Assembly: GCA_965215365.1 (NCBI GenBank)
Contig: CBDCDS010000003.1
Location: 384,001-448,000 of the forward strand
Direction of reading: 5' to 3'
DNA length: 64,000 bases
Origin: Gammaproteobacteria bacterium
GTDB taxonomy: Bacteria; Pseudomonadota; Gammaproteobacteria; Eutrophobiales; Eutrophobiaceae
Shown: positions 1 through 64,000 of the stretch, piece by piece
Numbering within the stretch: the first letter of the stretch is position 1
Layout of the letters: the number at the start of each line of letters is the position of its first letter
Made by a program: the position numbers and the translations under genes
Notes under the pieces: generated by a model
Database searches by the model: none
The model's input: only the letters and a program-made list of their open reading frames with translations
What the model was told of the DNA's origin: nothing

Positions 1-197
1 ACCCTCCTGTTACGGGCTAGTACTCTTTCAACCTGAGATTGCCATGCTCAGAGCCACAAATCAGACGGAGAGATCGTTTTCAACGTACTCAAACACCTCG
101 TTGCTTTATCTGACCGCGTTTAATTCTGACCGGGGATGAATATACATGACTCGAACTGTCGATGCCACCATTGCGGTGGACAGGGGGTAAGCGCGGC

Positions 198-229
198 GCG
201 GAACAACAGGTTAAAGAATAAAGTTGCCA
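198..229 (+). repeat. Left copy of an imperfect direct repeat (16 bp exact core GCGGAACAACAGGTTA), corresponding to the 5' end of an SDR gene
   Basis: 198-213 is identical to 868-883; translates RNNRLKNKVA versus RNNRLHGKVT in the right copy. Confidence 0.8.
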
Positions 230-311
230 AGGGTTTTGACCACACTTTGAGGCACGGCCCCAGAAGCAAAAACAGTTGACAAAAGGCATACAGTATGCGA
301 CGGTCAGCGCC

Positions 312-581
312 ATGGATAATTTTGACTGGGACGATGAGAAAAACAGACTGCTTGAAAGAACCCGTGGCGTGAGTTTCGAAGAGGTTGTCTTCCATATACA
401 GAATGGCGATATCCTTGACATCGTACCACACCCCAATCCATCACGTTATCCGCAGCAACGGATCATCGTTCTTAATGTGGAAGGCTATGCATACCTGATT
501 CCGTTTGTGGAACAAGAGCAAAAGTGGTTTTTGAAGACGATTATCCCGAGTAGAAAGGCAACCAAGGAGTATCTCACATGA
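312..581 (+). CDS. brnT: BrnT-family (DUF497) toxin
   Basis: N-terminus FDWDDEKN...RGVSFEE, C-terminus FLKTIIPSRKATKEY; ATGA overlap with the next gene. Confidence 0.85.
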   Translation: MDNFDWDDEKNRLLERTRGVSFEEVVFHIQNGDILDIVPHPNPSRYPQQRIIVLNVEGYAYLIPFVEQEQKWFLKTIIPSRKATKEYLT

Positions 582-859
582 CCAATCGCCTCGATCTTAA
601 CCAGTATGAAGTAGAAATTCTCCGGAGTTTTGAGCGTGGAGAGTTGTCAGGCATCAAGAATTTCGAGCAAGAGAAGCGTCGTATGGAAGCAGCCGCGCGC
701 GGATTTTTCAAGAAGGATCAACGTATCAATATCAGGATTTCTTCCCGTGATCTGGAAAACCTGCAAAAGCAAGCGGCAGCGGAAGGTCTGCCTTATCAGA
801 CGCTCATATCGAGCACACTTCACAAATTCGTTACCGGTAAGTTGAAACCGGCCAATTAA
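578..859 (+). CDS. CopG/BrnA-like ribbon-helix-helix antitoxin
   Basis: KDQRINIRIS..DL..L...A..EGLPYQTLISSTLH motif; coupled to the toxin gene. Confidence 0.85.
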   Translation: MTNRLDLNQYEVEILRSFERGELSGIKNFEQEKRRMEAAARGFFKKDQRINIRISSRDLENLQKQAAAEGLPYQTLISSTLHKFVTGKLKPAN

Positions 860-865
860 CTCGCC

Positions 866-1505
<640 letters not shown>

Positions 1506-1510
1506 ACGAC

Positions 1511-2017
1511 ATGGCCGAAACTGAATGTGAAACCCTGCTCCGGCAGCTCGCTAGTCAACTGACACAACAGCAAAAAATGCTGACTACGGCCGAGTCCTGC
1601 ACCGGCGGCGGTGTGGCCTGTACGCTCACGGCCATGCCGGGCAGTTCGGTCTGGTTCGAGCGCGGGTTTGTCACCTACTCCGACCTGGCCAAGCAGGAAC
1701 AGTTGGGCGTTACCGCGGAGCTGCTCGCCCGCTTCGGGGCCGTCAGCGAGCAGGTGGCCGCGGCCATGGCGTTGGGCGCGTTACAGCACAGCCGGGCTGA
1801 TTTCAGCGTGGCGACTACCGGCATCGCCGGGCCGGATGGAGGCACGCCGGCCAAACCGGTCGGCACCGTCTGTTTCGGCTGGGCGCGGCGCGGCGCCGCG
1901 GCCAGGACGGCGCGCAGGGCATTCAACGGAGACCGGCAACAGGTCAGGGAACGCTCCATACTGACAGCCTTGCAAGGGGTTGTGGACCTGATGGAGCCCG
2001 CCGCAATAAGATGGTAG
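1511..2017 (+). CDS. pncC: CinA C-terminal domain protein / NMN amidohydrolase
   Basis: TAESCTGG, GSSVWFERGFVTYS, GAVSE and TGIAGPDGG motifs. Confidence 0.92.
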   Translation: MAETECETLLRQLASQLTQQQKMLTTAESCTGGGVACTLTAMPGSSVWFERGFVTYSDLAKQEQLGVTAELLARFGAVSEQVAAAMALGALQHSRADFSVATTGIAGPDGGTPAKPVGTVCFGWARRGAAARTARRAFNGDRQQVRERSILTALQGVVDLMEPAAIRW

Positions 2018-2082
2018 AAGCTACCACGATTCTCAGCATTTTTTTGCTTGCATAACCCGCCTCATCCTTGTACAGTGCCATT

Positions 2083-2565
2083 ATGAGCCAAGCCATTGCA
2101 TTTGATACCCACCGCTTTATCAAGCGCCTGACGCAGACCGGGTTCACCGAGGCGCAAGCCGAGGCGTTGGCGGACGAGCAGGTGACCTTACTGAACAGCA
2201 ACCTGGCCACTAAGGAAAATCTGCTGAGACTCGAGGGAGTCCAAAAGGAGCAACTAGCCAAACTCGAGAGAGTCCAAAAGGAGCAACTAGCCAAACTCGA
2301 GGGCAAACTGCAGCAGCAGATGACCGAGCTCAAGAGCGACCTGGAGCGGCAGATGACCAAACTCGAGGGCAAACTGCAGCAGCAGATGACCGAGCTCGAG
2401 GGCAACTTGGATCGGAAGTTGACCAAAGTCAAGACCGACCTGGAGCGGCAGTTGACCGAGCTCAAGGCTGACTTGCTGAAATGGATGATCGGCGCGTTGA
2501 TTGCGCAGACCGGATTGCTCGCAGGACTGCTGTTGGGTTTTATGAAGCTGTTTGCGGGGGTGTAA
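2083..2565 (+). CDS. DUF1640/CCDC90-like membrane-anchored coiled-coil protein
   Basis: FDTHRFIKRL..GFTEAQAEAL head, LATK neck, 11-residue tandem repeats, KADLLKWM followed by a C-terminal TM helix. Confidence 0.85.
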   Translation: MSQAIAFDTHRFIKRLTQTGFTEAQAEALADEQVTLLNSNLATKENLLRLEGVQKEQLAKLERVQKEQLAKLEGKLQQQMTELKSDLERQMTKLEGKLQQQMTELEGNLDRKLTKVKTDLERQLTELKADLLKWMIGALIAQTGLLAGLLLGFMKLFAGV

Positions 2566-2657
2566 CCGGGTGCTGAACAAACCTGTTAGTGATGCCGGGA
2601 CCTGCCTCTAAGCCAGGGGTGTCCTGAGTCGCCACCCGACAGGCCACTTTTTCTTCC

Positions 2658-2766
2658 TATCTCACTGTGAAAAAAATTACCAAAAAAGCCAAAAACTGCT
2701 TGACAGGACTTATGAAAATCGCTACATCGTATTTTTATTGACATCTGCTCCAACGACAAGTAGCAT
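2658..2766 (+). promoter_or_regulatory. A-tract-rich sigma70 promoter region; 2658-2705 is near-duplicated at 3237-3282
   Basis: A-tracts then TTGACA (2700); second TTGACA (2738)-17 bp-TAGCAT (2761). Confidence 0.7.
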
Positions 2767-2802
2767 GACCTTGCCTCCACTTGAAGCAGAGGGAATACAA
2801 CC

Positions 2803-3213
2803 ATGAACGCCATTATCAGCATGCTGTTCGACCGCCTGCCCGACCTCATCAATCTGGCTGTACTTATCATTGTCTGCGTTCTGTTCACCCGCATCGGCGA
2901 CTTAAAGGACAGCATTGACAAACGCTTCGATGATATGAACAAACGCTTCCATGATTTGAAAGAAAGCATCGACAAACGCTTCCATGATTTGAAAGAAAGC
3001 ATCGACAAACGCTTCGATGGTGTAAACAAGCGTATCGATGACGTAAACAAGCGTATCGATGACGTAAACAAGCGTATCGATGATCAGAAAGATAACATCA
3101 ACGCACTGGGTCAAAGGGTGGATACTTTGAGCCAAAAAGTAGATACTCTGTCGGGTCAGGTGCATCGGATTGAAGGGCATTTGGGTCTGCCTAGCACCGG
3201 TACGGACGGTTGA
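2803..3213 (+). CDS. Small coiled-coil protein with N-terminal TM helix and 7/11-residue repeats
   Basis: Hydrophobic LAVLIIVCVLF, then IDKRFHDLKES and VNKRIDD tandem repeats (33 and 21 bp units); RBS GAGGG. Confidence 0.8.
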   Translation: MNAIISMLFDRLPDLINLAVLIIVCVLFTRIGDLKDSIDKRFDDMNKRFHDLKESIDKRFHDLKESIDKRFDGVNKRIDDVNKRIDDVNKRIDDQKDNINALGQRVDTLSQKVDTLSGQVHRIEGHLGLPSTGTDG

Positions 3214-3236
3214 AACAGCAGGCAAACTCTTATTTT

Positions 3237-3305
3237 TATCTCACTGAAAAAAATACCAAAAAAGCCAAAAAACTGCTTGACAAACGCTGAGGAAATCGAC
3301 ATAAT
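3237..3305 (+). promoter_or_regulatory. sigma70 promoter of the giant adhesin
   Basis: A-tracts, TTGACA (3277-3282), 17 bp spacer, CATAAT (3300-3305). Confidence 0.8.
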
Positions 3306-3308
3306 GTT

Positions 3309-3392
3309 GACCGCAGACCGCAGACCGCAGACCGCAGACCGCAGACCGCAGACCGCAGACCGCAGACCGCAGACCGCAGACCGCAGACCGCA
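3309..3392 (+). repeat. Perfect heptanucleotide tandem repeat (GACCGCA)x12
   Basis: 84 bp of exact 7-mer repeat read directly from the sequence. Confidence 0.97.
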
Positions 3393-3393
3393 G

Positions 3394-6300
3394 ATGCCAC
3401 GGTCGCGCGTAAGCCCGTCGGCGGTATGGCGTTACCTCTCCCCGCGTAAGCCCGCCCCGCGCCGCCGTTCAGCCTGGCGCACCCTCACCGCCGCGCTGCT
3501 CGCCCTGCCGCTGCTGGTCGGCCTCGCGCCGTCCGCCCAGGCGCAGACGCTGGTCAGCAACACGGCGCAGACGGTCTCAGGCGGAGGCTCGCCGAACGAA
3601 CGCGCCTCGTCCTTCACCACCGGTTCCAACGCCTACGGCTACACGCTCTTGGCGGTAGACATAGGAGTGGGCTCCAACGCCAACCGCACGCTGTCTGTCG
3701 CCATCCGCGAGAACAGTTCTTCAAGACCGGGCGACCTGGTGGCGAGGCTCACCAATCCGTCGAGCGTAACAGCCAACGCCCTGAACATCTTCGCCGCCCC
3801 CGCCAACACCACGCTCGCGGCGAACACGACCTACTGGTTGGTGTTCAATGACGGCAGGAGGGCAAATGTTTCGGCCCAAAATGCGGGTATGCAAGTCACC
3901 AGTTCTAATCAACAGAATGGGGCTACCGGATGGTCGATTGGCGATGAGTCTCGCGTAACCGGTTCTGGTCAACCTTTTGCCATAGGCAGCGGCATTCACA
4001 TCCGCTTCGCCGTCAAGGGCGCCCCCAACGGCCCCGCCGCGCCGACCGGCCTCACCGCGACGCCGGGCCCGGGCAGCGGCCAGGTGACGCTGCGCTGGAC
4101 GGCCTCGGGCGACAGCCGCATCACCTCGTACCAGTACGACAACTGGCGCGGCACCCCCGGCAACTGGGGCGGCTGGCGCAACTTCAGCCCCGGGGCCGGC
4201 CCCGGCGCCACCGGCGGCCGCATCTCCGGCCTGGTCAACGGCGACCAGTACGGCTTCCGCGTCCGCGCCCGCGCCGGGGCGCTGCAAGGCGCCGCCTCGG
4301 ACGCCGCCACCGCCACGCCGGCCGCCAACCCGCCGCCGGCCAAGCCGACCGGCCTCACGGCGACGCCGGGCGACGGCCAGGTCATGCTGAGCTGGGACAA
4401 CCCCCGCGACAGCAGAATCTCCCTGTACCAGGTCCGGCAGCGGGCAAGCGGCGGCAGCTGGGGGGGCTGGGTGGCCATCGGCACCAGTGACGCGAACACC
4501 ACTAGGCTAACGAGGGGCGGCCTGACCAACGGCACCGCCTACGACTTCCAGATCCGCGCCCGCGCCGGGACGCGGTTCAGCCCCGACTCGGACACCGTGT
4601 CCGCCACGCCGCAGGGGACGCCGGTGGCGCAGTTCAGATTCGCCTCGGCATCGACTCCCGAGGAAAACACTCTGGGCCGCATTTTCTTCGATATCGCCCC
4701 GGCCCCGTCGGCGGCGATCACGCTGGCCTACACGGTGACCGGCACCGCGACCCGGGGGTCGGGCGGGGACTTCGCGCTGCCGGACAGCGACAGCGTGGCC
4801 GTGCCCCCGGGCAGGGGCGCGGTGTTTATCCAAATCGTCTTGCTCGAGGACGCCCTGCGCGAGCCCGACGAGACGGTCATCCTGACCCTGGCCGACGGCG
4901 CCGGCTACGACCTCGGCGGCCGGACCACGTACACGCTGACCATCGAGGACGACGACCCGCCGCTGGCGCCCGCCGGCTTCGCCGCCGCGGCGGGCGACGG
5001 CCAAGTGGTCCTGAGCTGGACCGACCCGTCCGACGCCGCGATCAGCGGCTACCAGTTCCGCCAGCGCACCCCGCCGGACACCGGCAGCTGGGGAACCTGG
5101 ACGGCCATCGCCAGCAGCACCGCCACCACCACCACGCACACGGTCACGGGCCTGACCAACGGCACGGCCTACGGCTTCCAGGTGCGCGCCGTGGACGGGA
5201 CGCTGAACGGCGCGGCCTCGGCCGAGGCGACCGCGACGCCCAACCCCCCACCGGCCGCCCCCACCGGCCTCACCGCCACGGCGCAACCCCGGAGTGTCCG
5301 GCTGAGCTGGACTAACCCGAACAACGCCGCCATCACCGGCTGGCAGTACCGCCAGGGGACGGGCGATCCCGTCAGCTGGGGCAGCTGGACGAACTTCTCG
5401 GGACCCTTTATCGGGACCACTATCGAACGCGACATCGCCGGACTCACGAGCGGCACCGAGTACAGCTTCCAGGTCCGCGCCCTGGCCGGGACGGTGCAAG
5501 GCACCGCCTCGGACACGGTGTCCGCGACGCCGTTGGCGCCGGCGCCGCCGCCCGCCAAGCCCGCCGGCCTCACCGCCACGGCGGGCAGCGGCCAGGTCAC
5601 GCTCAACTGGACGGATCCGAGCAACGCCGCCATCACCGCTTGGCAGTTCCGCCGGCGCACCCCGCCGGGCGGCGGCAGCTGGGGCGACTGGATACCCATC
5701 ACCCCCAGCACCGCCACCACCACCACCCACACGGTGACCGGCCTGACCAACGGCACCGCCTACGAATTCCAGGTCCGCGCCCTGGCCGGGCTGAGGCGAG
5801 GCCCCGCCTCGGACGCCGTGTCCGCCACGCCGCAGGCGCCGCGGCCCGCCAAATTCAACGTCAACGCCGTAGTGACCGGCAATCAAATCACGCTGTTTTG
5901 GACCACGTCCGGCAGCGCCATCACCGGGTTTCAGCTCCGCCGGGGGACGGGCCCGTCGGACGCCGTGGCCTGGGGCATGTGGACGAACATCAGCGGCGGC
6001 GGCGCTGTCCGGAGGCAGAACATCACGGGCTTGGACTGGGCCACGACGTACCACTTCGAGGTGCGCGCGGTGGCGGGGACGGTGCTCGGGGTGGCGTCGG
6101 ACACCGTGAGCGCCACCACGGCACCGGCGCGCCCGTCCGGCCTTGCGGCCGCGGCGGGCGACGGGCGGGTCGTTTTGAGCTGGGCCGCCCCATCCGGCAC
6201 CCTCACCGGATATGAATACCGGTACAGGGCCACCGGCAACAACTGGGGCAGCTGGACTGCCATCCCCAACAGTGCCGCCCTCACCACCTACACGGTCACG

Positions 6301-9300
6301 GGCCTGACCAACGGCACGGAGTACAGCTTCCAGCTGCGCGCCCGCAGCGGCAGCGGCGACCGGCAGGTAAGCGCTGTGTCGGTCACGGTGTCCGCCACGC
6401 CGGCCGCCACCGCCACCGGCCTGGTGCTCAATCCGACCGCTCTGACGGTGACCGAAGGCGAGAGCGCCACCTACACCGTGGCGCTGACCACGCAGCCCAC
6501 CGGGAGCGTGACGGTCACGGTCTCAGGCGCCAGCGGCGAGGTGACGGTCGATACCAATAGCACAGCGGCCGGCAACCAGTCCACGCTGACCTTCACGACG
6601 ACCAACTGGAGTACCGCGCAAACCGTCACCGTGGCGGCCGATGAGGACGCCGACACAGACAACGACAGTGCCACCCTCACCCACAGCGCCAGCGGCGGCG
6701 GCTATGGCAGTGTCACCGCCACGGTGGCCGTCACCGTCACTGATAATGACACCCCGCCGGCCAAGCCCGCCGGCTTCACCGCCACGCCCGGCCATACCCG
6801 GGTGACTCTGTCATGGACGAACCCCAACAACGCCGTCATCACCGGCTGGGAGTACTGGCACCTCGGTGACTGGCGCCCCATCCCCAACAGCGATGCCGAC
6901 ACGGTCGGTTATGTGGTGACCGGTCTGAGCAACAATGTGGCTTATACCTTCCGGGTGCGGGCGCTGGCAGGCTCAACTAAGGGGACACCCTCAGACCCGC
7001 AGCGGGTCACGCCCATGGCGCCGCCGCTGCAGCTGTCGGTCGACTCACTGACGCTGGCAGAAGGCGGGCAGAGCACCTACACGGTGGCGCTAGGTTCCCA
7101 GCCCCCCGCTGGCATCGGCGGGACCGTTGTTGCCATCACCTCGGACAATCCCGACGTGACCGTCTCCCCGGCGGCGCTCGACTTCACTCGCACCAACTGG
7201 AACGCGCCGCAGACGGTCACCGTCACGGCTGCCCAAGACGAGGACACCGCGAACGACCGCGCCACGCTCACCCACACGCCAACCGGGGGGCGCCAAGAGG
7301 GCAGCGGCGTGACGCTGGCCGTGACCGTCACGGAGACCGGAGCCGTCCCGCCCCCCGCCACACCCAACACCCCGGCTACGCCCCCCGCCACACCCAACAC
7401 GCCCACCACACCTACGACGCCGGCTACGCCCCCTGCCAACAACAATAACAACAACAACAATAACAACAACAATAACAACAACAACAACAACAACAATAAC
7501 GGCAGCGGCAGCAGCAGTGGCGGCGGCGGCAGCCCCAGCCCGGCACCGGCCGCACCCGGCACGGCGGCGGTGACCATCACCCCGCCCGGCGCACTGCGCG
7601 TGGCGGTGGCGGACGCTGTGGCCACGCCGGATACCGATGCGCACCGTGTCAGCTATCAGCTCAGACTGTCGCGCCGCCCTGCCGGTACGGTGCTCATCAC
7701 GCCGGTGAGCTCAGATTCGACCATCGCCACGGTCAGCGCGCCGCTGCAAATCACTCCGGCCAACTGGACCGCACCGCACCTCGTGACCGTGACCGGCGTG
7801 CGCGCCGGGCGGGTGGGCATTACTCACCGCCTGCGCGGCGGCGGCTATGACGGCGTCCCCATCCCGGAGGTGACGGTCATCGTCGGCGATGGCGGTGCTG
7901 ACCCGCGCAAACGCCGACCGGCGGCGAGCGCGCCGGCGGCTGAGACCGATTCGGCGCCGGGCGCCGACTCCGAGCCCGCCCCGGCCGCGGCCACTGAGAC
8001 ACCCCCTGAGGCGGGCGCTGACGCCACCCCGGCGGCGATCGAAACCACGCCTGCGACCGCCGCTGAGGCCGGCGCCGACACCACCCCGGCAGCGGATACG
8101 ACACCAGCTGCGACCGCCGCCGTCACCCCGGACGCAGCTGCGACCCCGGCGACTGCTGCTGAGGCCGCGCCCGCGCCAACACCTGAGACGACCGCCGAGC
8201 CGGTCGCCCCGGCGCCACTGCCGAGCGGGGCGTTAGCAGCGCTGGCGCGCAGTCACTTAAATGGCGCGCGCGCCGTGCTGGGCGCGCGTTCAGACGCCGA
8301 GGCGCACGCCCGCGACCACCTCACCTTAGCCGGGCGCACCTTGTCGTGGGAGGCACTGTGGGGTGCTGACGGCGCTGGTGCTCTCGGTCATGCGGTCGAC
8401 CCGATAGCACTGAGCCCGGCACTGGCCCACGCGCGCCCCTGGGTTGATGCCACCGGGCGCTGTGCCTCCTGGACCACGGCCGCCTGCGGCATGGACTTAA
8501 GCGCACAGGGCAGTGCCACGAATACCGGCGGTGCGGGTCTGTGGGAGACGCTGACCTACCAGTTGCTGAGCGGGCAGTTACGCGCCGGCGGGTTAGACCG
8601 TGCCTTATGGCAGGACAGTGGCTTTGCCCTGACTTTAAGCCGGCCGGATGAGGACGGTGCCGGCGCCGGGCGCCGTTGGACGCTGTGGGGGCAAGGTCAC
8701 GTCCACGCGGTCGCCGCCCTGCCGGCGCACTCCGGCTTAAATACCGAGCTGCGCACCGCCTGGCTGGGCTTAGACACCCCTATCGGTGACAGCGCCCGAC
8801 TGGGTCTGGCCTTATCACGGCAACAAGACCCCAACGGGTTGACCGCCGTGCATCCGTACCTGTCCTGGTCTCACGGTGCCACCCGCATCAGCGCGCTGGG
8901 CGGCTTCGGGCGCAGCACCGGGTATGATAGCCCGAGCCCGGGCGCAGCACCGGCGCCGGCACAAGACGGTAGCATAGTGCCGGATTCCTACCCGCTGGGG
9001 CTGACTATGGGCGTCGTGGAAGTGGCACACCCGTTAGGTCACTTCGCCGGCATGACCTTAGCTGCGCGCGCCGATTCGTCCTGGGCGCGCTTAGCGCGCT
9101 TAGACGATGCCGGCCACACCTTGCAAGTCGAGACGGTGCGCACCGTGCGTATCGGGCTGGCCGGCGGTGGGCAGTTGCCATCCTGGTCGGCGCACCCCGA
9201 GCTCACCTTAAGCCCGTCATTGGCACTGCACGGGCGCACCGACACCGGCACCGGGCAGTCCGGGCAGGCGTTGGAGCTCGCCGGCGGACTGGACAGTACC

Positions 9301-9726
9301 CACGGTCTGTGGCAGCTGACGGTCAAGGGGCGCCTGCTGGCCATGCCGGGCGCGACCGGCTATCGCGAACGGGGGTTGCGCTTAGCGGTATCCCGGCGCA
9401 CCCCCGGCCCGGCGGGCACGAGCTTCAGTGTCGAGTCCCGCTGGGGCGATGATGCCGGTGCCACCGATACGCTGTGGGCCGAGCGTCTGCACGAGCGGCG
9501 CGCCCTGAGCACCCGCCCCACCTGGGCGCTGGAAGTGCGCGCCGGGCACGGCTGGCACTTGCCCGGCGGCGCTCAGCTGCGCGGTGCGCTCAGCTTAGGA
9601 CACGCCGGGCGCGGCGCCGATGCCCTGCTGACCTTGCAACTGAGCCCCGGCGCAGCGCCACCGCCCCCAATCTCCGAGCGCCCCGCCGGGGCGCCGGCAC
9701 CCACCGCAGCAGGAGGCAGGCTATGA
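3394..9726 (+). CDS. Giant surface adhesin: signal peptide, N-terminal beta domain (choice-of-anchor-R-like), about 8 fibronectin type III repeats, Calx-beta/Ig-like domains, low-complexity linkers, autotransporter-like C-terminus
   Basis: LLALPLLVGLAPSAQA signal; repeated PTGLTAT...V.LSW...Y.F.VRA FN3 motifs; EPDETVILTL Calx-beta motif; WTLWGQG and amphipathic beta strands near the C-terminus. Start could also be the in-frame ATG at 3304. Confidence 0.85.
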   Translation: MPRSRVSPSAVWRYLSPRKPAPRRRSAWRTLTAALLALPLLVGLAPSAQAQTLVSNTAQTVSGGGSPNERASSFTTGSNAYGYTLLAVDIGVGSNANRTLSVAIRENSSSRPGDLVARLTNPSSVTANALNIFAAPANTTLAANTTYWLVFNDGRRANVSAQNAGMQVTSSNQQNGATGWSIGDESRVTGSGQPFAIGSGIHIRFAVKGAPNGPAAPTGLTATPGPGSGQVTLRWTASGDSRITSYQYDNWRGTPGNWGGWRNFSPGAGPGATGGRISGLVNGDQYGFRVRARAGALQGAASDAATATPAANPPPAKPTGLTATPGDGQVMLSWDNPRDSRISLYQVRQRASGGSWGGWVAIGTSDANTTRLTRGGLTNGTAYDFQIRARAGTRFSPDSDTVSATPQGTPVAQFRFASASTPEENTLGRIFFDIAPAPSAAITLAYTVTGTATRGSGGDFALPDSDSVAVPPGRGAVFIQIVLLEDALREPDETVILTLADGAGYDLGGRTTYTLTIEDDDPPLAPAGFAAAAGDGQVVLSWTDPSDAAISGYQFRQRTPPDTGSWGTWTAIASSTATTTTHTVTGLTNGTAYGFQVRAVDGTLNGAASAEATATPNPPPAAPTGLTATAQPRSVRLSWTNPNNAAITGWQYRQGTGDPVSWGSWTNFSGPFIGTTIERDIAGLTSGTEYSFQVRALAGTVQGTASDTVSATPLAPAPPPAKPAGLTATAGSGQVTLNWTDPSNAAITAWQFRRRTPPGGGSWGDWIPITPSTATTTTHTVTGLTNGTAYEFQVRALAGLRRGPASDAVSATPQAPRPAKFNVNAVVTGNQITLFWTTSGSAITGFQLRRGTGPSDAVAWGMWTNISGGGAVRRQNITGLDWATTYHFEVRAVAGTVLGVASDTVSATTAPARPSGLAAAAGDGRVVLSWAAPSGTLTGYEYRYRATGNNWGSWTAIPNSAALTTYTVTGLTNGTEYSFQLRARSGSGDRQVSAVSVTVSATPAATATGLVLNPTALTVTEGESATYTVALTTQPTGSVTVTVSGASGEVTVDTNSTAAGNQSTLTFTTTNWSTAQTVTVAADEDADTDNDSATLTHSASGGGYGSVTATVAVTVTDNDTPPAKPAGFTATPGHTRVTLSWTNPNNAVITGWEYWHLGDWRPIPNSDADTVGYVVTGLSNNVAYTFRVRALAGSTKGTPSDPQRVTPMAPPLQLSVDSLTLAEGGQSTYTVALGSQPPAGIGGTVVAITSDNPDVTVSPAALDFTRTNWNAPQTVTVTAAQDEDTANDRATLTHTPTGGRQEGSGVTLAVTVTETGAVPPPATPNTPATPPATPNTPTTPTTPATPPANNNNNNNNNNNNNNNNNNNNNGSGSSSGGGGSPSPAPAAPGTAAVTITPPGALRVAVADAVATPDTDAHRVSYQLRLSRRPAGTVLITPVSSDSTIATVSAPLQITPANWTAPHLVTVTGVRAGRVGITHRLRGGGYDGVPIPEVTVIVGDGGADPRKRRPAASAPAAETDSAPGADSEPAPAAATETPPEAGADATPAAIETTPATAAEAGADTTPAADTTPAATAAVTPDAAATPATAAEAAPAPTPETTAEPVAPAPLPSGALAALARSHLNGARAVLGARSDAEAHARDHLTLAGRTLSWEALWGADGAGALGHAVDPIALSPALAHARPWVDATGRCASWTTAACGMDLSAQGSATNTGGAGLWETLTYQLLSGQLRAGGLDRALWQDSGFALTLSRPDEDGAGAGRRWTLWGQGHVHAVAALPAHSGLNTELRTAWLGLDTPIGDSARLGLALSRQQDPNGLTAVHPYLSWSHGATRISALGGFGRSTGYDSPSPGAAPAPAQDGSIVPDSYPLGLTMGVVEVAHPLGHFAGMTLAARADSSWARLARLDDAGHTLQVETVRTVRIGLAGGGQLPSWSAHPELTLSPSLALHGRTDTGTGQSGQALELAGGLDSTHGLWQLTVKGRLLAMPGATGYRERGLRLAVSRRTPGPAGTSFSVESRWGDDAGATDTLWAERLHERRALSTRPTWALEVRAGHGWHLPGGAQLRGALSLGHAGRGADALLTLQLSPGAAPPPPISERPAGAPAPTAAGGRL
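7438..7500 (+). repeat. AAC/AAT trinucleotide run encoding 21 consecutive Asn
   Basis: Read directly; flanked by PT-rich and GS-rich linkers. Confidence 0.95.
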
Positions 9727-11621
9727 CGATTGCCTACGAACGTCCCGGGCAGGATGCCCCGGCTGGCGTTGACACTCCTTACACCCTGGCCGTGGGCGCA
9801 CGCTTTCGCGGCCTGATTGCCACGCGCACCGATGCCGACTGGGTACGGGTAGAGTTAACCGCCGGGGAGACCTACACCATGACCTTAGGCGGCATTGGCC
9901 CGGGGCCGGCCGGCGATACGGTGCTCACGCTGTACGATAACACCGGCGCGCAGGTAGCCCGTAACGATGATGTCAACTTCAGCGCCGGGGAGACCCACTC
10001 GCAGCTGACGTTTAGGCCCAATACCGATGGGATATATTACCTGCAAGCCGCAGTCTATACCCGTAACCCGACCCACGACCATGCCGGGCGCTATGAGCTG
10101 CGCCTGTATGATAGCGGCGCCTTCACGGCACGCCGGCTCACCGGCAGTGCTGAGGACGACCGCCTGCCGGCCGGCGACAGTGCCGGCCCCGGCGACGACA
10201 CCTTGGACGGCGGCGGTGGCGATGACACCTTAGCCGGCGGCCCCGGCGGTGACAGGCTCATTGGCGGGCCCGGCAGTGACACCGCCTGGTACGGTGACTC
10301 CGGCGCTGGGGTGAGCATACGCTTAGAGACCGGCCGCGCACAGGGCGGGCACGCGACCGGTGACAGCTTCGGGGTGCAACGCATCACCGTTATCGATGCC
10401 GTCGGGCAGACCCGCGTGCGCAATGTCCCGGATGTTGAGAACCTCATTGGCTCAGCACATAGTGATGTGCTCATCGGTAATGCCTTGCCCAATGACTTAG
10501 ACGGGGGCGAGGGCGCTGATACCTTAGACGGTCGGGATGGCAATGACTGGCTCACCGGCGGCCCTGGCGCTGATGTACTGCGCGGCGGGCCGGGCTTCGA
10601 TGCGGTGAGCTACGCTGCCTCCCCGGCCGGGGTGACGGTGAACCTCACCAGCGGGCAGGCTGTCGGCGGGGACGCCGAGGGTGATACCTTTCCCGGGCGT
10701 CAGCTCGTCACCTGGACGGATGCCGCCGGGGGGGTGCGCAGTGGTCGGGTGGCCGACATTGAATACTTAGACGGCTCGGAGCATGACGACATTCTAATCG
10801 GCGCCTCCGGGGCCGATCGCCTTGAAGGGCGGGGCGGGGACGACCGCCTTGCAGGGCGCGCCGGGGACGACCGCCTTGAAGGCGAGGCCGGGGCGGATGT
10901 GCTCAGCGGGGGTGAGGGTCAGGACACCGCCTCGTATCGCTACTCCGATGCCGGTGTCATCGTGCGCCTGCACAGCGGGCAGGCGCACGGCGGTCATGCC
11001 GAGGGCGATACCTTCACCCCGGTGGCGGGGAGGACGGAGGGCGAGGCGCTGTTGGACATCGAGCACTTACACGGCTCGGACTACCACGACATCTTAGCCG
11101 GGGACGGGCGTGACAACACCTTAACCGGCGGCGGCGGCAACGACACCCTCTACGGCGGCCCGGCGGGCGGCGATGACACCCTGCACGGCGGGGCTGGCAA
11201 TGACCGGCTGTTCGGCGGCAAGGGCAACGATACCCTGCATGGCGGGGCCGGCCACGACACCCTGCGCGGCAACCTCGGCGAGGATACCCTGCGCGGCGGG
11301 GATGGTAATGATACTTTGCACGGCGGGGACGGCGCTGACACCCTCACCGGCGGGGACGGCAACGATACCTTCATCTTCACCCCCGGCGCCGGCCACGACA
11401 CCGTCACCGACTTCGGGCGCGGGGACGACCGCATTGACCTGAGCGCCTTCGCCGACCTCAGTACCGTCAGCGACTTAACCTTACAACCCGGCCCGCAGGG
11501 CCTCGTCATCGACTTCACCGGGCACGGCGGCGGCACGCTCACTCTCACCGGCATAGCACAGGACGACCTCACCGACGCCAGTTTTGTCTTCGCCGGTGCC
11601 GATGCCTCGCTGCTGGGCTGA
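9723..11621 (+). CDS. RTX (hemolysin-type Ca-binding) repeat protein with N-terminal PPC-like domain
   Basis: RBS AGGAGG, ATGA overlap with the adhesin stop; D.DWVRVELTAGETY..DTVLTLYD domain; many GGxGxDxL nonapeptides; GHDTVTDF..G.DRIDLS C-terminus typical of T1SS substrates. Confidence 0.88.
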   Translation: MTIAYERPGQDAPAGVDTPYTLAVGARFRGLIATRTDADWVRVELTAGETYTMTLGGIGPGPAGDTVLTLYDNTGAQVARNDDVNFSAGETHSQLTFRPNTDGIYYLQAAVYTRNPTHDHAGRYELRLYDSGAFTARRLTGSAEDDRLPAGDSAGPGDDTLDGGGGDDTLAGGPGGDRLIGGPGSDTAWYGDSGAGVSIRLETGRAQGGHATGDSFGVQRITVIDAVGQTRVRNVPDVENLIGSAHSDVLIGNALPNDLDGGEGADTLDGRDGNDWLTGGPGADVLRGGPGFDAVSYAASPAGVTVNLTSGQAVGGDAEGDTFPGRQLVTWTDAAGGVRSGRVADIEYLDGSEHDDILIGASGADRLEGRGGDDRLAGRAGDDRLEGEAGADVLSGGEGQDTASYRYSDAGVIVRLHSGQAHGGHAEGDTFTPVAGRTEGEALLDIEHLHGSDYHDILAGDGRDNTLTGGGGNDTLYGGPAGGDDTLHGGAGNDRLFGGKGNDTLHGGAGHDTLRGNLGEDTLRGGDGNDTLHGGDGADTLTGGDGNDTFIFTPGAGHDTVTDFGRGDDRIDLSAFADLSTVSDLTLQPGPQGLVIDFTGHGGGTLTLTGIAQDDLTDASFVFAGADASLLG

Positions 11622-11628
11622 GGTGGCC

Positions 11629-11679
11629 GAAAAAAAAATTCAAAAAAACACTTGACGGACTGATTTTATGTTGTAAGCT
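11629..11679 (+). promoter_or_regulatory. Putative sigma70 promoter of the T4SS/T4bP operon
   Basis: Two A-tracts, TTGACG (11652), 16 bp spacer, TAAGCT (11674). Confidence 0.55.
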
Positions 11680-11760
11680 ATAACCCATAATGGGTCGCAG
11701 TAGCGTCAGGCGACGCGGCGGCGGCCTTGATTACCACTTCCTTTACGGATAGCTAAAGGC

Positions 11761-14277
11761 ATGGATTTGATGAACGGAGAACCCGTTAACACCTATCATG
11801 GCGCGTTCAGGCCCTGTCACGGGTTTGTGCTGTCCTATAGCGGCTCCCTGCTCGGCGCCATTGAGATCGATGGCATCGACCCGGACGGCATGTCGCAACA
11901 GGATTTGCAGGCTTTTTCCATCGTCCTCAGGAACCTGCTGAATATCCTGCCCCAGTCTATAGTTCTGCAGCAGTATTACGTGCATTACCGTGATCTGAAG
12001 GTGGCATTTGCCGCACGGCAGAACCCGGTCTGCAATGCGCTGAACCGCTACCGGGAACGGCACCTGAACGGGCTGCGTCTGGCCGGCGCCCGCTGCGTGC
12101 TGTTCGTTGAGATGTTTCCCGAACGTCAGGACGAAGCCAGCCTCATGCTGTTCCTGCGCCACTTGTACCGCAGCCGGCGCCACGCGCAGTCCAGGGACTA
12201 TGTGCGGCGTTTTATCCTGTATGGCCGGGCCCGCAGCGTTTCCGCCGCCGCCCTGGCCAAGCTGGCGCCGGCGCTGGCAACCCGGATCGGCGACATTATC
12301 AATTATTGCAACGGCTTGTTCGGTGCCCGGCAACTGGATCTGGACGAGACCTACCGGGTCATGAAATTCCTGGCGACGCTGGAAGTGAGCTACCTGGATA
12401 GCGACCTGCGCTGCCCGCAGTTTCTCGATACCGATCTGAGCGACGGGCAGGTGACACCGGTGACCCGCAACGGCATGGATTTGTTGCGCCTGCAGAACCG
12501 CCACAATACCTATACGCGCGTGTTGTCGGTAAAGCAATTCAATTTTGACCGGTTCACACCGGGACTGTTTGCCCGGGGACCGATCAAGGCACCGGGCAAC
12601 TACGTACTGACTACCCGTTACAAGGGTATGAGTGAGGCATCCCGGAGCCTGTTCTTCTTCAACCGCAAGAAAGAGCTGGAGCGGGAGACGCTGAGCTTTG
12701 CCGACTTCATCAAGGGTCTCGACAACAGCCGCGCACAGCCGCGCGAGTTGCAGGTGTTCCGACCGTCACTGATACGGAAATTCCAGGAGCTCGACGAGGC
12801 CGCGTCCCTGCAGGACAACCTGGGATTGGTCGCCACCCACGCAGTGGTGTTCGACACGGATGTGAAGGAACTAGAGCAGACCACCGCACGCGTGCAAGCG
12901 GCCCTGCAACAGAACCAGCTCAGCATCCTGTGGGAGACGGTGGCGCAAACGGATGTGTTCTTCGACCTGCAACCCTGCGCCGACCATCACGGCCGCTTTT
13001 TCCGGGATATTCCCCTGAACACCTCACAGTTTTCCACCTTGTCGCTGTTCCACAAGGCGGCCCAGGGGGCAACAACGGTGGCCGACTTAGGTAACGAGGA
13101 AGCGCAATACGTATTCACATCCGCAGATGCCTCACCGTATTATTTTTCGCCGTTTTGCGGCGGACGCGGCTTCCTGATCGGGGTCGGGCCGGTGCGCAGC
13201 GGCAAGTCTTTCCTGCGCACCTGCATCGGCATCCACTGGCTCAAGTATGGCGGGTTCTATCGCGCCATTGATATCGATCCCGGCTCCGAACCCATCGCCC
13301 ATGCGTTTGGCGCGGATGCCGGCATCGTGCGCTTTGGCGCCGGGCCGGCGCGCGGTTTTAACCTGTTCTCCCAGGCGCAAGGGCCCGACGACACCCACTT
13401 CATTGCGCACCTGAACCGGCAGCTGGTAGCGATGATCAAGAGCAACGACTCGGCGGAATTGCGCCAACTGTCTGGCGCCGAGCAACTGGCGCTGGACCGG
13501 GCCGTGCGCCAGGTGTTGAGATTGCCATGCGCACTGCAAACGCTGACGACCCTGGTCAAGCACTGTCCGGCAGCGGTGCAGCAGAAACTGGCGCGTATGA
13601 CCGGCGCCGGACCGTACGCGCCGCTGTTCGACGCGCAACACGATGCCATCGGCAACCCGGACCGGAAGGTGGCGGTGTACAATCTGGCCGACCTCAGAGA
13701 CGATGCCGTCGCCAAGCCGTTGGTGATGGCAGAGATTGCCTACCGGGTATTGCGTTTTTATGAAAACCCGGCGCGGCGCACCTGCCCGAAGTGGCTGGAT
13801 GTGGATGAATGCCACCATATCCTGGCCGATCCGGAGCTGACCCGCACCCTGTTGCTGGAGCGGGTGCGCACCTGGGGCAAGATGCTGGCCGGTATCGGCT
13901 TATGGACGCAGTCCGGCATCGAACTCGGCAACATGGAGAATTGGGAAGCGCTGCGCAGCGCCGCCTCGACCTTTATCTTCACCGCCGACCCGGAACTGAA
14001 CAAGGACACCTACCGCAACATCTTCAACCTGACGGAGGGGGAGCTGGACACCATCCGCGGCATGATCCCGAAACGGGAGTTTTACCTGATCCAGCGCGAC
14101 CTGAACGTCTCCAAGAAGTGCACCCTGTCGGTGGAGCCGGAACAGTATGTGTTATCGACCTCCAGTCCGGCGGAACAGACCTTGTATTTTGACAATGTTG
14201 AACGTTACGGTTTTGAGGTCGGGGTCAAAAAGACGGTGGCAGCGCTGGGCCGACAAGAGCAGGCGGAACAGCAATGA
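11761..14277 (+). CDS. virB4: VirB4-family T4SS ATPase
   Basis: 838 aa; Walker A GPVRSGKS, Walker B LDVDECH, RTWGK....GLWTQS motif; followed by VirB5/6/8/9/10-like genes. Confidence 0.88.
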   Translation: MDLMNGEPVNTYHGAFRPCHGFVLSYSGSLLGAIEIDGIDPDGMSQQDLQAFSIVLRNLLNILPQSIVLQQYYVHYRDLKVAFAARQNPVCNALNRYRERHLNGLRLAGARCVLFVEMFPERQDEASLMLFLRHLYRSRRHAQSRDYVRRFILYGRARSVSAAALAKLAPALATRIGDIINYCNGLFGARQLDLDETYRVMKFLATLEVSYLDSDLRCPQFLDTDLSDGQVTPVTRNGMDLLRLQNRHNTYTRVLSVKQFNFDRFTPGLFARGPIKAPGNYVLTTRYKGMSEASRSLFFFNRKKELERETLSFADFIKGLDNSRAQPRELQVFRPSLIRKFQELDEAASLQDNLGLVATHAVVFDTDVKELEQTTARVQAALQQNQLSILWETVAQTDVFFDLQPCADHHGRFFRDIPLNTSQFSTLSLFHKAAQGATTVADLGNEEAQYVFTSADASPYYFSPFCGGRGFLIGVGPVRSGKSFLRTCIGIHWLKYGGFYRAIDIDPGSEPIAHAFGADAGIVRFGAGPARGFNLFSQAQGPDDTHFIAHLNRQLVAMIKSNDSAELRQLSGAEQLALDRAVRQVLRLPCALQTLTTLVKHCPAAVQQKLARMTGAGPYAPLFDAQHDAIGNPDRKVAVYNLADLRDDAVAKPLVMAEIAYRVLRFYENPARRTCPKWLDVDECHHILADPELTRTLLLERVRTWGKMLAGIGLWTQSGIELGNMENWEALRSAASTFIFTADPELNKDTYRNIFNLTEGELDTIRGMIPKREFYLIQRDLNVSKKCTLSVEPEQYVLSTSSPAEQTLYFDNVERYGFEVGVKKTVAALGRQEQAEQQ

Positions 14278-15122
14278 GAACACTATTCCTTATACCGGCG
14301 CTCTGCTGCTGGCTCAGCAGTGCGGTGCACGGTGCCGGTATCCCGACCGTCGATGTCGGCGTGATTGCCCAGCAGCTGCGCGCCTACCAGCAGTTATTAC
14401 GGGATTTTGAAATCCAGTTACAGCAGGTCGGGCTGGATGCCGAGCAGTTGACCCTGCTCAACCGCCAGTTCGGCCAGACCCTGAAGGAATACGATGACTA
14501 CCTGCAACAGGTGCGGGGCTTGCAACGGGTGATCTCGCGCAAGGACTGGGAGGGGCTGTTCCAGGCCTTGAAAAATCAATACGGCATCAGCCCTTATGCT
14601 CGCATCGTGACGCAGCGCGCCTCGGGTCATGCCGGCAGGGATGCCATCGACGCCGAGGTGCAGCGGCTCTACCCGCTCCCGGCCGCGGTTGAGCAGGTGC
14701 GGGGACAGCTTGCCGCCAGCGGTCTTGACCCGGAACCCTGGGCGCGGCAAGCGCAGCGCCAGCGGGCGCGCTACGAGGCCTACCGGGACCAGCTGGAACT
14801 GGCCCGGGACGGCAACCGGGAGCTGCTGCAACGCTATCGCAACGTCAGGGTCACCAGGGATAATTTCAACTTAGGCGACAAGAGCGACTTGAACGCATTG
14901 CAGACCGGCGTGACCGCCGACTTCCATATTATTGATGAACTGCAAGCCCTGAACAAAATCCACAACCAGCAGTTGCTGCATGCCAACCACGGCTATATCC
15001 AGGCGCTGTCGGCGGCGGAGGCGCAGCGCCGGGCCGAGGCTGAGCGCCTGCAACAGGTAGCCGACCGGACCCGGACGGCGCGTGCATTCCGCTGGCGCGA
15101 CCTGCGGTTACAAGAGCGCTGA
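14274..15122 (+). CDS. virB5: VirB5/TrbJ-like T4SS protein
   Basis: Signal peptide followed by AGIPTVD; Gln-rich helical body; position before VirB6. Confidence 0.75.
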   Translation: MRTLFLIPALCCWLSSAVHGAGIPTVDVGVIAQQLRAYQQLLRDFEIQLQQVGLDAEQLTLLNRQFGQTLKEYDDYLQQVRGLQRVISRKDWEGLFQALKNQYGISPYARIVTQRASGHAGRDAIDAEVQRLYPLPAAVEQVRGQLAASGLDPEPWARQAQRQRARYEAYRDQLELARDGNRELLQRYRNVRVTRDNFNLGDKSDLNALQTGVTADFHIIDELQALNKIHNQQLLHANHGYIQALSAAEAQRRAEAERLQQVADRTRTARAFRWRDLRLQER

Positions 15123-16105
15123 TGAAAAAACGTTATCTCACAGCCTTGCTCATATCGCTCCCGGCGCCGGCGGCGCGGGCGGCGCCGATCGACCCCGCCA
15201 GCTTTCTGGGAGAGTTCTTCAATCAGGCCAGCCGCCTGACCGACGCGTTGATCGGCGTCTCCACGGAGCTGTACCGTTTCTCCGAGCTGGAATGGACGGT
15301 GTTTACCGTGTTTGCCCTGGTCATCGTGCTGATCAAGTGGACTATCGGCGCCGCGGCAGTCAAGGATGTGCTGTTCGTGGTGCTGATGATCCTCATTGCC
15401 CAGTCGCTGTTGCAATCCTACGACTATGTGCTGGCGCTGCTCTGGGAAATTGCCTCGGTGTTATCCGATGATATCAACCTGAACACCTATCAGGCGTTGA
15501 ATCTGGGCGCCACGGGTATCGATTCAACCGGAGTCTTCCTGCTGGACATGCTCAACCACGTTATGGAACGATTTACCTTTGAACCGGCGCCTGAGAATGC
15601 CGGCTTTTTCTCCATATTCAGCAATTTCGCCGTGAACCTGCGCGATTCAGTGTTCCTGTTCCTGTTTATCGTGGTGCTGTTTGCCGTGTTTGCCGTGTCC
15701 TGGATCATCTCGGTAATCGGTATCTGGAGCCTGATGCTCGGTAAAGTGTTGGGGCCGGTATTCATCCCATTCCTGATTTTCAAGCGCGCCAGCGGTTATT
15801 TCGACAACTGGCTCAACTTCATGCTGGGCGGGGTGGTGTATTTCGTCGTTGCGCAGCTCAACATTGCCCTGACCACCCTGGTCATGCTGGAGCTGTTCGA
15901 TTCGACCATCATGGCCGGCAAGGTCCTGAGCCTGACCCCGGATGACCTGTTACGCTTGTTCAGCTATACCGGCCTGCTGCTGGTGGCGGTGTATGCCATG
16001 TTTCGCACCGACCGGGTCGTCAGCGACCTGATCCAGGGCGGTGTCAGCGCCTCCGGGGCTATCGGCCAGGCCGCCGCGATGATGTCCACAAGGCTGGTGA
16101 GGTGA
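15122..16105 (+). CDS. virB6: VirB6-family polytopic membrane protein
   Basis: Multiple TM helices; LGPVFIPFLIF....YFDNWL signature. Confidence 0.85.
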   Translation: MKKRYLTALLISLPAPAARAAPIDPASFLGEFFNQASRLTDALIGVSTELYRFSELEWTVFTVFALVIVLIKWTIGAAAVKDVLFVVLMILIAQSLLQSYDYVLALLWEIASVLSDDINLNTYQALNLGATGIDSTGVFLLDMLNHVMERFTFEPAPENAGFFSIFSNFAVNLRDSVFLFLFIVVLFAVFAVSWIISVIGIWSLMLGKVLGPVFIPFLIFKRASGYFDNWLNFMLGGVVYFVVAQLNIALTTLVMLELFDSTIMAGKVLSLTPDDLLRLFSYTGLLLVAVYAMFRTDRVVSDLIQGGVSASGAIGQAAAMMSTRLVR

Positions 16106-16109
16106 CACC

Positions 16110-16841
16110 ATGAACCACACCATCGACAACATCCCTGAGGGACTGGCCCGACGCCTGAACCCGGACAATATTCCGGGCCTGATAGTCACCAATAACCGAC
16201 TGTTGATCACTAATCTGGTGCTGTTGCTGGCGTTCCTGTGCGCGCTGGGCTACGGCATCGCCATGACAGTCATGGCGCAACATAATGAAAAACTCATCTA
16301 CGTCAAACTGGCGCCGGACGGCACCTGGTTTATCGATACCCGCTTCGCGCACAAAAACGAGATAGATTTTTTCCCCGCCACTATCGATCACCTGCTCAGC
16401 AACTACGTCAGGCGCCGCTACCGCGAGGACCCGGCCACCATCAGGAATGACTACGGCTACGCGCTGGCACTGATGGACTCCGGGCTGGCACAGCACTTTA
16501 AGTCACCCACCGGTTATGACGCCGCCGGCAAAGCGGCCCGGGTCAGGGCTTGCGCGGGGTGCGATATCAGGGAGGTGGAGGTCCGCAACATCTACCACTT
16601 CGACATGGATCGGCTCGCCGACGGCGACCCCGATGAGACCAGTTATCGCACCAACGTGTATATCAACGAATTGCTGCGCGCCAGCGCAGACCACAGTGTG
16701 CTGAGCACCCGCAGGGCCATTGTCACGCTGCGCTGGCGCCTGACACCCAGAGCGGCCCTGTCCAGAGACCGGAATGTGCTGATGGCCAACCCCATTGGCT
16801 TGAAAATTATTGAGGAGAAGGCGCTTGATGACCCGGCTTAA
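16110..16841 (+). CDS. virB8: VirB8/TrbF-family protein
   Basis: Single TM helix, NYVRRRY, C-terminal NPIGLKI motif. Confidence 0.85.
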   Translation: MNHTIDNIPEGLARRLNPDNIPGLIVTNNRLLITNLVLLLAFLCALGYGIAMTVMAQHNEKLIYVKLAPDGTWFIDTRFAHKNEIDFFPATIDHLLSNYVRRRYREDPATIRNDYGYALALMDSGLAQHFKSPTGYDAAGKAARVRACAGCDIREVEVRNIYHFDMDRLADGDPDETSYRTNVYINELLRASADHSVLSTRRAIVTLRWRLTPRAALSRDRNVLMANPIGLKIIEEKALDDPA

Positions 16842-17667
16842 CCTAGATAAACCGGAGCGCATTGTCGTTCTGGCAATGCTGTGCGCGGTGTTATCGATAC
16901 CCGTGTCTGCCGCCGGCGAATCCTGCCGTATCGTCAAGCATGAGCCGCACAAGTTCGTGCGCATCAAGTCCCGGTTGCACCACGGCACACATATCGAGCT
17001 GCCGGAACTGCTGGTCGCGCGCCCGGTCACGGGCAACCGCGACCTGTGGGATGTGGAGGGTGATAACAAACATATCTTTGTCAAACCCAACGACGCCGAC
17101 ACCCGCGAAGGCGGCAGCACCACCGTCACCGCGGTGTCGCACAGCAACCGCTCCTACCATTTCCTGGTGGAACGCTCGACAGACGAGTTTGACCTGTGCG
17201 TAGTGATAACGCATGACGGCGAATTCCTGCCGCAAGGTTCGTTCAGCGGTTTTGCCCGGCACGCCGAGCAGCAGCGCACCCTGTACCAGCAGCAACTGGA
17301 CACGCTGCAACTGCGCCTAGATGAAGCGCAGCAGGCCGGCACCGAGCAGCTTGGCGCAGCACTGGACGAGTACCGCCTGCAACTGTTCACCGGCTACCAG
17401 TGGCACGGCGGCCGTTCCCCTTACGGGAAGGAGCTGGTCAGTGATGTCTATGACGACGGCCGCTTTACCTACATCCGGGTGCGCCACAATCGGGCCGGCG
17501 CCATGTCGCTATTTGCCGACAATAACGGCCAGGAACAGTTCATCGACTACCGCTATGACGCAGACAGGCGGATTTATGTCGTAACCGGGGTGTTCAACCG
17601 CATCCACATGAAGGCGGACGAGAAAACGCGCATCGTCATTACCCGCCGGGGCGCCGCGCACGGGTGA
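16828..17667 (+). CDS. virB9: VirB9/TrbG-family protein
   Basis: Signal peptide, HIFVKP, and VYDDGRFTYI signature. Confidence 0.88.
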   Translation: MTRLNLDKPERIVVLAMLCAVLSIPVSAAGESCRIVKHEPHKFVRIKSRLHHGTHIELPELLVARPVTGNRDLWDVEGDNKHIFVKPNDADTREGGSTTVTAVSHSNRSYHFLVERSTDEFDLCVVITHDGEFLPQGSFSGFARHAEQQRTLYQQQLDTLQLRLDEAQQAGTEQLGAALDEYRLQLFTGYQWHGGRSPYGKELVSDVYDDGRFTYIRVRHNRAGAMSLFADNNGQEQFIDYRYDADRRIYVVTGVFNRIHMKADEKTRIVITRRGAAHG

Positions 17668-17682
17668 GAAGAGACGTAACCC

Positions 17683-19059
17683 ATGGCCACCAATATCAAC
17701 GAGACGAATCAGGTCGAGGAGCAGCCGGCGACCTACAACCGCAACTTCCAGGTCATGCTGATCGCCGGCCTGGTGTTCGTCGTCATCGTCATGGTGTATG
17801 CCTCGCTGTTCCGTTCCGGGCCGGACGACCGGGAAATAGAAGCGCAGGTGCAGCGGGAGCTCAGAAAGCAGGCGGTCTCCGACCCGGAACAGGAGTTCCG
17901 CGCCCGCATCAAGAGCCAGGAGCAACGCCTGTTGCAACAACGGCAGCAGGATTTAACCGAGCAACAGGACTACATCAATGAGCAAACGGAGGCGCTGATG
18001 CAGAACAACGAACAGGTGTTGCAGGAGTTGCTGAGCGGCACTAAATCGGCACTGGAGTCCTGGGATGAAAATGAAACCGTGCGGGTGCGCCAGTCGCGAC
18101 AGGCGGATTTTGCCTTCGAATTCCTCGCCGAGGCACCGACCGCAGTACGCGACCACACAGACGCGCTAACCCCTGGTTTTCTACAGCAGGAACAGGCGGT
18201 GCTGGCGGCGTTGCGGCAGAACCTTGAACGCCAGCCCGGCCCGCTGACGGCGGGTCTGACCCTGGCGCACGACAACGACAGCTATGTACCGGATTCACAA
18301 AACGCAGGGCCGGACGCGTTGGCCTTGCTGATGAGCAATCCAAACCCGGCTCAGGCGACCCCGGAACAGCTGGGTCCGGAGCAGGCCGCATCAAGCAGCA
18401 CCCGCTACTTCAATCTGGCTGGCCATCCTGAATCAGACCTGAACGAGGTACCGGACACCGACTACGCCCTGCTGTCCATCGGCTCGGTCATGTACGCCAA
18501 GCTGGACCAGAAGATCATCTCTGACTTTGCCGGCCCCTATCGCTGCCGGATCGAACAAAACGTGCTGGACATCACCCAGCGACAGGTTTTGATTCCGGCC
18601 GGCTCGCTGTGTACCGGGGAGGTGATCCAGACCGGCTCGACCCAGCCCAACCGCATCATCAATAACCGCATGGCTTTGTCGGTGCGCTGGATAGTGCGCC
18701 CGGACGGGAGCAAGATCAAGTTTCTCAGCCAGGCCCTGGATCACGAGGGGATCGGTGCCGTGAAGGGCAGGACTGATTACCACTTTATGACCAGATTGGG
18801 CGGTGCCGCCGCGTTTGCCCTGCTGTCCAGCGAGACCGCGCGGGCGGACTACAGCAGCGGCGGCTCTGGCGCCACGTTTGAGGCGGATATCGGCCAGTCC
18901 CTGCGCGACTCCGGCGCCGAACTGGTCTCTCCCTACGCCGGCCTGATACCTACTCAAACCCTGGATTACGGCCAGAAGCTGAGACTGTTCGTCTCCGAAG
19001 ACATCTACATCAGGCCCTGGCGAACAGTCTATCAACACCTGTTGAGTCAGGCTCAATGA
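17683..19059 (+). CDS. virB10: VirB10/TrbI-family protein
   Basis: N-terminal TM and coiled coil; IISDFAGP, VLIPAGS, WIVRPDG and IPT motifs. Confidence 0.9.
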   Translation: MATNINETNQVEEQPATYNRNFQVMLIAGLVFVVIVMVYASLFRSGPDDREIEAQVQRELRKQAVSDPEQEFRARIKSQEQRLLQQRQQDLTEQQDYINEQTEALMQNNEQVLQELLSGTKSALESWDENETVRVRQSRQADFAFEFLAEAPTAVRDHTDALTPGFLQQEQAVLAALRQNLERQPGPLTAGLTLAHDNDSYVPDSQNAGPDALALLMSNPNPAQATPEQLGPEQAASSSTRYFNLAGHPESDLNEVPDTDYALLSIGSVMYAKLDQKIISDFAGPYRCRIEQNVLDITQRQVLIPAGSLCTGEVIQTGSTQPNRIINNRMALSVRWIVRPDGSKIKFLSQALDHEGIGAVKGRTDYHFMTRLGGAAAFALLSSETARADYSSGGSGATFEADIGQSLRDSGAELVSPYAGLIPTQTLDYGQKLRLFVSEDIYIRPWRTVYQHLLSQAQ

Positions 19060-20063
19060 ACCACGTTCGACAAGCAGCTATGCGAGTGATTATGGCAACC
19101 TCATTCAGGACGCTACGGCGACGCGGCTTGCCGGCGCTTGTCGCCGGCCTGTTGCCACTGTTGTGTAGCGGCTGTTCTTGGCTCCAGGCCTGGCAGGACA
19201 ACTTCAAAACAACACCGGCTGGCGACGCGGCGCCGGCCGTGCCGTTACCCGTCACTGAAGTGCCGGTGCGCATGCTCTTCCCGCAGGGGACACAGACTAC
19301 GGGGGAGGCGGTGAGTTACCTGCTCGAACCTCACAACTACCATCCGGCACACCGGCATACCGACGGCAACAAAATTGCGCAGCACCGCTTCATCAACAAC
19401 TTTAGTGCCGAACCCGTGACCCTGCGCCTGGCCCTGCAGCGACTGCTGGGGCCAACCAGCCAAATCATCCTGGACCGTGGCAGCAAGCGCTATAGCTACC
19501 GACCGAAAAGCGCGGATGAACCGGGCGTAGTCCTGGCCGAACGGTCTGTGGCGACGATACCGGCGCGGACTGTCGCGCCGGCGCAACCCGCTGACCCCGA
19601 CCCGAGCACACCACACTGCCATGAAGGCGCCTGCCAGTCAGGTAGCGCGGCTGAGCCCGACACGGAGGCGCAGCAACTACCCGACCTGCCAGTCGCCGGC
19701 AGCGACCGCAACGCTGACACCGGCAGTCCGACAACCTGGCGCGTCATCGAAGCCGTTCCGGCAGCGGATGCAGCGCGGTCTGTGGAGGCCGAGGAACGCT
19801 GCCGCTCCATCCAATTCAGCAACCGGGCCATGTTATCCGCGACCGTGCGGGAATACTTTCTGAACTGCGGTTTTGACGAGGTTTCCTGGCGCCTTGGCGC
19901 GCCCGGCAGATATGCCGATTACCGCCTCACGCACAGCCTCAAGGCGCCATTGCCCGGCGGCCACCAGGACTTGATCAAACTGCTGCACGCACGCTTCGGG
20001 ATCAAGACCCTCATCCATGACAACAATCAGGTCGAATTCCATGATGAAGACAGCACACCGTAA
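19056..20063 (+). CDS. PilL-like lipoprotein (ICE/IncI type IVb pilus)
   Basis: Lipobox LCSGC; TTGEAVSYLL...TLRLALQRLLGP...LD...RYSY resembles ICE PilL; ATGA overlap with virB10; true start may be a later ATG. Confidence 0.55.
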   Translation: MNHVRQAAMRVIMATSFRTLRRRGLPALVAGLLPLLCSGCSWLQAWQDNFKTTPAGDAAPAVPLPVTEVPVRMLFPQGTQTTGEAVSYLLEPHNYHPAHRHTDGNKIAQHRFINNFSAEPVTLRLALQRLLGPTSQIILDRGSKRYSYRPKSADEPGVVLAERSVATIPARTVAPAQPADPDPSTPHCHEGACQSGSAAEPDTEAQQLPDLPVAGSDRNADTGSPTTWRVIEAVPAADAARSVEAEERCRSIQFSNRAMLSATVREYFLNCGFDEVSWRLGAPGRYADYRLTHSLKAPLPGGHQDLIKLLHARFGIKTLIHDNNQVEFHDEDSTP

Positions 20064-21609
20064 ACCGGCTCGATTACTCGCCCTGTTCGGGTGCGGCAGA
20101 CCTGCGCTGCTGCTGACCCTGTTGGTCGTGTCAGCCTGTAGCGAAAATATCAGGCAGCGGGAACAGGAATTCGACGACGCCCGGGAGCGCCACCGCCAGA
20201 TTTTGGCAGAACAGCAAACCCTGCGCGCGATTAACACCCGCGCGCAACGGGTGGATGTACCCCGCGAACAGGCCTGGCTATACCGGCCGTACCGCGCCAC
20301 CTACAGCAACCAGAGTCTGCGCGCAACCCTCAAGCGTCTGACGCCGGGTTATCCGGTCGCCTACGCGTTGCCGGACTCGTACAACCCGCCGGTCAGTTCC
20401 ACCCCGCTGGCGGTGACCGTGCAAGACCACTTGCAAGCCATCAGCCTGCAAGCCAACGTGGGTTACGAATTCCGCCAGGGTATTTTGCTGATTACACCCA
20501 TGATCACCCGGGAGTATGAGGTGCCCCTGTACGGCGGCGGCAACAACATCATCAACGTCAGCAGCAACAACCTGGGCCGGGAGCAGAACAAGGCCAGTGG
20601 CTATGAAAACAACATCAGCAGCCAGTTGTCCGCGGAGAACGATATTCATCAACTGGTGAACACGGTGCTGGGCATTCGTTACTGTGAACAGGACCGCGGC
20701 GCCGCGGACGACCTTGCCAAGGACTTGGACACCCATACCTGGAACGACCAGGAATGCTACAGCATCAGTGCCACCGGCAACCTGCTTGCCATCACCGCGC
20801 GCCCACAGCGCATTGTGCTGTTCGATAAAGCCTACCGCAAGTGGCTGCAAACCGTCACTCGGCAGGCTAATATCAAGATCACCGTGGTGCGCCTGGATGT
20901 CACCGATCTGGCGCAACAGCACGTGGATTTGTCCGTGGTGCGCAATGCCAGCATCGCCGCCAACCTCAGCAACCTGACGCAAAACCTGAGCGGCGCCCGG
21001 GTCAATACCGGCGGCGGTGTATTCAGCCTTAAAATCGACGACCGCAACAGCCGCTGGAATTCATCGGAACTGATACTCCGGGCGCTGGCGCAGGTCGGCA
21101 ATATCTCCATCGACGACAGCAAGGAAATACTGGTCTATAACAACCGTCTGGTGACCCTCCGCAACTACCGCGTGCACCGCTATGTGGAGCGCACCAGCAT
21201 CCAGCAGACCGATGCCGGCGGCACCAGCCTGTCCACGCCCACCGTGGAAATCGGCGAACTGGAAACCGGGCAGGCGATCAACATTCTGCCGACCCTGACC
21301 GATAACCTGATTGCCCTGCATGTTGTCATCAATGAGGCTCAGATCGACACCATGGACACCTACCAGATTGCCGGCACCTCCGGCGTGTTGCCGCTCAGTT
21401 CCGGCAACGACAACATCTTTGACGTGAGCATTGAAGACGGCGAGACGGTGTTGCTGGCCTCCACCCACCGGGAAGAAGTGGAAGTGAAAACCGACCGCTC
21501 CGGGCTGCTGCCGGTGTGGCCGTTCAGCCGCCTGACCGGCAATTCTGCAGCCGGCGGCAAGCGCCTGACACAAACGCTGTTCCTGATCCAGGGGAGCTTC
21601 CGGTCATGA
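20041..21609 (+). CDS. pilN: PilN/BfpB-like lipoprotein secretin
   Basis: Lipobox VSAC; secretin C-terminal pattern (ILRALAQVG, LETGQAINILP, IEDGETVLL). Confidence 0.75.
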   Translation: MMKTAHRKPARLLALFGCGRPALLLTLLVVSACSENIRQREQEFDDARERHRQILAEQQTLRAINTRAQRVDVPREQAWLYRPYRATYSNQSLRATLKRLTPGYPVAYALPDSYNPPVSSTPLAVTVQDHLQAISLQANVGYEFRQGILLITPMITREYEVPLYGGGNNIINVSSNNLGREQNKASGYENNISSQLSAENDIHQLVNTVLGIRYCEQDRGAADDLAKDLDTHTWNDQECYSISATGNLLAITARPQRIVLFDKAYRKWLQTVTRQANIKITVVRLDVTDLAQQHVDLSVVRNASIAANLSNLTQNLSGARVNTGGGVFSLKIDDRNSRWNSSELILRALAQVGNISIDDSKEILVYNNRLVTLRNYRVHRYVERTSIQQTDAGGTSLSTPTVEIGELETGQAINILPTLTDNLIALHVVINEAQIDTMDTYQIAGTSGVLPLSSGNDNIFDVSIEDGETVLLASTHREEVEVKTDRSGLLPVWPFSRLTGNSAAGGKRLTQTLFLIQGSFRS

Positions 21610-22778
21610 TCGAGACTGTCACCCTGGGCACGCGTGACCTCGACCTGTGCCTGAACGCAGACAGCCGCACGCTGCCGGAGGAGCATCGCGGCTGGCTGTA
21701 CGTGAATAAACGCCTGGGCGCGCTGAAGAAAAAATACTACCTGGAATCCGAGGGTTTCATTTTTTTCGATGACGGCCAGGCTATTTCCATCGCCGCGCAG
21801 CTGGTGCAGTGGATTCATACGGATATACGTCCCGGTCGGCATTATATTTTCCTGCCGTTCGACAACACCGTCTATCTGGCGACGATACGGGTGCAGGCGG
21901 ATTATATCCTGGTGGAAAAAGAAGACCTGTTGCCGTTTGAAGACTGCATCGAACTCATTAAAAACAACCCGCTGGAGTGTCAGGTCGCAGCGCTGGGCGA
22001 GCTCAGCAAGGCCTTCACCCAACACCATATCGCGCTCAAGGATTTGTATATCAATCTTGAACCGGGCACGCGTAACCCCTACCTGCTGCGCCGCGGTTAC
22101 AGCCTGCCGGAACTGCTGCTGCTGACGCTTGCGCCGACCCTGGTTGCCGGGCTGCTGTACCTGTTCATCACCAACATGGAGACGCCGCAGCTACCGCACC
22201 CGGCAGCGCCGCCACCACCGCCCAAACCGGAAAGCGCCCGGCAGCTCGACGAAGACCTCGATGCCCTGGCCGCCCTGCTCACGGACTTCTCGGTATTGTT
22301 GGCCTATCAGCTGGAAACCGTCAACGTCAAAAAAGCCGGCGGCGGCTACCAGCTGCGCGCCGCCGGCAGTTATGTGCAGTCTTTTTCACTACAACGCCTG
22401 CATAGCCTTGCAGAACGCCTGCACGGCCGGTTTTCCGTGCAACAAGGCAGGTGGACCTTAACTTCTTCCCGCTTCCGCCCGCTCGCAGGAGAAACCGGGG
22501 ATTTGGTTCCCCTGGCAAGCAGCTTTGAGCACTACCGGCAATTTGCCCAAGCCAACAATGCCCGCTTCACCATTGTCAGCGTCAACCGTAAGCATGATGC
22601 CGCGCAAGGTGTGGTGCGCATCAATCACGAGCATCCCGCGCCCGCCACCCTGAGTCGATGGGCCCGACAATTACGGCAGTCAGCGCTGCACGGCCACCTG
22701 CAAGAGGCCACTCTGAGCGCCCGCCGGCATGCAGGGTGGGATAGCGTCAACATCGTCATCGAAATAACCGGAACCTGA
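21606..22778 (+). CDS. PilO/BfpC-like accessory pilus assembly protein
   Basis: Position after the secretin; cytoplasmic domain, central TM helix, Pro-rich linker. Confidence 0.5.
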   Translation: MIETVTLGTRDLDLCLNADSRTLPEEHRGWLYVNKRLGALKKKYYLESEGFIFFDDGQAISIAAQLVQWIHTDIRPGRHYIFLPFDNTVYLATIRVQADYILVEKEDLLPFEDCIELIKNNPLECQVAALGELSKAFTQHHIALKDLYINLEPGTRNPYLLRRGYSLPELLLLTLAPTLVAGLLYLFITNMETPQLPHPAAPPPPPKPESARQLDEDLDALAALLTDFSVLLAYQLETVNVKKAGGGYQLRAAGSYVQSFSLQRLHSLAERLHGRFSVQQGRWTLTSSRFRPLAGETGDLVPLASSFEHYRQFAQANNARFTIVSVNRKHDAAQGVVRINHEHPAPATLSRWARQLRQSALHGHLQEATLSARRHAGWDSVNIVIEITGT

Positions 22779-22779
22779 G

Positions 22780-23586
22780 ATGAAATACCTGATTTTCCTG
22801 CTGTTCATAGTCGGCGGCGCGCAGCCGGTCAGCGCCGAAGCAGACCAACCTGAGGCTGGCATCGAGCCGGCAACGCAGCCGGCGCCAGTGGGACAACCGG
22901 CGGTGCCGCCGCCGACCGCCCCTATCGACGCGCCGACTGCACCGGCAGCCGCCGCTGTTGACGGGCCGACCACAGCGGCGACCGGCGGCACCGACGGGCC
23001 GACCACACCGGCAGCCGCAAACCCGGCCACCTCGCCGCCGCCGGCTGCGGCAGACGGCTCCTGCCGGCATTGCCAGCCGGCTGAACAACTGGTGGTGGAC
23101 CTCATTTTCTACAAGCAAATCCTGGACCTGCTGGGGGAGATAGACCGGCAGCGGGCACAGATCAATACCGGCTTGTTGCGCGCCACCCACGCCGAACTGG
23201 TCAAGCTCAGACCCGAGCTGGCGGCCTTGTTAAAAACAGACAAAGCGCCGGTGCCAGCCCCGGCTCCGGTCGCGGCAAAGCCGCGCCCTGCCAAAAAGCC
23301 GGCGCCACCCAAGCCCAGGCCTAAGCCGGCGTCGCAAGGCATAGACGGTCTGGTAGTCGGGCATGTCAACGGCGCCAACCGGGAGTTGGGGCTCGCGGCC
23401 AGCGTGGTGCTAGTCAGCAACGGCCGGCCTCGTTCCTTGAATCTGGACGGCGTCATCGAGCATAACCGGCGCAAGTTCCGGATCATCAAGGTGGATTATG
23501 TCGAAGACCGGCGCGCCGGCAACCGGCATGAGGTGCATCTGCAGGACCAGGTCAGTAAGCAGGTTTACGTGGTGCCGTGGCAATGA
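22780..23586 (+). CDS. PilP-like periplasmic protein
   Basis: Signal peptide, Pro/Ala-rich linkers, small C-terminal beta domain; sits between the PilO-like gene and the ATPase. Confidence 0.45.
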   Translation: MKYLIFLLFIVGGAQPVSAEADQPEAGIEPATQPAPVGQPAVPPPTAPIDAPTAPAAAAVDGPTTAATGGTDGPTTPAAANPATSPPPAAADGSCRHCQPAEQLVVDLIFYKQILDLLGEIDRQRAQINTGLLRATHAELVKLRPELAALLKTDKAPVPAPAPVAAKPRPAKKPAPPKPRPKPASQGIDGLVVGHVNGANRELGLAASVVLVSNGRPRSLNLDGVIEHNRRKFRIIKVDYVEDRRAGNRHEVHLQDQVSKQVYVVPWQ

Positions 23587-23630
23587 TCCCTGGGCAATAA
23601 TCCCTAGGCAATAATCCTTGGGCAATGATC
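23581..23630 (+). repeat. About 3.5 tandem copies of a 14 bp unit (CAATRATCCYTRGG)
   Basis: caatgatccctggg-caataatccctagg-caataatccttggg-caatgatc. Confidence 0.9.
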
Positions 23631-23631
23631 T

Positions 23632-25239
23632 ATGTTTAAGACCCTCAAAAAACAGCATAAGGCGCCGCCGTTACCGTCTTTTGCACAGGCGCAGGCGGAG
23701 AATAGGGTGTGCGAGACGCCGCTGATCACCAAGTACGAGGAACTGGAAAACATCCAGCCTACGACCAACGCCGATATCCTCACCGAGACCCGGAAAATGA
23801 ACGGCGCCTGCCCCGGCTTTATTGCCGAGGACCAGCAGCTGTATTGTATTGACCGCAGCGACCTGAACAGACACGAGGCACTGGCGCTGAACCAGTTGAT
23901 CAACCTGGGCCGGGACGCATTGCAGCAGGAGCCGGTGATCCGCCAAACCACCCGCTCGGTATTCGAATCCTGGATGAACAGGAACCAGGAACTGTCCCTG
24001 CAACAGCAAACCCGGGAAAGCTCCAATCAGGTCAACGAGTTGCTGGTGCAGGCCATTAACAACCAGGCCACGGATATCCATCTGGAAATCAAGCATAACA
24101 GGACTACCGTCTATCAACGCATCTATGGCCAGCTGGCAACCAGCCAGTCATTCGACCAGAGCCAGGGTATCAAGATCATCGCCGCGATCTGGAATATTTA
24201 CGTGAACCAGCCGTTCAGCAACGGCGATGTGGCCAAGGACGGGCGCTTTAATTTCGATTACAACGGGCAGAAATGGTTGTGCCGGGTGTCCTACGGGTAT
24301 TCCAAGGTGACCGACGAGCGCAGTCTGGCGATCCGCCTGCGGGACATGAAATACATCCCCGAGCTCAGTGCCCTGGGCTACCACGACACCCAACTGCAAA
24401 CCCTGAAACAGGTGGCCGCCAACAAAGGCATCACCTTGATCATCGGTGCGGTCAACTCCGGCAAGTCCACCACTCAGACTGCCATTATGAAAACCCGACC
24501 GGCGCTGGAGAAAAACCTGGAGATCTCCGACCAGATCGAGGTGGAACTGGACAACTTTGTGCAAATCCAGTTGCCGATCGAAGGCACTGATGACATTATC
24601 CGGGACAACAAGGAACGGCTGCGGCGTATCTCCACCCGCCACGATGTCGATTTCATCGCCATCAACGAAATCCGCGACAAGGAAACCGCGGTCATGGCTT
24701 CCTCCATGATGTTGCAGGGTACCACGGGCATCGCCTCCATCCACGGTTCCGGCTGGGTGGACGCCATCAACCGGCTGGTATCGAAGGCCGACCTCGGCAT
24801 CAGCCCCGACATTCTGTTTTCCGAATCCTTTTTAAGCCTGATCATCGTCCAGTCCCTCATCGGCGTGCTCTGCGATCGGTGCAAACTGGCACAACATTCC
24901 GACCCGTTCTGGCAGGACTATTACCGCGCCGGGTTCGGCGCCGCCGGCCAATATATCCGCTTTCAAAACAGGTACGGTTGCAGCACCTGCCGGCATACCG
25001 GTATCGGCAGTCTTACCCTGGTGGCCGAGTGCATCCCGATCATCGAGGGTAACAGGCACTTACTGAAAGATACCACCAATCCGCAGGCCATGCGCGACTG
25101 GATGCAGGCCAACGGCGTCCTGAACATCCACCAGCACGCCTGCTCGAAGATACTCAACGGCGAGCTGGACCCGTTACTCACCCAGCGCAAGATAGGCAAT
25201 TTCAACAAAGGGAACCTGTACGATGCCTGGCATAACTGA
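23632..25239 (+). CDS. pilQ: PilQ/GspE-family pilus assembly ATPase
   Basis: ATDIHLE, Walker A GAVNSGKST, NEIRD, SIH, and two CxxC pairs (CDRC, CSTC). Confidence 0.85.
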   Translation: MFKTLKKQHKAPPLPSFAQAQAENRVCETPLITKYEELENIQPTTNADILTETRKMNGACPGFIAEDQQLYCIDRSDLNRHEALALNQLINLGRDALQQEPVIRQTTRSVFESWMNRNQELSLQQQTRESSNQVNELLVQAINNQATDIHLEIKHNRTTVYQRIYGQLATSQSFDQSQGIKIIAAIWNIYVNQPFSNGDVAKDGRFNFDYNGQKWLCRVSYGYSKVTDERSLAIRLRDMKYIPELSALGYHDTQLQTLKQVAANKGITLIIGAVNSGKSTTQTAIMKTRPALEKNLEISDQIEVELDNFVQIQLPIEGTDDIIRDNKERLRRISTRHDVDFIAINEIRDKETAVMASSMMLQGTTGIASIHGSGWVDAINRLVSKADLGISPDILFSESFLSLIIVQSLIGVLCDRCKLAQHSDPFWQDYYRAGFGAAGQYIRFQNRYGCSTCRHTGIGSLTLVAECIPIIEGNRHLLKDTTNPQAMRDWMQANGVLNIHQHACSKILNGELDPLLTQRKIGNFNKGNLYDAWHN

Positions 25240-26257
25240 ACTGCTGCGGCTGCACCCGCTCAAATCGCTCTACTTGCGCACCCTGCTGTTCAACAGCGAG
25301 ACCCGCGCGTATTTCTACGCCACCTTGCGGGAATATCTGAGCAGCCATTTCCCTCTGCTCGGGATCTTCGATCAGCTGCAGCAGCACGGCAATAACGCGG
25401 CCATTCTGGCAATCGCCCGGCTCAGCAAACGCGCGATTCGCAATAACCAACCATTCGCCACCCATTACCACGCGACCGGGCTGTTCACCGAGCAGGAAAG
25501 CAAACTGTTGATGCTGGGAGAACGCTACGACTGCATGGATACCGTTACCGGGTTGTTACTGGACCAGGATGAACAGGCGCCGGCCCTGCTGCAAATCCTC
25601 TCTGGCAGCGTCCAGTGGATCTTTATGAGCCTGATCATGACCGCCATGTCCATTTACACGCTGCCGTACCTGAAGAATTATACCAGTGGCTATACGCTGT
25701 TCTTTGATTACGTCAACTTTGCCAAATCTTGGTGGCCGCAGCTGGCGGCGCTGGCGCTGATTGCATTCGTCCTCTACCACTGGTGCATGTTGCGCCTGAC
25801 CGGGCCGTTGCGCAAGGCGTTGATGGCCTGTGGCTGTTTCCAGGTTCATGCCATGTTGACTGAGCGGCGTTTCCTGAAAATCGGCGGCGCCCTGATCGCC
25901 ACGCGCCTGCCGCCCGCCGAGTACCTGCGCCTGATGCAAACCACGTTTTCCCGGCAGCGGTTACTGGAGCAGGCGCTACAGCACAGCAGGACGCGCCTGA
26001 AAGAGGCCTCCCTGTTGCAAGTACTGGGAGACATCCTGTCGCCATATACCTACACCCAGGTCCTGGCTTGTACGCCCAACCAGACCCAGGACGAGATCGC
26101 CAGAGGCTTCAACATGGCGGCCCGCATGCTGGATCTGAAACTGAAGCGCGTCATCAAGGCCTGGCAGAGTTTCTACACGATGCTGTTTTTGTCCGGCAGC
26201 ATCGCCATCACCATCCCGTTTGCCCTGGTGTCCATGGGTATGGGAATTCAACTGTAA
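25223..26257 (+). CDS. pilR: PilR/GspF-like inner-membrane platform protein
   Basis: RAYFY..L...L N-terminus, F..QE..LL..GE motif, three hydrophobic segments; follows the ATPase. Confidence 0.7.
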   Translation: MPGITELLRLHPLKSLYLRTLLFNSETRAYFYATLREYLSSHFPLLGIFDQLQQHGNNAAILAIARLSKRAIRNNQPFATHYHATGLFTEQESKLLMLGERYDCMDTVTGLLLDQDEQAPALLQILSGSVQWIFMSLIMTAMSIYTLPYLKNYTSGYTLFFDYVNFAKSWWPQLAALALIAFVLYHWCMLRLTGPLRKALMACGCFQVHAMLTERRFLKIGGALIATRLPPAEYLRLMQTTFSRQRLLEQALQHSRTRLKEASLLQVLGDILSPYTYTQVLACTPNQTQDEIARGFNMAARMLDLKLKRVIKAWQSFYTMLFLSGSIAITIPFALVSMGMGIQL

Positions 26258-26271
26258 CGGAGGAAAAAACC

Positions 26272-26715
26272 ATGAATCAAGTCGCAATCGTGTTCGGGCT
26301 TATTATCACCAGCGTCGTCGGTTTCGGCGCCTACACTGCGCTGGCGCCACTGGTCACCCAGTCAGAGAACCGCAATATGGAGGCGGAAATCGCCAATATC
26401 ATCAACGCCGCCTCAGAGTATCGCTGGGTGAATCGTAACGACAGCGGTCTGGCAAGCGCCACCTTTACGGCCTTGGTAACTAACGGTTATCTGGATTCCG
26501 AGTTGTATGAGGACGGTGACGATGAAAGCGTGATTGAAACGGACATCACCGCCTCGCCCGGCGCCGGAACTCCGACTGTCACCTACGATGCCGGAGATGC
26601 GCAAAGTTGCAACTGGTTGCTGCAACGGGCGAAGGCCGGCAAGTGGGCCAAGGTGGATGCTGAGTCGGCCACCACCGCCTGCTCCACCAGCGTCATCACC
26701 GTAGTCATCAAATAA
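26272..26715 (+). CDS. Putative major type IVb pilin-like protein without a prepilin leader
   Basis: Strong RBS GGAGGA; N-terminal hydrophobic helix continuing into an amphipathic helix; LVTNGYL motif; C-terminal Cys pair; pilS position. Confidence 0.65.
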   Translation: MNQVAIVFGLIITSVVGFGAYTALAPLVTQSENRNMEAEIANIINAASEYRWVNRNDSGLASATFTALVTNGYLDSELYEDGDDESVIETDITASPGAGTPTVTYDAGDAQSCNWLLQRAKAGKWAKVDAESATTACSTSVITVVIK

Positions 26716-26718
26716 GCC

Positions 26719-27171
26719 ATGCCGGCCGTCTTCTATCAGGTGGCGCTGTCGCTGGCCGTTGTTGCGGGGTTGGTGACGTTGCTGCAACCGCACCGGCACA
26801 CACAGGCCCGGATGCAGACCTTGCAGGCCGTGCAGCGCGCCGGTATTGATTATATCGGCGCGCACTGCCAGGCCCTGCCGGGGAGCATCACCCAGGCTAT
26901 GTTGCAGGCTGCGGGCAACCTGCCCGACCACTTCGACAGCCACGGCGCCACGTTTACCTGGCGCACGGCAGAGCATCCGGTAGTCACTGTCAACGTCAGC
27001 GGCGCGGCCGACTATCTGGCCTTCCTGCCCCGGCACACGCTGGGCGGGTTCGAGGCGGACGGCGCTTACACCTTCATCCCGCACTATGACGCCACCGGAT
27101 TGCGCGCCGCCAACAACGGCTACAACCTGTTTGCTTATGCCGGCAACGACTTTTCCTGTAACCCATTATGA
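26719..27171 (+). CDS. Pilin-like/PilM-like protein
   Basis: N-terminal hydrophobic helix, AGIDYI..HC...LQAAGNLP..F pattern, Cys pair. Confidence 0.5.
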   Translation: MPAVFYQVALSLAVVAGLVTLLQPHRHTQARMQTLQAVQRAGIDYIGAHCQALPGSITQAMLQAAGNLPDHFDSHGATFTWRTAEHPVVTVNVSGAADYLAFLPRHTLGGFEADGAYTFIPHYDATGLRAANNGYNLFAYAGNDFSCNPL

Positions 27172-27818
27172 ATGTCCTGCCCACTGTTTACTTCATGCTG
27201 GTGTTCAGCCTGCTATCGCTGGGACTGAGTTTCCGCATCGAAGAACGCGCCCGTTCGTTAGTCCCGGATCGGGTGCAGAACGCCATCGTGCAACTGGCCC
27301 TGGCGCAACATCGCTACATCTCCGACCCGGACAACCCCGCGTCCGGCAGCTATGCTGGCGATCTTGCCACGTTACGCGACTACCTGCCGATCTGGGAAGC
27401 CGACCCGGGCTTTGCCGCGCCGGTGTTCGCGTTTCCCGCAAGCGGCGGCTTTACCATCCGCTACCGTGCCGCCGACAACGCCGAAGCCGGACGCATTGCC
27501 GCGCGCCTAGGCGCGGTGGCGCAGGTCAACGCCAACACGGTCACCGTCGGCTTCGCCGACCCCACCGATCTAGCCTTGCTGGATACCTTTATCAGCCGGG
27601 ATGATGCCGAAGACGAATTCGTCAAACGAGCCGGGGACCGGATGAGCGGCACCTTGAGTTTCAACAGCAGTATTGGCGCCGCCATCGACCTGAACCAGAA
27701 TACCCTGACCGATGTATTACGCCTGAGCGCGCGCAACCCCGGCGCGACCGGCACGGTGGAAGCAGACATCATCATCGGCACCACCGCCACCTTCAACGAC
27801 ATCCTCATCAACCCCTGA
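27168..27818 (+). CDS. PilV N-terminal-like minor pilin
   Basis: Hydrophobic N-terminus, AQHRYI helix, YLP; FVKRAGDRMSGTL...IDLNQN motif like PilV constant regions and fibre proteins. Confidence 0.55.
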   Translation: MNVLPTVYFMLVFSLLSLGLSFRIEERARSLVPDRVQNAIVQLALAQHRYISDPDNPASGSYAGDLATLRDYLPIWEADPGFAAPVFAFPASGGFTIRYRAADNAEAGRIAARLGAVAQVNANTVTVGFADPTDLALLDTFISRDDAEDEFVKRAGDRMSGTLSFNSSIGAAIDLNQNTLTDVLRLSARNPGATGTVEADIIIGTTATFNDILINP

Positions 27819-27843
27819 TCGCTCAACAAGAAGGAATTTGAAC

Positions 27844-29475
27844 ATGAAATGTCCAGGCAAATTATTCACTCTCAGCAAACTGCTGCTGCTCGCCATTTTG
27901 CTCTGCCAGCCGGCCGGCGCGCAGACTATCAGCGACACTGACAAGCGCATCAATGCGCATGGCGACTATGGCTATTGGCAGGCCGGCCAGCCGGACGTCA
28001 TGATCCTGTGGCCGCAGGACCGGCAGAATATCGTTAAACGTTTTAGCGGCAACGCGCAACACCCCTACCCGTACCGCTTGTGGGTGGACCCCGGCCGCGC
28101 CGGCGGCTTCCCGGTGGTGTTAAAAAACGCATCGACGTTCAATAACTTTCTGCAACACATCAAGGCCAACGCCGACAAGAACTGGTGCCAGCTCGCGGAA
28201 ACCTGGAGCCACTGGCAGGGCAACCCGCCCAGCACTTGTGGCACTCACAGGTATGGCCAACGACGTACCTGCACCGTCGCCGCCAATGCGACAAAACCCT
28301 GCCCCGAACTGTGCCGACCCGCAGTGCAGACCCGCACTCGCAGCGTCGATAACGGCGCCTGCGCGCCGCCACCGCCGCCACCGCCGCCACCGCCGCCATC
28401 AACGCCGCCACCGCCGCCGGTGAAAAAATGCTCGACCAGCGCCTGGACGCCAAGCGCTGCCAGCGTCTGCGCCGGCAACAGCTTCACCCAGACCCGCACC
28501 CGGGCCGATTGCAGTACCGAACGGCGTGCCGCGAGCGGGAGTCAATCCTGTCCCCGCACCTGCACGGTCACAGCCTGGACACCCGGTCGGGATAGCGCCT
28601 GCAGCAGGGATAGTCTGACCCAGACCCGTACCCTTAGCGATTGCAGCACTGGCAGGCGCACAATCAATGGCACGCGCTCCTGTCCGTCCGGTTGCAGGGT
28701 CACGGCCTGGACGCCTGCCGCCAACACGGTATGCAGTGGCCAGTCATTGACCCAGACCCGCACTCTGAGTAACTGCGCCGGCGATAGCCGCGGCGCCACC
28801 GGTACCAAACACTGCCCGCCAAGTTGCCGCGCCAGTTCCTGGAGTCCGGCAACCAGTACGGTTTGCCGCGGCACGCCGTTTACCCAGACCCGTAAGCTGA
28901 GTGATTGCAGCAGCGCCAGCCGTAGCGCCAGCGGCAGCAAATCCTGTCCCAGAACCTGTGCGGCGAGCGGGTGGCAACCCTCTGCCAGTACCGTCTGCTC
29001 GGGGAGCAGCTTCACCCAGACCCGCACTCTGGAAAACTGTAATACGGCCAGTCGTAGCGCCAGCGGCGCCAAGTGCTGCGGCACAGCGACGACCTGGAGC
29101 CCTACGCCGGCCGGTCAGTGCGGCAGTTTCACCCAGTCCCGCACCAATGCCTGCGGCAAGACCGAGACGCGGGCGGCAAAAGGGACCGCTTCCTGGTGCG
29201 GGTGCACCTGGAGCCCTTATACCCCGGCCACCGGTACGGTGTGTACCGGCCGACCATTTACGCAAGTCAGTTTTTACTCCTGTAACGGCAGGAATAGCCA
29301 GTCGCAGACGCGCGCGGCTACGGGAACGAAGCGTTGTCAGAGCAGTTGTCCTGCAGGTAGCGGCTGGGGGGAATGGGCCATGGGAGTGTACTGTTGTAGA
29401 AGATATAACTCCGGAGGCGGTATATTATCATCATGGAGTTGTGTACCAGGAACCTCCACACTGCTTCATCCCTGA
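27844..29475 (+). CDS. Secreted Cys-rich adhesin with thrombospondin type-1-like repeats
   Basis: Sec signal (..PAGA-Q); WSHW..STCG..QRRTC unit; poly-Pro linker; seven 40-47 aa repeats C..W(T/S)P....C....(F/L)TQTR...C...R...G...C. Confidence 0.8.
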   Translation: MKCPGKLFTLSKLLLLAILLCQPAGAQTISDTDKRINAHGDYGYWQAGQPDVMILWPQDRQNIVKRFSGNAQHPYPYRLWVDPGRAGGFPVVLKNASTFNNFLQHIKANADKNWCQLAETWSHWQGNPPSTCGTHRYGQRRTCTVAANATKPCPELCRPAVQTRTRSVDNGACAPPPPPPPPPPPSTPPPPPVKKCSTSAWTPSAASVCAGNSFTQTRTRADCSTERRAASGSQSCPRTCTVTAWTPGRDSACSRDSLTQTRTLSDCSTGRRTINGTRSCPSGCRVTAWTPAANTVCSGQSLTQTRTLSNCAGDSRGATGTKHCPPSCRASSWSPATSTVCRGTPFTQTRKLSDCSSASRSASGSKSCPRTCAASGWQPSASTVCSGSSFTQTRTLENCNTASRSASGAKCCGTATTWSPTPAGQCGSFTQSRTNACGKTETRAAKGTASWCGCTWSPYTPATGTVCTGRPFTQVSFYSCNGRNSQSQTRAATGTKRCQSSCPAGSGWGEWAMGVYCCRRYNSGGGILSSWSCVPGTSTLLHP

Positions 29476-29709
29476 CAATTCATGAACAGGGTCGTAACCT
29501 CACGGGAACCTCAAAATGGCAGCACACCCACAATGCTGCACAAGCGCCTCTAGGGGGCGCCTTTATGTGTAACTGTAAACGCGGTAAAGAATCATACCCG
29601 TTCTGCGGGGTGATCGTGTCCTTCGCGGACATGTCACAGCAACCGACCCGAGGGCTGCAATACGCCCTTGGGCGTATTCCCCTTGTGGTCCAACCACAGG
29701 AGAAATGCG

Positions 29710-30003
29710 ATGAAAATCAAGCTGAAATATCTGGTGATTGTTTTTTTGCTCCTTATCGTCGGCAGTCACGCCGTTGCCAGCCCTTATCTGGCCGAGGCAC
29801 GCGACGTGATGCTCAAGTGCGCCCTGTCGGACGTAAAGCCACAGGTCGTCTATCGTGCCTACGAGGTGACCGGCAATACCAAGCGCAGGAGCAGCAAAGT
29901 GGATAAGGACGAAAGCCTCGAAGACGCTTTGGTACGCAGCAACCTTGGCTGCATTATCAAAACGATCGACACGATGCTGACGTACAAAAAACTGACCCAG
30001 TAG
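29710..30003 (+). CDS. Small secreted hypothetical protein
   Basis: RBS AGGAGA, signal peptide ending AVA, two Cys, terminator downstream. Confidence 0.7.
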   Translation: MKIKLKYLVIVFLLLIVGSHAVASPYLAEARDVMLKCALSDVKPQVVYRAYEVTGNTKRRSSKVDKDESLEDALVRSNLGCIIKTIDTMLTYKKLTQ

Positions 30004-30025
30004 CCTGCATTCGGTCTGCTGCACC

Positions 30026-30058
30026 GAAAAGCCGATCTCCGGATCGGCTTTTCTTTTT
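30026..30058 (+). terminator. Rho-independent terminator closing the island
   Basis: GAAAAGCCGATC-tccg-GATCGGCTTTTC followed by a T-run. Confidence 0.9.
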
Positions 30059-30148
30059 CCAATACTAGGCGCCTCCCCAGGATTGGCTAATTGAACGTTT
30101 TCGATGTATCCTTGTCGGCCTTATGTTGTTCCTGCCCAGAGTAAACCC

Positions 30149-30898
30149 ATGAAAATACTGGTGCCGATAAAACGCGTGGTGGACTATAACGTCCGCATCC
30201 GGGTGAAAAAAGACGGCAGCGGCGTGGAAACGGCCAATGTGAAGATGTCCATGAACCCGTTCTGCGAAATTGCTGTGGAAGAGGCGGTGCGGATCGTGGA
30301 AGCCGGCCACGCGCATGAGATTGTAGTCGTCACCATTGGTGCCCGCCCGTGTCAGGAGACCCTGCGCACCGCCCTAGCGATGGGCGCCGACCGCGCCATA
30401 TTGGTCGAAACAAACGTGATGGTGCAACCCCTGGCAGTTGCCAAGCTGCTGCAAGCCATCGCGCAACGGCAACAACCGGGCCTCATCATCACCGGCAAAC
30501 AGGCGATTGACGATGACAACAACCAGACCGGGCAGATGCTGTCGGCCCTGCTGGGCTGGCCGCAGGGCACGTTTGCATCCAATATCGAGTTTACCGACGG
30601 CGGCCTCCGGGTCGCCCGTGAGGTGGATGACGGTCTGGAAACGGTAGCGCTGAAACTGCCCGCAGTCGTCACCACCGACCTGCGCCTGAATGAGCCCCGA
30701 TACGTGAAACTGCCGAACATTATGAAAGCTAAGAAAAAGCCGCTTGACGTGCTCACGCCAGGGGAATTGGGCATAGACGTGACCCCAAGTATCGAAGTGC
30801 TCAAGGTGACCGACCCGCCCGCCCGCGCCGCCGGCGTGCGAGTGGCTGACGTAGCGGAACTGATCGATAAACTGCGTAATGAAGCAAAGGTGATCTGA
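30149..30898 (+). CDS. etfB: Electron transfer flavoprotein beta subunit
   Basis: [33 protein letters not shown]. Confidence 0.97.
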
Positions 30899-30899
30899 G

Positions 30900-31844
30900 A
30901 TGAGCATTCTGGTTATAGCGGAACACGATAATCACTCGATCAAGGCAGCCACGCTGAACACCCTGGGCGCGGCCGCACAGCTGGGCGCAGAGATAACACT
31001 GCTGGTGGCCGGTAGCGATTGCCGGGCGGCGGCTGATGCCGGCGCGCGTCTTGCCGGGGTCAGCCGGGTGCTGCATGCCGACGCGCCGCATTATGAACAT
31101 GGTCTGGCGGAGGAGCTGGCGCCGTTGGTAGCGGCCTGCTGTGGTGGCATGACCCACGCGCTGGCGCCGGCGGACACCTTCGGCAAGAACCTGATGCCGC
31201 GGGTGGCGGCGCTGCTTGACGTAGGCATGGTGGCGGACATTGTCGGCATTGAAACCGCCGATACCTTCGTGCGCCCCATTTATGCCGGCAATGCCCTGGC
31301 CACGGTGAAGAGTCATGACGCGCTCAAGGTCATTACCGTGCGCGCCACCAATTTTGACGCAGTAGCGGCTGAGGGTGGCGCGGCCGCAGTTGCGGCTGCC
31401 GACAACCTGCCGGAGCCGGTCGGGCAGTCCGGCTTCGTCAGCCTGGACAGTCCTGAATCGGAACGACCCGAACTGACCAGCGCCAAGGTCATCGTGTCCG
31501 GCGGGCGCGGTTTTGGCAGCGGTGAGAATTTCCGTTTGCTGGAAGAGGTGGCCGACAAACTGGGCGCCGCCATCGGCGCGTCCCGCGCCGCAGTCGACTC
31601 GGGCTATGTGTCGAATGATTATCAGGTGGGGCAGACCGGCAAGGTCGTGGCGCCCGACCTGTATCTGGCGGTTGGTATCTCCGGCGCGATACAGCATCTG
31701 GCCGGCATGAAAGAGAGCAAGGTGATCGTCGCCATCAATAAAGATGAGGAAGCGCCCATCTTCGAGGTCGCGGATTACGGTTTGGTCGCAGACCTATTCC
31801 AGGCCCTGCCGGAACTCTCCGCGGCGCTGGACAAGCCGGAATAG
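30900..31844 (+). CDS. etfA: Electron transfer flavoprotein alpha subunit
   Basis: [29 protein letters not shown]. Confidence 0.97.
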
Positions 31845-31885
31845 CCGCCCCTGAAAACAACTATGGCCCGGCGTCCGGGACCGCA

Positions 31886-32761
31886 ATGGAACGTCAACAC
31901 CATCCCTATCGGGCCACGGCCTTCATGCTCATGGCGACAGTATTCTTCTGCCTGTCCGACGCGCTGGGCAAGTGGTTGACGGCAATTTACCCGGTGGTGC
32001 AGATCACCTGGATGCGTAGCATTTTCGGCGCCGCGGCGCTGCTGCTGGCCGCGGCGTTGACGTCTAACTTGCGGGCGCTAAAGACCCGCCGGCCGGCCTG
32101 GCATGTTGGCCGCAGCATCGCCAGCGGTGTTATGGTGCTGGGCGTCTTTTACGGCTTGAAGAATATTCCCCTGGCTGAGTTTGTAGCGATCACGTTCTCC
32201 GTGCCTTTTTTTATTGCCGTGTTTTCCCCCCGGTTGCTGAAAGAACAGGTCGCAAAACAGTCCTGGATTGCCATCACTCTGGGGTTCATCGGGGTGCTGT
32301 TCGTATTAAGACCCACCCCGGACCACTTCCATATTGCACACCTGACGACCCTGGGCCTGTCCCTGGTAATCAGCCTGATGCTGCTCAGCGCGCGCTACCT
32401 GTCCACCACCGAGAGCGGCTGGTCGCTTAATTTCTACTTGCCTGTTGCCGCCATCGCCCTACTCGGCTATCCCACTCTGGTTTACTGGATCGACCCCAGC
32501 AACCTGGACTGGGTGTTATTCGCCATGCTGGGCGTGTCACAAACTATCGCGCTGGGCTGCTACATAGAAGCCCTGCGGCTGGCCCGCGCCGCAGTCATAG
32601 CCCCGCTGGACTACCTGCGCATGATCTGGACTATCATCGTCGGCTACCTGATCTGGCAGGAACTGCCGGACTCCTACACCTGGACCGGCATCGCCATCAT
32701 CGTCGCCAGCGGCATCTACATCGTGCGCCACAGCTACGTGAACCGGACCGAGCATGCTTGA
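31886..32761 (+). CDS. DMT (EamA) family transporter
   Basis: About 10 TM helices in two repeats; APLDY..IW...GY..W.E.P motif. Confidence 0.9.
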   Translation: MERQHHPYRATAFMLMATVFFCLSDALGKWLTAIYPVVQITWMRSIFGAAALLLAAALTSNLRALKTRRPAWHVGRSIASGVMVLGVFYGLKNIPLAEFVAITFSVPFFIAVFSPRLLKEQVAKQSWIAITLGFIGVLFVLRPTPDHFHIAHLTTLGLSLVISLMLLSARYLSTTESGWSLNFYLPVAAIALLGYPTLVYWIDPSNLDWVLFAMLGVSQTIALGCYIEALRLARAAVIAPLDYLRMIWTIIVGYLIWQELPDSYTWTGIAIIVASGIYIVRHSYVNRTEHA

Positions 32762-32835
32762 ACAGAAGGCTTGACGGCGAGACAATGGAAACAATACCTG
32801 CTTAGCCAAAATCTAATCTATCGCCGGGAAGTAAT

Positions 32836-32940
32836 TAGTATGGTATATTGCCGGGCAAATTGTTTGAATGAGAAAGGGCCCGCTGCTTTTCTCATACCAG
32901 TGTTGTCCGTTTGCCATAAGGAGACCAATCATTTCTTCCA
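32836..32940 (+). repeat. Left, orphan copy of the tkt promoter/leader/start
   Basis: 32900-32940 is identical (41 bp) to 34740-34780; similarity continues about 65 bp upstream. Confidence 0.92.
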
Positions 32941-33172
32941 CATGTTCGTGTACCCTTAAACGAATCTCAGCGATCAAGCATGTCAGGCCCCTATCCGTAT
33001 TGTGGCGCCAACGGGGTCCTTGATTATGTGAACGACTTCGTCCTTGACGATGACGTAGAAACAACGCTTGAACAAAACCCAAGCCATCAAGCAGGGCATG
33101 ATGCAGCAACTCCTCACAGGTCGCATTCGATTACTCAGGCCTGCTACATCAGGCAAAGAGAAAAACTGAAAG

Positions 33173-34387
33173 ATGACGCCTATCCGCATCTTCATCAGTA
33201 GCGTCCAGACGGAATTTGCTCAAGGGCGCGAGGCATTGCGCGACTACCTGCGCGGTGACCCATTGATGAGGCGCTTCTTCAATGTATTTCTGTTCGAGGA
33301 TGTCCCCGCATCGGACCGTCAGTTTGCTGAGCTTTACCTGGACGAAGTTGATCGATGTGATCTGTACGTGGGCTTGTTCGGCAACGACTACGGAAATGAG
33401 GATCAAGATGGGGTATCACCTACAGAACGGGAGTTTGATCATGCGACAGTGCTTGGGAAACATCGTCTGATTTTTGTAAAGGGTACAGATGATGCTGCCC
33501 GACATCCGAAGATGCTGACCTTGGTTAAGAAGGCTCAAGAGGTAGCCAAACCGATCCCGTCTTACCAAGTTTACAAAGGCACAGTGTTCGATTTGGTTGA
33601 TCAGGCTGCCGACTTCGTATTAAGCAAGATTAACCGGTGGATAGGCACACGGGCGGAGGGTGTTCAAGCGCCCCGAATCTATGAAATCCCAGAAGAAGTC
33701 ATCACCGAGGCAATCGTCAACGCGGTGGTTCATCGCGACTACACGGACAACGGTAGTGTTCAGGTTATGCTCTTTGCAGACCGCCTGGAGGTGTGGAATC
33801 CCGGTCGTCTTCCAGCGTCCCTGACACTGGAGGAACTGCGTGTTCCTCACCAGTCCGTGCCCGGCAACCCTTTGCTTGCAAATGCTATGTATCTGGTTGA
33901 ATACATAGAGCGGATGGGGACGGGAACGCTGGATATGATTCGGCGCTGCACGGATGCAGGATTGCCGGAACCGGAATTTGAGATTACCGGTAGTTTTGTA
34001 ACGAAGATCTGGCGCAAAGTATCCACCGGGCAGCCAGATTCTCTCATCAGTCAGGATAGTGCAGTGAGTGAAATAGAGGGTAAACCGGTGACTACCCCCG
34101 AAGTCACCCCCGAAGTCACCCCCGAAGTCACCCCCGAAGTCACCCCCGAAGTCGTGCGGTTCTTGTCAGTGATCAAGGGGACAATGAGTCGCCAGGAAAT
34201 TCAGGCTGAATTGGGCATCAAGGATGAGAAGCATTTCCGGAAGTTCTATCAGCAACCTGCGGTTACCCGAGATCTGATTGAGATGACTATCCCTGAAAAA
34301 CCGACAAGCCGTTTGCAGAAGTACCGCTTGACGGGAAAAGGTCGTGCCGTTATCGAAAACCTTAAATCGAGCGCCGAAGAACAATGA
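33173..34387 (+). CDS. DUF4062 + RecG-C-like (HATPase_c_4) + HTH protein, possibly internally deleted
   Basis: IFISSVQ.EF..YVGLFG..YG..SPTEREF; EAIVNAVVHRDY, DRLEVWNPG, IERMGTG; C-terminal QKYRLT; lower GC. Confidence 0.75.
   Translation: MTPIRIFISSVQTEFAQGREALRDYLRGDPLMRRFFNVFLFEDVPASDRQFAELYLDEVDRCDLYVGLFGNDYGNEDQDGVSPTEREFDHATVLGKHRLIFVKGTDDAARHPKMLTLVKKAQEVAKPIPSYQVYKGTVFDLVDQAADFVLSKINRWIGTRAEGVQAPRIYEIPEEVITEAIVNAVVHRDYTDNGSVQVMLFADRLEVWNPGRLPASLTLEELRVPHQSVPGNPLLANAMYLVEYIERMGTGTLDMIRRCTDAGLPEPEFEITGSFVTKIWRKVSTGQPDSLISQDSAVSEIEGKPVTTPEVTPEVTPEVTPEVTPEVVRFLSVIKGTMSRQEIQAELGIKDEKHFRKFYQQPAVTRDLIEMTIPEKPTSRLQKYRLTGKGRAVIENLKSSAEEQ
34094..34153 (+). repeat. (ACCCCCGAAGTC)x5, in-frame TPEV repeat
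   Basis: Exact 12 bp tandem repeat. Confidence 0.95.
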
Positions 34388-34677
34388 GCGTAGTCGGTGA
34401 ATTAGAAACTCTGGCGCAGCAGCGTGTGGTCAGGTTCTTTCAGGATGAGCTCGGCTACACTTACCTCGGCGACTGGATTAACCGTCCCGATAACAGCAAT
34501 GTCGAAAAAGAGATACTTGCCAACTGGCTGAAACGTCAAGGTCACAACGACAAGCTCACCGACAAAGTGCTGCACCAACTGGAAAAGGCAGTTGCAATCA
34601 GTACTGATCGAACTGAGTTGGATGAGCAGATAGAGGAAACTTTCCTGGGCGTAAGTGTGTCGCTGACAAGCGGATAG
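34384..34677 (+). pseudogene. hsdR: Type I restriction subunit HsdR remnant
   Basis: N-terminus QQRVVRFFQDELGYTYLGDW..R..NSNVE joined directly to the helicase motif TDRTELDEQI; only 97 aa. Confidence 0.75.
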
Positions 34678-34780
34678 TATGATATATTAAGCCGCATAAT
34701 AGCCTAAATGAGAGAGAACCCGCTTCTTTTCTCATGCCGGTGTTGTCCGTTTGCCATAAGGAGACCAATCATTTCTTCCA
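34675..34780 (+). repeat. Right, functional copy of the tkt promoter/leader/start
   Basis: Matches 32836-32940; contains hairpin ATGAGA...TCTCAT and RBS TAAGGAG. Confidence 0.92.
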
Positions 34781-36762
34781 GACGCCAGCTTGCCAATGCC
34801 ATCCGGGCTTTGAGCATGGACGCGGTGCAGCGCGCGCACTCCGGGCATCCGGGCACCCCTATGGGCATGGCGGATATCGCTGAAGTGCTGTGGAATGATT
34901 TCTTCAGGCACAACCCGGCCAACCCCGGCTGGGCGGATCGCGATCGCTTCGTCATGTCCAACGGTCACGGTTCCATGCTGTTGTACTCCATCCTGCACCT
35001 GAGCGGTTACGACCTGCCCATGGAGGAGCTGCAGAATTTCCGCCAACTGCATTCGAAAACACCCGGCCACCCGGAGTACGGCTACACCCCTGGCATAGAG
35101 ACTACCACCGGGCCGCTAGGACAGGGCCTGGCCAATGCCGTCGGCATGGCCCTCGCCGAACGCACCCTGGCCGCACAGTTCAACCGTCCTGGTCTGGATA
35201 TCGTCAACCACCACACCTATGCCTCAGTCGGTGACGGTTGCCTGATGGAAGGCATCTCCCATGAAGCCTGCTCGCTGGCCGGCACCCTGGGCCTGGGCAA
35301 GCTCATCGTCATTTACGACAGCAACCGCATCTCCATCGACGGCGAGGTGGAAGGCTGGTTTACCGAAGACATACCCAAACGTTTCGAGGCCTATCGCTGG
35401 CAGGTGCTTGCGGACCTTGACGGGCATGACCCGGAGGCAGTGCGTGAGGCGCTCGGCGCGGCACAGGCGGAGACTGGCAGGCCCAGCCTGTTGTGCTGCC
35501 ACACCACCATCGGCCTGGGTTCGCCCAACAAGCAGGGCAAGGCCTCAAGCCACGGCGCGCCGCTGGGCGCGGCTGAGGTGGCGCTGGTACGGGAAACCAT
35601 AGGCTGGCCCTGGCCGGCGTTTACGATACCTGAAGAGATCTACCAGGGTTGGGACGCCCGGGCCCGGGGCGCGGCGCTGGAAACAGAATGGGACGAGAAA
35701 TTTTCCGCTTACCGGAAGCATTACCCCGAGCAGGCAGCCGAGTTCGGGCGCCGGCTCCGGGGTGACTTGCCTCAAAGCTGGCAGGAAATCAGCCGCGCCT
35801 ACATTGAGACTACCCAACAACAGGGCGAAAGTATCGCTTCGCGCAAGGCCTCACAGAATGCCTTGAACGCCTACGGCCCGGCGCTGCCGGAACTGGTCGG
35901 CGGTTCGGCAGACCTGACCGGCTCCAACCTGACCCTGCGCCAGGACTCCGGCGTCATCAGTGCGACTGTCGCGGACGGCAATTACCTGTACTACGGCGTG
36001 CGCGAATTCGGCATGGCCGCCATCAACAACGGCGTAGCTCTGCATGGCGGTTTTATCCCTTATGGCGGCACCTTTCTCATCTTCACCGAGTACGCCCGCA
36101 ATGCCTTGCGTATGGCGGCCTTGATGAAGCAACGCAATATCTTCGTGCTCACCCATGACTCAATCGGCCTAGGTGAAGACGGCCCCAGCCACCAGGCAGT
36201 GGAACAGACCGCAACGCTGCGCCTGATTCCGAACATGTCGGTCTGGCGCCCGTGTGACGCGGTGGAGACTGCGGTGGCCTGGAAAGCCGCGCTGGAAAAC
36301 CGGGATAAGCCCACCTGCCTGTTGTTGTCACGGCAATCCCTGCCGGCCCTGGCCAGAAGCGCAGAGCAGCTTGCTGAGATTGAACGAGGCGGCTATATTC
36401 TGGTCGAGCCTGACGGCGGGCCGGACCTGATTATCATCGCCACCGGTTCGGAAGTCGCCATTGCCGTGGCAGCCGCACAACAACTGAACGGCAACGGCGG
36501 ACGGGCGCGAGTGGTGTCCATGCCCTCGACCGATGTGTTCGACAGCCAGCCGCAAGCGTACCGTGAACAGGTGTTGCCCGGCGCCTGCCGGCGGCGCATT
36601 GCCGTGGAAGCCGGCATACCGGATTACTGGCGCAAGTATGTCGGTCTTGACGGCAGGATTCTGGGCGTGCCGAGCTTCGGCGAGTCGGCACCCGGCGCCG
36701 TCGTGTTCGAGCATTTCGGCATCAACACGGACGGCCTCATACAACTGATTGAGGCACTTTAA
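34771..36762 (+). CDS. tkt: Transketolase, apparent ATT start
   Basis: [45 protein letters not shown]. Confidence 0.97.
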
Positions 36763-36770
36763 GGAATCCT

Positions 36771-36790
36771 CTGAAAATGGCAGTATATCC
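36771..36790 (+). promoter_or_regulatory. 20 bp motif shared with the fba upstream region
   Basis: CTGAAAATGGCAGTATATCC; 19/20 identical to 40795-40814. Confidence 0.6.
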
Positions 36791-36840
36791 GTAATACTGC
36801 ACAGGCGCCTCATAAACACCAAAACCTGGAGTTACACAAA

Positions 36841-37854
36841 ATGACGATAAACATAGGAATTAACGGCTACGGCAGGATTGGCAGAAACATCTTGCGGGCG
36901 CTGTATGAAAGTGGCCGCACCGACGAGCTTCGCATCGTCGCGGTCAACGACTTGGGTAATGCCGAAACCAACGCGCACCTGACCCGCTATGATACTGCAC
37001 ACGGCAAGTTCCCCGGCACGGTCGAAGTGGACGGTGACTACATGCTGGTCAACGGCGACCGCATACGGGTGTTATCCGAACGCGACCCGGCACAACTGCC
37101 TTGGGGCGAACTGGGCGTGGATGTCGTGCATGAATCCACCGGCTTTTTTGCCAGCAAGGCCAAAGCCGGCGCGCACCTGCAAGGCGGTGCCCAAAAAGTC
37201 ATCATCTCCGCGCCGGGCGGTAACGATGTGGATGCAACCATTGTTTACGGCGTGAACCACGGTGTCCTGAAAAAAACGGATACCGTGATCTCCAACGCGT
37301 CCTGCACCACTAACTGCCTGGCCCCGCTGGTAAAGGTGCTGCATGACCATATAGGCGTGGTCAACGGCGTTATGACCACGGTTCACGCATATACCAACGA
37401 TCAGGTACTGACCGATGTATATCACTCCGATTTGCGGCGTGCCCGTTCCGCCACCATGTCCATGATCCCGACAAAAACCGGTGCCGCGGCCGCAGTCGGT
37501 CTGGTGTTGCCGGAACTGAACGGCAAGCTGGACGGTTATGCAGTGCGCGTGCCGACGATTAACGTCTCACTGGTGGACCTGTCCTTGCAGGCCGCACGTC
37601 CGACCTCGAAAGAAGAGATCGATGCGCTGATGCAAACCGCCGCGGACGGCCCGCTGCATGGCGTTTTGGCCTGCAACAAGGCACCGCTGGTGTCCATCGA
37701 CTTCAACCACGACCCGGCCTCTGCAACCTATGACTCTTCGTTGACCAAGGTGATTGAAGGCACGATGGTGAAAGTGGTGGCCTGGTATGACAACGAATGG
37801 GGATTTTCCAACCGTATGCTGGATACTACCTGCGCGTTGATGAATGCGAGCTGA
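36841..37854 (+). CDS. gap: Glyceraldehyde-3-phosphate dehydrogenase type I
   Basis: [25 protein letters not shown]. Confidence 0.98.
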
Positions 37855-37866
37855 CAAGAGCTGCGC

Positions 37867-39054
37867 ATGATGACCACCGACTTGCTTACCCTGGATGAGC
37901 TGGACCCGGCGCGCAAGACCGTGCTGATACGCGCGGATTACAACGTGCCGGTAGACGCCGGAGTGATACAGGACGACACGCGCATCCGTGCCGGCCTGCC
38001 CACTCTGAAACGCCTGCTGGACGCGCCGGCTGCGATCATCTTGGTGTCACACCTGGGACGCCCGCAAGCAGGACAATACGAAGCCCGATTCAGTCTGGCC
38101 CCGGTCGCCGCGCATGTCGCTGCCTTGTTGCAACGGGACGTACGCCTAGTGTCCGATTGGGAACAGGGCGTTTCCTTACAGCCGGGGGAAGTGGCAATGC
38201 TGGAGAATATCCGTTTTCTGCCGGGCGAAACGGACAACAGTGACGAACTGGCTCAACGTCTGGCGGGTCTGTGCGACATCTACGTCAACGACGCCTTTGC
38301 CACCGCCCACCGCGCCCAGGCCTCCACCCATGGCGTCGCCCGATATGCCCCGGTCGCCTGTGCCGGTCCGTTACTGCTGGATGAAATAGCAACGCTCACA
38401 ACTGCCCTGGAGCAACCCGGCCGCCCACTGACTGCGATCGTCGGCGGCGCCAAGGTATCCGGCAAGCTGCTGGTGCTGGAGAACCTGATCAAAAAGGTGG
38501 ATCGCCTGATCGTCGGCGGCGGGATTGCCAACACGTTCCTGAAGGCCGCCGGTCAGCCGATAGGCGGCTCGCTCTGTGAAGAAGACCTGATCGACGCCGC
38601 AGCCGGCATCCTTGGCTATGCCCGCGAGCACGGCAAGCAGATCCCGTTGCCGGAAGATGTGGTCTGCGCCAAAAACCTGGCGGCGGAGGCGCTGGCCCAG
38701 GTCAAATATCCGGCAGACATAGCCGCCGACGACTTCATCCTAGATGTGGGGCCGCAGACTATCGCCTTAAATGAGCAGATTATCAATTCCTCTGCCACAA
38801 TCCTGTGGAATGGGCCATTGGGAGTCTTTGAGATCGAGCAGTTTGCAACCGGCACTGCGGCGCTGGCCCGGGCTATTGCCGCCAGCCCGGCTCTGTCTGT
38901 GGCCGGCGGCGGCGATACCGTAGCGGCCATCAGCCGCTTCGGAGTGACTGACGGAATTTCCTGTATTTCAACCGGCGGCGGCGCCTTCCTGGAATTGCTG
39001 GAGGGAAAAACGTTGCCGGCTATCGCGCAATTAAGGAAGGTGGCTCAGGCGTGA
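37867..39054 (+). CDS. pgk: Phosphoglycerate kinase
   Basis: RADYNVP, SHLGRP, NDAF..AHR, GGGDT, STGGGA. Confidence 0.97.
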   Translation: MMTTDLLTLDELDPARKTVLIRADYNVPVDAGVIQDDTRIRAGLPTLKRLLDAPAAIILVSHLGRPQAGQYEARFSLAPVAAHVAALLQRDVRLVSDWEQGVSLQPGEVAMLENIRFLPGETDNSDELAQRLAGLCDIYVNDAFATAHRAQASTHGVARYAPVACAGPLLLDEIATLTTALEQPGRPLTAIVGGAKVSGKLLVLENLIKKVDRLIVGGGIANTFLKAAGQPIGGSLCEEDLIDAAAGILGYAREHGKQIPLPEDVVCAKNLAAEALAQVKYPADIAADDFILDVGPQTIALNEQIINSSATILWNGPLGVFEIEQFATGTAALARAIAASPALSVAGGGDTVAAISRFGVTDGISCISTGGGAFLELLEGKTLPAIAQLRKVAQA

Positions 39055-39082
39055 AGTTGGAAATTCACACCCGCATGGCGGG

Positions 39083-39301
39083 CTACCAGATTTTTGCAAA
39101 CAAGGCGAGATGGGACGCGACCAGTAGCACTAAGACCCATTTTATTGTCCTGATTTCCGCTTTTACCACCTTCATTTCAGCGTCGATATTAACCAGACGC
39201 TGTCCACTATCCGCGACGGCTTGTGAAGCTTTGCGCGCGGTTTCCTCGCTTGCGCCAGCTTCTGTCAAAGCGTCGTATAGTTCGGTAATCATCAAAGACA
39301 T
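39083..39301 (-). CDS. Small DUF1640-like membrane-anchored coiled-coil protein, antisense within the glycolytic cluster
   Basis: ELYDAL.EAGASEE.ARKA head, short coil, KW then C-terminal TM helix. Confidence 0.7.
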   Translation of the reverse strand: MSLMITELYDALTEAGASEETARKASQAVADSGQRLVNIDAEMKVVKAEIRTIKWVLVLLVASHLALFAKIW

Positions 39302-39323
39302 GCGCTCATTGTAGCAAAAATAA

Positions 39324-40757
39324 ATGCGTAGAACAAAAATTATCGCCACCATGGGGCCGGCCACCGACAAGCCGGAGATGCTGGACAATCTGATTACAGC
39401 CGGTGTGGACTTGTTTCGCATCAACTATTCCCACCAGACCCACCTAAAACACAAGGAACGGTCGCGGACGCTCCAGGAGATCAGTCTCAAGCGCGGGTTG
39501 GAGATTGGCCTGATAGCCGATTTGCAGGGCCCCAAGATCCGCTTGCGGCGCTTTCAAAACGGCGTAACCCTGCTTCGGGAAGGTGCGGAATTTACCTTGG
39601 ATCCGTCCCTGCCGGACACAGCCGGCGACGACACCCGGGTAGGCGTGACCTACCCGGCACTGGCCCGGGATGTGAAACCCGGCGCGACCTTGCTCATTGA
39701 CGACGGCCGTATCACCATGGAGGTGGTGCAGGTGGTCAAGACACAGGTGCGCTGCCGGGTCATCACGGGGGGGAAATTGTCGGACAACAAAGGTATCAAC
39801 CTCAAAGGCGGCGGTCTCTCCACCGGGGCGCTCACCCGAAAAGACCGCAAGGATCTGCTGCACGGGGTTGAAATCGGGGCCGATTATTTCGCCATCTCGT
39901 TCGTCAGCAGCGTCGCCGATATTGAGCAGGCGCGCGCGTTGCTGGAGCAAGCCGGGTCAAATGCCGGCATTATCGCCAAGTTTGAACGGGCCGAAGCGTT
40001 GCAGGACGCGACAGCCATCATCCGGGCCGCAGATGCCATCATGATTGCGCGCGGTGACCTGGGCGTGGAAATCGGTGACGCGGCCCTGCCGCCGGTGCAG
40101 AAAAAGCTCATCAAACAGGCGCAGAACCTGGATCGACCGGTGATCACCGCAACCCAGATGATGGAGTCCATGATCGACAACACCATCCCCACCCGGGCCG
40201 AGGTGTTCGATGTGGCCAACGCCATCCTGGACGGTACCGACGCAGTCATGCTGTCCGGCGAAACCAGCATCGGCAAATATCCCGACCGGGTGGTGCAGGC
40301 CATGGCCCGCATCTGTGAAGAAACAGAAAAACAGAAGGAAACCCGCGAGTCGCACCACCGCATCAGCCAGGAATTCGGACGTATCGACGAAGCCATCGCC
40401 ATGTCCACCATGTACGCGGCCAACCACATCAAGGCGCAGGCCATTGCGGCCTTGACAGAAACCGGTTCGACCTGCCTGTGGATGTCCCGCATCAGCTCCG
40501 GTATTCCGATTCTGGCGTTTACCCGCCACACGGCCACCATGCGCAAGGTAAGATTATACCGGGGCGTTTATCCGGTACAGTTTGATATTACCCACACGGA
40601 TCCGCTGGAGGCCAATGCAGAAATCATCGAGGTGCTGTTGCGGCGGCAACTGGTCAGCGCCGGCGATATTGTGCTGATCACCAAGGGCGACCTGCGCGGA
40701 CGGCGCGGCGGCACCAATAATCTGAAAATCATTCGGGTGGGTGATACCGCTGCATAG
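39324..40757 (+). CDS. pyk: Pyruvate kinase
   Basis: RRTKIIATMGP, DLQGPKIR, ARGDLGVE, TATQMMESM. Confidence 0.97.
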   Translation: MRRTKIIATMGPATDKPEMLDNLITAGVDLFRINYSHQTHLKHKERSRTLQEISLKRGLEIGLIADLQGPKIRLRRFQNGVTLLREGAEFTLDPSLPDTAGDDTRVGVTYPALARDVKPGATLLIDDGRITMEVVQVVKTQVRCRVITGGKLSDNKGINLKGGGLSTGALTRKDRKDLLHGVEIGADYFAISFVSSVADIEQARALLEQAGSNAGIIAKFERAEALQDATAIIRAADAIMIARGDLGVEIGDAALPPVQKKLIKQAQNLDRPVITATQMMESMIDNTIPTRAEVFDVANAILDGTDAVMLSGETSIGKYPDRVVQAMARICEETEKQKETRESHHRISQEFGRIDEAIAMSTMYAANHIKAQAIAALTETGSTCLWMSRISSGIPILAFTRHTATMRKVRLYRGVYPVQFDITHTDPLEANAEIIEVLLRRQLVSAGDIVLITKGDLRGRRGGTNNLKIIRVGDTAA

Positions 40758-40794
40758 CAGCTGCAAAACCAGGTTTTGGCTTGCGGCAGACAAC

Positions 40795-40814
40795 CTGAAA
40801 ATGGTAGTATATCC
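40795..40814 (+). promoter_or_regulatory. 20 bp motif shared with the gap upstream region
   Basis: CTGAAAATGGTAGTATATCC. Confidence 0.6.
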
Positions 40815-40856
40815 TCTGATTTTTAATTTTATTTTTCACTGCGAGAGTAAGCAAAA

Positions 40857-41885
40857 ATGAGTAACATAACTGAACAGATGACGCAGACGGCCGCCGCCAT
40901 GGTAGCAACGGGCAAGGGCATTCTTGCTATAGACGAGAGCCTGCCGAGCATTAAAAAACGCTTCGATACCATTGATATTGAGTCCACCGAGGAGAATCGG
41001 CGCGCCTACCGGGAGCTGTTGATCACCGCCGCCGGTGGCGAGGAGTTCATCAGCGGCATGATCCTGTTCGACGAGACCCTGCGCCAGCAGACCCGGGACG
41101 GCGTGCCGTTCCCGCAGGCGTTGATAGCAAAAGGCATCATGCCCGGCATCAAGGTGGACACGGGCGCCAAGGAGCTGGCGCGCCACCCCGGCGAGAAGGT
41201 CACCGAAGGTCTGGACGGTTTGCGCGATCGGCTTGCCGAATATCGCGCACTGGGTGCCCGGTTTGCCAAGTGGCGGGCAGTCATTACCATCGGCGATCAC
41301 ATCCCCAGCCACGGCTGCATCGAAGCCAACGCTCACGCCCTGGCGCGCTACGCGGCGCTGTGCCAGGAAGCCGGCATCGTCCCCATGGTGGAACCGGAAG
41401 TGCTGATGGACGCGGATAATGACATCGACATCTGCTACCGGGCCACGGAAAAAACCCTGAGGACGGTGTTCAACGCCTTGTACGAACAGCGCGTGGCACT
41501 GGAACACACCATTCTGAAAACCAACATGGTGATCTCCGGGAAAAAGTGCCCGGTGCAAGCCGGCGTGCAGGAAGTCGCTGAAAAAACCGTGCGCTGCCTG
41601 CTGAGCACGGTGCCGGCAGCGCTGCCGGGAATCGTCTTCCTGTCCGGCGGTCAAAGTGCCACTCTGGCCACGGCCCACCTCAATGAAATGAACCGACGCT
41701 ACCGCGACCTGCCCTGGCCGCTCAGCTTCTCCTACGGCCGCGCCCTGCAAGAGGCGTGCCTGAAGACCTGGGCCGGCAACCCGGCCAACCTCAGTGCCGC
41801 ACAGACCGTACTGCTGCACCGGGAAAAATGCAACAGTCTGGCCTGCCTGGGACAATATACGGACGCGCTTGAACAAGCAGCGTGA
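40857..41885 (+). CDS. fba: Fructose-bisphosphate aldolase class I
   Basis: GKGILAIDES, FAKWRAV, VPMVEPEV, FLSGGQS, FSYGRALQ. Confidence 0.96.
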   Translation: MSNITEQMTQTAAAMVATGKGILAIDESLPSIKKRFDTIDIESTEENRRAYRELLITAAGGEEFISGMILFDETLRQQTRDGVPFPQALIAKGIMPGIKVDTGAKELARHPGEKVTEGLDGLRDRLAEYRALGARFAKWRAVITIGDHIPSHGCIEANAHALARYAALCQEAGIVPMVEPEVLMDADNDIDICYRATEKTLRTVFNALYEQRVALEHTILKTNMVISGKKCPVQAGVQEVAEKTVRCLLSTVPAALPGIVFLSGGQSATLATAHLNEMNRRYRDLPWPLSFSYGRALQEACLKTWAGNPANLSAAQTVLLHREKCNSLACLGQYTDALEQAA

Positions 41886-42172
41886 CTGAACTTGAACTCA
41901 ACCCGGAAACTGTCGCCGCTTGGCAAGCGTACCAGTCCATGAGCACCGGCAAGGACGCCTACTTCTCCCTGCTGCAAGCCCTAGACGAAAAATACCGCCA
42001 CGGCGGCAACCCCACCATCGCCGAAAACCTGAAGCTGGAACAGCTGCTGGGCGAACACGACCGGAAGGTAAAAGCGTTCAATCAGGCGCTATTAGCCATC
42101 ACCAACCCCGGCGCCAAGCAGCAACTGGTGGAACTGCTGAAGGATACGGCGAATACTGTCACCAGCCATTGA
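41882..42172 (+). CDS. Hypothetical helical protein
   Basis: GTGA overlap with the fba stop; host-like codon usage. Confidence 0.7.
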   Translation: MTELELNPETVAAWQAYQSMSTGKDAYFSLLQALDEKYRHGGNPTIAENLKLEQLLGEHDRKVKAFNQALLAITNPGAKQQLVELLKDTANTVTSH

Positions 42173-42248
42173 TAAATGGAGCACTGACGCATTCTATTGA
42201 TAAACAAATCAACTTGATTATTCAAATTATCATGATAGATTGAACTTT

Positions 42249-43403
42249 ATGTTCAATCGCAACCTCATACTGCCGGCAGCTGGGGTCGAGTCATTTTTTC
42301 TCTGGGGCCCTCGCCAAACGGGAAAGAGCACGTTACTTCGGCATACTTACAAAGATGCGCGCTGGGTTGACCTGTTAAAGTCTGAGGAATTTCGCAGGTA
42401 CATCGCTCATCCCGAGGCGCTGCGCGAAGAAATTGAAGCAACGGCAACAGACCCGGGGCAGCAGATTGTTATCGACGAGATCCAAAAGGCGCCGGCGCTG
42501 CTGGATGAGGTTCATTGGCTAATCGAGAATCACGGATTACACTTTGCGCTTTGTGGTTCCAGCGCCCGCAAGGTAAAGCGGGGCGCCGCCAACCTGCTGG
42601 GAGGAAGAGCCATTCGTTACGAGTTACACGGACTTTGCGCCGGCGAACTCGGGCCTGACTTTGAACTGGATCGACTACTCAACCATGGCTACCTCCCCCG
42701 CATCTATCAGGCTGACCGACCCAGTCGAATGCTCGATGCGTACATTGCCGATTATCTTAAAGAGGAAGTCGCCGCAGAAGGACTGGTTCGAAATCTGCCG
42801 ACATTCTCAGACTTCCTGGATATCGCGGCATTCAGTGATGGTCAGATAGTCAACTTCTCGAACATTGCCCGTGACTGTGGCGTATCGAGTCATACGGTAA
42901 AAAACTATTTCCGGATTCTGGAAGACACACTGCTCGCCAGCTGGCTGCCTGCTTACCGGACACGACCCAAACGGCGCGTGATCAGCGCGCCCAAGTTTTA
43001 TTTCTCTGATGTCGGGGTTGTCAACCGCCTGGCCCGGCGTGGCGAGTTGTTGGCTGGCTCGGAAAACTACGGCAAGGCCTTCGAGAACTGGGTCTTCCAC
43101 GAGCTATCCACTTATCTCAGCTACCATGAGTCCAATGCAAGACTTTCCTACTGGCGCCTCGCCAGCGGCGTCGAAGTGGACTTTATACTTGGTGATATGC
43201 AAGTCGCCATTGAAGCGAAATCCACCGCCCGCAGCCACGACGGCCACCTCAAGGGCTTACGCAGTATCATTGCGGACTACCCCCGCATCCAGCGCAGGAT
43301 GGTCGTCAGCCGAGAAGCCCGGGCGCGTAAAACCAGCGACGGTATAGAGGTGATGCCAGCAGCAGATTTTGTTGAACGACTCTGGGGCGGAGATATTCTC
43401 TGA
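42249..43403 (+). CDS. AAA+ ATPase with DUF4143 and C-terminal PD-(D/E)xK-like motif
   Basis: GPRQTGKST, IDEIQK, CGSS, PKFYFSDVG, EVDF...AIEAK. Confidence 0.9.
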   Translation: MFNRNLILPAAGVESFFLWGPRQTGKSTLLRHTYKDARWVDLLKSEEFRRYIAHPEALREEIEATATDPGQQIVIDEIQKAPALLDEVHWLIENHGLHFALCGSSARKVKRGAANLLGGRAIRYELHGLCAGELGPDFELDRLLNHGYLPRIYQADRPSRMLDAYIADYLKEEVAAEGLVRNLPTFSDFLDIAAFSDGQIVNFSNIARDCGVSSHTVKNYFRILEDTLLASWLPAYRTRPKRRVISAPKFYFSDVGVVNRLARRGELLAGSENYGKAFENWVFHELSTYLSYHESNARLSYWRLASGVEVDFILGDMQVAIEAKSTARSHDGHLKGLRSIIADYPRIQRRMVVSREARARKTSDGIEVMPAADFVERLWGGDIL

Positions 43404-43481
43404 CACCTCTGACTAGTTCAGCGGGAGCGACTAGCCTCCGATGCAGTGCGCCTTGCCACAATAAAAGGGGCTGAAAGATGG

Positions 43482-43587
43482 TCTGCAAAGATAGCCACGC
43501 ATCATCGAACTGCAAAAAGAATACCGAACCGAGTTGATTTCCGAGGCAATGACAGGCAAGATTAAAGTGCCGGGATTACCAACCTAG
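43482..43587 (+). pseudogene. hsdS: C-terminal remnant of a type I R-M specificity subunit HsdS
   Basis: IIELQKEYRTELISEAMTGKIKV matches the HsdS terminal helix pattern (L.EY...LI..A.TGKI.V); no start codon, upstream stop in frame. Confidence 0.7.
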
Positions 43588-43598
43588 GAGGTGTCCGC

Positions 43599-45281
43599 AT
43601 GAGTGAGTTTATGCTAATGGAACCTGCCAACCAGACCTTTTCCGAACTGCTGAGTAACGGCGTTAAATACACCGTGCCGCGTTTCCAACGCGATTACTCA
43701 TGGGAACAGGAACAGTGGGAAGACTTATGGGCGGATATTGAAGGTCTGGAACAGGAAGGCTTCCACTACATGGGCTACATCGTATTACAACGGAAAAACC
43801 AGCAGGATTTTGAAGTGATAGACGGTCAACAGCGTCTGGTTACGCTATCTTTGCTGACCCTGGCCACAATGCGACATATTCAGGGATTGATTGAGAACGG
43901 TGAAGACGCTGATAAAAACCAGGAGCGTTTGGAAGAAATAACGAACCGGTATATTGGTTCGAAGGATATTGTATCGTTAAGAGTCAGTAACAGGTTGACG
44001 CTGAATCGCAATAATGGCCGCTTCTTCAAAGACATTTGTTCCAACCTGCATCCCCCTCAACAGCGGGGCATTACCGCAACTAATAATCTTCTCAGGCGAG
44101 CATTCAAATTTTTCTACGATAAAAATGTAGGCGGTAGTGGCGAGGAAATTGCTGAATTTATTAACAGGTTTTCATCCGGGCTAATTTTTACAAAAATTGT
44201 AGTGCAAGACAACCTGAACGCGTACAAGGTATTTGCAACCCTCAATGCCAGAGGAGTACAGCTTTCCACTCCCGACTTATTGAAAAACTATATTTTTTCG
44301 GTGGTTACCCAAAATGATGACGTCTCCGACGAGACTCTGGATGATCTTGATGAAACATGGTCTGGCATCCTGACCCAACTCGGTGAAAATGATTTTACTG
44401 ATTTCGTGCGCTACCACCATAATTCTCATAAGCCACTGATAAGCAAAAAAGAGTTATTCAAATCGGTCAGGCAACTTTATTCGGCCCCCGCCGCGGCGCA
44501 TGAGTACCTGAGATCGCTAACGGAAGCTGTTCCGGTCTACGCATCATTGTCCAATCCTTATGATGAATGGTGGCAACAGGAAACCGGCAAATATCGGGAT
44601 GCCGTTCATTTCCTGGATGGCCTGAAACTGTTTGGCATCCGGCAACCTTACACGATATTGATGGCGGCGTTCACCAACAAATTTTCACCGGAAGAATTTG
44701 TCAAAACGCTGAAATACATCTATATCCTGTCCATTCGTTATAACGTCATTTGCAGCTATTCACCCAGCGAGCAGGAAAAACGCTATAACAACATAGCCAT
44801 GAAAATAGCCCAGGGAGAATACCAACGCGCAAGTCACGTAAAAAAAAGCCCTGATTTTCGAGCGCTCTATCCTGCCGACGAAGTATTCAGGAATATCTTC
44901 GAGTACTGCAAATTGCCAAGTCGTCGTTCATCCAAAAAAATCCGTTTTTTATTAGCGGAGATAGAAAATAATGAGGGTGGTAACGTGGGATACTTAGATA
45001 CAACGCTTGAGCATATCTGTCCTTACAACCCCGACCAGGAGTGGTATCAGCATTTTGGTGAAGCAGCAAATGATATTGCTGACAGGTTGGGCAACATGGT
45101 TCTATTGAACCGGGATGAACTTGAACGCATGGATTTCACCACTAAGAAAATGCACTATCTCAAGACACCTTTCAAACTTGCCAAAAAGGTAGCCGAGTAT
45201 GAGCGCTGGGATCCGACCAGCCTGAACCATTATCAGTCTTGGCTTGCTGATCAGGCAGTACGAACCTGGCGAGTGGATTGA
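43599..45281 (+). CDS. GmrSD-like modification-dependent restriction endonuclease (DUF262 + DUF1524)
   Basis: PRFQRDYSW, IDGQQR, F.TLNARG; C-terminal LEHI.P...LGN; low GC. Confidence 0.88.
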   Translation: MSEFMLMEPANQTFSELLSNGVKYTVPRFQRDYSWEQEQWEDLWADIEGLEQEGFHYMGYIVLQRKNQQDFEVIDGQQRLVTLSLLTLATMRHIQGLIENGEDADKNQERLEEITNRYIGSKDIVSLRVSNRLTLNRNNGRFFKDICSNLHPPQQRGITATNNLLRRAFKFFYDKNVGGSGEEIAEFINRFSSGLIFTKIVVQDNLNAYKVFATLNARGVQLSTPDLLKNYIFSVVTQNDDVSDETLDDLDETWSGILTQLGENDFTDFVRYHHNSHKPLISKKELFKSVRQLYSAPAAAHEYLRSLTEAVPVYASLSNPYDEWWQQETGKYRDAVHFLDGLKLFGIRQPYTILMAAFTNKFSPEEFVKTLKYIYILSIRYNVICSYSPSEQEKRYNNIAMKIAQGEYQRASHVKKSPDFRALYPADEVFRNIFEYCKLPSRRSSKKIRFLLAEIENNEGGNVGYLDTTLEHICPYNPDQEWYQHFGEAANDIADRLGNMVLLNRDELERMDFTTKKMHYLKTPFKLAKKVAEYERWDPTSLNHYQSWLADQAVRTWRVD

Positions 45282-45362
45282 TGGATGTGGGACATAACCA
45301 GACAAAAGGCAGTAGGTCAGATTGCCAGCTCTTTGGTTTGCAGTATGGAGACATTCATAGTG

Positions 45363-46151
45363 CTACCTGCCCCGCCCCGACCAGCGGCGGGCGGCGTTTT
45401 CCAGTTGTGTGTCGTGGCCTTGCGGCCAGCGGGTGACGCGTTTGCTCCAGCGTTTGGAGCCGTGGGCTTTGTGCAGCAAGGTGACGTTACCGCGTTTGAA
45501 GAACGGGATCAGCGCCATGCCGGCGAGGAAGCCGCCGATGTGGGCGAACCAGGCTACGCCGCCGCCTTCTGATGAGGTGAGCGCCGAGCTGATGAGCTGC
45601 ATGGCAAACCACAGGCCCAGTACCCACAGCGCCGGCAGTCTTACCAGCTGCATGAAAAAACCCAGGGGGATCAGCACCAGCACCCGGGCCTGGGGATAGA
45701 GCAACAGGTACGCACCCAACACACCGGAAATGGCGCCGCTGGCGCCAATCATGGGGATCTCGGAGGCCGGGTTTTGCATGACCTGACCGAACACGGCGGC
45801 GATACCGCACAGCAGGTAGAACACGATGAAGCGGCCATGCCCCATCGCATCTTCCACGTTATTCCCGAAGATCCACAAAAACAGCATGTTACCGGCCAGA
45901 TGCATGAAGCCGCCGTGCAGAAACATGGAAGTGAATACGGTCAGGGTGGGCGGCACCACGGACAGTTCCGGGGGCAGCGCCGCCTGGTCCAATAACACCG
46001 CCGGGATGACGCCTAAGGCATAGACTGCGGCCTGGTAGCCCTGCGTGCCCAGCGACATCTGCCACAGGAACACCAGCACGCAGGCGGCGATGAAGGTGAC
46101 GGTCAACGCCGGGAAGATTTGAGTGGGATTGTCGTCGTGGAGCGGGATCAT
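45363..46151 (-). CDS. Rhomboid intramembrane serine protease
   Basis: SMFLHGG..H..GNM, GASGA, VAWFAHIGG. Confidence 0.95.
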   Translation of the reverse strand: MIPLHDDNPTQIFPALTVTFIAACVLVFLWQMSLGTQGYQAAVYALGVIPAVLLDQAALPPELSVVPPTLTVFTSMFLHGGFMHLAGNMLFLWIFGNNVEDAMGHGRFIVFYLLCGIAAVFGQVMQNPASEIPMIGASGAISGVLGAYLLLYPQARVLVLIPLGFFMQLVRLPALWVLGLWFAMQLISSALTSSEGGGVAWFAHIGGFLAGMALIPFFKRGNVTLLHKAHGSKRWSKRVTRWPQGHDTQLENAARRWSGRGR

Positions 46152-46177
46152 GGGGCAAAGGGAATCCGTTTTCTACC

Positions 46178-46203
46178 GGATTCCTGCTTGCGCAGGAATG
46201 ACG
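46178..46203 (-). repeat. CGTC-type REP palindrome
   Basis: GGATTCCTGCTTGCGCAGGAATGACG; related to 47227 and 55523. Confidence 0.75.
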
Positions 46204-46264
46204 GGTGTGGCATTGATAACCGGTGCGGCAAAGGTGATGATTTCAGCGCTTTCACTGTGGCGAT

Positions 46265-47161
46265 TTATCCGTCCAGCAGTCGATCTTGCGCTTCCCGGTA
46301 CTTGGCTGCGGTGCGGTCGATGACTTCCTGCGGCAGGGCCGGGCCGGGGGCTTGTTTGTTCCAGTCCCGGGTTTCAAGATAATCCCTCAAGTATTGCTTG
46401 TCGAAGCTGGGCGGGCTGATGCCGACGCGGTAGGAGGCCGCCGGCCAGAAACGAGATGAATCCGGCGTCAATACCTCATCGATCAGGTATAGATCGTTGT
46501 TGGCGTCGAGGCCGAATTCCAGTTTGGTGTCGGCGATGATGATGCCTCTTTGCGCGGCATACTGCGCGGCCTGTTGATAGATGGTCAGACTGAGCCTGCG
46601 CACCTTTTCGGCCAGCTCGGCGCCCAGCAGTTCGACGGCTTGTGCAAAGCTGATATTTTCATCGTGGGCGCCAGCTGCGGCTTTGGTGGAAGGCGTGAAT
46701 ATGGGTTCCGACAGTTGCTGCGCCTGTTGCAGGCCCGCCGGCAACTCGATGCCACAGACTGCGCCGGTACGCTGGTAGTCTTTCCAGCCGGAGCCGATGA
46801 TATAGCCGCGCACGATGGCTTCCACCGGCAACGGCGACAGCCTTTTCACCACAATGGCGCGCCCGGCAAGCTGCCTAGCTTCGTCTGCGCCGAGGCCGAT
46901 GGCATCTAGGCCGCGGCCGGTGAGGTGGTTGTCAAGCAGCTGCCGCGTGCGCGCAAACCAGAAATTGGACACCGTAGTCAGCACCCTGCCCTTGCCCGGA
47001 ATCGGGTCGGGCAACACCACATCGAAGGCGGAGATACGGTCGCTGGTGACGATCAGCAGGTGGTCATCGTCCACCGCGTAGATGTCACGCACCTTGCCCT
47101 GGTTCAACAGCGACAGGCCGCTGATTTCGGATTGATAAAGAGATGTGTTTGAGTTTGACAT
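46265..47161 (-). CDS. purC: SAICAR synthetase
   Basis: [37 protein letters not shown]. Confidence 0.97.
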
Positions 47162-47226
47162 CCTGGCTCCTGATAAAGTGTTTACTGTTTTGTGGCTGTG
47201 TCGGCCTTGCTCGTCCCCTAATTCTT

Positions 47227-47252
47227 GATTCCGGGTCAAGCCCGGAATGACG
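47227..47252 (-). repeat. CGTC-type REP palindrome
   Basis: GATTCCGGGTCAAGCCCGGAATGACG. Confidence 0.75.
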
Positions 47253-47272
47253 AGCGGAGTGGAATATATCGG

Positions 47273-48949
47273 TCATCCCTTACCCATCTTCACCCAGCTA
47301 TCGCGTAGCGTAACGATGCGGTTAAACACCGGCTGCTCTGGCTGCCAGTCCTGCCGATCGGCACAGAAGTAGCCCAGTCGCTCAAACTGGAAGCGCTGTT
47401 CCGGCGCGGCTCGGGCCAAGTCGGGTTCGAGCAAGCAATCATCCAGTATCTCCAGGGAAGCCGGGTTAAGACAGGATTTCCAGTCCTGCTCGCCCTGGTC
47501 GGGATTGGCAACGGCAAACAGCCGGTCATACAGCCGCACCTGCGCCGGCTGCGCGTGCCGGGCCGACACCCAGTGCAGCGTGCCCTTGACTTTGCGGCCG
47601 TCGGGGGCGTTGCCGCCGCGCGTGGCCGGATCATAGCTGCAACGCAACTCCAGCACGGCGCCGCTAGCCGCATCCCTGATGACCTCGTTACAGGTGATGA
47701 AATAGGCATAGCGCAGCCGCACTTCCCGGCCTGGCGCCAGACGGAAGAACTTCTTCGGCGCATCCTCCATGAAATCATCCTGTTCAATATAGAGTACTTT
47801 GCCGAACGGTACCTGACGCGTGCCCAGGGCCGGGTCCTGCGGATGGTTGGCGGCGTCCAGCAGTTCTTCCTGGTCGTCCGGATAGTTTTCGATGACCACT
47901 TTCAGCGGGCGTAACACCGCCATGCGGCGCGGTGCGGTAACGCCCAGCTCCTCGCGGATGGCATGCTCTAACATACTGGCGTCTATCCAGGTGTCATTTT
48001 TGGTCAGGCCGATGCGCGCACAGAAGGTGCGCAAGGAATGCGGGGTAAACCCGCGCCGGCGCAGACCGGACAGGGTGGGCATACGCGGGTCGTCCCAGCC
48101 GCGTACGTGGCCGTCCTCCACCAGTTCGACCAGCTTGCGCTTGCTCAGCACCGTGTACTCTAGGTTAAGGCGGGCAAACTCATACTGGCGCGGGCGGGCC
48201 GGCGTATCCAGGTTGTCGATAAACCAGTCGTACAATGGCCGGTGATCCTCAAATTCCAGGCTGCACAGGGAGTGGGTCACATGTTCCAGCGCATCCGACA
48301 GGCAATGGGTAAAATCGTACATGGGGTAAATGCACCAGGCCGCGCCGGCGCGGTAGTGCGGGGTCTTGCGAATGCGGTAAATCACCGGGTCGCGCAGGTT
48401 CAGGTTGGGCGCGCGCATATCGATCTTTGCTCGCAGCGACAGTTCGCCGTCGGCAAACTCCCCGGCTTTCATCCGCCGGAACAGGTCCAGGTTTTCGGCT
48501 ACCGGCCGTTCCCGGTAGGGGCTGTCCAGGCCCGGTTCGGTCAAGGTGCCGCGGTACTCTCGCATCTGCTCGGCGCTCAGCGCGTCCACATAGGCCTTGC
48601 CCTGCTCGATCAGTGCAACGGCAAACTCAAATAAGCGGGTGAAATAGTCCGAGGCAAAAAACAGCCGGTCCTCCCAGTCGAACCCCAGCCAGCGCACATC
48701 TTCCTGTATCGCTTCGACGTATTTCAGGTCTTCTTTTTCCGGGTTGGTGTCGTCCAGGCGCAGGTTGCACTTGCCCTGATATTCTGTGGCCATACCGAAA
48801 TTCAGGCAGATGGCCTTGGCATGACCGATATGCAGGTAGCCGTTGGGTTCCGGGGGGAAACGCGTGTGGATGCCGGCGGGACAACGGCCTTGGGCGATGT
48901 CATCCTCGATGATCTTGCGGATAAAGTGTGTGGGAGTCGAATTATTCAT
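47273..48949 (-). CDS. glnS: Glutamine-tRNA ligase
   Basis: [30 protein letters not shown]. Confidence 0.97.
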
Positions 48950-48979
48950 TGTCCACTATGACGAACCTGAACATCAGTG

Positions 48980-51628
48980 TCATAAATCGGGCAAATCACC
49001 CGCCATGCCAGCGGCGCGGCGCATGGTCAGATTTTTCAGCACCGGCAAGGAGTTATACAATTTCATTCCGGCATTCCTCAACGCCGGGACGGGCACGATC
49101 TGGTTTTCAAACAGATATTTTAACCCTTCTAGGGTCATCATGACCATAACATTTTCACCCTTGCGCCAACGCTCGTACTTTCTCAGCGCCACCCTGCCGC
49201 CGGGGTCACGCCCGGCGCGCCTGGCCGCGCCGATGACCTGGCACAAGGCGGCCACATCCAGCAGCCCCAGGTTGGCGCCCATGCCGGCCAATGGGTGAAC
49301 GCAATGCGCGGCGTCGCCGACCAGGGCAACACGCTCGGCACAGTAGCGTTGTGCCTGCGCTCTTTGCAGCGGAAAACTCTGTCTGAGCTCGACCCCACAG
49401 ACCGCGCCCAGGGTATGCTCGAATGCCTCTGCCAACGCGCGCTGAAACGTCGCCGCGTGCATGCTCAGCAACGCTTGTGCATGGTCGGGTGCGGTGGACC
49501 AGACCACTCCACAACGGTTGCGGTCGGCCATAGGCAGGAAGGCCAACGGGCCGTTCGTCAGGAAGCGCTGGCGGGCAACCTGCGCGTGCTGCAACTCTGT
49601 CTGCACAATACCGGCCACGGCTGTTTGCCGATAGCGGCGCACAGGATACCCGATACCGGCAAGCTGCCGCACCTGCGAGCGGGCGCCATCGGCGGCCACC
49701 AGCAGTTTTGCTGACAGCTGGCGACCGTCACTCAGCGCCACGCGCACGGCATTGCCCACCTCACTGAGCCGAGTCGGTTCGGCGCCGGCATGTATCGAAA
49801 TACCAGGCTGTGTTGCCCGAACTGCCTCCAGCGCGGCCGCCAGTACACTCTGCACGACGATATACCCCAGAGTCGGCAGGCCGATAGCGGCGCTGTCAAA
49901 GCACAACGCGCCGGCACCGTTCGCATCCCACACCTGCATTTGCCGGAAGCGACCGAGATCCTGCTCTGCCAGTAACGGCCAGACCTGCACCGTGTTGAGA
50001 ATTTGCCTGGATGCCGGAGTCAGCGCCAGCGCCCGGGCATCTTGGGCCGGCACGTCTTGGGTGCGCGCGCCTTGTACCGGCGTTGCGGTTGCCGGCCGGG
50101 CGCTGCGTTCGACCAGGATACAGTCCATACCGTGCGCCGCCGCCAGTAACGCCATGACGCTGCCGATGACGCCACCGCCGACGATGAGAAGTTCCGTATC
50201 CGGGGGCCGAGATGATGAGAGCCGAGATGATGAGGAGCGGGATAGTGGTTCGCCTGATGGCACGGTGTGAGACAGCGCGGCGTTGCGGTTGCCGGTCGGA
50301 ACCTGCGGGCTCGGGCCCGCCGTTCCCCGCGCCAGCCGTTGCCCGGCGGTAATTGCGGCCGGTTTCCGGTCCGCAGCTTGCAGTCCTGTACCGCGCAACT
50401 CCACGCCCGGGAAGTGCAGGCCCGTGGCACGGCGTATGAACGCCTGCTTAAAGCCAGGCAAGGTGTCCAGCGCCAGCATTGCGCCGGCGCGTAACGCGGT
50501 CGGCAGCGGGCGTCCCGTAGCGGAGATTTTTTGCAGCGTGTCGGTAAAACGGACAATGCGGTGCTGGTCGACCTGCCGGCATGAGGCGTAGTTGTCCAGC
50601 AGCGCCGGCGCGCCCACATCGCCGCCATCCCGTAGCGTCTCCCGCACCAACCTGGCCAGCGTCGCCGTGTCCCGCAGTGCCAGATTCAGCCCCTGGGCAC
50701 CGTTGGGGTGGATGGTATGGGCTGCGTTACCCAGCAGTACGACCCGTGCCGCCACCTGTCGTTCGGGCTGCAACAAAAACAGCGGCCAGGACTGCCTGGA
50801 GCCCGCCTCGGAGAAGGCGCCCAGGCGCTTGCCGAAAGTCTGTTGCAGTAAGCGCAGATAGCCATCATCATCCAGTTGCAGGTGATGTGCGGCGGTGGCC
50901 GCCGGCGCCACCAGTACCGTGACACAACGCCGGCCGCCGGGTAACGGCAACAGGGCTATCAGCCCGCCGGGAATAACGCGCTCGTAGGCTGTGTTACGGT
51001 GTTCCCGTGCCACAGTGACGTTGGCGACGATAGCGGTCTGCCGGTAGTCATGCGTCCTGGTCTGAATCCCGACCGCCGCTCTGAGCTGGGAGCGGGCGCC
51101 GTCGGCGATTACCAGCAGCCGGCAGCTGAGCGCAATCTCGGCACCGGCCTGCCGCACCTGTACTGAAATGGAAGCAGGATTATGCTCCACTGCTTGCGCC
51201 GTCGCAGGACAGAGCAGGTCGATGTTGGCGCGCCCCCCTAGTTGCTCGAACAACACCCGCCCCAGTGCCGGCGCGGGAACCACGTACCCCAGTGCCTCCA
51301 GGTCGAGCATGGCGGCAGTCAGCCGCACACAACCGAGACGGCCGCGGGCACTGATGTGCACCTGTTCAACAGGACCTGCGAGTGGCTGCAGTTGCCGCCA
51401 TAATCCCAGCTCATCTAGTATTTTTCGCGAGGACTGTGCCAGGGCGATACCCCTGGCGTCATCACCGTGGGGCCGGGTGTCATGGGGCCCGGCATCATGG
51501 GGATGTACGCTACGCGCCGGCTGCGCCTCAACCAACGCAATATGCACATTCTCCCCGGCCAGGGCACAGGCAAGCCCGGCCCCCGCCAAACCGCCGCCAA
51601 TAATTACGATGTCGTAATTGTATGTCAC
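48980..51628 (-). CDS. Fused ubiquinone-pathway FAD hydroxylases UbiH + UbiI(VisC)-like
   Basis: Two GxGxxG motifs and two G(N/D)AAH..HP..G.G.NL motifs in one 882 aa ORF; downstream of pepP as in pepP-ubiH-ubiI. Confidence 0.85.
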   Translation of the reverse strand: MTYNYDIVIIGGGLAGAGLACALAGENVHIALVEAQPARSVHPHDAGPHDTRPHGDDARGIALAQSSRKILDELGLWRQLQPLAGPVEQVHISARGRLGCVRLTAAMLDLEALGYVVPAPALGRVLFEQLGGRANIDLLCPATAQAVEHNPASISVQVRQAGAEIALSCRLLVIADGARSQLRAAVGIQTRTHDYRQTAIVANVTVAREHRNTAYERVIPGGLIALLPLPGGRRCVTVLVAPAATAAHHLQLDDDGYLRLLQQTFGKRLGAFSEAGSRQSWPLFLLQPERQVAARVVLLGNAAHTIHPNGAQGLNLALRDTATLARLVRETLRDGGDVGAPALLDNYASCRQVDQHRIVRFTDTLQKISATGRPLPTALRAGAMLALDTLPGFKQAFIRRATGLHFPGVELRGTGLQAADRKPAAITAGQRLARGTAGPSPQVPTGNRNAALSHTVPSGEPLSRSSSSRLSSSRPPDTELLIVGGGVIGSVMALLAAAHGMDCILVERSARPATATPVQGARTQDVPAQDARALALTPASRQILNTVQVWPLLAEQDLGRFRQMQVWDANGAGALCFDSAAIGLPTLGYIVVQSVLAAALEAVRATQPGISIHAGAEPTRLSEVGNAVRVALSDGRQLSAKLLVAADGARSQVRQLAGIGYPVRRYRQTAVAGIVQTELQHAQVARQRFLTNGPLAFLPMADRNRCGVVWSTAPDHAQALLSMHAATFQRALAEAFEHTLGAVCGVELRQSFPLQRAQAQRYCAERVALVGDAAHCVHPLAGMGANLGLLDVAALCQVIGAARRAGRDPGGRVALRKYERWRKGENVMVMMTLEGLKYLFENQIVPVPALRNAGMKLYNSLPVLKNLTMRRAAGMAGDLPDL

Positions 51629-51658
51629 GGCATTTCATCGATATGCAGAGGCACAGAA

Positions 51659-52966
51659 TCAGTTGGTCGCCATCACCGCCTCGATCTCTGTGATGGTTTT
51701 CGGCGTGTCCTTGCTCAGCACCTCGTGGCCGGTTTTTGTCACCAGCACGTCATCCTCGATGCGCACGCCGATGTTCCACCAGGCCTCGGCCAGCTCCTCC
51801 TGCGGCTGGAGATACAACCCCGGTTCGATAGTCAGCGTCATACCCGGTTCCAGCAAACGCCATTCCTCGCCGATCTTGTAATCACCCACATCGTGCACAT
51901 CCATACCCAGCCAGTGCCCGGTCTTGTGCATGAAATAGGGCTTGTAGGCTTCCTGTTCCTGCAAGGCCTCCGGGGACCCCTTGAGAATCCCCAGGTCAAC
52001 CAGCCCGTCAGTGAGCACCGCCACCGCTGCCTTGTGCGGCTGGTCCCAGTGGTTTCCCGGCCGCACCGCATCAATGGCGGCCAGCTGCGCGGCCAGCACC
52101 AGCTCATACACGGCCTGCTGGCGGCTGCTGAAGCGGCCGTTGACGGGAAAGCTGCGGGTCACGTCGCTGGCGTAACAGTCGTACTCGGCACCGGCGTCAA
52201 TTAACAGGATGTCCCCATCCTGCATTTCCCTGGTGTTATCGCTGTAATGCAGCACACAACTGTTGGCACCGCTGCCAACGATGCAGGGATAGGCCGCGCT
52301 GTGGGCGCCCTGGCGCATGAACTCATGCAACAGTTCGGCTTCGATCTGGTACTCCATCAGGCCCGGTCGGCATACCTGCATGGCGCGTCTGTGGGCAGCA
52401 GCCGTTATTGCCGCCGCTTTACGCAGCTTGCCGAGTTCTGCGCGGCTCTTGTACAGACGCATATCGTGCAGGATGTGGTTCAGGGAAACATATTCCTCCG
52501 GCGCATGCACCCCGCTACGCGCCTTGCTGCGCACCTGGTTGACCCAGCCCAGCACGCGCTGGTCAAATGCGGCGTCATTACCCATGGTGTAATAGATGCG
52601 CTCCCGGTTCTCCAACAAACCGGGCAGGATGTCATCCATATCGGCAAAGGGATAGGCATCATCTGCGCCATAATCGTTACGCGCGCCCTCCAGCCCGGCG
52701 CGCGCGCCGTGCCAGATTTCTTTTTCCGGGTCACGCTCGCGACAGAACAGGATAAACTCCCCCTGTTCCCGACCGGGGATCAGCGCGATCATGGCTTCCG
52801 GCTCGGCAAAACCGGTCAGGTAATAAAAGTCGCTGTCGGGACGATAGCGGAAGGATATGTCCCGATTGCGAATTTTCTCCGGCGCGGCCGGCAGGATGGC
52901 AATGCTGTCGTCCCCCAGCATATCCATAAACTTCTTGCGGCGCTTGCCGTATTCGCTGTGTTTCAT
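51659..52966 (-). CDS. pepP: Xaa-Pro aminopeptidase
   Basis: DFYYLTGF.EP, DAGAE..YASDVTR, HWLGMDVHD, IEPGLY, GVRIEDD. Confidence 0.96.
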   Translation of the reverse strand: MKHSEYGKRRKKFMDMLGDDSIAILPAAPEKIRNRDISFRYRPDSDFYYLTGFAEPEAMIALIPGREQGEFILFCRERDPEKEIWHGARAGLEGARNDYGADDAYPFADMDDILPGLLENRERIYYTMGNDAAFDQRVLGWVNQVRSKARSGVHAPEEYVSLNHILHDMRLYKSRAELGKLRKAAAITAAAHRRAMQVCRPGLMEYQIEAELLHEFMRQGAHSAAYPCIVGSGANSCVLHYSDNTREMQDGDILLIDAGAEYDCYASDVTRSFPVNGRFSSRQQAVYELVLAAQLAAIDAVRPGNHWDQPHKAAVAVLTDGLVDLGILKGSPEALQEQEAYKPYFMHKTGHWLGMDVHDVGDYKIGEEWRLLEPGMTLTIEPGLYLQPQEELAEAWWNIGVRIEDDVLVTKTGHEVLSKDTPKTITEIEAVMATN

Positions 52967-53100
52967 ATATGGCAGTGCGGGTTAAAAGCGTTACCGTACC
53001 GTTATACATGGTTAAAAGCAATCACTCTTGACCGTGATACAACTGCGTTTTATATTGGTAGCATACTTCGTGGGGGAAAATTCATGACGGGGGCAAAACC

Positions 53101-53325
53101 ATGTCAGAGCAAAATCCGGACAACGTAGATCTGGCAGTGCTGGAGGCGCGGGTTGACGATCTGATCAAAACGGTTGACGCTTTGAAGGACGAGAATTCCG
53201 CATTACGCCACCAGCAAAAAAACCTGATCAGCGAACGCGCCGTGCTCATTGAAAAAACCGAGCAGGCAAGGTTTCGTATCGAGTCCATGATTGCGCGCCT
53301 GAAGGCGATGGAAACCCGCTCATGA
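53101..53325 (+). CDS. TIGR02449/ZapB-like coiled-coil protein
   Basis: LEARVDDLI...L..EN..LR...IESMIARLKAME; precedes zapA. Confidence 0.85.
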   Translation: MSEQNPDNVDLAVLEARVDDLIKTVDALKDENSALRHQQKNLISERAVLIEKTEQARFRIESMIARLKAMETRS

Positions 53326-53621
53326 CGCCAGCCAAACCGGTGCGGGTATCGATTCTCGACAAGGAATACCTGATATCGTGCACGGATGACGAGCGCGAGC
53401 AATTATATTCCGTAGTGGAATTTTTGAATGACAAGTTGCTTGAGGTGAAAAACAGCGGCAAGGTCATTGGCACCGAACGCGTTGTAGTCATGGCGGCGCT
53501 GAATATCGCCAACGAGTTACTTGCATACAAGCAAAAAAACAAGCACTATACTGAATCTGTGGATTCGATGGTAAAACGCCTGCAAGCAAAAATTGATGAT
53601 GTACTGGTTGAGGAGGATTGA
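53322..53621 (+). CDS. zapA: Cell division protein ZapA
   Basis: V.ILDKEY.I.C, ERVVVMAALNI. Confidence 0.95.
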   Translation: MTPAKPVRVSILDKEYLISCTDDEREQLYSVVEFLNDKLLEVKNSGKVIGTERVVVMAALNIANELLAYKQKNKHYTESVDSMVKRLQAKIDDVLVEED

Positions 53622-53681
53622 TTTATCGGGTGAATGTTACAGGCTGCCCTGCAAACTTTATCTGGCAGCTGTTTCGGTTTA

Positions 53682-53868
53682 GGGTATCTTCTGTCGTGTG
53701 CGCTCACGGGCCTGCAAAAACTTGAGCTTATTTCGTGTAGAAAGGGAACTGAACTGCGCCGTTGTGTGCAAGCCCACTTGAGGCGGGAAGCCTGATACGG
53801 TGCTCGCTGTTCCCACTTGAACCCCTGGTTCAAGTTTATTGCCTGTAACGGCACGACGGTTGATACCC
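53682..53868 (+). ncRNA. ssrS: 6S RNA
   Basis: About 187 nt after zapA (canonical synteny); ends pair (GGGTATC..TGTCGTG / CACGACG..GATACCC); CTTGAACC..GGTTCAAG hairpin. Confidence 0.88.
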
Positions 53869-53964
53869 GCTTAGTAACCTGAAAATGCCCTCCACGGCAC
53901 CTAAGCAGGGGCGCCTGCCTGAATACAGCGGGCTCATTGTCAAGGGCGGCGACGCCCCTGCACC

Positions 53965-55485
53965 TCAGCTCAGAAAAAGTCGATAGGCGGGGTTGTTGGT
54001 CTCCTCCGAATATTTGATACCCAGCCCGTCCAGGAATTGCTGGAATTCACCCGTCAGTTTTGGCGGCACCTGCAGGCCCATCAGCACGCGCCCGTAGGCG
54101 GCCCCGTGGTTGCGGTAATGAAACAGGCTGATATTCCAGCGACTGCTCAGTTGCGTAAGAAAATGCAGCAACGCCCCGGAGCGCTCGGGAAATTCAAACC
54201 GGTACAGCAGCTCATCACTGAGTGCCGGGGCATGGCCGCCCACCATATAGCGGATGTGCATTTTTGCCACTTCGTCGTTGCTCAGGTCGGTGACCTGGTA
54301 GCCCTTGTCGCGCAGGTTAGCCAGTAACTGGTGCTTCTCCCGGATACCATGGCGCAACTGTACGCCCACGAAAATACGCGCCACCTCGCGGTCGCAGTAA
54401 CGATAGTTGAATTCCGTGATCTGACGCGCACCTAGGTCATGGCACAAGGTACGAAAACTGCCGGGACGCTCGGCAATCGTAGTGCACAGCAAGGCCTCCC
54501 GTTGTTCACCCAGTGCCGCGAGTTCGGCAATGTAACGCAGGCGGTCAAAGTTGACATTGGCACCGCTGACGATGGCGACCAGCTCCCGGTCTTGTAGTTG
54601 TTGCCGTTGTACATATTGTTTCAATCCGGTCAGCGCCAGCGCTCCGGCCGGTTCCGGCATGGCGCGGGTATCCTCGTAAATGTCCTTCACCGCCGCGCAG
54701 ATTTCATCGACGTTGACTGTGAGCACCTCATCGACCAGTTCCCGGCAGATCCTGAATGTTTCCTCCCCGGCCTGACGCACTGCGGCGCCATCGGCGAAGA
54801 TATCGATATGCTCCAGTATCACCCTGGCCCCGGCTTGCAAGGCCCGATACATACTGGCCGCGCCGTCATGCTCGACGCCGATAATCCGGGTGTCGGGGCT
54901 GTGCGCTTGTACGTGCAGGGCAATCCCGGCAATCAGACCGCCGCCGCCAACCGGGACGAAGATGCAGTCCGGTTGCCGTTCACATTGCTGTAGCAGTTCC
55001 ACCCCTACGGTAGCCTGCCCGGCAATGACCAGCGGGTGGTCATAGGGCGGAATAAAGGTGCGGCCTTCGGTAACGGCGAGTTCTTCCGCGTGCTGGTATG
55101 CCTCATCGTAGGTATTGCCGTGCAGCGCGACCCTGGCGCCCAGCCGCCTTACCGCGTTGACCTTGATCTCCGGCGCGGTCTTGGGCATCACGATGGTGGT
55201 GCTGATATTCATCCTGGCGGCGGCCAGGGCAACACCCTGGGCGTGATTCCCGGCAGAAGCAGCGATGACACCGTTGCCTTTCTGCTCCTCATCCAGCGTG
55301 GCAATCAGGTTATAGGCGCCGCGCAACTTGTAGGAAAACACCGACTGCTGGTCTTCCCTTTTCAGCCACACCCGGTTACCCAACGCCTGCGACGCCTGTG
55401 TGGCATAATCCAGCGATGAGCGCCGGGCAACATCATAGACCCGCGCCGCCGCCGCCTGAATTAAGGGTTGGTATTCTGCAAACAT
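53965..55485 (-). CDS. ilvA: Threonine ammonia-lyase, biosynthetic
   Basis: LKRED.Q.VFSYKLRGAYN, ASAGNHAQG, C-terminal FHYRNHG regulatory domain. Confidence 0.97.
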   Translation of the reverse strand: MFAEYQPLIQAAAARVYDVARRSSLDYATQASQALGNRVWLKREDQQSVFSYKLRGAYNLIATLDEEQKGNGVIAASAGNHAQGVALAAARMNISTTIVMPKTAPEIKVNAVRRLGARVALHGNTYDEAYQHAEELAVTEGRTFIPPYDHPLVIAGQATVGVELLQQCERQPDCIFVPVGGGGLIAGIALHVQAHSPDTRIIGVEHDGAASMYRALQAGARVILEHIDIFADGAAVRQAGEETFRICRELVDEVLTVNVDEICAAVKDIYEDTRAMPEPAGALALTGLKQYVQRQQLQDRELVAIVSGANVNFDRLRYIAELAALGEQREALLCTTIAERPGSFRTLCHDLGARQITEFNYRYCDREVARIFVGVQLRHGIREKHQLLANLRDKGYQVTDLSNDEVAKMHIRYMVGGHAPALSDELLYRFEFPERSGALLHFLTQLSSRWNISLFHYRNHGAAYGRVLMGLQVPPKLTGEFQQFLDGLGIKYSEETNNPAYRLFLS

Positions 55486-55522
55486 GCGTAATAAGATAGC
55501 ACGTAACTACTCACCCCCTGGT

Positions 55523-55548
55523 CGTCATTCCCGCGCAGGTGGGAGTCC
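55523..55548 (+). repeat. CGTC-type REP palindrome
   Basis: CGTCATTCCCGCGCAGGTGGGAGTCC. Confidence 0.75.
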
Positions 55549-55629
55549 AGTGGAAAAAAGTCCCGCAGGGACACTTTACAGGGTGTCGCAAGCGACTGTA
55601 ATTCTCCGAGGAACTCACAGGTTACCTGA

Positions 55630-56286
55630 ATGAGCCAGGAAAAAAAGCGGCGCGCCGCCAAGGCCGCGCTCGATTACATTGAAGATGACATGATCGTGGG
55701 CGTCGGCACCGGCAGCACGGTGAACTGCTTCATCGACGAGCTGGCGCAAATCAAACATCGTATCGACGGCGCCGTGGCCAGCTCGGTCGCCACCGAAGTG
55801 CAGTTGCGGCAGCACGGTATTCCCCTCATCGACCTGAACGGCGTGCGCGAGCTGCCGCTGTATGTGGACGGCGCCGATGAAGCCACCCGTCACCTGCAAC
55901 TGCTCAAGGGCGGCGGCGGCGCCTTGACCCGGGAGAAGATCAGCGCGGCGGTGAGCGAGAAATTTGTCTGTATTGTGGACGATACCAAACTGGTGGATGT
56001 GCTCGGCGCCTTCCCGTTGCCGGTTGAGGTGATTCCCATGGCACGCAGCTACGTCGCCCGGGAAATCGTCAAGCTGGGCGGCCAGCCGGTATTAAGAGAC
56101 GGTCGCACCACGGACAATGGCAACCACATCCTGGATGTACACAATCTCACTATCGTCAACCCGACCGAACTGGAACAGCAACTCAACCAGATAACCGGCG
56201 TCGTCACCAACGGCCTGTTCGCCGCCCGCCGCGCCGACGTGTTGCTGGTCGCAAGCGACCGCCGGGTCTTCAATCTGGCCGTGTGA
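55630..56286 (+). CDS. rpiA: Ribose-5-phosphate isomerase A
   Basis: [23 protein letters not shown]. Confidence 0.97.
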
Positions 56287-56315
56287 CGGGTCAAACCAGA
56301 ACCGGTCAGGCCAGA

Positions 56316-56381
56316 ATGAAAATCCTGTTACTCACAGCCGCAGGCGGCGCCTTGGGCGCGCCAGTCGTTACGGACCGATGA
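56316..56381 (+). pseudogene. Possible 5' remnant of a fluoride channel gene (crcB/fluC)
   Basis: MKILLLTAAGGALGA, then after a 1 bp shift SRYG, resembling the FluC GGAxGAxxRY motif; stop overlaps the next ATG. Confidence 0.5.
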
Positions 56382-57244
56382 AAACCATAAAACTGTACCT
56401 GTTACACGCTCTGGCTATTGCCGGTTGCAGCGCCCTGCCCCTGGCCGCAGCAGAGCTGGTCAGCATCGAAAATGTCACACTCGTTGACGCGCGCCAGAAC
56501 GATGGCGACAGTTTCAAGGTGAATGCCGACGGCCGTGAACTGCACCTGCGTTTGTACTATGTCGATTGCCCGGAGACGACGTACAACAGCAACTCTATGC
56601 TGGAGAGAATCCGCACCCAACAACGCCACTTCGGCCTTGCCGACCCCCACGATGTAGTGCGCTACGGCGAACTGGCTACTGCATACGTCAGGCAGGCGCT
56701 ATCACAGCCGTTCACGGTTCACACCAGTTACGCCCAGGCGCCGGGACGTTCCGCCGCGGTGCGTTACTACGCCTTCGTGGAGACTCACGACGGCCATGAT
56801 CTAGGACACCTGCTCATCGAACAGGGCCTGGCCAGGATACACGGCAAGACCCGCCCGCCCGCCGATGGCAGGCCCAGCCACAGCGTACTCGAAGAGCTCC
56901 AGGACTTACGCACCATCGCCCTGCTGAACCGCGCCGGAATCTGGCAATCGACCCAACCCGATATGCTCGCTGCAATGCGCAAACGCCAACGCGAGGAGGC
57001 CGAGGAACTGAAAACATTCCGCCAACAGGTGGCGCAGGTACGCAGCCGTACTGAGCAGCCCCTCAACTTAAACAGCGCCTCAAGGAAAGAACTCGAACAA
57101 ATCCCCGGCATCGGCCCGGTTAAGGCCATCAAGATCACCGATGGAAGGCCGTATAAGTCAGTGGATGATTTGCTGAAAATTCCCGGCATCGGGCCGAAGA
57201 CAGTGGAGGCTGTCGCGCCTTATGTTACGGTGGGCAGTGAATGA
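56378..57244 (+). CDS. Exported thermonuclease (SNase)-like protein with C-terminal ComEA-type helix-hairpin-helix domain
   Basis: Signal peptide; DGDSF..LRLYYVDCPE, RYYAFV, LIEQGLAR; LNLNSAS..EL.QIPGIGP and IPGIGP repeats. Confidence 0.85.
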   Translation: MKTIKLYLLHALAIAGCSALPLAAAELVSIENVTLVDARQNDGDSFKVNADGRELHLRLYYVDCPETTYNSNSMLERIRTQQRHFGLADPHDVVRYGELATAYVRQALSQPFTVHTSYAQAPGRSAAVRYYAFVETHDGHDLGHLLIEQGLARIHGKTRPPADGRPSHSVLEELQDLRTIALLNRAGIWQSTQPDMLAAMRKRQREEAEELKTFRQQVAQVRSRTEQPLNLNSASRKELEQIPGIGPVKAIKITDGRPYKSVDDLLKIPGIGPKTVEAVAPYVTVGSE

Positions 57245-57430
57245 GATATTGCTTCACTCACCGTGTCATTTTACCTCTCTGCAACGATATTCATCCGCAT
57301 AGTACTTCTTCGTGTATGTGTCCATAAAGTCCATGCAGGCAGAGGAATTATTGTAGTAACCAAAAAAAACCGTAGTCCTATCCCATTCCCCAAACATGTT
57401 CTGCTTCTCCAGCCATACGGCTTGACTGTA

Positions 57431-57459
57431 TTGACATTCCGCTCAGGCCGGTATACAAT
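57431..57459 (+). promoter_or_regulatory. sigma70 promoter
   Basis: TTGACA-17 bp-TACAAT. Confidence 0.75.
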
Positions 57460-57490
57460 AACTCAATTTGTAACCATCCGGAGATTAAAA

Positions 57491-58096
57491 ATGCTTAATT
57501 TGACTATTTGCCCCCCTCCCCATCACTATAAACGACTGACGGCTCTCGCCATCGTGCTTGCGGCACTGATGCTGTCTCCGCTGACTTCAGTAATGGCGCA
57601 GGATTTTTCTACAAATATTGACACCACCGCGGTTGCCAAGAACGAATCGCAGGCGATAGAGAAATGGGGCCAGCGCGTCTGTATCAGTGCTACTCTGAAC
57701 TCAGACGGGACTGGTGTCGCATCTATCGGGTTTGGTATAACAACTGATGATGATGATGATCCTAATACTCCTCCCGTACCTAGAACAGAAAATATTAACG
57801 CATGGTCCATCAAAAAAGACACCACAGGATACCCGGGCAATAGATACAAGGACTTCTCTGGGAATACTACCAACGTCTTCCGCGGTGTCACTGTTGCGGA
57901 TGGCGAGGACCATATTGGGAATGTGTACTGGATATCGAGTGCTTCGACCACAGGCTCAGGTACGTTCAAGGCGATGCAGCCAAAAGGTTATGGTCGAGGA
58001 GATCAACTATGGGTGGAGATTGACACCCCCGAAATCAAGGTCAACCAGTACAAGAGCCTGGCGACTGGAGCGATTGGAACTTGCGGCGGCTATTGA
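57491..58096 (+). CDS. Secreted hypothetical protein, low GC
   Basis: Signal peptide ending VMA-Q; two Cys in the mature part; own promoter. Confidence 0.7.
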   Translation: MLNLTICPPPHHYKRLTALAIVLAALMLSPLTSVMAQDFSTNIDTTAVAKNESQAIEKWGQRVCISATLNSDGTGVASIGFGITTDDDDDPNTPPVPRTENINAWSIKKDTTGYPGNRYKDFSGNTTNVFRGVTVADGEDHIGNVYWISSASTTGSGTFKAMQPKGYGRGDQLWVEIDTPEIKVNQYKSLATGAIGTCGGY

Positions 58097-58379
58097 TGGA
58101 ATAGCGATAATGTAGTTGGCCGTCCGGAAAGCCGGTAAAACGCCTAAAACCACCGAATCCAGGGCAAGGAGGGCCTCTGTGAGGGATTTTTCAGGGACGG
58201 TTGTGGTGGCGGGCGCCGGGCCGGTTGTTCGGAGTTTTCTCAGGCCGCAAGGGTTTCGATGACATCGCCCTTGCGTTGCAGTACGGTCACACCCCGCGCC
58301 AGGGCCGCCTGCTTCAGCTCGTCATGGAAGTGGAAGGCAGCCAGTGCCAAGCACTGCCGGCGCGAGCTTCGCATCACTT

Positions 58380-58415
58380 GGTGAGATATGCGGGCTAGGT
58401 GAGATATGCGGGCTA
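58380..58415. repeat. 18 bp tandem duplication including the TonB receptor stop codon
   Basis: GGTGAGATATGCGGGCTA x2. Confidence 0.9.
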
Positions 58416-60512
58416 AAACCGCCCGCTGATTGTCACGCGTGCGTTCAGCGGCGCGCCTACGGTGGCCTGGTGTGTACTGTGCGCGTTCGGGAAGTAGAGC
58501 TTGTCAGTCAGGTTCTCGACATTGACCTGAACACGCAGCTGGTCAGACACGTCATAGTAGGCCGAGGCGTCAAGGCGGGTATAGCTCGGCAGCGTCGCGC
58601 TATTGCCATTATTGATGAAACTTTCATCCTGGTAAGTCAGACCCAGGCCCAGGCCCAGCTTATCGGTGACCTGAAAGCTGTTCCACAGTGAGAACATATT
58701 TTCCGGCAGCTCGCGCGGGCGCAGTCCGGTCGGGCCGGCCCGATTGACCTGCTCACCGTCAAGATAGCTGTATCCGGCTGACACGAACCATCGGTCTGTG
58801 AGCAGCCCCTTGAGCTGCACCTCGACCCCTTCAATTTTTGTATCAATGACATCCAGGGTGGCCGGATCATTATCGGCAACCTGCGGCGAGCTTTGCTCAA
58901 TCTCGAACACCGCGGCCGTCAGGCTCAGGTCCTGGGCGAAATCCCATTTTATACCCGCTTCCAGGTTGGTGAACGTGTTCGGGTCCAACTGGTTATTGCT
59001 GCCATTGATGTTGGCGTACTGCTCGCCACTGCGCGGCAGGAAGGATTCACTGTAACTCCCGTACAATGAAATGTTTTCTCGCGGCTTGAAGACCAGGCCG
59101 ACCCGCGGTGTCACTTCTTCATCCTTGCGGCTGCGGGTTTCAGCCGCCGGGACATTGAACACCTTGATGTCGAAGCTGTCAAAGCGCGCGCCAACGATCA
59201 CATCCAGCCGCTCCGACACCTCAATCTCGTCTTGGATATAGACGGAAAACACCTCAATATCCACATGCGTATCGTCATTGAGATCGGCGCTGAAACTGTT
59301 TGTTGTGGTGACACCGGCGGCGTTGACACCGCTGTCTGCGCGCAGGTTGAGAGGGCGGCTGACGGTGAACACTTCATTGTCATCCGAGGTGGTGTCCCAG
59401 AACGAGTTAAAGCGATCCTGATTGGACGAGGTATCAATATATTCAGCGCCGACGACGACGGTGTGATTGATAGCGCCGGTGCCGAAGCCCCCGATCAGGT
59501 TGCCGGAGAACATCAGGCTTGCGCGCTGGGTCGTATCGATATAGCCATCGAGCGTCACCACCTCCGGCGTCGCTGCCTGATTATAGCCGGAGGCATAGAA
59601 GTTCTGGTACAGCTTGTCGTAATCCCCATAAAACAGGCTGACATTCGCTTTGAGTTGTTCTGAGAAGTCATGTTGCAGCGCGGCGCGCAGTACATGGGCT
59701 TGAAGCTGTTGATAGTTGCGTTCAGGGTCGCCGAAAACAATCTCGTGAAAGTCTTTGACCGGGCGGCCATCCGACCCGGTTGGAATGCCGCGATCAATCA
59801 CGCGGTCGTGATCGATGTATTCATAACTCAGATCAATAGTGGTATTCATGCCCGGTTCAAATTTAGCGGTCGGGTTGACGCCAAACCGATCACCGTCATA
59901 GAAATCGCGATGGTTGTTCAGCCCTTCATAAAACGCATTGATGCGAAAGGCCGAGTGCGCGCTGGCCGAAAAATTACCATCGACCTGAACATCAAATTCG
60001 CCGAAGGTATTTGAACTTGTCTTGTAGCCGGTGAAATTTTCGCCGATCACGCCTCTCTTGGTGACGCGGTTGAGGATGCCGCCAGTACCGCCACGCCCGA
60101 AAAAGAGCGCATTCGGGCCACGCAGTATTTCCACCTGTTCCAGGTTATACAGCGGGCGGTAATACTGAACGTCATCACGGACGCCGTCAATGAAGAAATC
60201 AGCCGTTGAGCGCACCCCCCGAAATACCACTGCGTCACGGTGACCCTCGCCCTGTGAGGTGTTGACGCCGGGGGTGTAGTCGATAATGTCGCCGACACTG
60301 GTGAAGCCCTGCAGGGTAATCTGGTCGGCGGTGACAATGGACAGACTCTGCGGCACATCAATGATAGGCGTCGGCGTTTTTAAGGCGTTCACCTGGTCTG
60401 TGTACAGATACTTCCCGGTGACGATGATCTCTTCCTGTTGCTGTTGCGCCAACGCCGTAAACGACAATCCGTACCAGACGACCAAGAGCCCGAACAAACG
60501 ATGATTATACAT
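58413..60512 (-). CDS. TonB-dependent (siderophore-type) receptor
   Basis: Signal peptide, EEIIVTG TonB box, PQSLSIV, VEILRGP, NVENLTDKLY, terminal Phe. Confidence 0.95.
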   Translation of the reverse strand: MYNHRLFGLLVVWYGLSFTALAQQQQEEIIVTGKYLYTDQVNALKTPTPIIDVPQSLSIVTADQITLQGFTSVGDIIDYTPGVNTSQGEGHRDAVVFRGVRSTADFFIDGVRDDVQYYRPLYNLEQVEILRGPNALFFGRGGTGGILNRVTKRGVIGENFTGYKTSSNTFGEFDVQVDGNFSASAHSAFRINAFYEGLNNHRDFYDGDRFGVNPTAKFEPGMNTTIDLSYEYIDHDRVIDRGIPTGSDGRPVKDFHEIVFGDPERNYQQLQAHVLRAALQHDFSEQLKANVSLFYGDYDKLYQNFYASGYNQAATPEVVTLDGYIDTTQRASLMFSGNLIGGFGTGAINHTVVVGAEYIDTSSNQDRFNSFWDTTSDDNEVFTVSRPLNLRADSGVNAAGVTTTNSFSADLNDDTHVDIEVFSVYIQDEIEVSERLDVIVGARFDSFDIKVFNVPAAETRSRKDEEVTPRVGLVFKPRENISLYGSYSESFLPRSGEQYANINGSNNQLDPNTFTNLEAGIKWDFAQDLSLTAAVFEIEQSSPQVADNDPATLDVIDTKIEGVEVQLKGLLTDRWFVSAGYSYLDGEQVNRAGPTGLRPRELPENMFSLWNSFQVTDKLGLGLGLTYQDESFINNGNSATLPSYTRLDASAYYDVSDQLRVQVNVENLTDKLYFPNAHSTHQATVGAPLNARVTISGRF

Positions 60513-60527
60513 TCTGTATCTCCTGTA

Positions 60528-60546
60528 AATAAGAATTATTATCATT
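60528..60546. promoter_or_regulatory. Fur box upstream of the TonB receptor
   Basis: Minus strand AATGATAATAATTCTTATT resembles the Fur consensus; adjacent TTGACA (60570-60575, minus) and TAAGCT. Confidence 0.8.
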
Positions 60547-60635
60547 CAGCTTACCTTTTGAAAATAATATGTCAAGAATTTTTTTGAAATTTTTTGAGGT
60601 TCCCTTGAACGGGACATTGCTCATAAAAAATTTTG

Positions 60636-60655
60636 TTGCAAATAATTCTCATTTA
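60636..60655. promoter_or_regulatory. Fur box upstream of bfd and the Fe3+ ABC operon
   Basis: TTGCAAATAATTCTCATTTA. Confidence 0.75.
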
Positions 60656-60704
60656 TTCTATTATTCCTGACACTGATGAATTCGCAGGTGAGGAGTGTGT
60701 CCAG

Positions 60705-60941
60705 ATGTACGTGTGTGCATGTAACGCAGTAACAGAACGACAGATCCGGCAAGCCATCACTGACGGCGCCCGGACCAATGCCCAGCTTCGGCAACGGCTG
60801 GATGCCGCGCGCGTGTGTGGTTCTTGTGATGATTGTCTGGAGGAGTATCTTGCCGAAGCATCGGAACAACAGGAAAAACAGTATGAAATACCTACCCCTT
60901 TTGTTTTCCCTGCTCCTTGTTTTACCAACGGCGCCGGCTGA
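60705..60941 (+). CDS. bfd: Bacterioferritin-associated ferredoxin ([2Fe-2S])
   Basis: MYVCACNAVTERQIRQAI...CGSC; RBS AGGAG. Confidence 0.9.
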   Translation: MYVCACNAVTERQIRQAITDGARTNAQLRQRLDAARVCGSCDDCLEEYLAEASEQQEKQYEIPTPFVFPAPCFTNGAG

Positions 60942-61890
60942 GCAAGTCAACGTTTACTCCGGTCGCAAGGAAGCGCTGATTAAACCGCTGTTCGATAGGT
61001 TTACCCAGGAGACGGGGATCAGGGTCAACCTGGTCACCGGCAAGGCGGATGCTTTGATCAAGCGTCTGCAGCTTGAAGGCGAACGCTCCCCGGCCGACCT
61101 GTTGATTACTGTGGACGCCGGACGCCTGTACCGGGCGCAGGCGCTGGGCCTGTTGCAGCCGGTCTCGTCGGCGCAACTGGAACGCACAGTGCCGGAGGTG
61201 TATCGCGACCCGCAGGGCTATTGGTACGGCCTGTCAATCAGGGCGCGCGTGATCGTGTACGCCAGGGCGCGGGTAAACCCGGCGCAGCTTTCCACTTACG
61301 AAGCCTTGGCCGACCCCGTCTGGCGCGGGCAGCTTTGTGTGCGTTCAGCGGCCAATATCTATAACCAATCGCTGGTTGCCGCTATGCTTGTGCACCACGG
61401 CCAGGAAGCCACACAGCGATGGCTGCGCCGGCTGGTCGCCAATTTTGCCAGGGCTCCGAAAGGTGGTGACCGCGACCAGGTCAGGGCGGTGGCAGCCGGG
61501 CAGTGCCGGCTGGCGCTGGTTAATAGCTATTATCTGGCGGGTATGCTCAGTGCCAATATCGGCGCGGAAGTCGACGCGGCGCGCCAGGTGGCGCTGTTCT
61601 GGCCGAACCAGACCGACCGGGGCGTGCACGTGAACATCAGCGGTGCCGGGGTCACTCGTTCGGCACCGCACAAGGACCGCGCAGTGCGTCTGCTGGAATA
61701 TCTGGTGAGCGTACCAGCGCAGGAATGGTATGGTAAAACGAACCATGAATTTCCTGTCCGTGCCGGTGTGCCTCGGGGCGAGATACTGCAATCCTGGGGC
61801 GAGTTCAAGGCCGATGACCTGAACCTGACGGCGCTGGGAGAGAAAAACCATGCCGCCGTACGCGCCATGGACCGGGCCGGCTGGAAGTAA
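60883..61890 (+). CDS. fbpA: Fe3+ ABC transporter substrate-binding protein (FbpA/FutA)
   Basis: VNVYSGRK, SPADLLITVDAGRL, VNSYY, HVNISGAG. Confidence 0.93.
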   Translation: MKYLPLLFSLLLVLPTAPAEQVNVYSGRKEALIKPLFDRFTQETGIRVNLVTGKADALIKRLQLEGERSPADLLITVDAGRLYRAQALGLLQPVSSAQLERTVPEVYRDPQGYWYGLSIRARVIVYARARVNPAQLSTYEALADPVWRGQLCVRSAANIYNQSLVAAMLVHHGQEATQRWLRRLVANFARAPKGGDRDQVRAVAAGQCRLALVNSYYLAGMLSANIGAEVDAARQVALFWPNQTDRGVHVNISGAGVTRSAPHKDRAVRLLEYLVSVPAQEWYGKTNHEFPVRAGVPRGEILQSWGEFKADDLNLTALGEKNHAAVRAMDRAGWK

Positions 61891-62015
61891 GAGTTTTCTG
61901 CCTGCCCTCTGCTCGTCACTCCGGGCAGGCATGTTGCCTGACAAAAGGCAGATATACCATGGCCTCATGCCTTATCATGTATTCTGAATGTCTGTGGTTG
62001 CCATGATAAGCCTGT

Positions 62016-63686
62016 ATGCCTGAAGCAAAACTTCCGCCGAGACGCGGTGGTTTAACTTATATTTCCCCGTGGACAGCCGTCACCGTTGTGGCCGGCGCAA
62101 CGCTGCTGCTGCCTGTGTTTGTCATCGCCGCATCGGTGTTGCTGCCCAGTGGGGATATCTGGCGGCACCTGTATGACACGGTGTTGGCAGAATACCTGAG
62201 CAACTCCCTGTTGCTGGCTCTGGGTGTGGGTTGCCTGTCGCTGCCGTTGGGCGTGCTGCCGGCCTGGCTGGTCACGCGGTATCGCTTCCCCGGCAGTCGC
62301 CAGCTGGAATGGGCCTTGCTGTTGCCGCTGGCCATGCCCGCGTACATCATCGCCTACACCTATACGGGGATGCTGGATGTGGCCGGCCCGTTGCAGTCGT
62401 GGTTGCGCGCCGCGTTTGTCTGGCAGTACGGCGATTACTGGTTTCCCGAGGTGCGCTCGCTGCCCGGCGCTATCTTAATGTTATCGTTGGTGCTGTATCC
62501 CTACATCTATCTGCTGGCCCGGGCCGCGTTTCTGGAACAGTCTGCGTGCGTGGTCGAGGTGGCCCGCACCTTGGGCATGGGGCCGACGCAAGCATTCTTC
62601 AAGGTGGTATTGCCACTGGCGCGCCCGGCCCTCAGCGCCGGTCTGGCGCTGGTGCTGATGGAAACCCTGGCCGATTACGGCACCGTGCAGTATTTCGGGG
62701 TGGCGACGTTTACCACCGGCATCTTCAAAACCTGGTTTGGTCTGGGCAGCAGCATTGCCGCGGCGCAGTTGTCGGCGCTGTTGCTGTGCTTCGTGCTGTG
62801 CCTGATGGTACTGGAGCAACGCGCGCGGCGGCGCGCGCGCTACCATCACACCAGCGCCCGCAACACCCGCTTGGAACAGCTGACCCTGCGCCGGCCTGAG
62901 TCCCTGGCCGCTTTTTGCTTGTGCGCGGCGCCGGTATTGTTCGGGTTTATCATTCCTGCCAGCCAGTTGCTGTTCTGGGTCATGCAGACCTGGCACCGCG
63001 CACCGGATAGCAGCTTTGCGGCGCTGGTGTGGAACAGCATGGAGCTGGCGCTTATTACCGCGCTGCTGGCACTGCTGCTGGCGCTGGCAGTGTGCTACAC
63101 CAGGCGTCGCCATGCGGGGCTGGTCGCAAACGCAGCCAGCCGCTTGCTCGGTATGGGCTACGCCGTGCCAGGTACGGTCATCGCAGTGGGGGTGCTGATC
63201 CCCTTCACCTGGCTGGACCGACACCTGCTGGGCTGGTATGACGCGCTGTTCGGCGCCAGTACCGGCTTGCTGCTGAGCGGCACTGTTGTCATCCTGATAT
63301 TTGCCTATCTGGTGCGGTTCCTGGCGCTGTCGCTGAATGCGGTCGAAGCAGGGCTGGCGAAGGTCAAACCGTCCATGGACGAGGCCGGACGCAGTCTGGG
63401 GGTCAGTGGTGTCAGCCTGTTACGCCGCGTGCACATTCCCATCCTGCGCCCCAGCCTGCTCACCGGCTTGCTGCTGGTGTTTGTGGACGTGCTGAAAGAA
63501 CTGCCGGCGACGCTGATACTGCGGCCGTTCAATTTCAACACGCTGGCGGTGCGCGCCTACGAGCTGGCTAACGAAGAGCGTCTGGCCGAGGCTGCGCTGC
63601 CGGCCCTGGCCATCGTGCTGGCCGGCATCATTCCGGTTATCATACTGAGCCGGGCCATCTCCCGTTCCCGCGCCGCTTATGCTTGA
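62016..63686 (+). CDS. fbpB: Fe3+ ABC transporter permease (FbpB/FutB)
   Basis: Two EAA-type loops, METLADYG, KELPATL. Confidence 0.93.
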   Translation: MPEAKLPPRRGGLTYISPWTAVTVVAGATLLLPVFVIAASVLLPSGDIWRHLYDTVLAEYLSNSLLLALGVGCLSLPLGVLPAWLVTRYRFPGSRQLEWALLLPLAMPAYIIAYTYTGMLDVAGPLQSWLRAAFVWQYGDYWFPEVRSLPGAILMLSLVLYPYIYLLARAAFLEQSACVVEVARTLGMGPTQAFFKVVLPLARPALSAGLALVLMETLADYGTVQYFGVATFTTGIFKTWFGLGSSIAAAQLSALLLCFVLCLMVLEQRARRRARYHHTSARNTRLEQLTLRRPESLAAFCLCAAPVLFGFIIPASQLLFWVMQTWHRAPDSSFAALVWNSMELALITALLALLLALAVCYTRRRHAGLVANAASRLLGMGYAVPGTVIAVGVLIPFTWLDRHLLGWYDALFGASTGLLLSGTVVILIFAYLVRFLALSLNAVEAGLAKVKPSMDEAGRSLGVSGVSLLRRVHIPILRPSLLTGLLLVFVDVLKELPATLILRPFNFNTLAVRAYELANEERLAEAALPALAIVLAGIIPVIILSRAISRSRAAYA

Positions 63687-64000
63687 AGTCAAAAACCTGA
63701 CGGTAGCCTTCGATGACAAGACGGTCATCGCAGCTGTGTCCCTGCGCCTGGAGCAGGGCAACATCGGTTGCCTGCTGGGTCCCAGCGGCTGCGGCAAGAC
63801 GACCTTGTTACGCACTATTGCCGGGTTTGAGCAGCCCGGCGCCGGCGAGGTCCGGCTCAATGACCGGGTGGCAAGCAGCCCCACTGCGCTACTGCAGGTA
63901 GAGCAAAGAGGCGTGGGCATGGTGTTCCAGGACTTTGCCCTGTTTCCACACCTGAGCGCGCAGGACAACATCGCGTTCGGTTTGCAGCGTCTGCCTGAGT
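63679..64000 (+). CDS. fbpC: Fe3+ ABC transporter ATP-binding protein (partial, runs off the window)
   Basis: MLEVKNL, GPSGCGKTTLLR, GMVFQDFALFPHL. Confidence 0.93.
   Translation, partial: MLEVKNLTVAFDDKTVIAAVSLRLEQGNIGCLLGPSGCGKTTLLRTIAGFEQPGAGEVRLNDRVASSPTALLQVEQRGVGMVFQDFALFPHLSAQDNIAFGLQRLPE

What the first reader, a model, noticed from the sequence alone, without database searches (positions are those of the whole stretch)
11761..29475. Single operon fusing a stripped VirB T4SS core with a type IVb pilus: candidate hybrid secretion/adhesion machine
Seen: 16 co-oriented genes with overlapping or very short junctions, in the order virB4-B5-B6-B8-B9-B10, PilL-like, secretin, PilO/P-like, GspE ATPase, GspF-like platform, three pilin-like genes and a Cys-rich adhesin. 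virB10 overlaps the pilL-like ORF (ATGA). All ORFs look intact. No VirB2, B3, B11, VirD4, relaxase, integrase or transposase is in the window, and the flanks are housekeeping genes (tadA/pncC, etfBA). Known: IncI plasmids and some ICEs carry both T4SS and T4bP, but with coupling protein and relaxase; Helicobacter ComB is a T4SS lacking VirB11/VirD4 that is used for DNA uptake. Inference: a domesticated, non-conjugative system in which the T4b pilus and its ATPase may replace the VirB2 pilus and VirB11, serving host attachment, protein delivery or DNA uptake.
Basis: partly seen in the sequence, partly recalled or inferred. Interest (0 to 1): 0.92.

Follow-up and report, generated by a model that had tools for sequence, protein, structure and literature searches.

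The report
Domesticated secretion system plus pilus operon
A genus of uncultured marine bacteria keeps in its chromosome a complete, plasmid-derived type IV secretion machine joined to a pilus gene set, but no DNA-transfer enzyme was found, so it has probably been repurposed for contact with a host or with neighbouring cells.

Summary
The operon is real but it is not a stripped T4SS. Pfam, NCBIfam or PDB profiles confirm VirB4, B6, B8, B9 and B10, a PilN-type secretin, a GspE/PilB-type ATPase and a PilC-type platform. A 17th conserved gene (29710-30003) was missed. The supposedly missing parts exist elsewhere in the same genome. virB3-virB2 lie beside recA. A virB11/virD4 pair lies among housekeeping genes on another contig. 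All are conserved across the genus, and in four basal species virB3-virB2 still sit directly before virB4. So the pilus does not replace VirB2 or VirB11. Six relaxase families gave no match in this genome. The operon is syntenic in 10 of 10 fetched species, and VirB4 is in 22 of 22. It sits at a fixed site after cinA, and dN/dS is 0.07-0.42. This fits a domesticated, probably non-conjugative system. Co-oriented VirB plus T4b-pilus clusters also occur on marine conjugative plasmids (pES100, an Aliivibrio contig), which are the likely source. Unusual features are pilin-like proteins without leader peptides, no pilus peptidase in the operon, and a pilus module swapped in some lineages. Function is inferred. 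Structure and complex predictions could not be run.

The parts
11761..14277 (+). virB4 ATPase (true start probably 11770)
   Evidence: TIGR00929 E 5.2e-43, below cut-off. PF03135 E 0.0016. Walker A residues G473-K479 are invariant in 15 clade members. Found in 22 of 22 other genus species at 74-92% identity.
14274..15122 (+). g02, secreted helical protein in the VirB5 position (name unproven)
   Evidence: No family and no PDB sequence hit. Homologues follow virB4 in T4SS-only relatives and plasmids.
15122..16105 (+). virB6
   Evidence: PF04610 E 7.5e-9.
16110..16841 (+). virB8
   Evidence: PF04335 E 2.7e-7.
16810..17667 (+). virB9 (start uncertain)
   Evidence: PF03524 E 5.1e-18. TIGR02781 E 3.1e-11.
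17683..19059 (+). virB10
   Evidence: PF03743 E 1.7e-23. NF038091 E 1.6e-19.
19056..20063 (+). g07, PilL-like lipoprotein: N-domain (~aa 56-149), variable linker, conserved C-domain (~aa 250-335)
   Evidence: A Cys-containing lipobox-like motif is conserved in the genus (alignment A7). The N-domain matches the ~120-aa proteins of pES100, Aliivibrio and Vibrio clusters by hhalign at 97.6%, E 3.5e-12. It also matches a 164-aa ORF after virB10 on an E. coli plasmid at E 2.6e-11. TIGR03748 PilL2 only E 0.1.
20017..21609 (+). secretin of the T4b (PilN) type, probably a lipoprotein (start uncertain)
   Evidence: TIGR02520 E 3.7e-14 and MshL TIGR02519 E 1.5e-12, both below cut-off. A signal sequence ending in Cys is seen in the translation. 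hhalign to plasmid secretins 97.4%.
21606..22778 (+). g09, bitopic membrane protein in the PilO/GspL position (unproven)
   Evidence: One central hydrophobic segment in the translation. No family or PDB hit. Conserved in L104, L105 and L106.
22780..23586 (+). g10, secreted Pro/Ala-rich protein in the PilP position (unproven)
   Evidence: Signal peptide and low-complexity linker in the translation. No family.
23632..25239 (+). GspE/PilB-type assembly ATPase
   Evidence: PF00437 E 5.8e-39. GspE TIGR02533 E 2e-40, PilB E 7.9e-31, VirB11 only E 5.6e-7. Walker A and four Cys are invariant in 16 clade members.
25223..26257 (+). platform protein (PilC/GspF/TcpE type)
   Evidence: The profile of 11 homologues hits PilC of 3jc8 at E 2.5e-6 and TcpE 4hhx at E 0.032. 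No Pfam hit.
26272..26715 (+). g13, PilS-like major pilin candidate without leader peptide
   Evidence: It has an N-terminal hydrophobic helix, an amphipathic helix and an invariant C-terminal Cys pair. Met1 aligns with position +1 of the L106 homologue, which has a short basic leader ending in Gly. Atlas feature neighbours carry PF08805 PilS, scores 0.91-0.93. 179 clusters; the 120 listed are 145-148 aa.
26719..27171 (+). g14, minor-pilin-like protein without leader
   Evidence: N-terminal hydrophobic helix; conserved in 10 relatives and in L104 and L105. No family.
27168..27818 (+). g15, minor-pilin-like protein without leader
   Evidence: N-terminal hydrophobic helix; 51-93% identical in 10 relatives. 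No family.
27838..29475 (+). g16, Sec-secreted Cys-rich repeat protein (variable accessory member)
   Evidence: 40 Cys and seven ~44-aa repeats. Found in 7 of 10 fetched relatives at 42-72% identity. Pfam gives only Galaxin_repeat at E 0.13.
29710..30003 (+). g17, conserved 97-aa Sec-secreted protein, last gene of the unit
   Evidence: 82-88% identical just downstream of g15 or g16 in L017, L018, L019, L021, L023 and L024. RNA-library contigs of runs X23 and X24 cover 29591-29991.
30026..30053 (+). terminator-like hairpin with T run
   Evidence: 12-pair stem followed by a T run. The scan as a whole was not above its shuffles.

Best explanation
This is the main operon of a complete VirB/VirD4-type (P-type) type IV secretion system. 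It was captured from a conjugative element together with that element's accessory type IVb-like pilus module, and it is now a fixed chromosomal trait of one genus of uncultured Gammaproteobacteria.

Shown: VirB4, B6, B8, B9 and B10 are followed without a break by a PilL-like lipoprotein, a PilN-type secretin, a GspE/PilB-type ATPase, a PilC-type platform, three pilin-like proteins and two Sec-secreted proteins. virB3-virB2 and virB11/virD4 lie at two other chromosomal sites. All are conserved under purifying selection. No relaxase was found.

Inferred: the T4SS no longer transfers its own DNA. It moves substrates, most likely proteins recruited by VirD4, into a contacted cell, either a host cell or a neighbouring microbe. 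The pilus-like module is a separate envelope machine. It makes a filament or pseudopilus that gives attachment, as accessory T4b pili do for conjugation in liquid, and/or exports the operon-encoded secreted proteins g16 and g17. The two machines are co-regulated by sharing one operon. They are not fused into a single channel.
For: Gene identities.

The T4SS is complete:
- The VirB11-like gene (TIGR02788 3.8e-54, TIGR03819 1.9e-67; Walker A present) and the VirD4/TraD-like gene (TIGR03743 5.3e-14; PF12696 1e-4) form a divergent pair among argH, asmA, mutY and pepA.
- VirB2-like (PF04956 3.4e-4) and VirB3-like (PF05101 9.9e-5, over cut-off) lie beside recA.

These genes are cognate to the operon:
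- Distant relatives of the same VirB4 clade carry B11-like genes (30-41% identity, 14 of 45 loci) and D4-like genes (29-36%, 6 of 45) next to virB4-B10.
- virB3-virB2 directly precede virB4 in G003, G010, G012 and G017.
- One inversion explains the split. In G003 cinA and recA are adjacent. In the derived species virB2 is followed by recA and cinA is followed by virB4.

Domestication:
- VirB4 is in 22 of 22 other genus species; VirD4-like and VirB11-like are each in 22 of 22.
- g01-g15 are in the same order in 10 of 10 fetched species, with no internal stops.
- dN/dS is 0.07-0.42.

No relaxase:
- PF03432, PF08751, PF03389, PF07514, PF01076 and PF02486 all gave no match in a 97.6%-complete genome.
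- tblastn with all ORFs of pES100 and of three other plasmid stretches gave no relaxase hit.
- PF03432 is in only 5 of 22 other genus species and never beside the T4SS loci.

Plasmid ancestry of the joint architecture:
- An Aliivibrio 54-kb contig has VirB2-like-B4-B5like-B6-B8-B9-B10, then PilL-N-like, TcpQ-like, secretin, ATPase, platform and pilins, then VirB11, VirD4 and TopoIII, all on one strand.
- pES100 is typed conjugative, MOBP, MPF_T and has the same pilus cluster upstream of virB2-virD4.
- A TARA scaffold with only 43% ATPase identity also has VirB10 directly before the secretin.

Accessory role of such pili: TP114 pilus mutants lose transfer in broth and in the gut but not on solid support (PMC9045228, passages read).

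Modularity of the two halves: in L104 the VirB half is almost identical to that of L019, while the pilus half is a long outside branch. L040 shows the same pattern.
Against: - No substrate or effector is identified. No expression of the operon body is shown: there was no RNA holder, and RNA contigs covered only the g17 region and the flank.
- The pilin-like proteins lack the class III leader and the acidic residue near position 5, so a true pilus may not form.
- g09, g10, g14 and g15 have no homology support at all.
- No fold could be predicted.
- Family hits for VirB4, VirB9, VirB10, VirB11, VirD4 and the secretin are all below NCBIfam cut-offs.
- Relaxases of untested families (for example MOBC or MOBB) or a very divergent one could be present, and the genome is not closed (3 contigs).
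- Tight operon linkage and the two-domain g07 would also fit physical coupling, which was not tested.
Confidence: 0.6

Rival explanations
1. True hybrid machine. The T4SS outer-membrane core and the pilus secretin are physically coupled, with the two-domain lipoprotein g07 as the bridge. The leaderless-pilin filament then serves as the extracellular conduit or targeting device of the T4SS.
For: virB10 and g07 overlap by 4 bases. The VirB10/secretin junction is kept in a lineage with only 43% ATPase identity. The g07 N-domain has homologues both right after virB10 on a pilus-less E. coli plasmid (E 2.6e-11) and at the head of the pES100 pilus cluster, so the domain occurs with either machine.
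Against: virB2, virB3 and virB11 are retained and conserved, so nothing is replaced. The pilus half has been exchanged for a divergent version while the VirB half stayed the same (L104, L040), which argues against tight co-adaptation. In pES100 the pilus cluster lies upstream of virB2, not after virB10. No binding test could be run.
Confidence: 0.12
2. It is still a mating-pair-formation system. It mobilises DNA in trans, for example mobilisable islands or plasmids that carry their own relaxase, with the pilus stabilising mating pairs in sea water or host tissue.
For: All close architectural relatives are on conjugative or plasmid-like elements. VirD4 is retained. PF03432 relaxase domains occur in 5 of 22 other genus species, six copies in G022.
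Against: Six families gave no relaxase in this genome. 17 of 22 other species lack PF03432. The genes are scattered among housekeeping genes at fixed sites. Genus-wide purifying selection is hard to explain by service to sporadic elements.
Confidence: 0.12
3. DNA uptake or DNA release machine, like Helicobacter ComB, the Neisseria gonococcal island or the archaeal Ced system, with the pilus capturing DNA.
For: The system lacks a relaxase. The split loci lie next to cinA and recA. A conjugation-derived DNA importer is known in archaea (PMC9905601, search listing and abstract only).
Against: By recalled knowledge ComB lacks VirB11 and VirD4, and both are kept here. The cinA and recA neighbourhood is explained by one inversion that broke an older cinA-recA pair, not by functional linkage. 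In basal species the operon is not next to either gene.
Confidence: 0.08
4. Interbacterial killing T4SS, as in Xanthomonadales.
For: It is a chromosomal, relaxase-less VirB/D4 system in a bacterium that lives in dense microbial communities. A relative's operon is present in a run labelled sponge metagenome (X12).
Against: No XVIPCD domain (PF20410) was found in the genome, but the control search rang nowhere, so this is weak. No toxin-immunity pairs were seen beside the loci.
Confidence: 0.05
5. Decaying remnant of an integrated conjugative element.
For: The relaxase is lost and the genes are scattered over three loci.
Against: All genes are intact in 10 of 10 relatives. dN/dS is 0.07-0.42. 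The system is genus-wide.
Confidence: 0.02

Closest known systems
pES100-type conjugative plasmids of Vibrionaceae and Shewanella, and the 54-kb Aliivibrio sp. contig (G042:C15)
   Same: A VirB-type T4SS and a T4b-pilus-like cluster lie on one strand. In the Aliivibrio contig the order virB4...virB10, PilL-N-like, secretin, ATPase, platform, pilins is the same as here, and its VirB4 belongs to the same clade (31% identity). 140 plasmids hold the pES100-type ATPase.
   Different: The plasmids carry virB11, virD4, topoisomerase III, MobC and a relaxase in the same element, and their pilins have basic leaders ending in Gly. Here there is no relaxase, the genes are chromosomal and split over three loci, and the pilins have no leader. 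Only g07N, the secretin and the ATPase are detectably homologous.
Thin T4b pili of IncI1 R64 and IncI2 TP114, and the PilL2-V2 pilus of PAPI-1/PFGI-1-class ICEs
   Same: The gene order is PilL, secretin PilN, PilO, PilP, ATPase PilQ, platform PilR, pilin PilS, then further pilins (order recalled). This is an accessory pilus encoded beside a conjugative T4SS. The TP114 pilus stabilises mating pairs (PMC9045228, passages read). For PAPI-1, PMC5297154 was seen in the search listing only.
   Different: No prepilin peptidase, lytic transglycosylase, shufflon or PilV-type adhesin was recognised here. PilN and PilL family scores are far below cut-off. No conjugation module is present.
Rickettsiales vir homologue (rvh) and other effector-translocating VirB/D4 systems
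   Same: A relaxase-less P-type T4SS is fixed in the chromosome of host-associated bacteria, with its genes scattered over several loci (PMC2653234, search listing and abstract only).
   Different: Those systems have no linked type IV pilus module. Here no effector is known and host association is only indicated.
Helicobacter pylori ComB DNA-uptake T4SS
   Same: A chromosomal VirB-derived system without a relaxase. NF038092 ComB10 hits VirB10 at E 3.2e-6, weaker than the generic VirB10 model.
   Different: By recalled knowledge ComB lacks VirB11 and VirD4. Both are present and conserved here.
T4b pili that also secrete a soluble factor (V. cholerae TCP/TcpF, ETEC CFA/III CofJ), and type II secretion
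   Same: A lipoprotein secretin, a GspE-like ATPase (best NCBIfam hit is GspE), a platform, and operon-encoded Sec-signal proteins (g16, g17) that could be exported. This parallel is recalled, not tested.
   Different: No homology of g16 or g17 to any known secreted factor. Leaderless pilin-like proteins.

Membership tests
P-type (VirB/D4, MPF_T) type IV secretion system | VirB4 ATPase | tested here: met
   TIGR00929 E 5.2e-43 over positions 21-762 of 792, below the curated cut-off. Walker A is invariant. It is the only VirB4 in the genome.
P-type (VirB/D4, MPF_T) type IV secretion system | Inner-membrane and core components VirB6, VirB8, VirB9, VirB10 | tested here: met
   PF04610 7.5e-9, PF04335 2.7e-7, PF03524 5.1e-18 and PF03743 1.7e-23, all over the Pfam cut-offs.
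P-type (VirB/D4, MPF_T) type IV secretion system | VirB11 ATPase and VirD4 coupling protein | tested here: met
   They are outside the window at G000:C1:54283-55275(-) and 55348-57072(+). VirB11 3.8e-54, TraD 5.3e-14, PF12696 1e-4. Each is in 22 of 22 other genus species. Homologues are linked to virB4 in distant relatives.
P-type (VirB/D4, MPF_T) type IV secretion system | VirB2 pilin and VirB3 | tested here: met
   G000:C3:17587-17883(-) PF04956 E 3.4e-4, below cut-off. C3:17907-18227(-) PF05101 E 9.9e-5, over cut-off. Directly upstream of virB4 in 4 species.
P-type (VirB/D4, MPF_T) type IV secretion system | VirB5 tip protein; VirB1 transglycosylase; VirB7 lipoprotein | tested here: inconclusive
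   g02 stands in the VirB5 position but PF07996 gives E 3.7. VirB1 and VirB7 were not searched in the genome. The g07 N-domain follows virB10 as a lipoprotein, but no VirB7 family was tested.
Conjugative (self-transmissible) element | Relaxase | tested here: not met
   PF03432, PF08751, PF03389, PF07514, PF01076 and PF02486 gave no match in the own genome, which is 97.56% complete. tblastn with plasmid ORFs found none. MOBC, MOBB and other families were not tested.
Conjugative (self-transmissible) element | Integrase, oriT, patchy distribution, element borders | tested here: not met
   The locus is genus-wide at a fixed site after cinA. The flanks of all three loci are housekeeping genes. No tRNA lies in the window. 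oriT and integrases were not searched.
Type IVb pilus (R64 PilL-V / TCP / BFP kind) | Secretin, assembly ATPase and platform protein | tested here: met
   TIGR02520 PilN 3.7e-14. PF00437 5.8e-39 with an invariant four-Cys motif. PilC of 3jc8 at E 2.5e-6.
Type IVb pilus (R64 PilL-V / TCP / BFP kind) | Pilins with a class III signal peptide (Gly at -1, acidic residue near +5) | tested here: not met
   g13, g14 and g15 and their genus homologues begin directly with the hydrophobic helix. Only the distant L106 homologue keeps a short basic leader ending in Gly. The gene calls listed in public data are 145-148 aa (120 of 179 clusters shown). Pilins of the plasmid clusters do have such leaders.
Type IVb pilus (R64 PilL-V / TCP / BFP kind) | Pilin fold of the major subunit (PilS type) | tested here: inconclusive
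   Atlas feature neighbours of a homologue that is 80% identical carry PF08805 PilS, at scores 0.91-0.93. There was no PDB sequence hit. Fold prediction failed.
Type IVb pilus (R64 PilL-V / TCP / BFP kind) | Dedicated prepilin peptidase in the cluster | tested here: not met
   None of the operon's proteins matched Peptidase_A24 in the Pfam scans. The genome's single PF01478 match is at C3:491381-491710, about 77 kb from the operon.
Type IVb pilus (R64 PilL-V / TCP / BFP kind) | PilL, PilO and PilP accessory proteins | tested here: inconclusive
   The g07 N-domain is homologous to the first protein of the pES100 pilus cluster (hhalign 97.6%), but TIGR03748 gives only E 0.1. g09 and g10 have no detectable homology.
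ComB-type DNA-uptake T4SS | Absence of VirB11 and VirD4 (as recalled) | tested here: not met
   Both are present and conserved.

The most novel reading that the evidence does not exclude
A host- or neighbour-targeting apparatus of a new kind. A conjugation-derived T4SS and a peptidase-independent filament built from leaderless PilS-like pilins act as one unit in uncultured sponge-associated Gammaproteobacteria. The filament, decorated with or exporting the Cys-rich repeat protein g16 and the small protein g17, selects and holds the target cell. The lipoprotein g07 ties its secretin to the VirB9/VirB10 core. VirD4 feeds effectors through the T4SS. The exchangeable pilus half would then set target specificity.
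Probability: 0.15. Interest if true: 0.85.

Novelty: new variant of a known kind. Interest (0 to 1): 0.55.

Why it matters
Domesticated T4SSs such as those of Rickettsiales, Bartonella and Helicobacter are central to host interaction. Here the whole mating apparatus of a plasmid, including its accessory pilus, appears to have been kept as a core trait of a genus known only from metagenomes. A relative's operon is present in a run labelled sponge metagenome. That gives a concrete candidate for how such symbionts attach to and act on host or neighbouring cells.

The leaderless pilin-like proteins, if they do assemble, would be an exception to the rule that type IV filaments need a prepilin peptidase.

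A practical by-product concerns plasmid typing. The VirB4 clade also sits on 147 PLSDB plasmids of E. coli, Klebsiella, Pseudomonas and others. MOB-suite, as given by PLSDB, types 142 of them as mobilizable or non-mobilizable, so this T4SS clade may be under-recognised by typing tools.

Tried and rejected
- Structure prediction of g13 (A3) and g09 (A6). No fold or fold search was obtained.
- Complex prediction of VirB9 with the g07 N-domain was never accepted because the queue was full. There is no result.
- RNA evidence: no RNA holder was listed. In three small metatranscriptome contig sets nothing lay on 11635-29386. Only the 11001-11634 bin (an RTX repeat) and 29591-29991 were covered. This says nothing on expression of the operon.
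- PDB sequence-profile searches found nothing meaningful for g13, g02 and g09.
- A Pfam scan of all 7 g09 homologues found nothing meaningful. Relaxed Pfam scans of g02, g07, g09, g10 and g13-g17 also found nothing.
- My by-eye idea that the g07 C-domain is TcpQ-like was not supported. hhalign was below 50% against the TcpQ-like proteins of pES100, Aliivibrio and Vibrio. The same holds for g09, g10, g12 and g13-g15 against their positional counterparts.
- The resemblance of the g16 repeats to thrombospondin type 1 repeats is recalled only and has no Pfam support.
- Plasmid searches with the secretin and the ATPase found no close relative, all 30% identity or less. A Stenotrophomonas MOBP plasmid with a T4b cluster is only a distant parallel.
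- The XVIPCD search was negative but had no working positive control.
- The promoter and terminator scan was not above its shuffles.
- Rfam found only 6S RNA, elsewhere in the window.
- Literature: searches returned no paper describing a chromosomal relaxase-less VirB system joined to a T4b pilus operon. In one search none of the 12 papers listed contained 'type IVb pil'. Supplements are closed and subscription journals are not covered.

Full report
**Observation**

The window is G000:C3:384001-448000, from a 2.73-Mb genome in 3 contigs that is 97.56% complete. From 11761 to 29475 there are sixteen + strand ORFs joined by overlaps or gaps of at most 45 bp.

Pfam supports four T4SS proteins over their cut-offs:
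- VirB6, PF04610, E 7.5e-9
- VirB8, PF04335, E 2.7e-7
- VirB9, PF03524, E 5.1e-18
- VirB10, PF03743, E 1.7e-23

NCBIfam supports three more, all far below the curated cut-offs:
- VirB4, TIGR00929, E 5.2e-43
- a PilN-family T4b secretin, TIGR02520, E 3.7e-14
- a GspE/PilB-type ATPase, GspE E 2e-40; the VirB11 model scores only 5.6e-7

The ORF after the ATPase has no Pfam hit. A profile of 11 homologues matches PilC of the Myxococcus pilus machine (3jc8, E 2.5e-6) and TcpE (E 0.032), so it is a platform protein.

The 'VirB5', 'PilO' and 'PilP' labels could not be verified.

The last ORF has a Sec-type signal, 40 Cys and seven ~44-aa repeats.

**The unit is one gene longer than reported**

A 97-aa protein with a Sec signal (29710-30003) is followed by a strong hairpin with a T run (30026-30053). 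It is 82-88% identical just downstream of the operon in L017, L018, L019, L021, L023 and L024. In L018, L019 and L021 it follows g15 directly, because g16 is absent there. This makes g16 a variable accessory gene and g17 the conserved end of the unit.

Contigs from two RNA libraries cover 29591-29991 almost identically.

**The 'missing' T4SS genes exist elsewhere in the genome**

- On the 76-kb contig C1, a 331-aa VirB11-like ATPase (TIGR02788 3.8e-54, TIGR03819 1.9e-67, Walker A present) and a 575-aa VirD4/TraD-like protein (TIGR03743 5.3e-14, PF12696 1e-4, a GKG-type Walker A) are divergently transcribed between argH/asmA/mutY and pepA.
- At C3:17.6-18.2 kb, a 106-aa VirB3-like gene (PF05101 9.9e-5, over cut-off) and a 98-aa VirB2/TrbC-like gene (PF04956 3.4e-4) lie between a gshA-like gene and recA-recX-alaS, all on one strand.

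These genes belong to the same system, for three reasons.
1. VirD4-like and VirB11-like are each in 22 of 22 other species of the genus at 70-94% identity. VirB2-like is in 19 of 22. The three misses are fragmented assemblies of 220-510 contigs, 77-95% complete.
2. In G003, G010, G012 and G017, virB3-virB2 lie directly upstream of virB4.
3. In distant members of the same VirB4 clade, VirB11-like genes (30-41% identity, 14 of 45 loci) and VirD4-like genes (29-36%, 6 of 45 loci) lie beside virB4-virB10. These loci were limited to 10-kb flanks or contig ends.

**How the genes came apart**

In 15 of 20 virB2 loci (own included) recA follows virB2. In 4 of 20 virB4 follows virB2. In one (G001) neither lies within the 3.3 kb seen.

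cinA lies within 10 kb upstream of virB4 in 8 of 19 genus loci. In G003, where virB3-virB2-virB4 are still linked, cinA is directly followed by recA.

A single inversion with breakpoints between virB2 and virB4 and between cinA and recA would produce both new junctions. It would also explain the opposite strands of the two loci, which lie about 370 kb apart in this genome. This is an inference from the arrangements.

In this genome a 2149-aa fn3-repeat ORF and a 715-aa RTX-repeat ORF have also come to lie between cinA and virB4. Their G+C is 0.70-0.74, against 0.58 for the genome. They are not seen there in the relatives.

**Conservation and selection**

- VirB4 is in 22 of 22 other genus species at 74-92% identity. 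It is in 0 of 2 other genera of the family. In 1 of 16 other families sampled there is a hit, at only 24% identity.
- I fetched the locus from 10 of the 22 species, most of them single-contig assemblies. All 10 have g01-g15 in the same order, and 7 of 10 have g16.
- The apparent internal stops all lie at ORF edges. They show that the true starts of virB4 and g09 are a few codons downstream.
- Nei-Gojobori dN/dS for three genome pairs is 0.07-0.42 for every gene. The highest values are for g07 and g10.
- Six relaxase families are absent from the genome. tblastn with every ORF of 80 aa or more of pES100, the Aliivibrio contig and two other plasmid stretches finds no relaxase. PF03432 occurs in only 5 of 22 other species and never beside the T4SS loci.

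The system is therefore fixed, selected and apparently relaxase-less. It is not a decaying ICE.

**Where it comes from**

The VirB4 clade is narrow in the 5.8-billion-protein collection, with 53 clusters at E 1e-5 or better. Clade members run from 100% down to 33% identity, and the only further hits are two ordinary VirB4 proteins at 22-24%.

The clade still reaches many Proteobacteria. In species-representative genomes, 45 loci outside the genus include Rhizobacter, Desulfatitalea, Vibrio, Aliivibrio, Pantoea, Pseudomonas and a Pseudoduganella plasmid. It is also on 147 PLSDB plasmids at 32-36% identity. One example is an E. coli 30-kb plasmid with VirB4, B8, B9 and B10, a transglycosylase and TrbM.

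Most of these relatives have no pilus genes within reach. A 54-kb Aliivibrio contig does. Its genes run on one strand in this order:
- VirB2-like, VirB4, B5-like, B6, B8, B9, B10
- a 129-aa homologue of the g07 N-domain
- a TcpQ-like lipoprotein (PF10671)
- a secretin (E 2.8e-11 to my g08 profile)
- two unknown proteins
- a GspE-type ATPase, a platform, and pilins with basic leaders ending in Gly
- a trypsin-like protease
- VirB11 (E 9.4e-68), VirD4 and topoisomerase III

pES100 of A. fischeri ES114 is typed conjugative, MOBP, MPF_T. It carries the same pilus cluster upstream of virB2-virB11-virD4, MobC and a relaxase. 140 plasmids hold that ATPase: 107 Vibrio, 16 Aeromonas and 11 Shewanella.

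The joint VirB-plus-T4b-pilus architecture is therefore a plasmid trait. The known role of such pili is mating-pair stabilisation (TP114: PMC9045228, passages read).

**The pilus module is nevertheless its own deep lineage**

- Its ATPase clade falls from 92% to 39% identity over about 60 clusters, then drops to 31% or less for ordinary GspE/PilB proteins.
- At E 1e-60 or better it was found in none of 399 other genomes drawn evenly from the class. One genome was not scored.
- On plasmids nothing exceeds 30% identity.
- A metagenome scan found four loci. One holds the whole composite operon. One TARA scaffold, with 43% ATPase identity, has VirB10 directly before the secretin, then a g09 homologue, the ATPase, the platform and g13-g15. 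One locus starts at the secretin.
- hhalign links only the g07 N-domain, the secretin and the ATPase to the pES100-type cluster.

**Unusual points**

1. g13, g14 and g15 have the layout of pilins: a hydrophobic helix, an amphipathic helix and, in g13, an invariant C-terminal Cys pair. They have no leader peptide. Met1 of g13 aligns with position +1 of the L106 homologue, which still has a short basic leader ending in Gly. The conserved Gly17 and Pro26 align as well. Of the 179 related clusters, the 120 listed are 145-148 aa.
2. A stored homologue's nearest Atlas clusters carry the PilS family, with scores of 0.91-0.93. This is a lead only.
3. No prepilin peptidase is in the operon. The genome's one A24 peptidase match is about 77 kb away. 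Canonical prepilins do exist elsewhere in the genome.
4. In trees of the VirB half and the pilus half (12 taxa, quick IQ-TREE), 5 of 9 splits are shared. The main conflict is L104. Its VirB half is almost identical to that of L019, while its pilus half is a long branch outside the genus. L040 shows the same pattern: VirB4 77% but secretin 53%, g09 37% and g10 28%. The pilus module has therefore been exchanged as a block.

**Mechanism**

Shown: a complete set of P-type T4SS genes without a relaxase, a contiguous secretin/ATPase/platform/pilin-like module, and two Sec-signal proteins at the end. All are under purifying selection.

Inferred: the T4SS translocates VirD4-recruited substrates on contact. 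The pilus-like module provides attachment and/or exports g16 and g17, as some T4b pili and type II systems do (recalled). The two machines are co-expressed but physically separate.

I put this at 0.6. A physically coupled hybrid gets 0.12, trans-mobilisation of DNA 0.12, DNA uptake or release 0.08, interbacterial killing 0.05 and a decaying remnant 0.02.

**Habitat**

Record titles of the genus relatives read 'MAG: Gammaproteobacteria bacterium'. A 15.7-kb contig of a run labelled sponge metagenome covers 11632-26438 with about 10% differences, so a related species carries the operon there.

**What is left open**

No fold, complex or expression data could be obtained. No substrate is known. 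Several components have no homology support.

**Novelty**

This is a new variant of a known kind. It is a conjugation-derived T4SS together with its accessory T4b-type pilus, domesticated as a genus-wide chromosomal system, with leaderless pilin-like subunits. The literature searches found no description of such a system.

Noticed in passing
window 3277-11621: A 2149-aa fn3-repeat ORF (3277-9726) and a 715-aa RTX/PPC-domain ORF (9474-11621) overlap by 253 bases in different frames. Their G+C is 0.70-0.74, against 0.58 for the genome. They lie between cinA and virB4 only in this genome. They may be one frameshifted giant adhesin gene of foreign origin.
   Followed up: partly
window 29591-29991 (g17, 29710-30003): Contigs of two small metatranscriptome runs (X23, X24) match this stretch with one difference, while nothing else of the operon is covered. 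A weak hairpin at 29544-29560 precedes it, so g17 may have its own strong promoter.
   Followed up: partly
window 53685-53866: 6S RNA (RF00013, 87.5 bits, E 6e-16), the only Rfam match in the window.
   Followed up: no
L104 (MKWU01000390.1) and L040 (JAPOQU010000019.1): The VirB half is typical of the genus, but the pilus half is a much more divergent version (secretin 52-53%, g09 37%, g10 28-30%). This looks like block replacement of the pilus module within the genus.
   Followed up: partly
G000:C3:13-18 kb and window 1310-14277; L147 (G003): One inversion between virB2|virB4 and cinA|recA would explain why virB3-virB2 now precede recA and cinA precedes virB4. G003 keeps cinA-recA adjacent and virB3-virB2-virB4 linked.
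   Followed up: yes
PLSDB plasmids, e.g. NZ_CP045281.1 (L102): 147 plasmids of E. coli, Klebsiella, Enterobacter, Pseudomonas and others carry this divergent VirB4 clade together with VirB8, B9 and B10. MOB-suite, as given by PLSDB, types 92 as mobilizable, 50 as non-mobilizable and only 5 as conjugative. The T4SS clade may be under-detected by typing tools.
   Followed up: no
L109:11444-12289 (G000:C3:21444-22289, - strand): A 281-aa protein with a canonical prepilin leader (Gly, then Phe-Thr-Leu-Val-Glu) shows that the genome also has ordinary type IV pilins, in contrast with the leaderless g13-g15.
   Followed up: no
L105 (TARA scaffold) 294-1853: One 519-aa ORF matches both the VirB10 TrbI domain and the C-terminal domain of g07. 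This may be a VirB10-g07C fusion in that distant lineage.
   Followed up: no
G022:C1, six places: Six ORFs of 336-562 aa with a PF03432 relaxase-domain match are scattered in one genus member. This suggests a multicopy mobile element unrelated to the T4SS loci.
   Followed up: no
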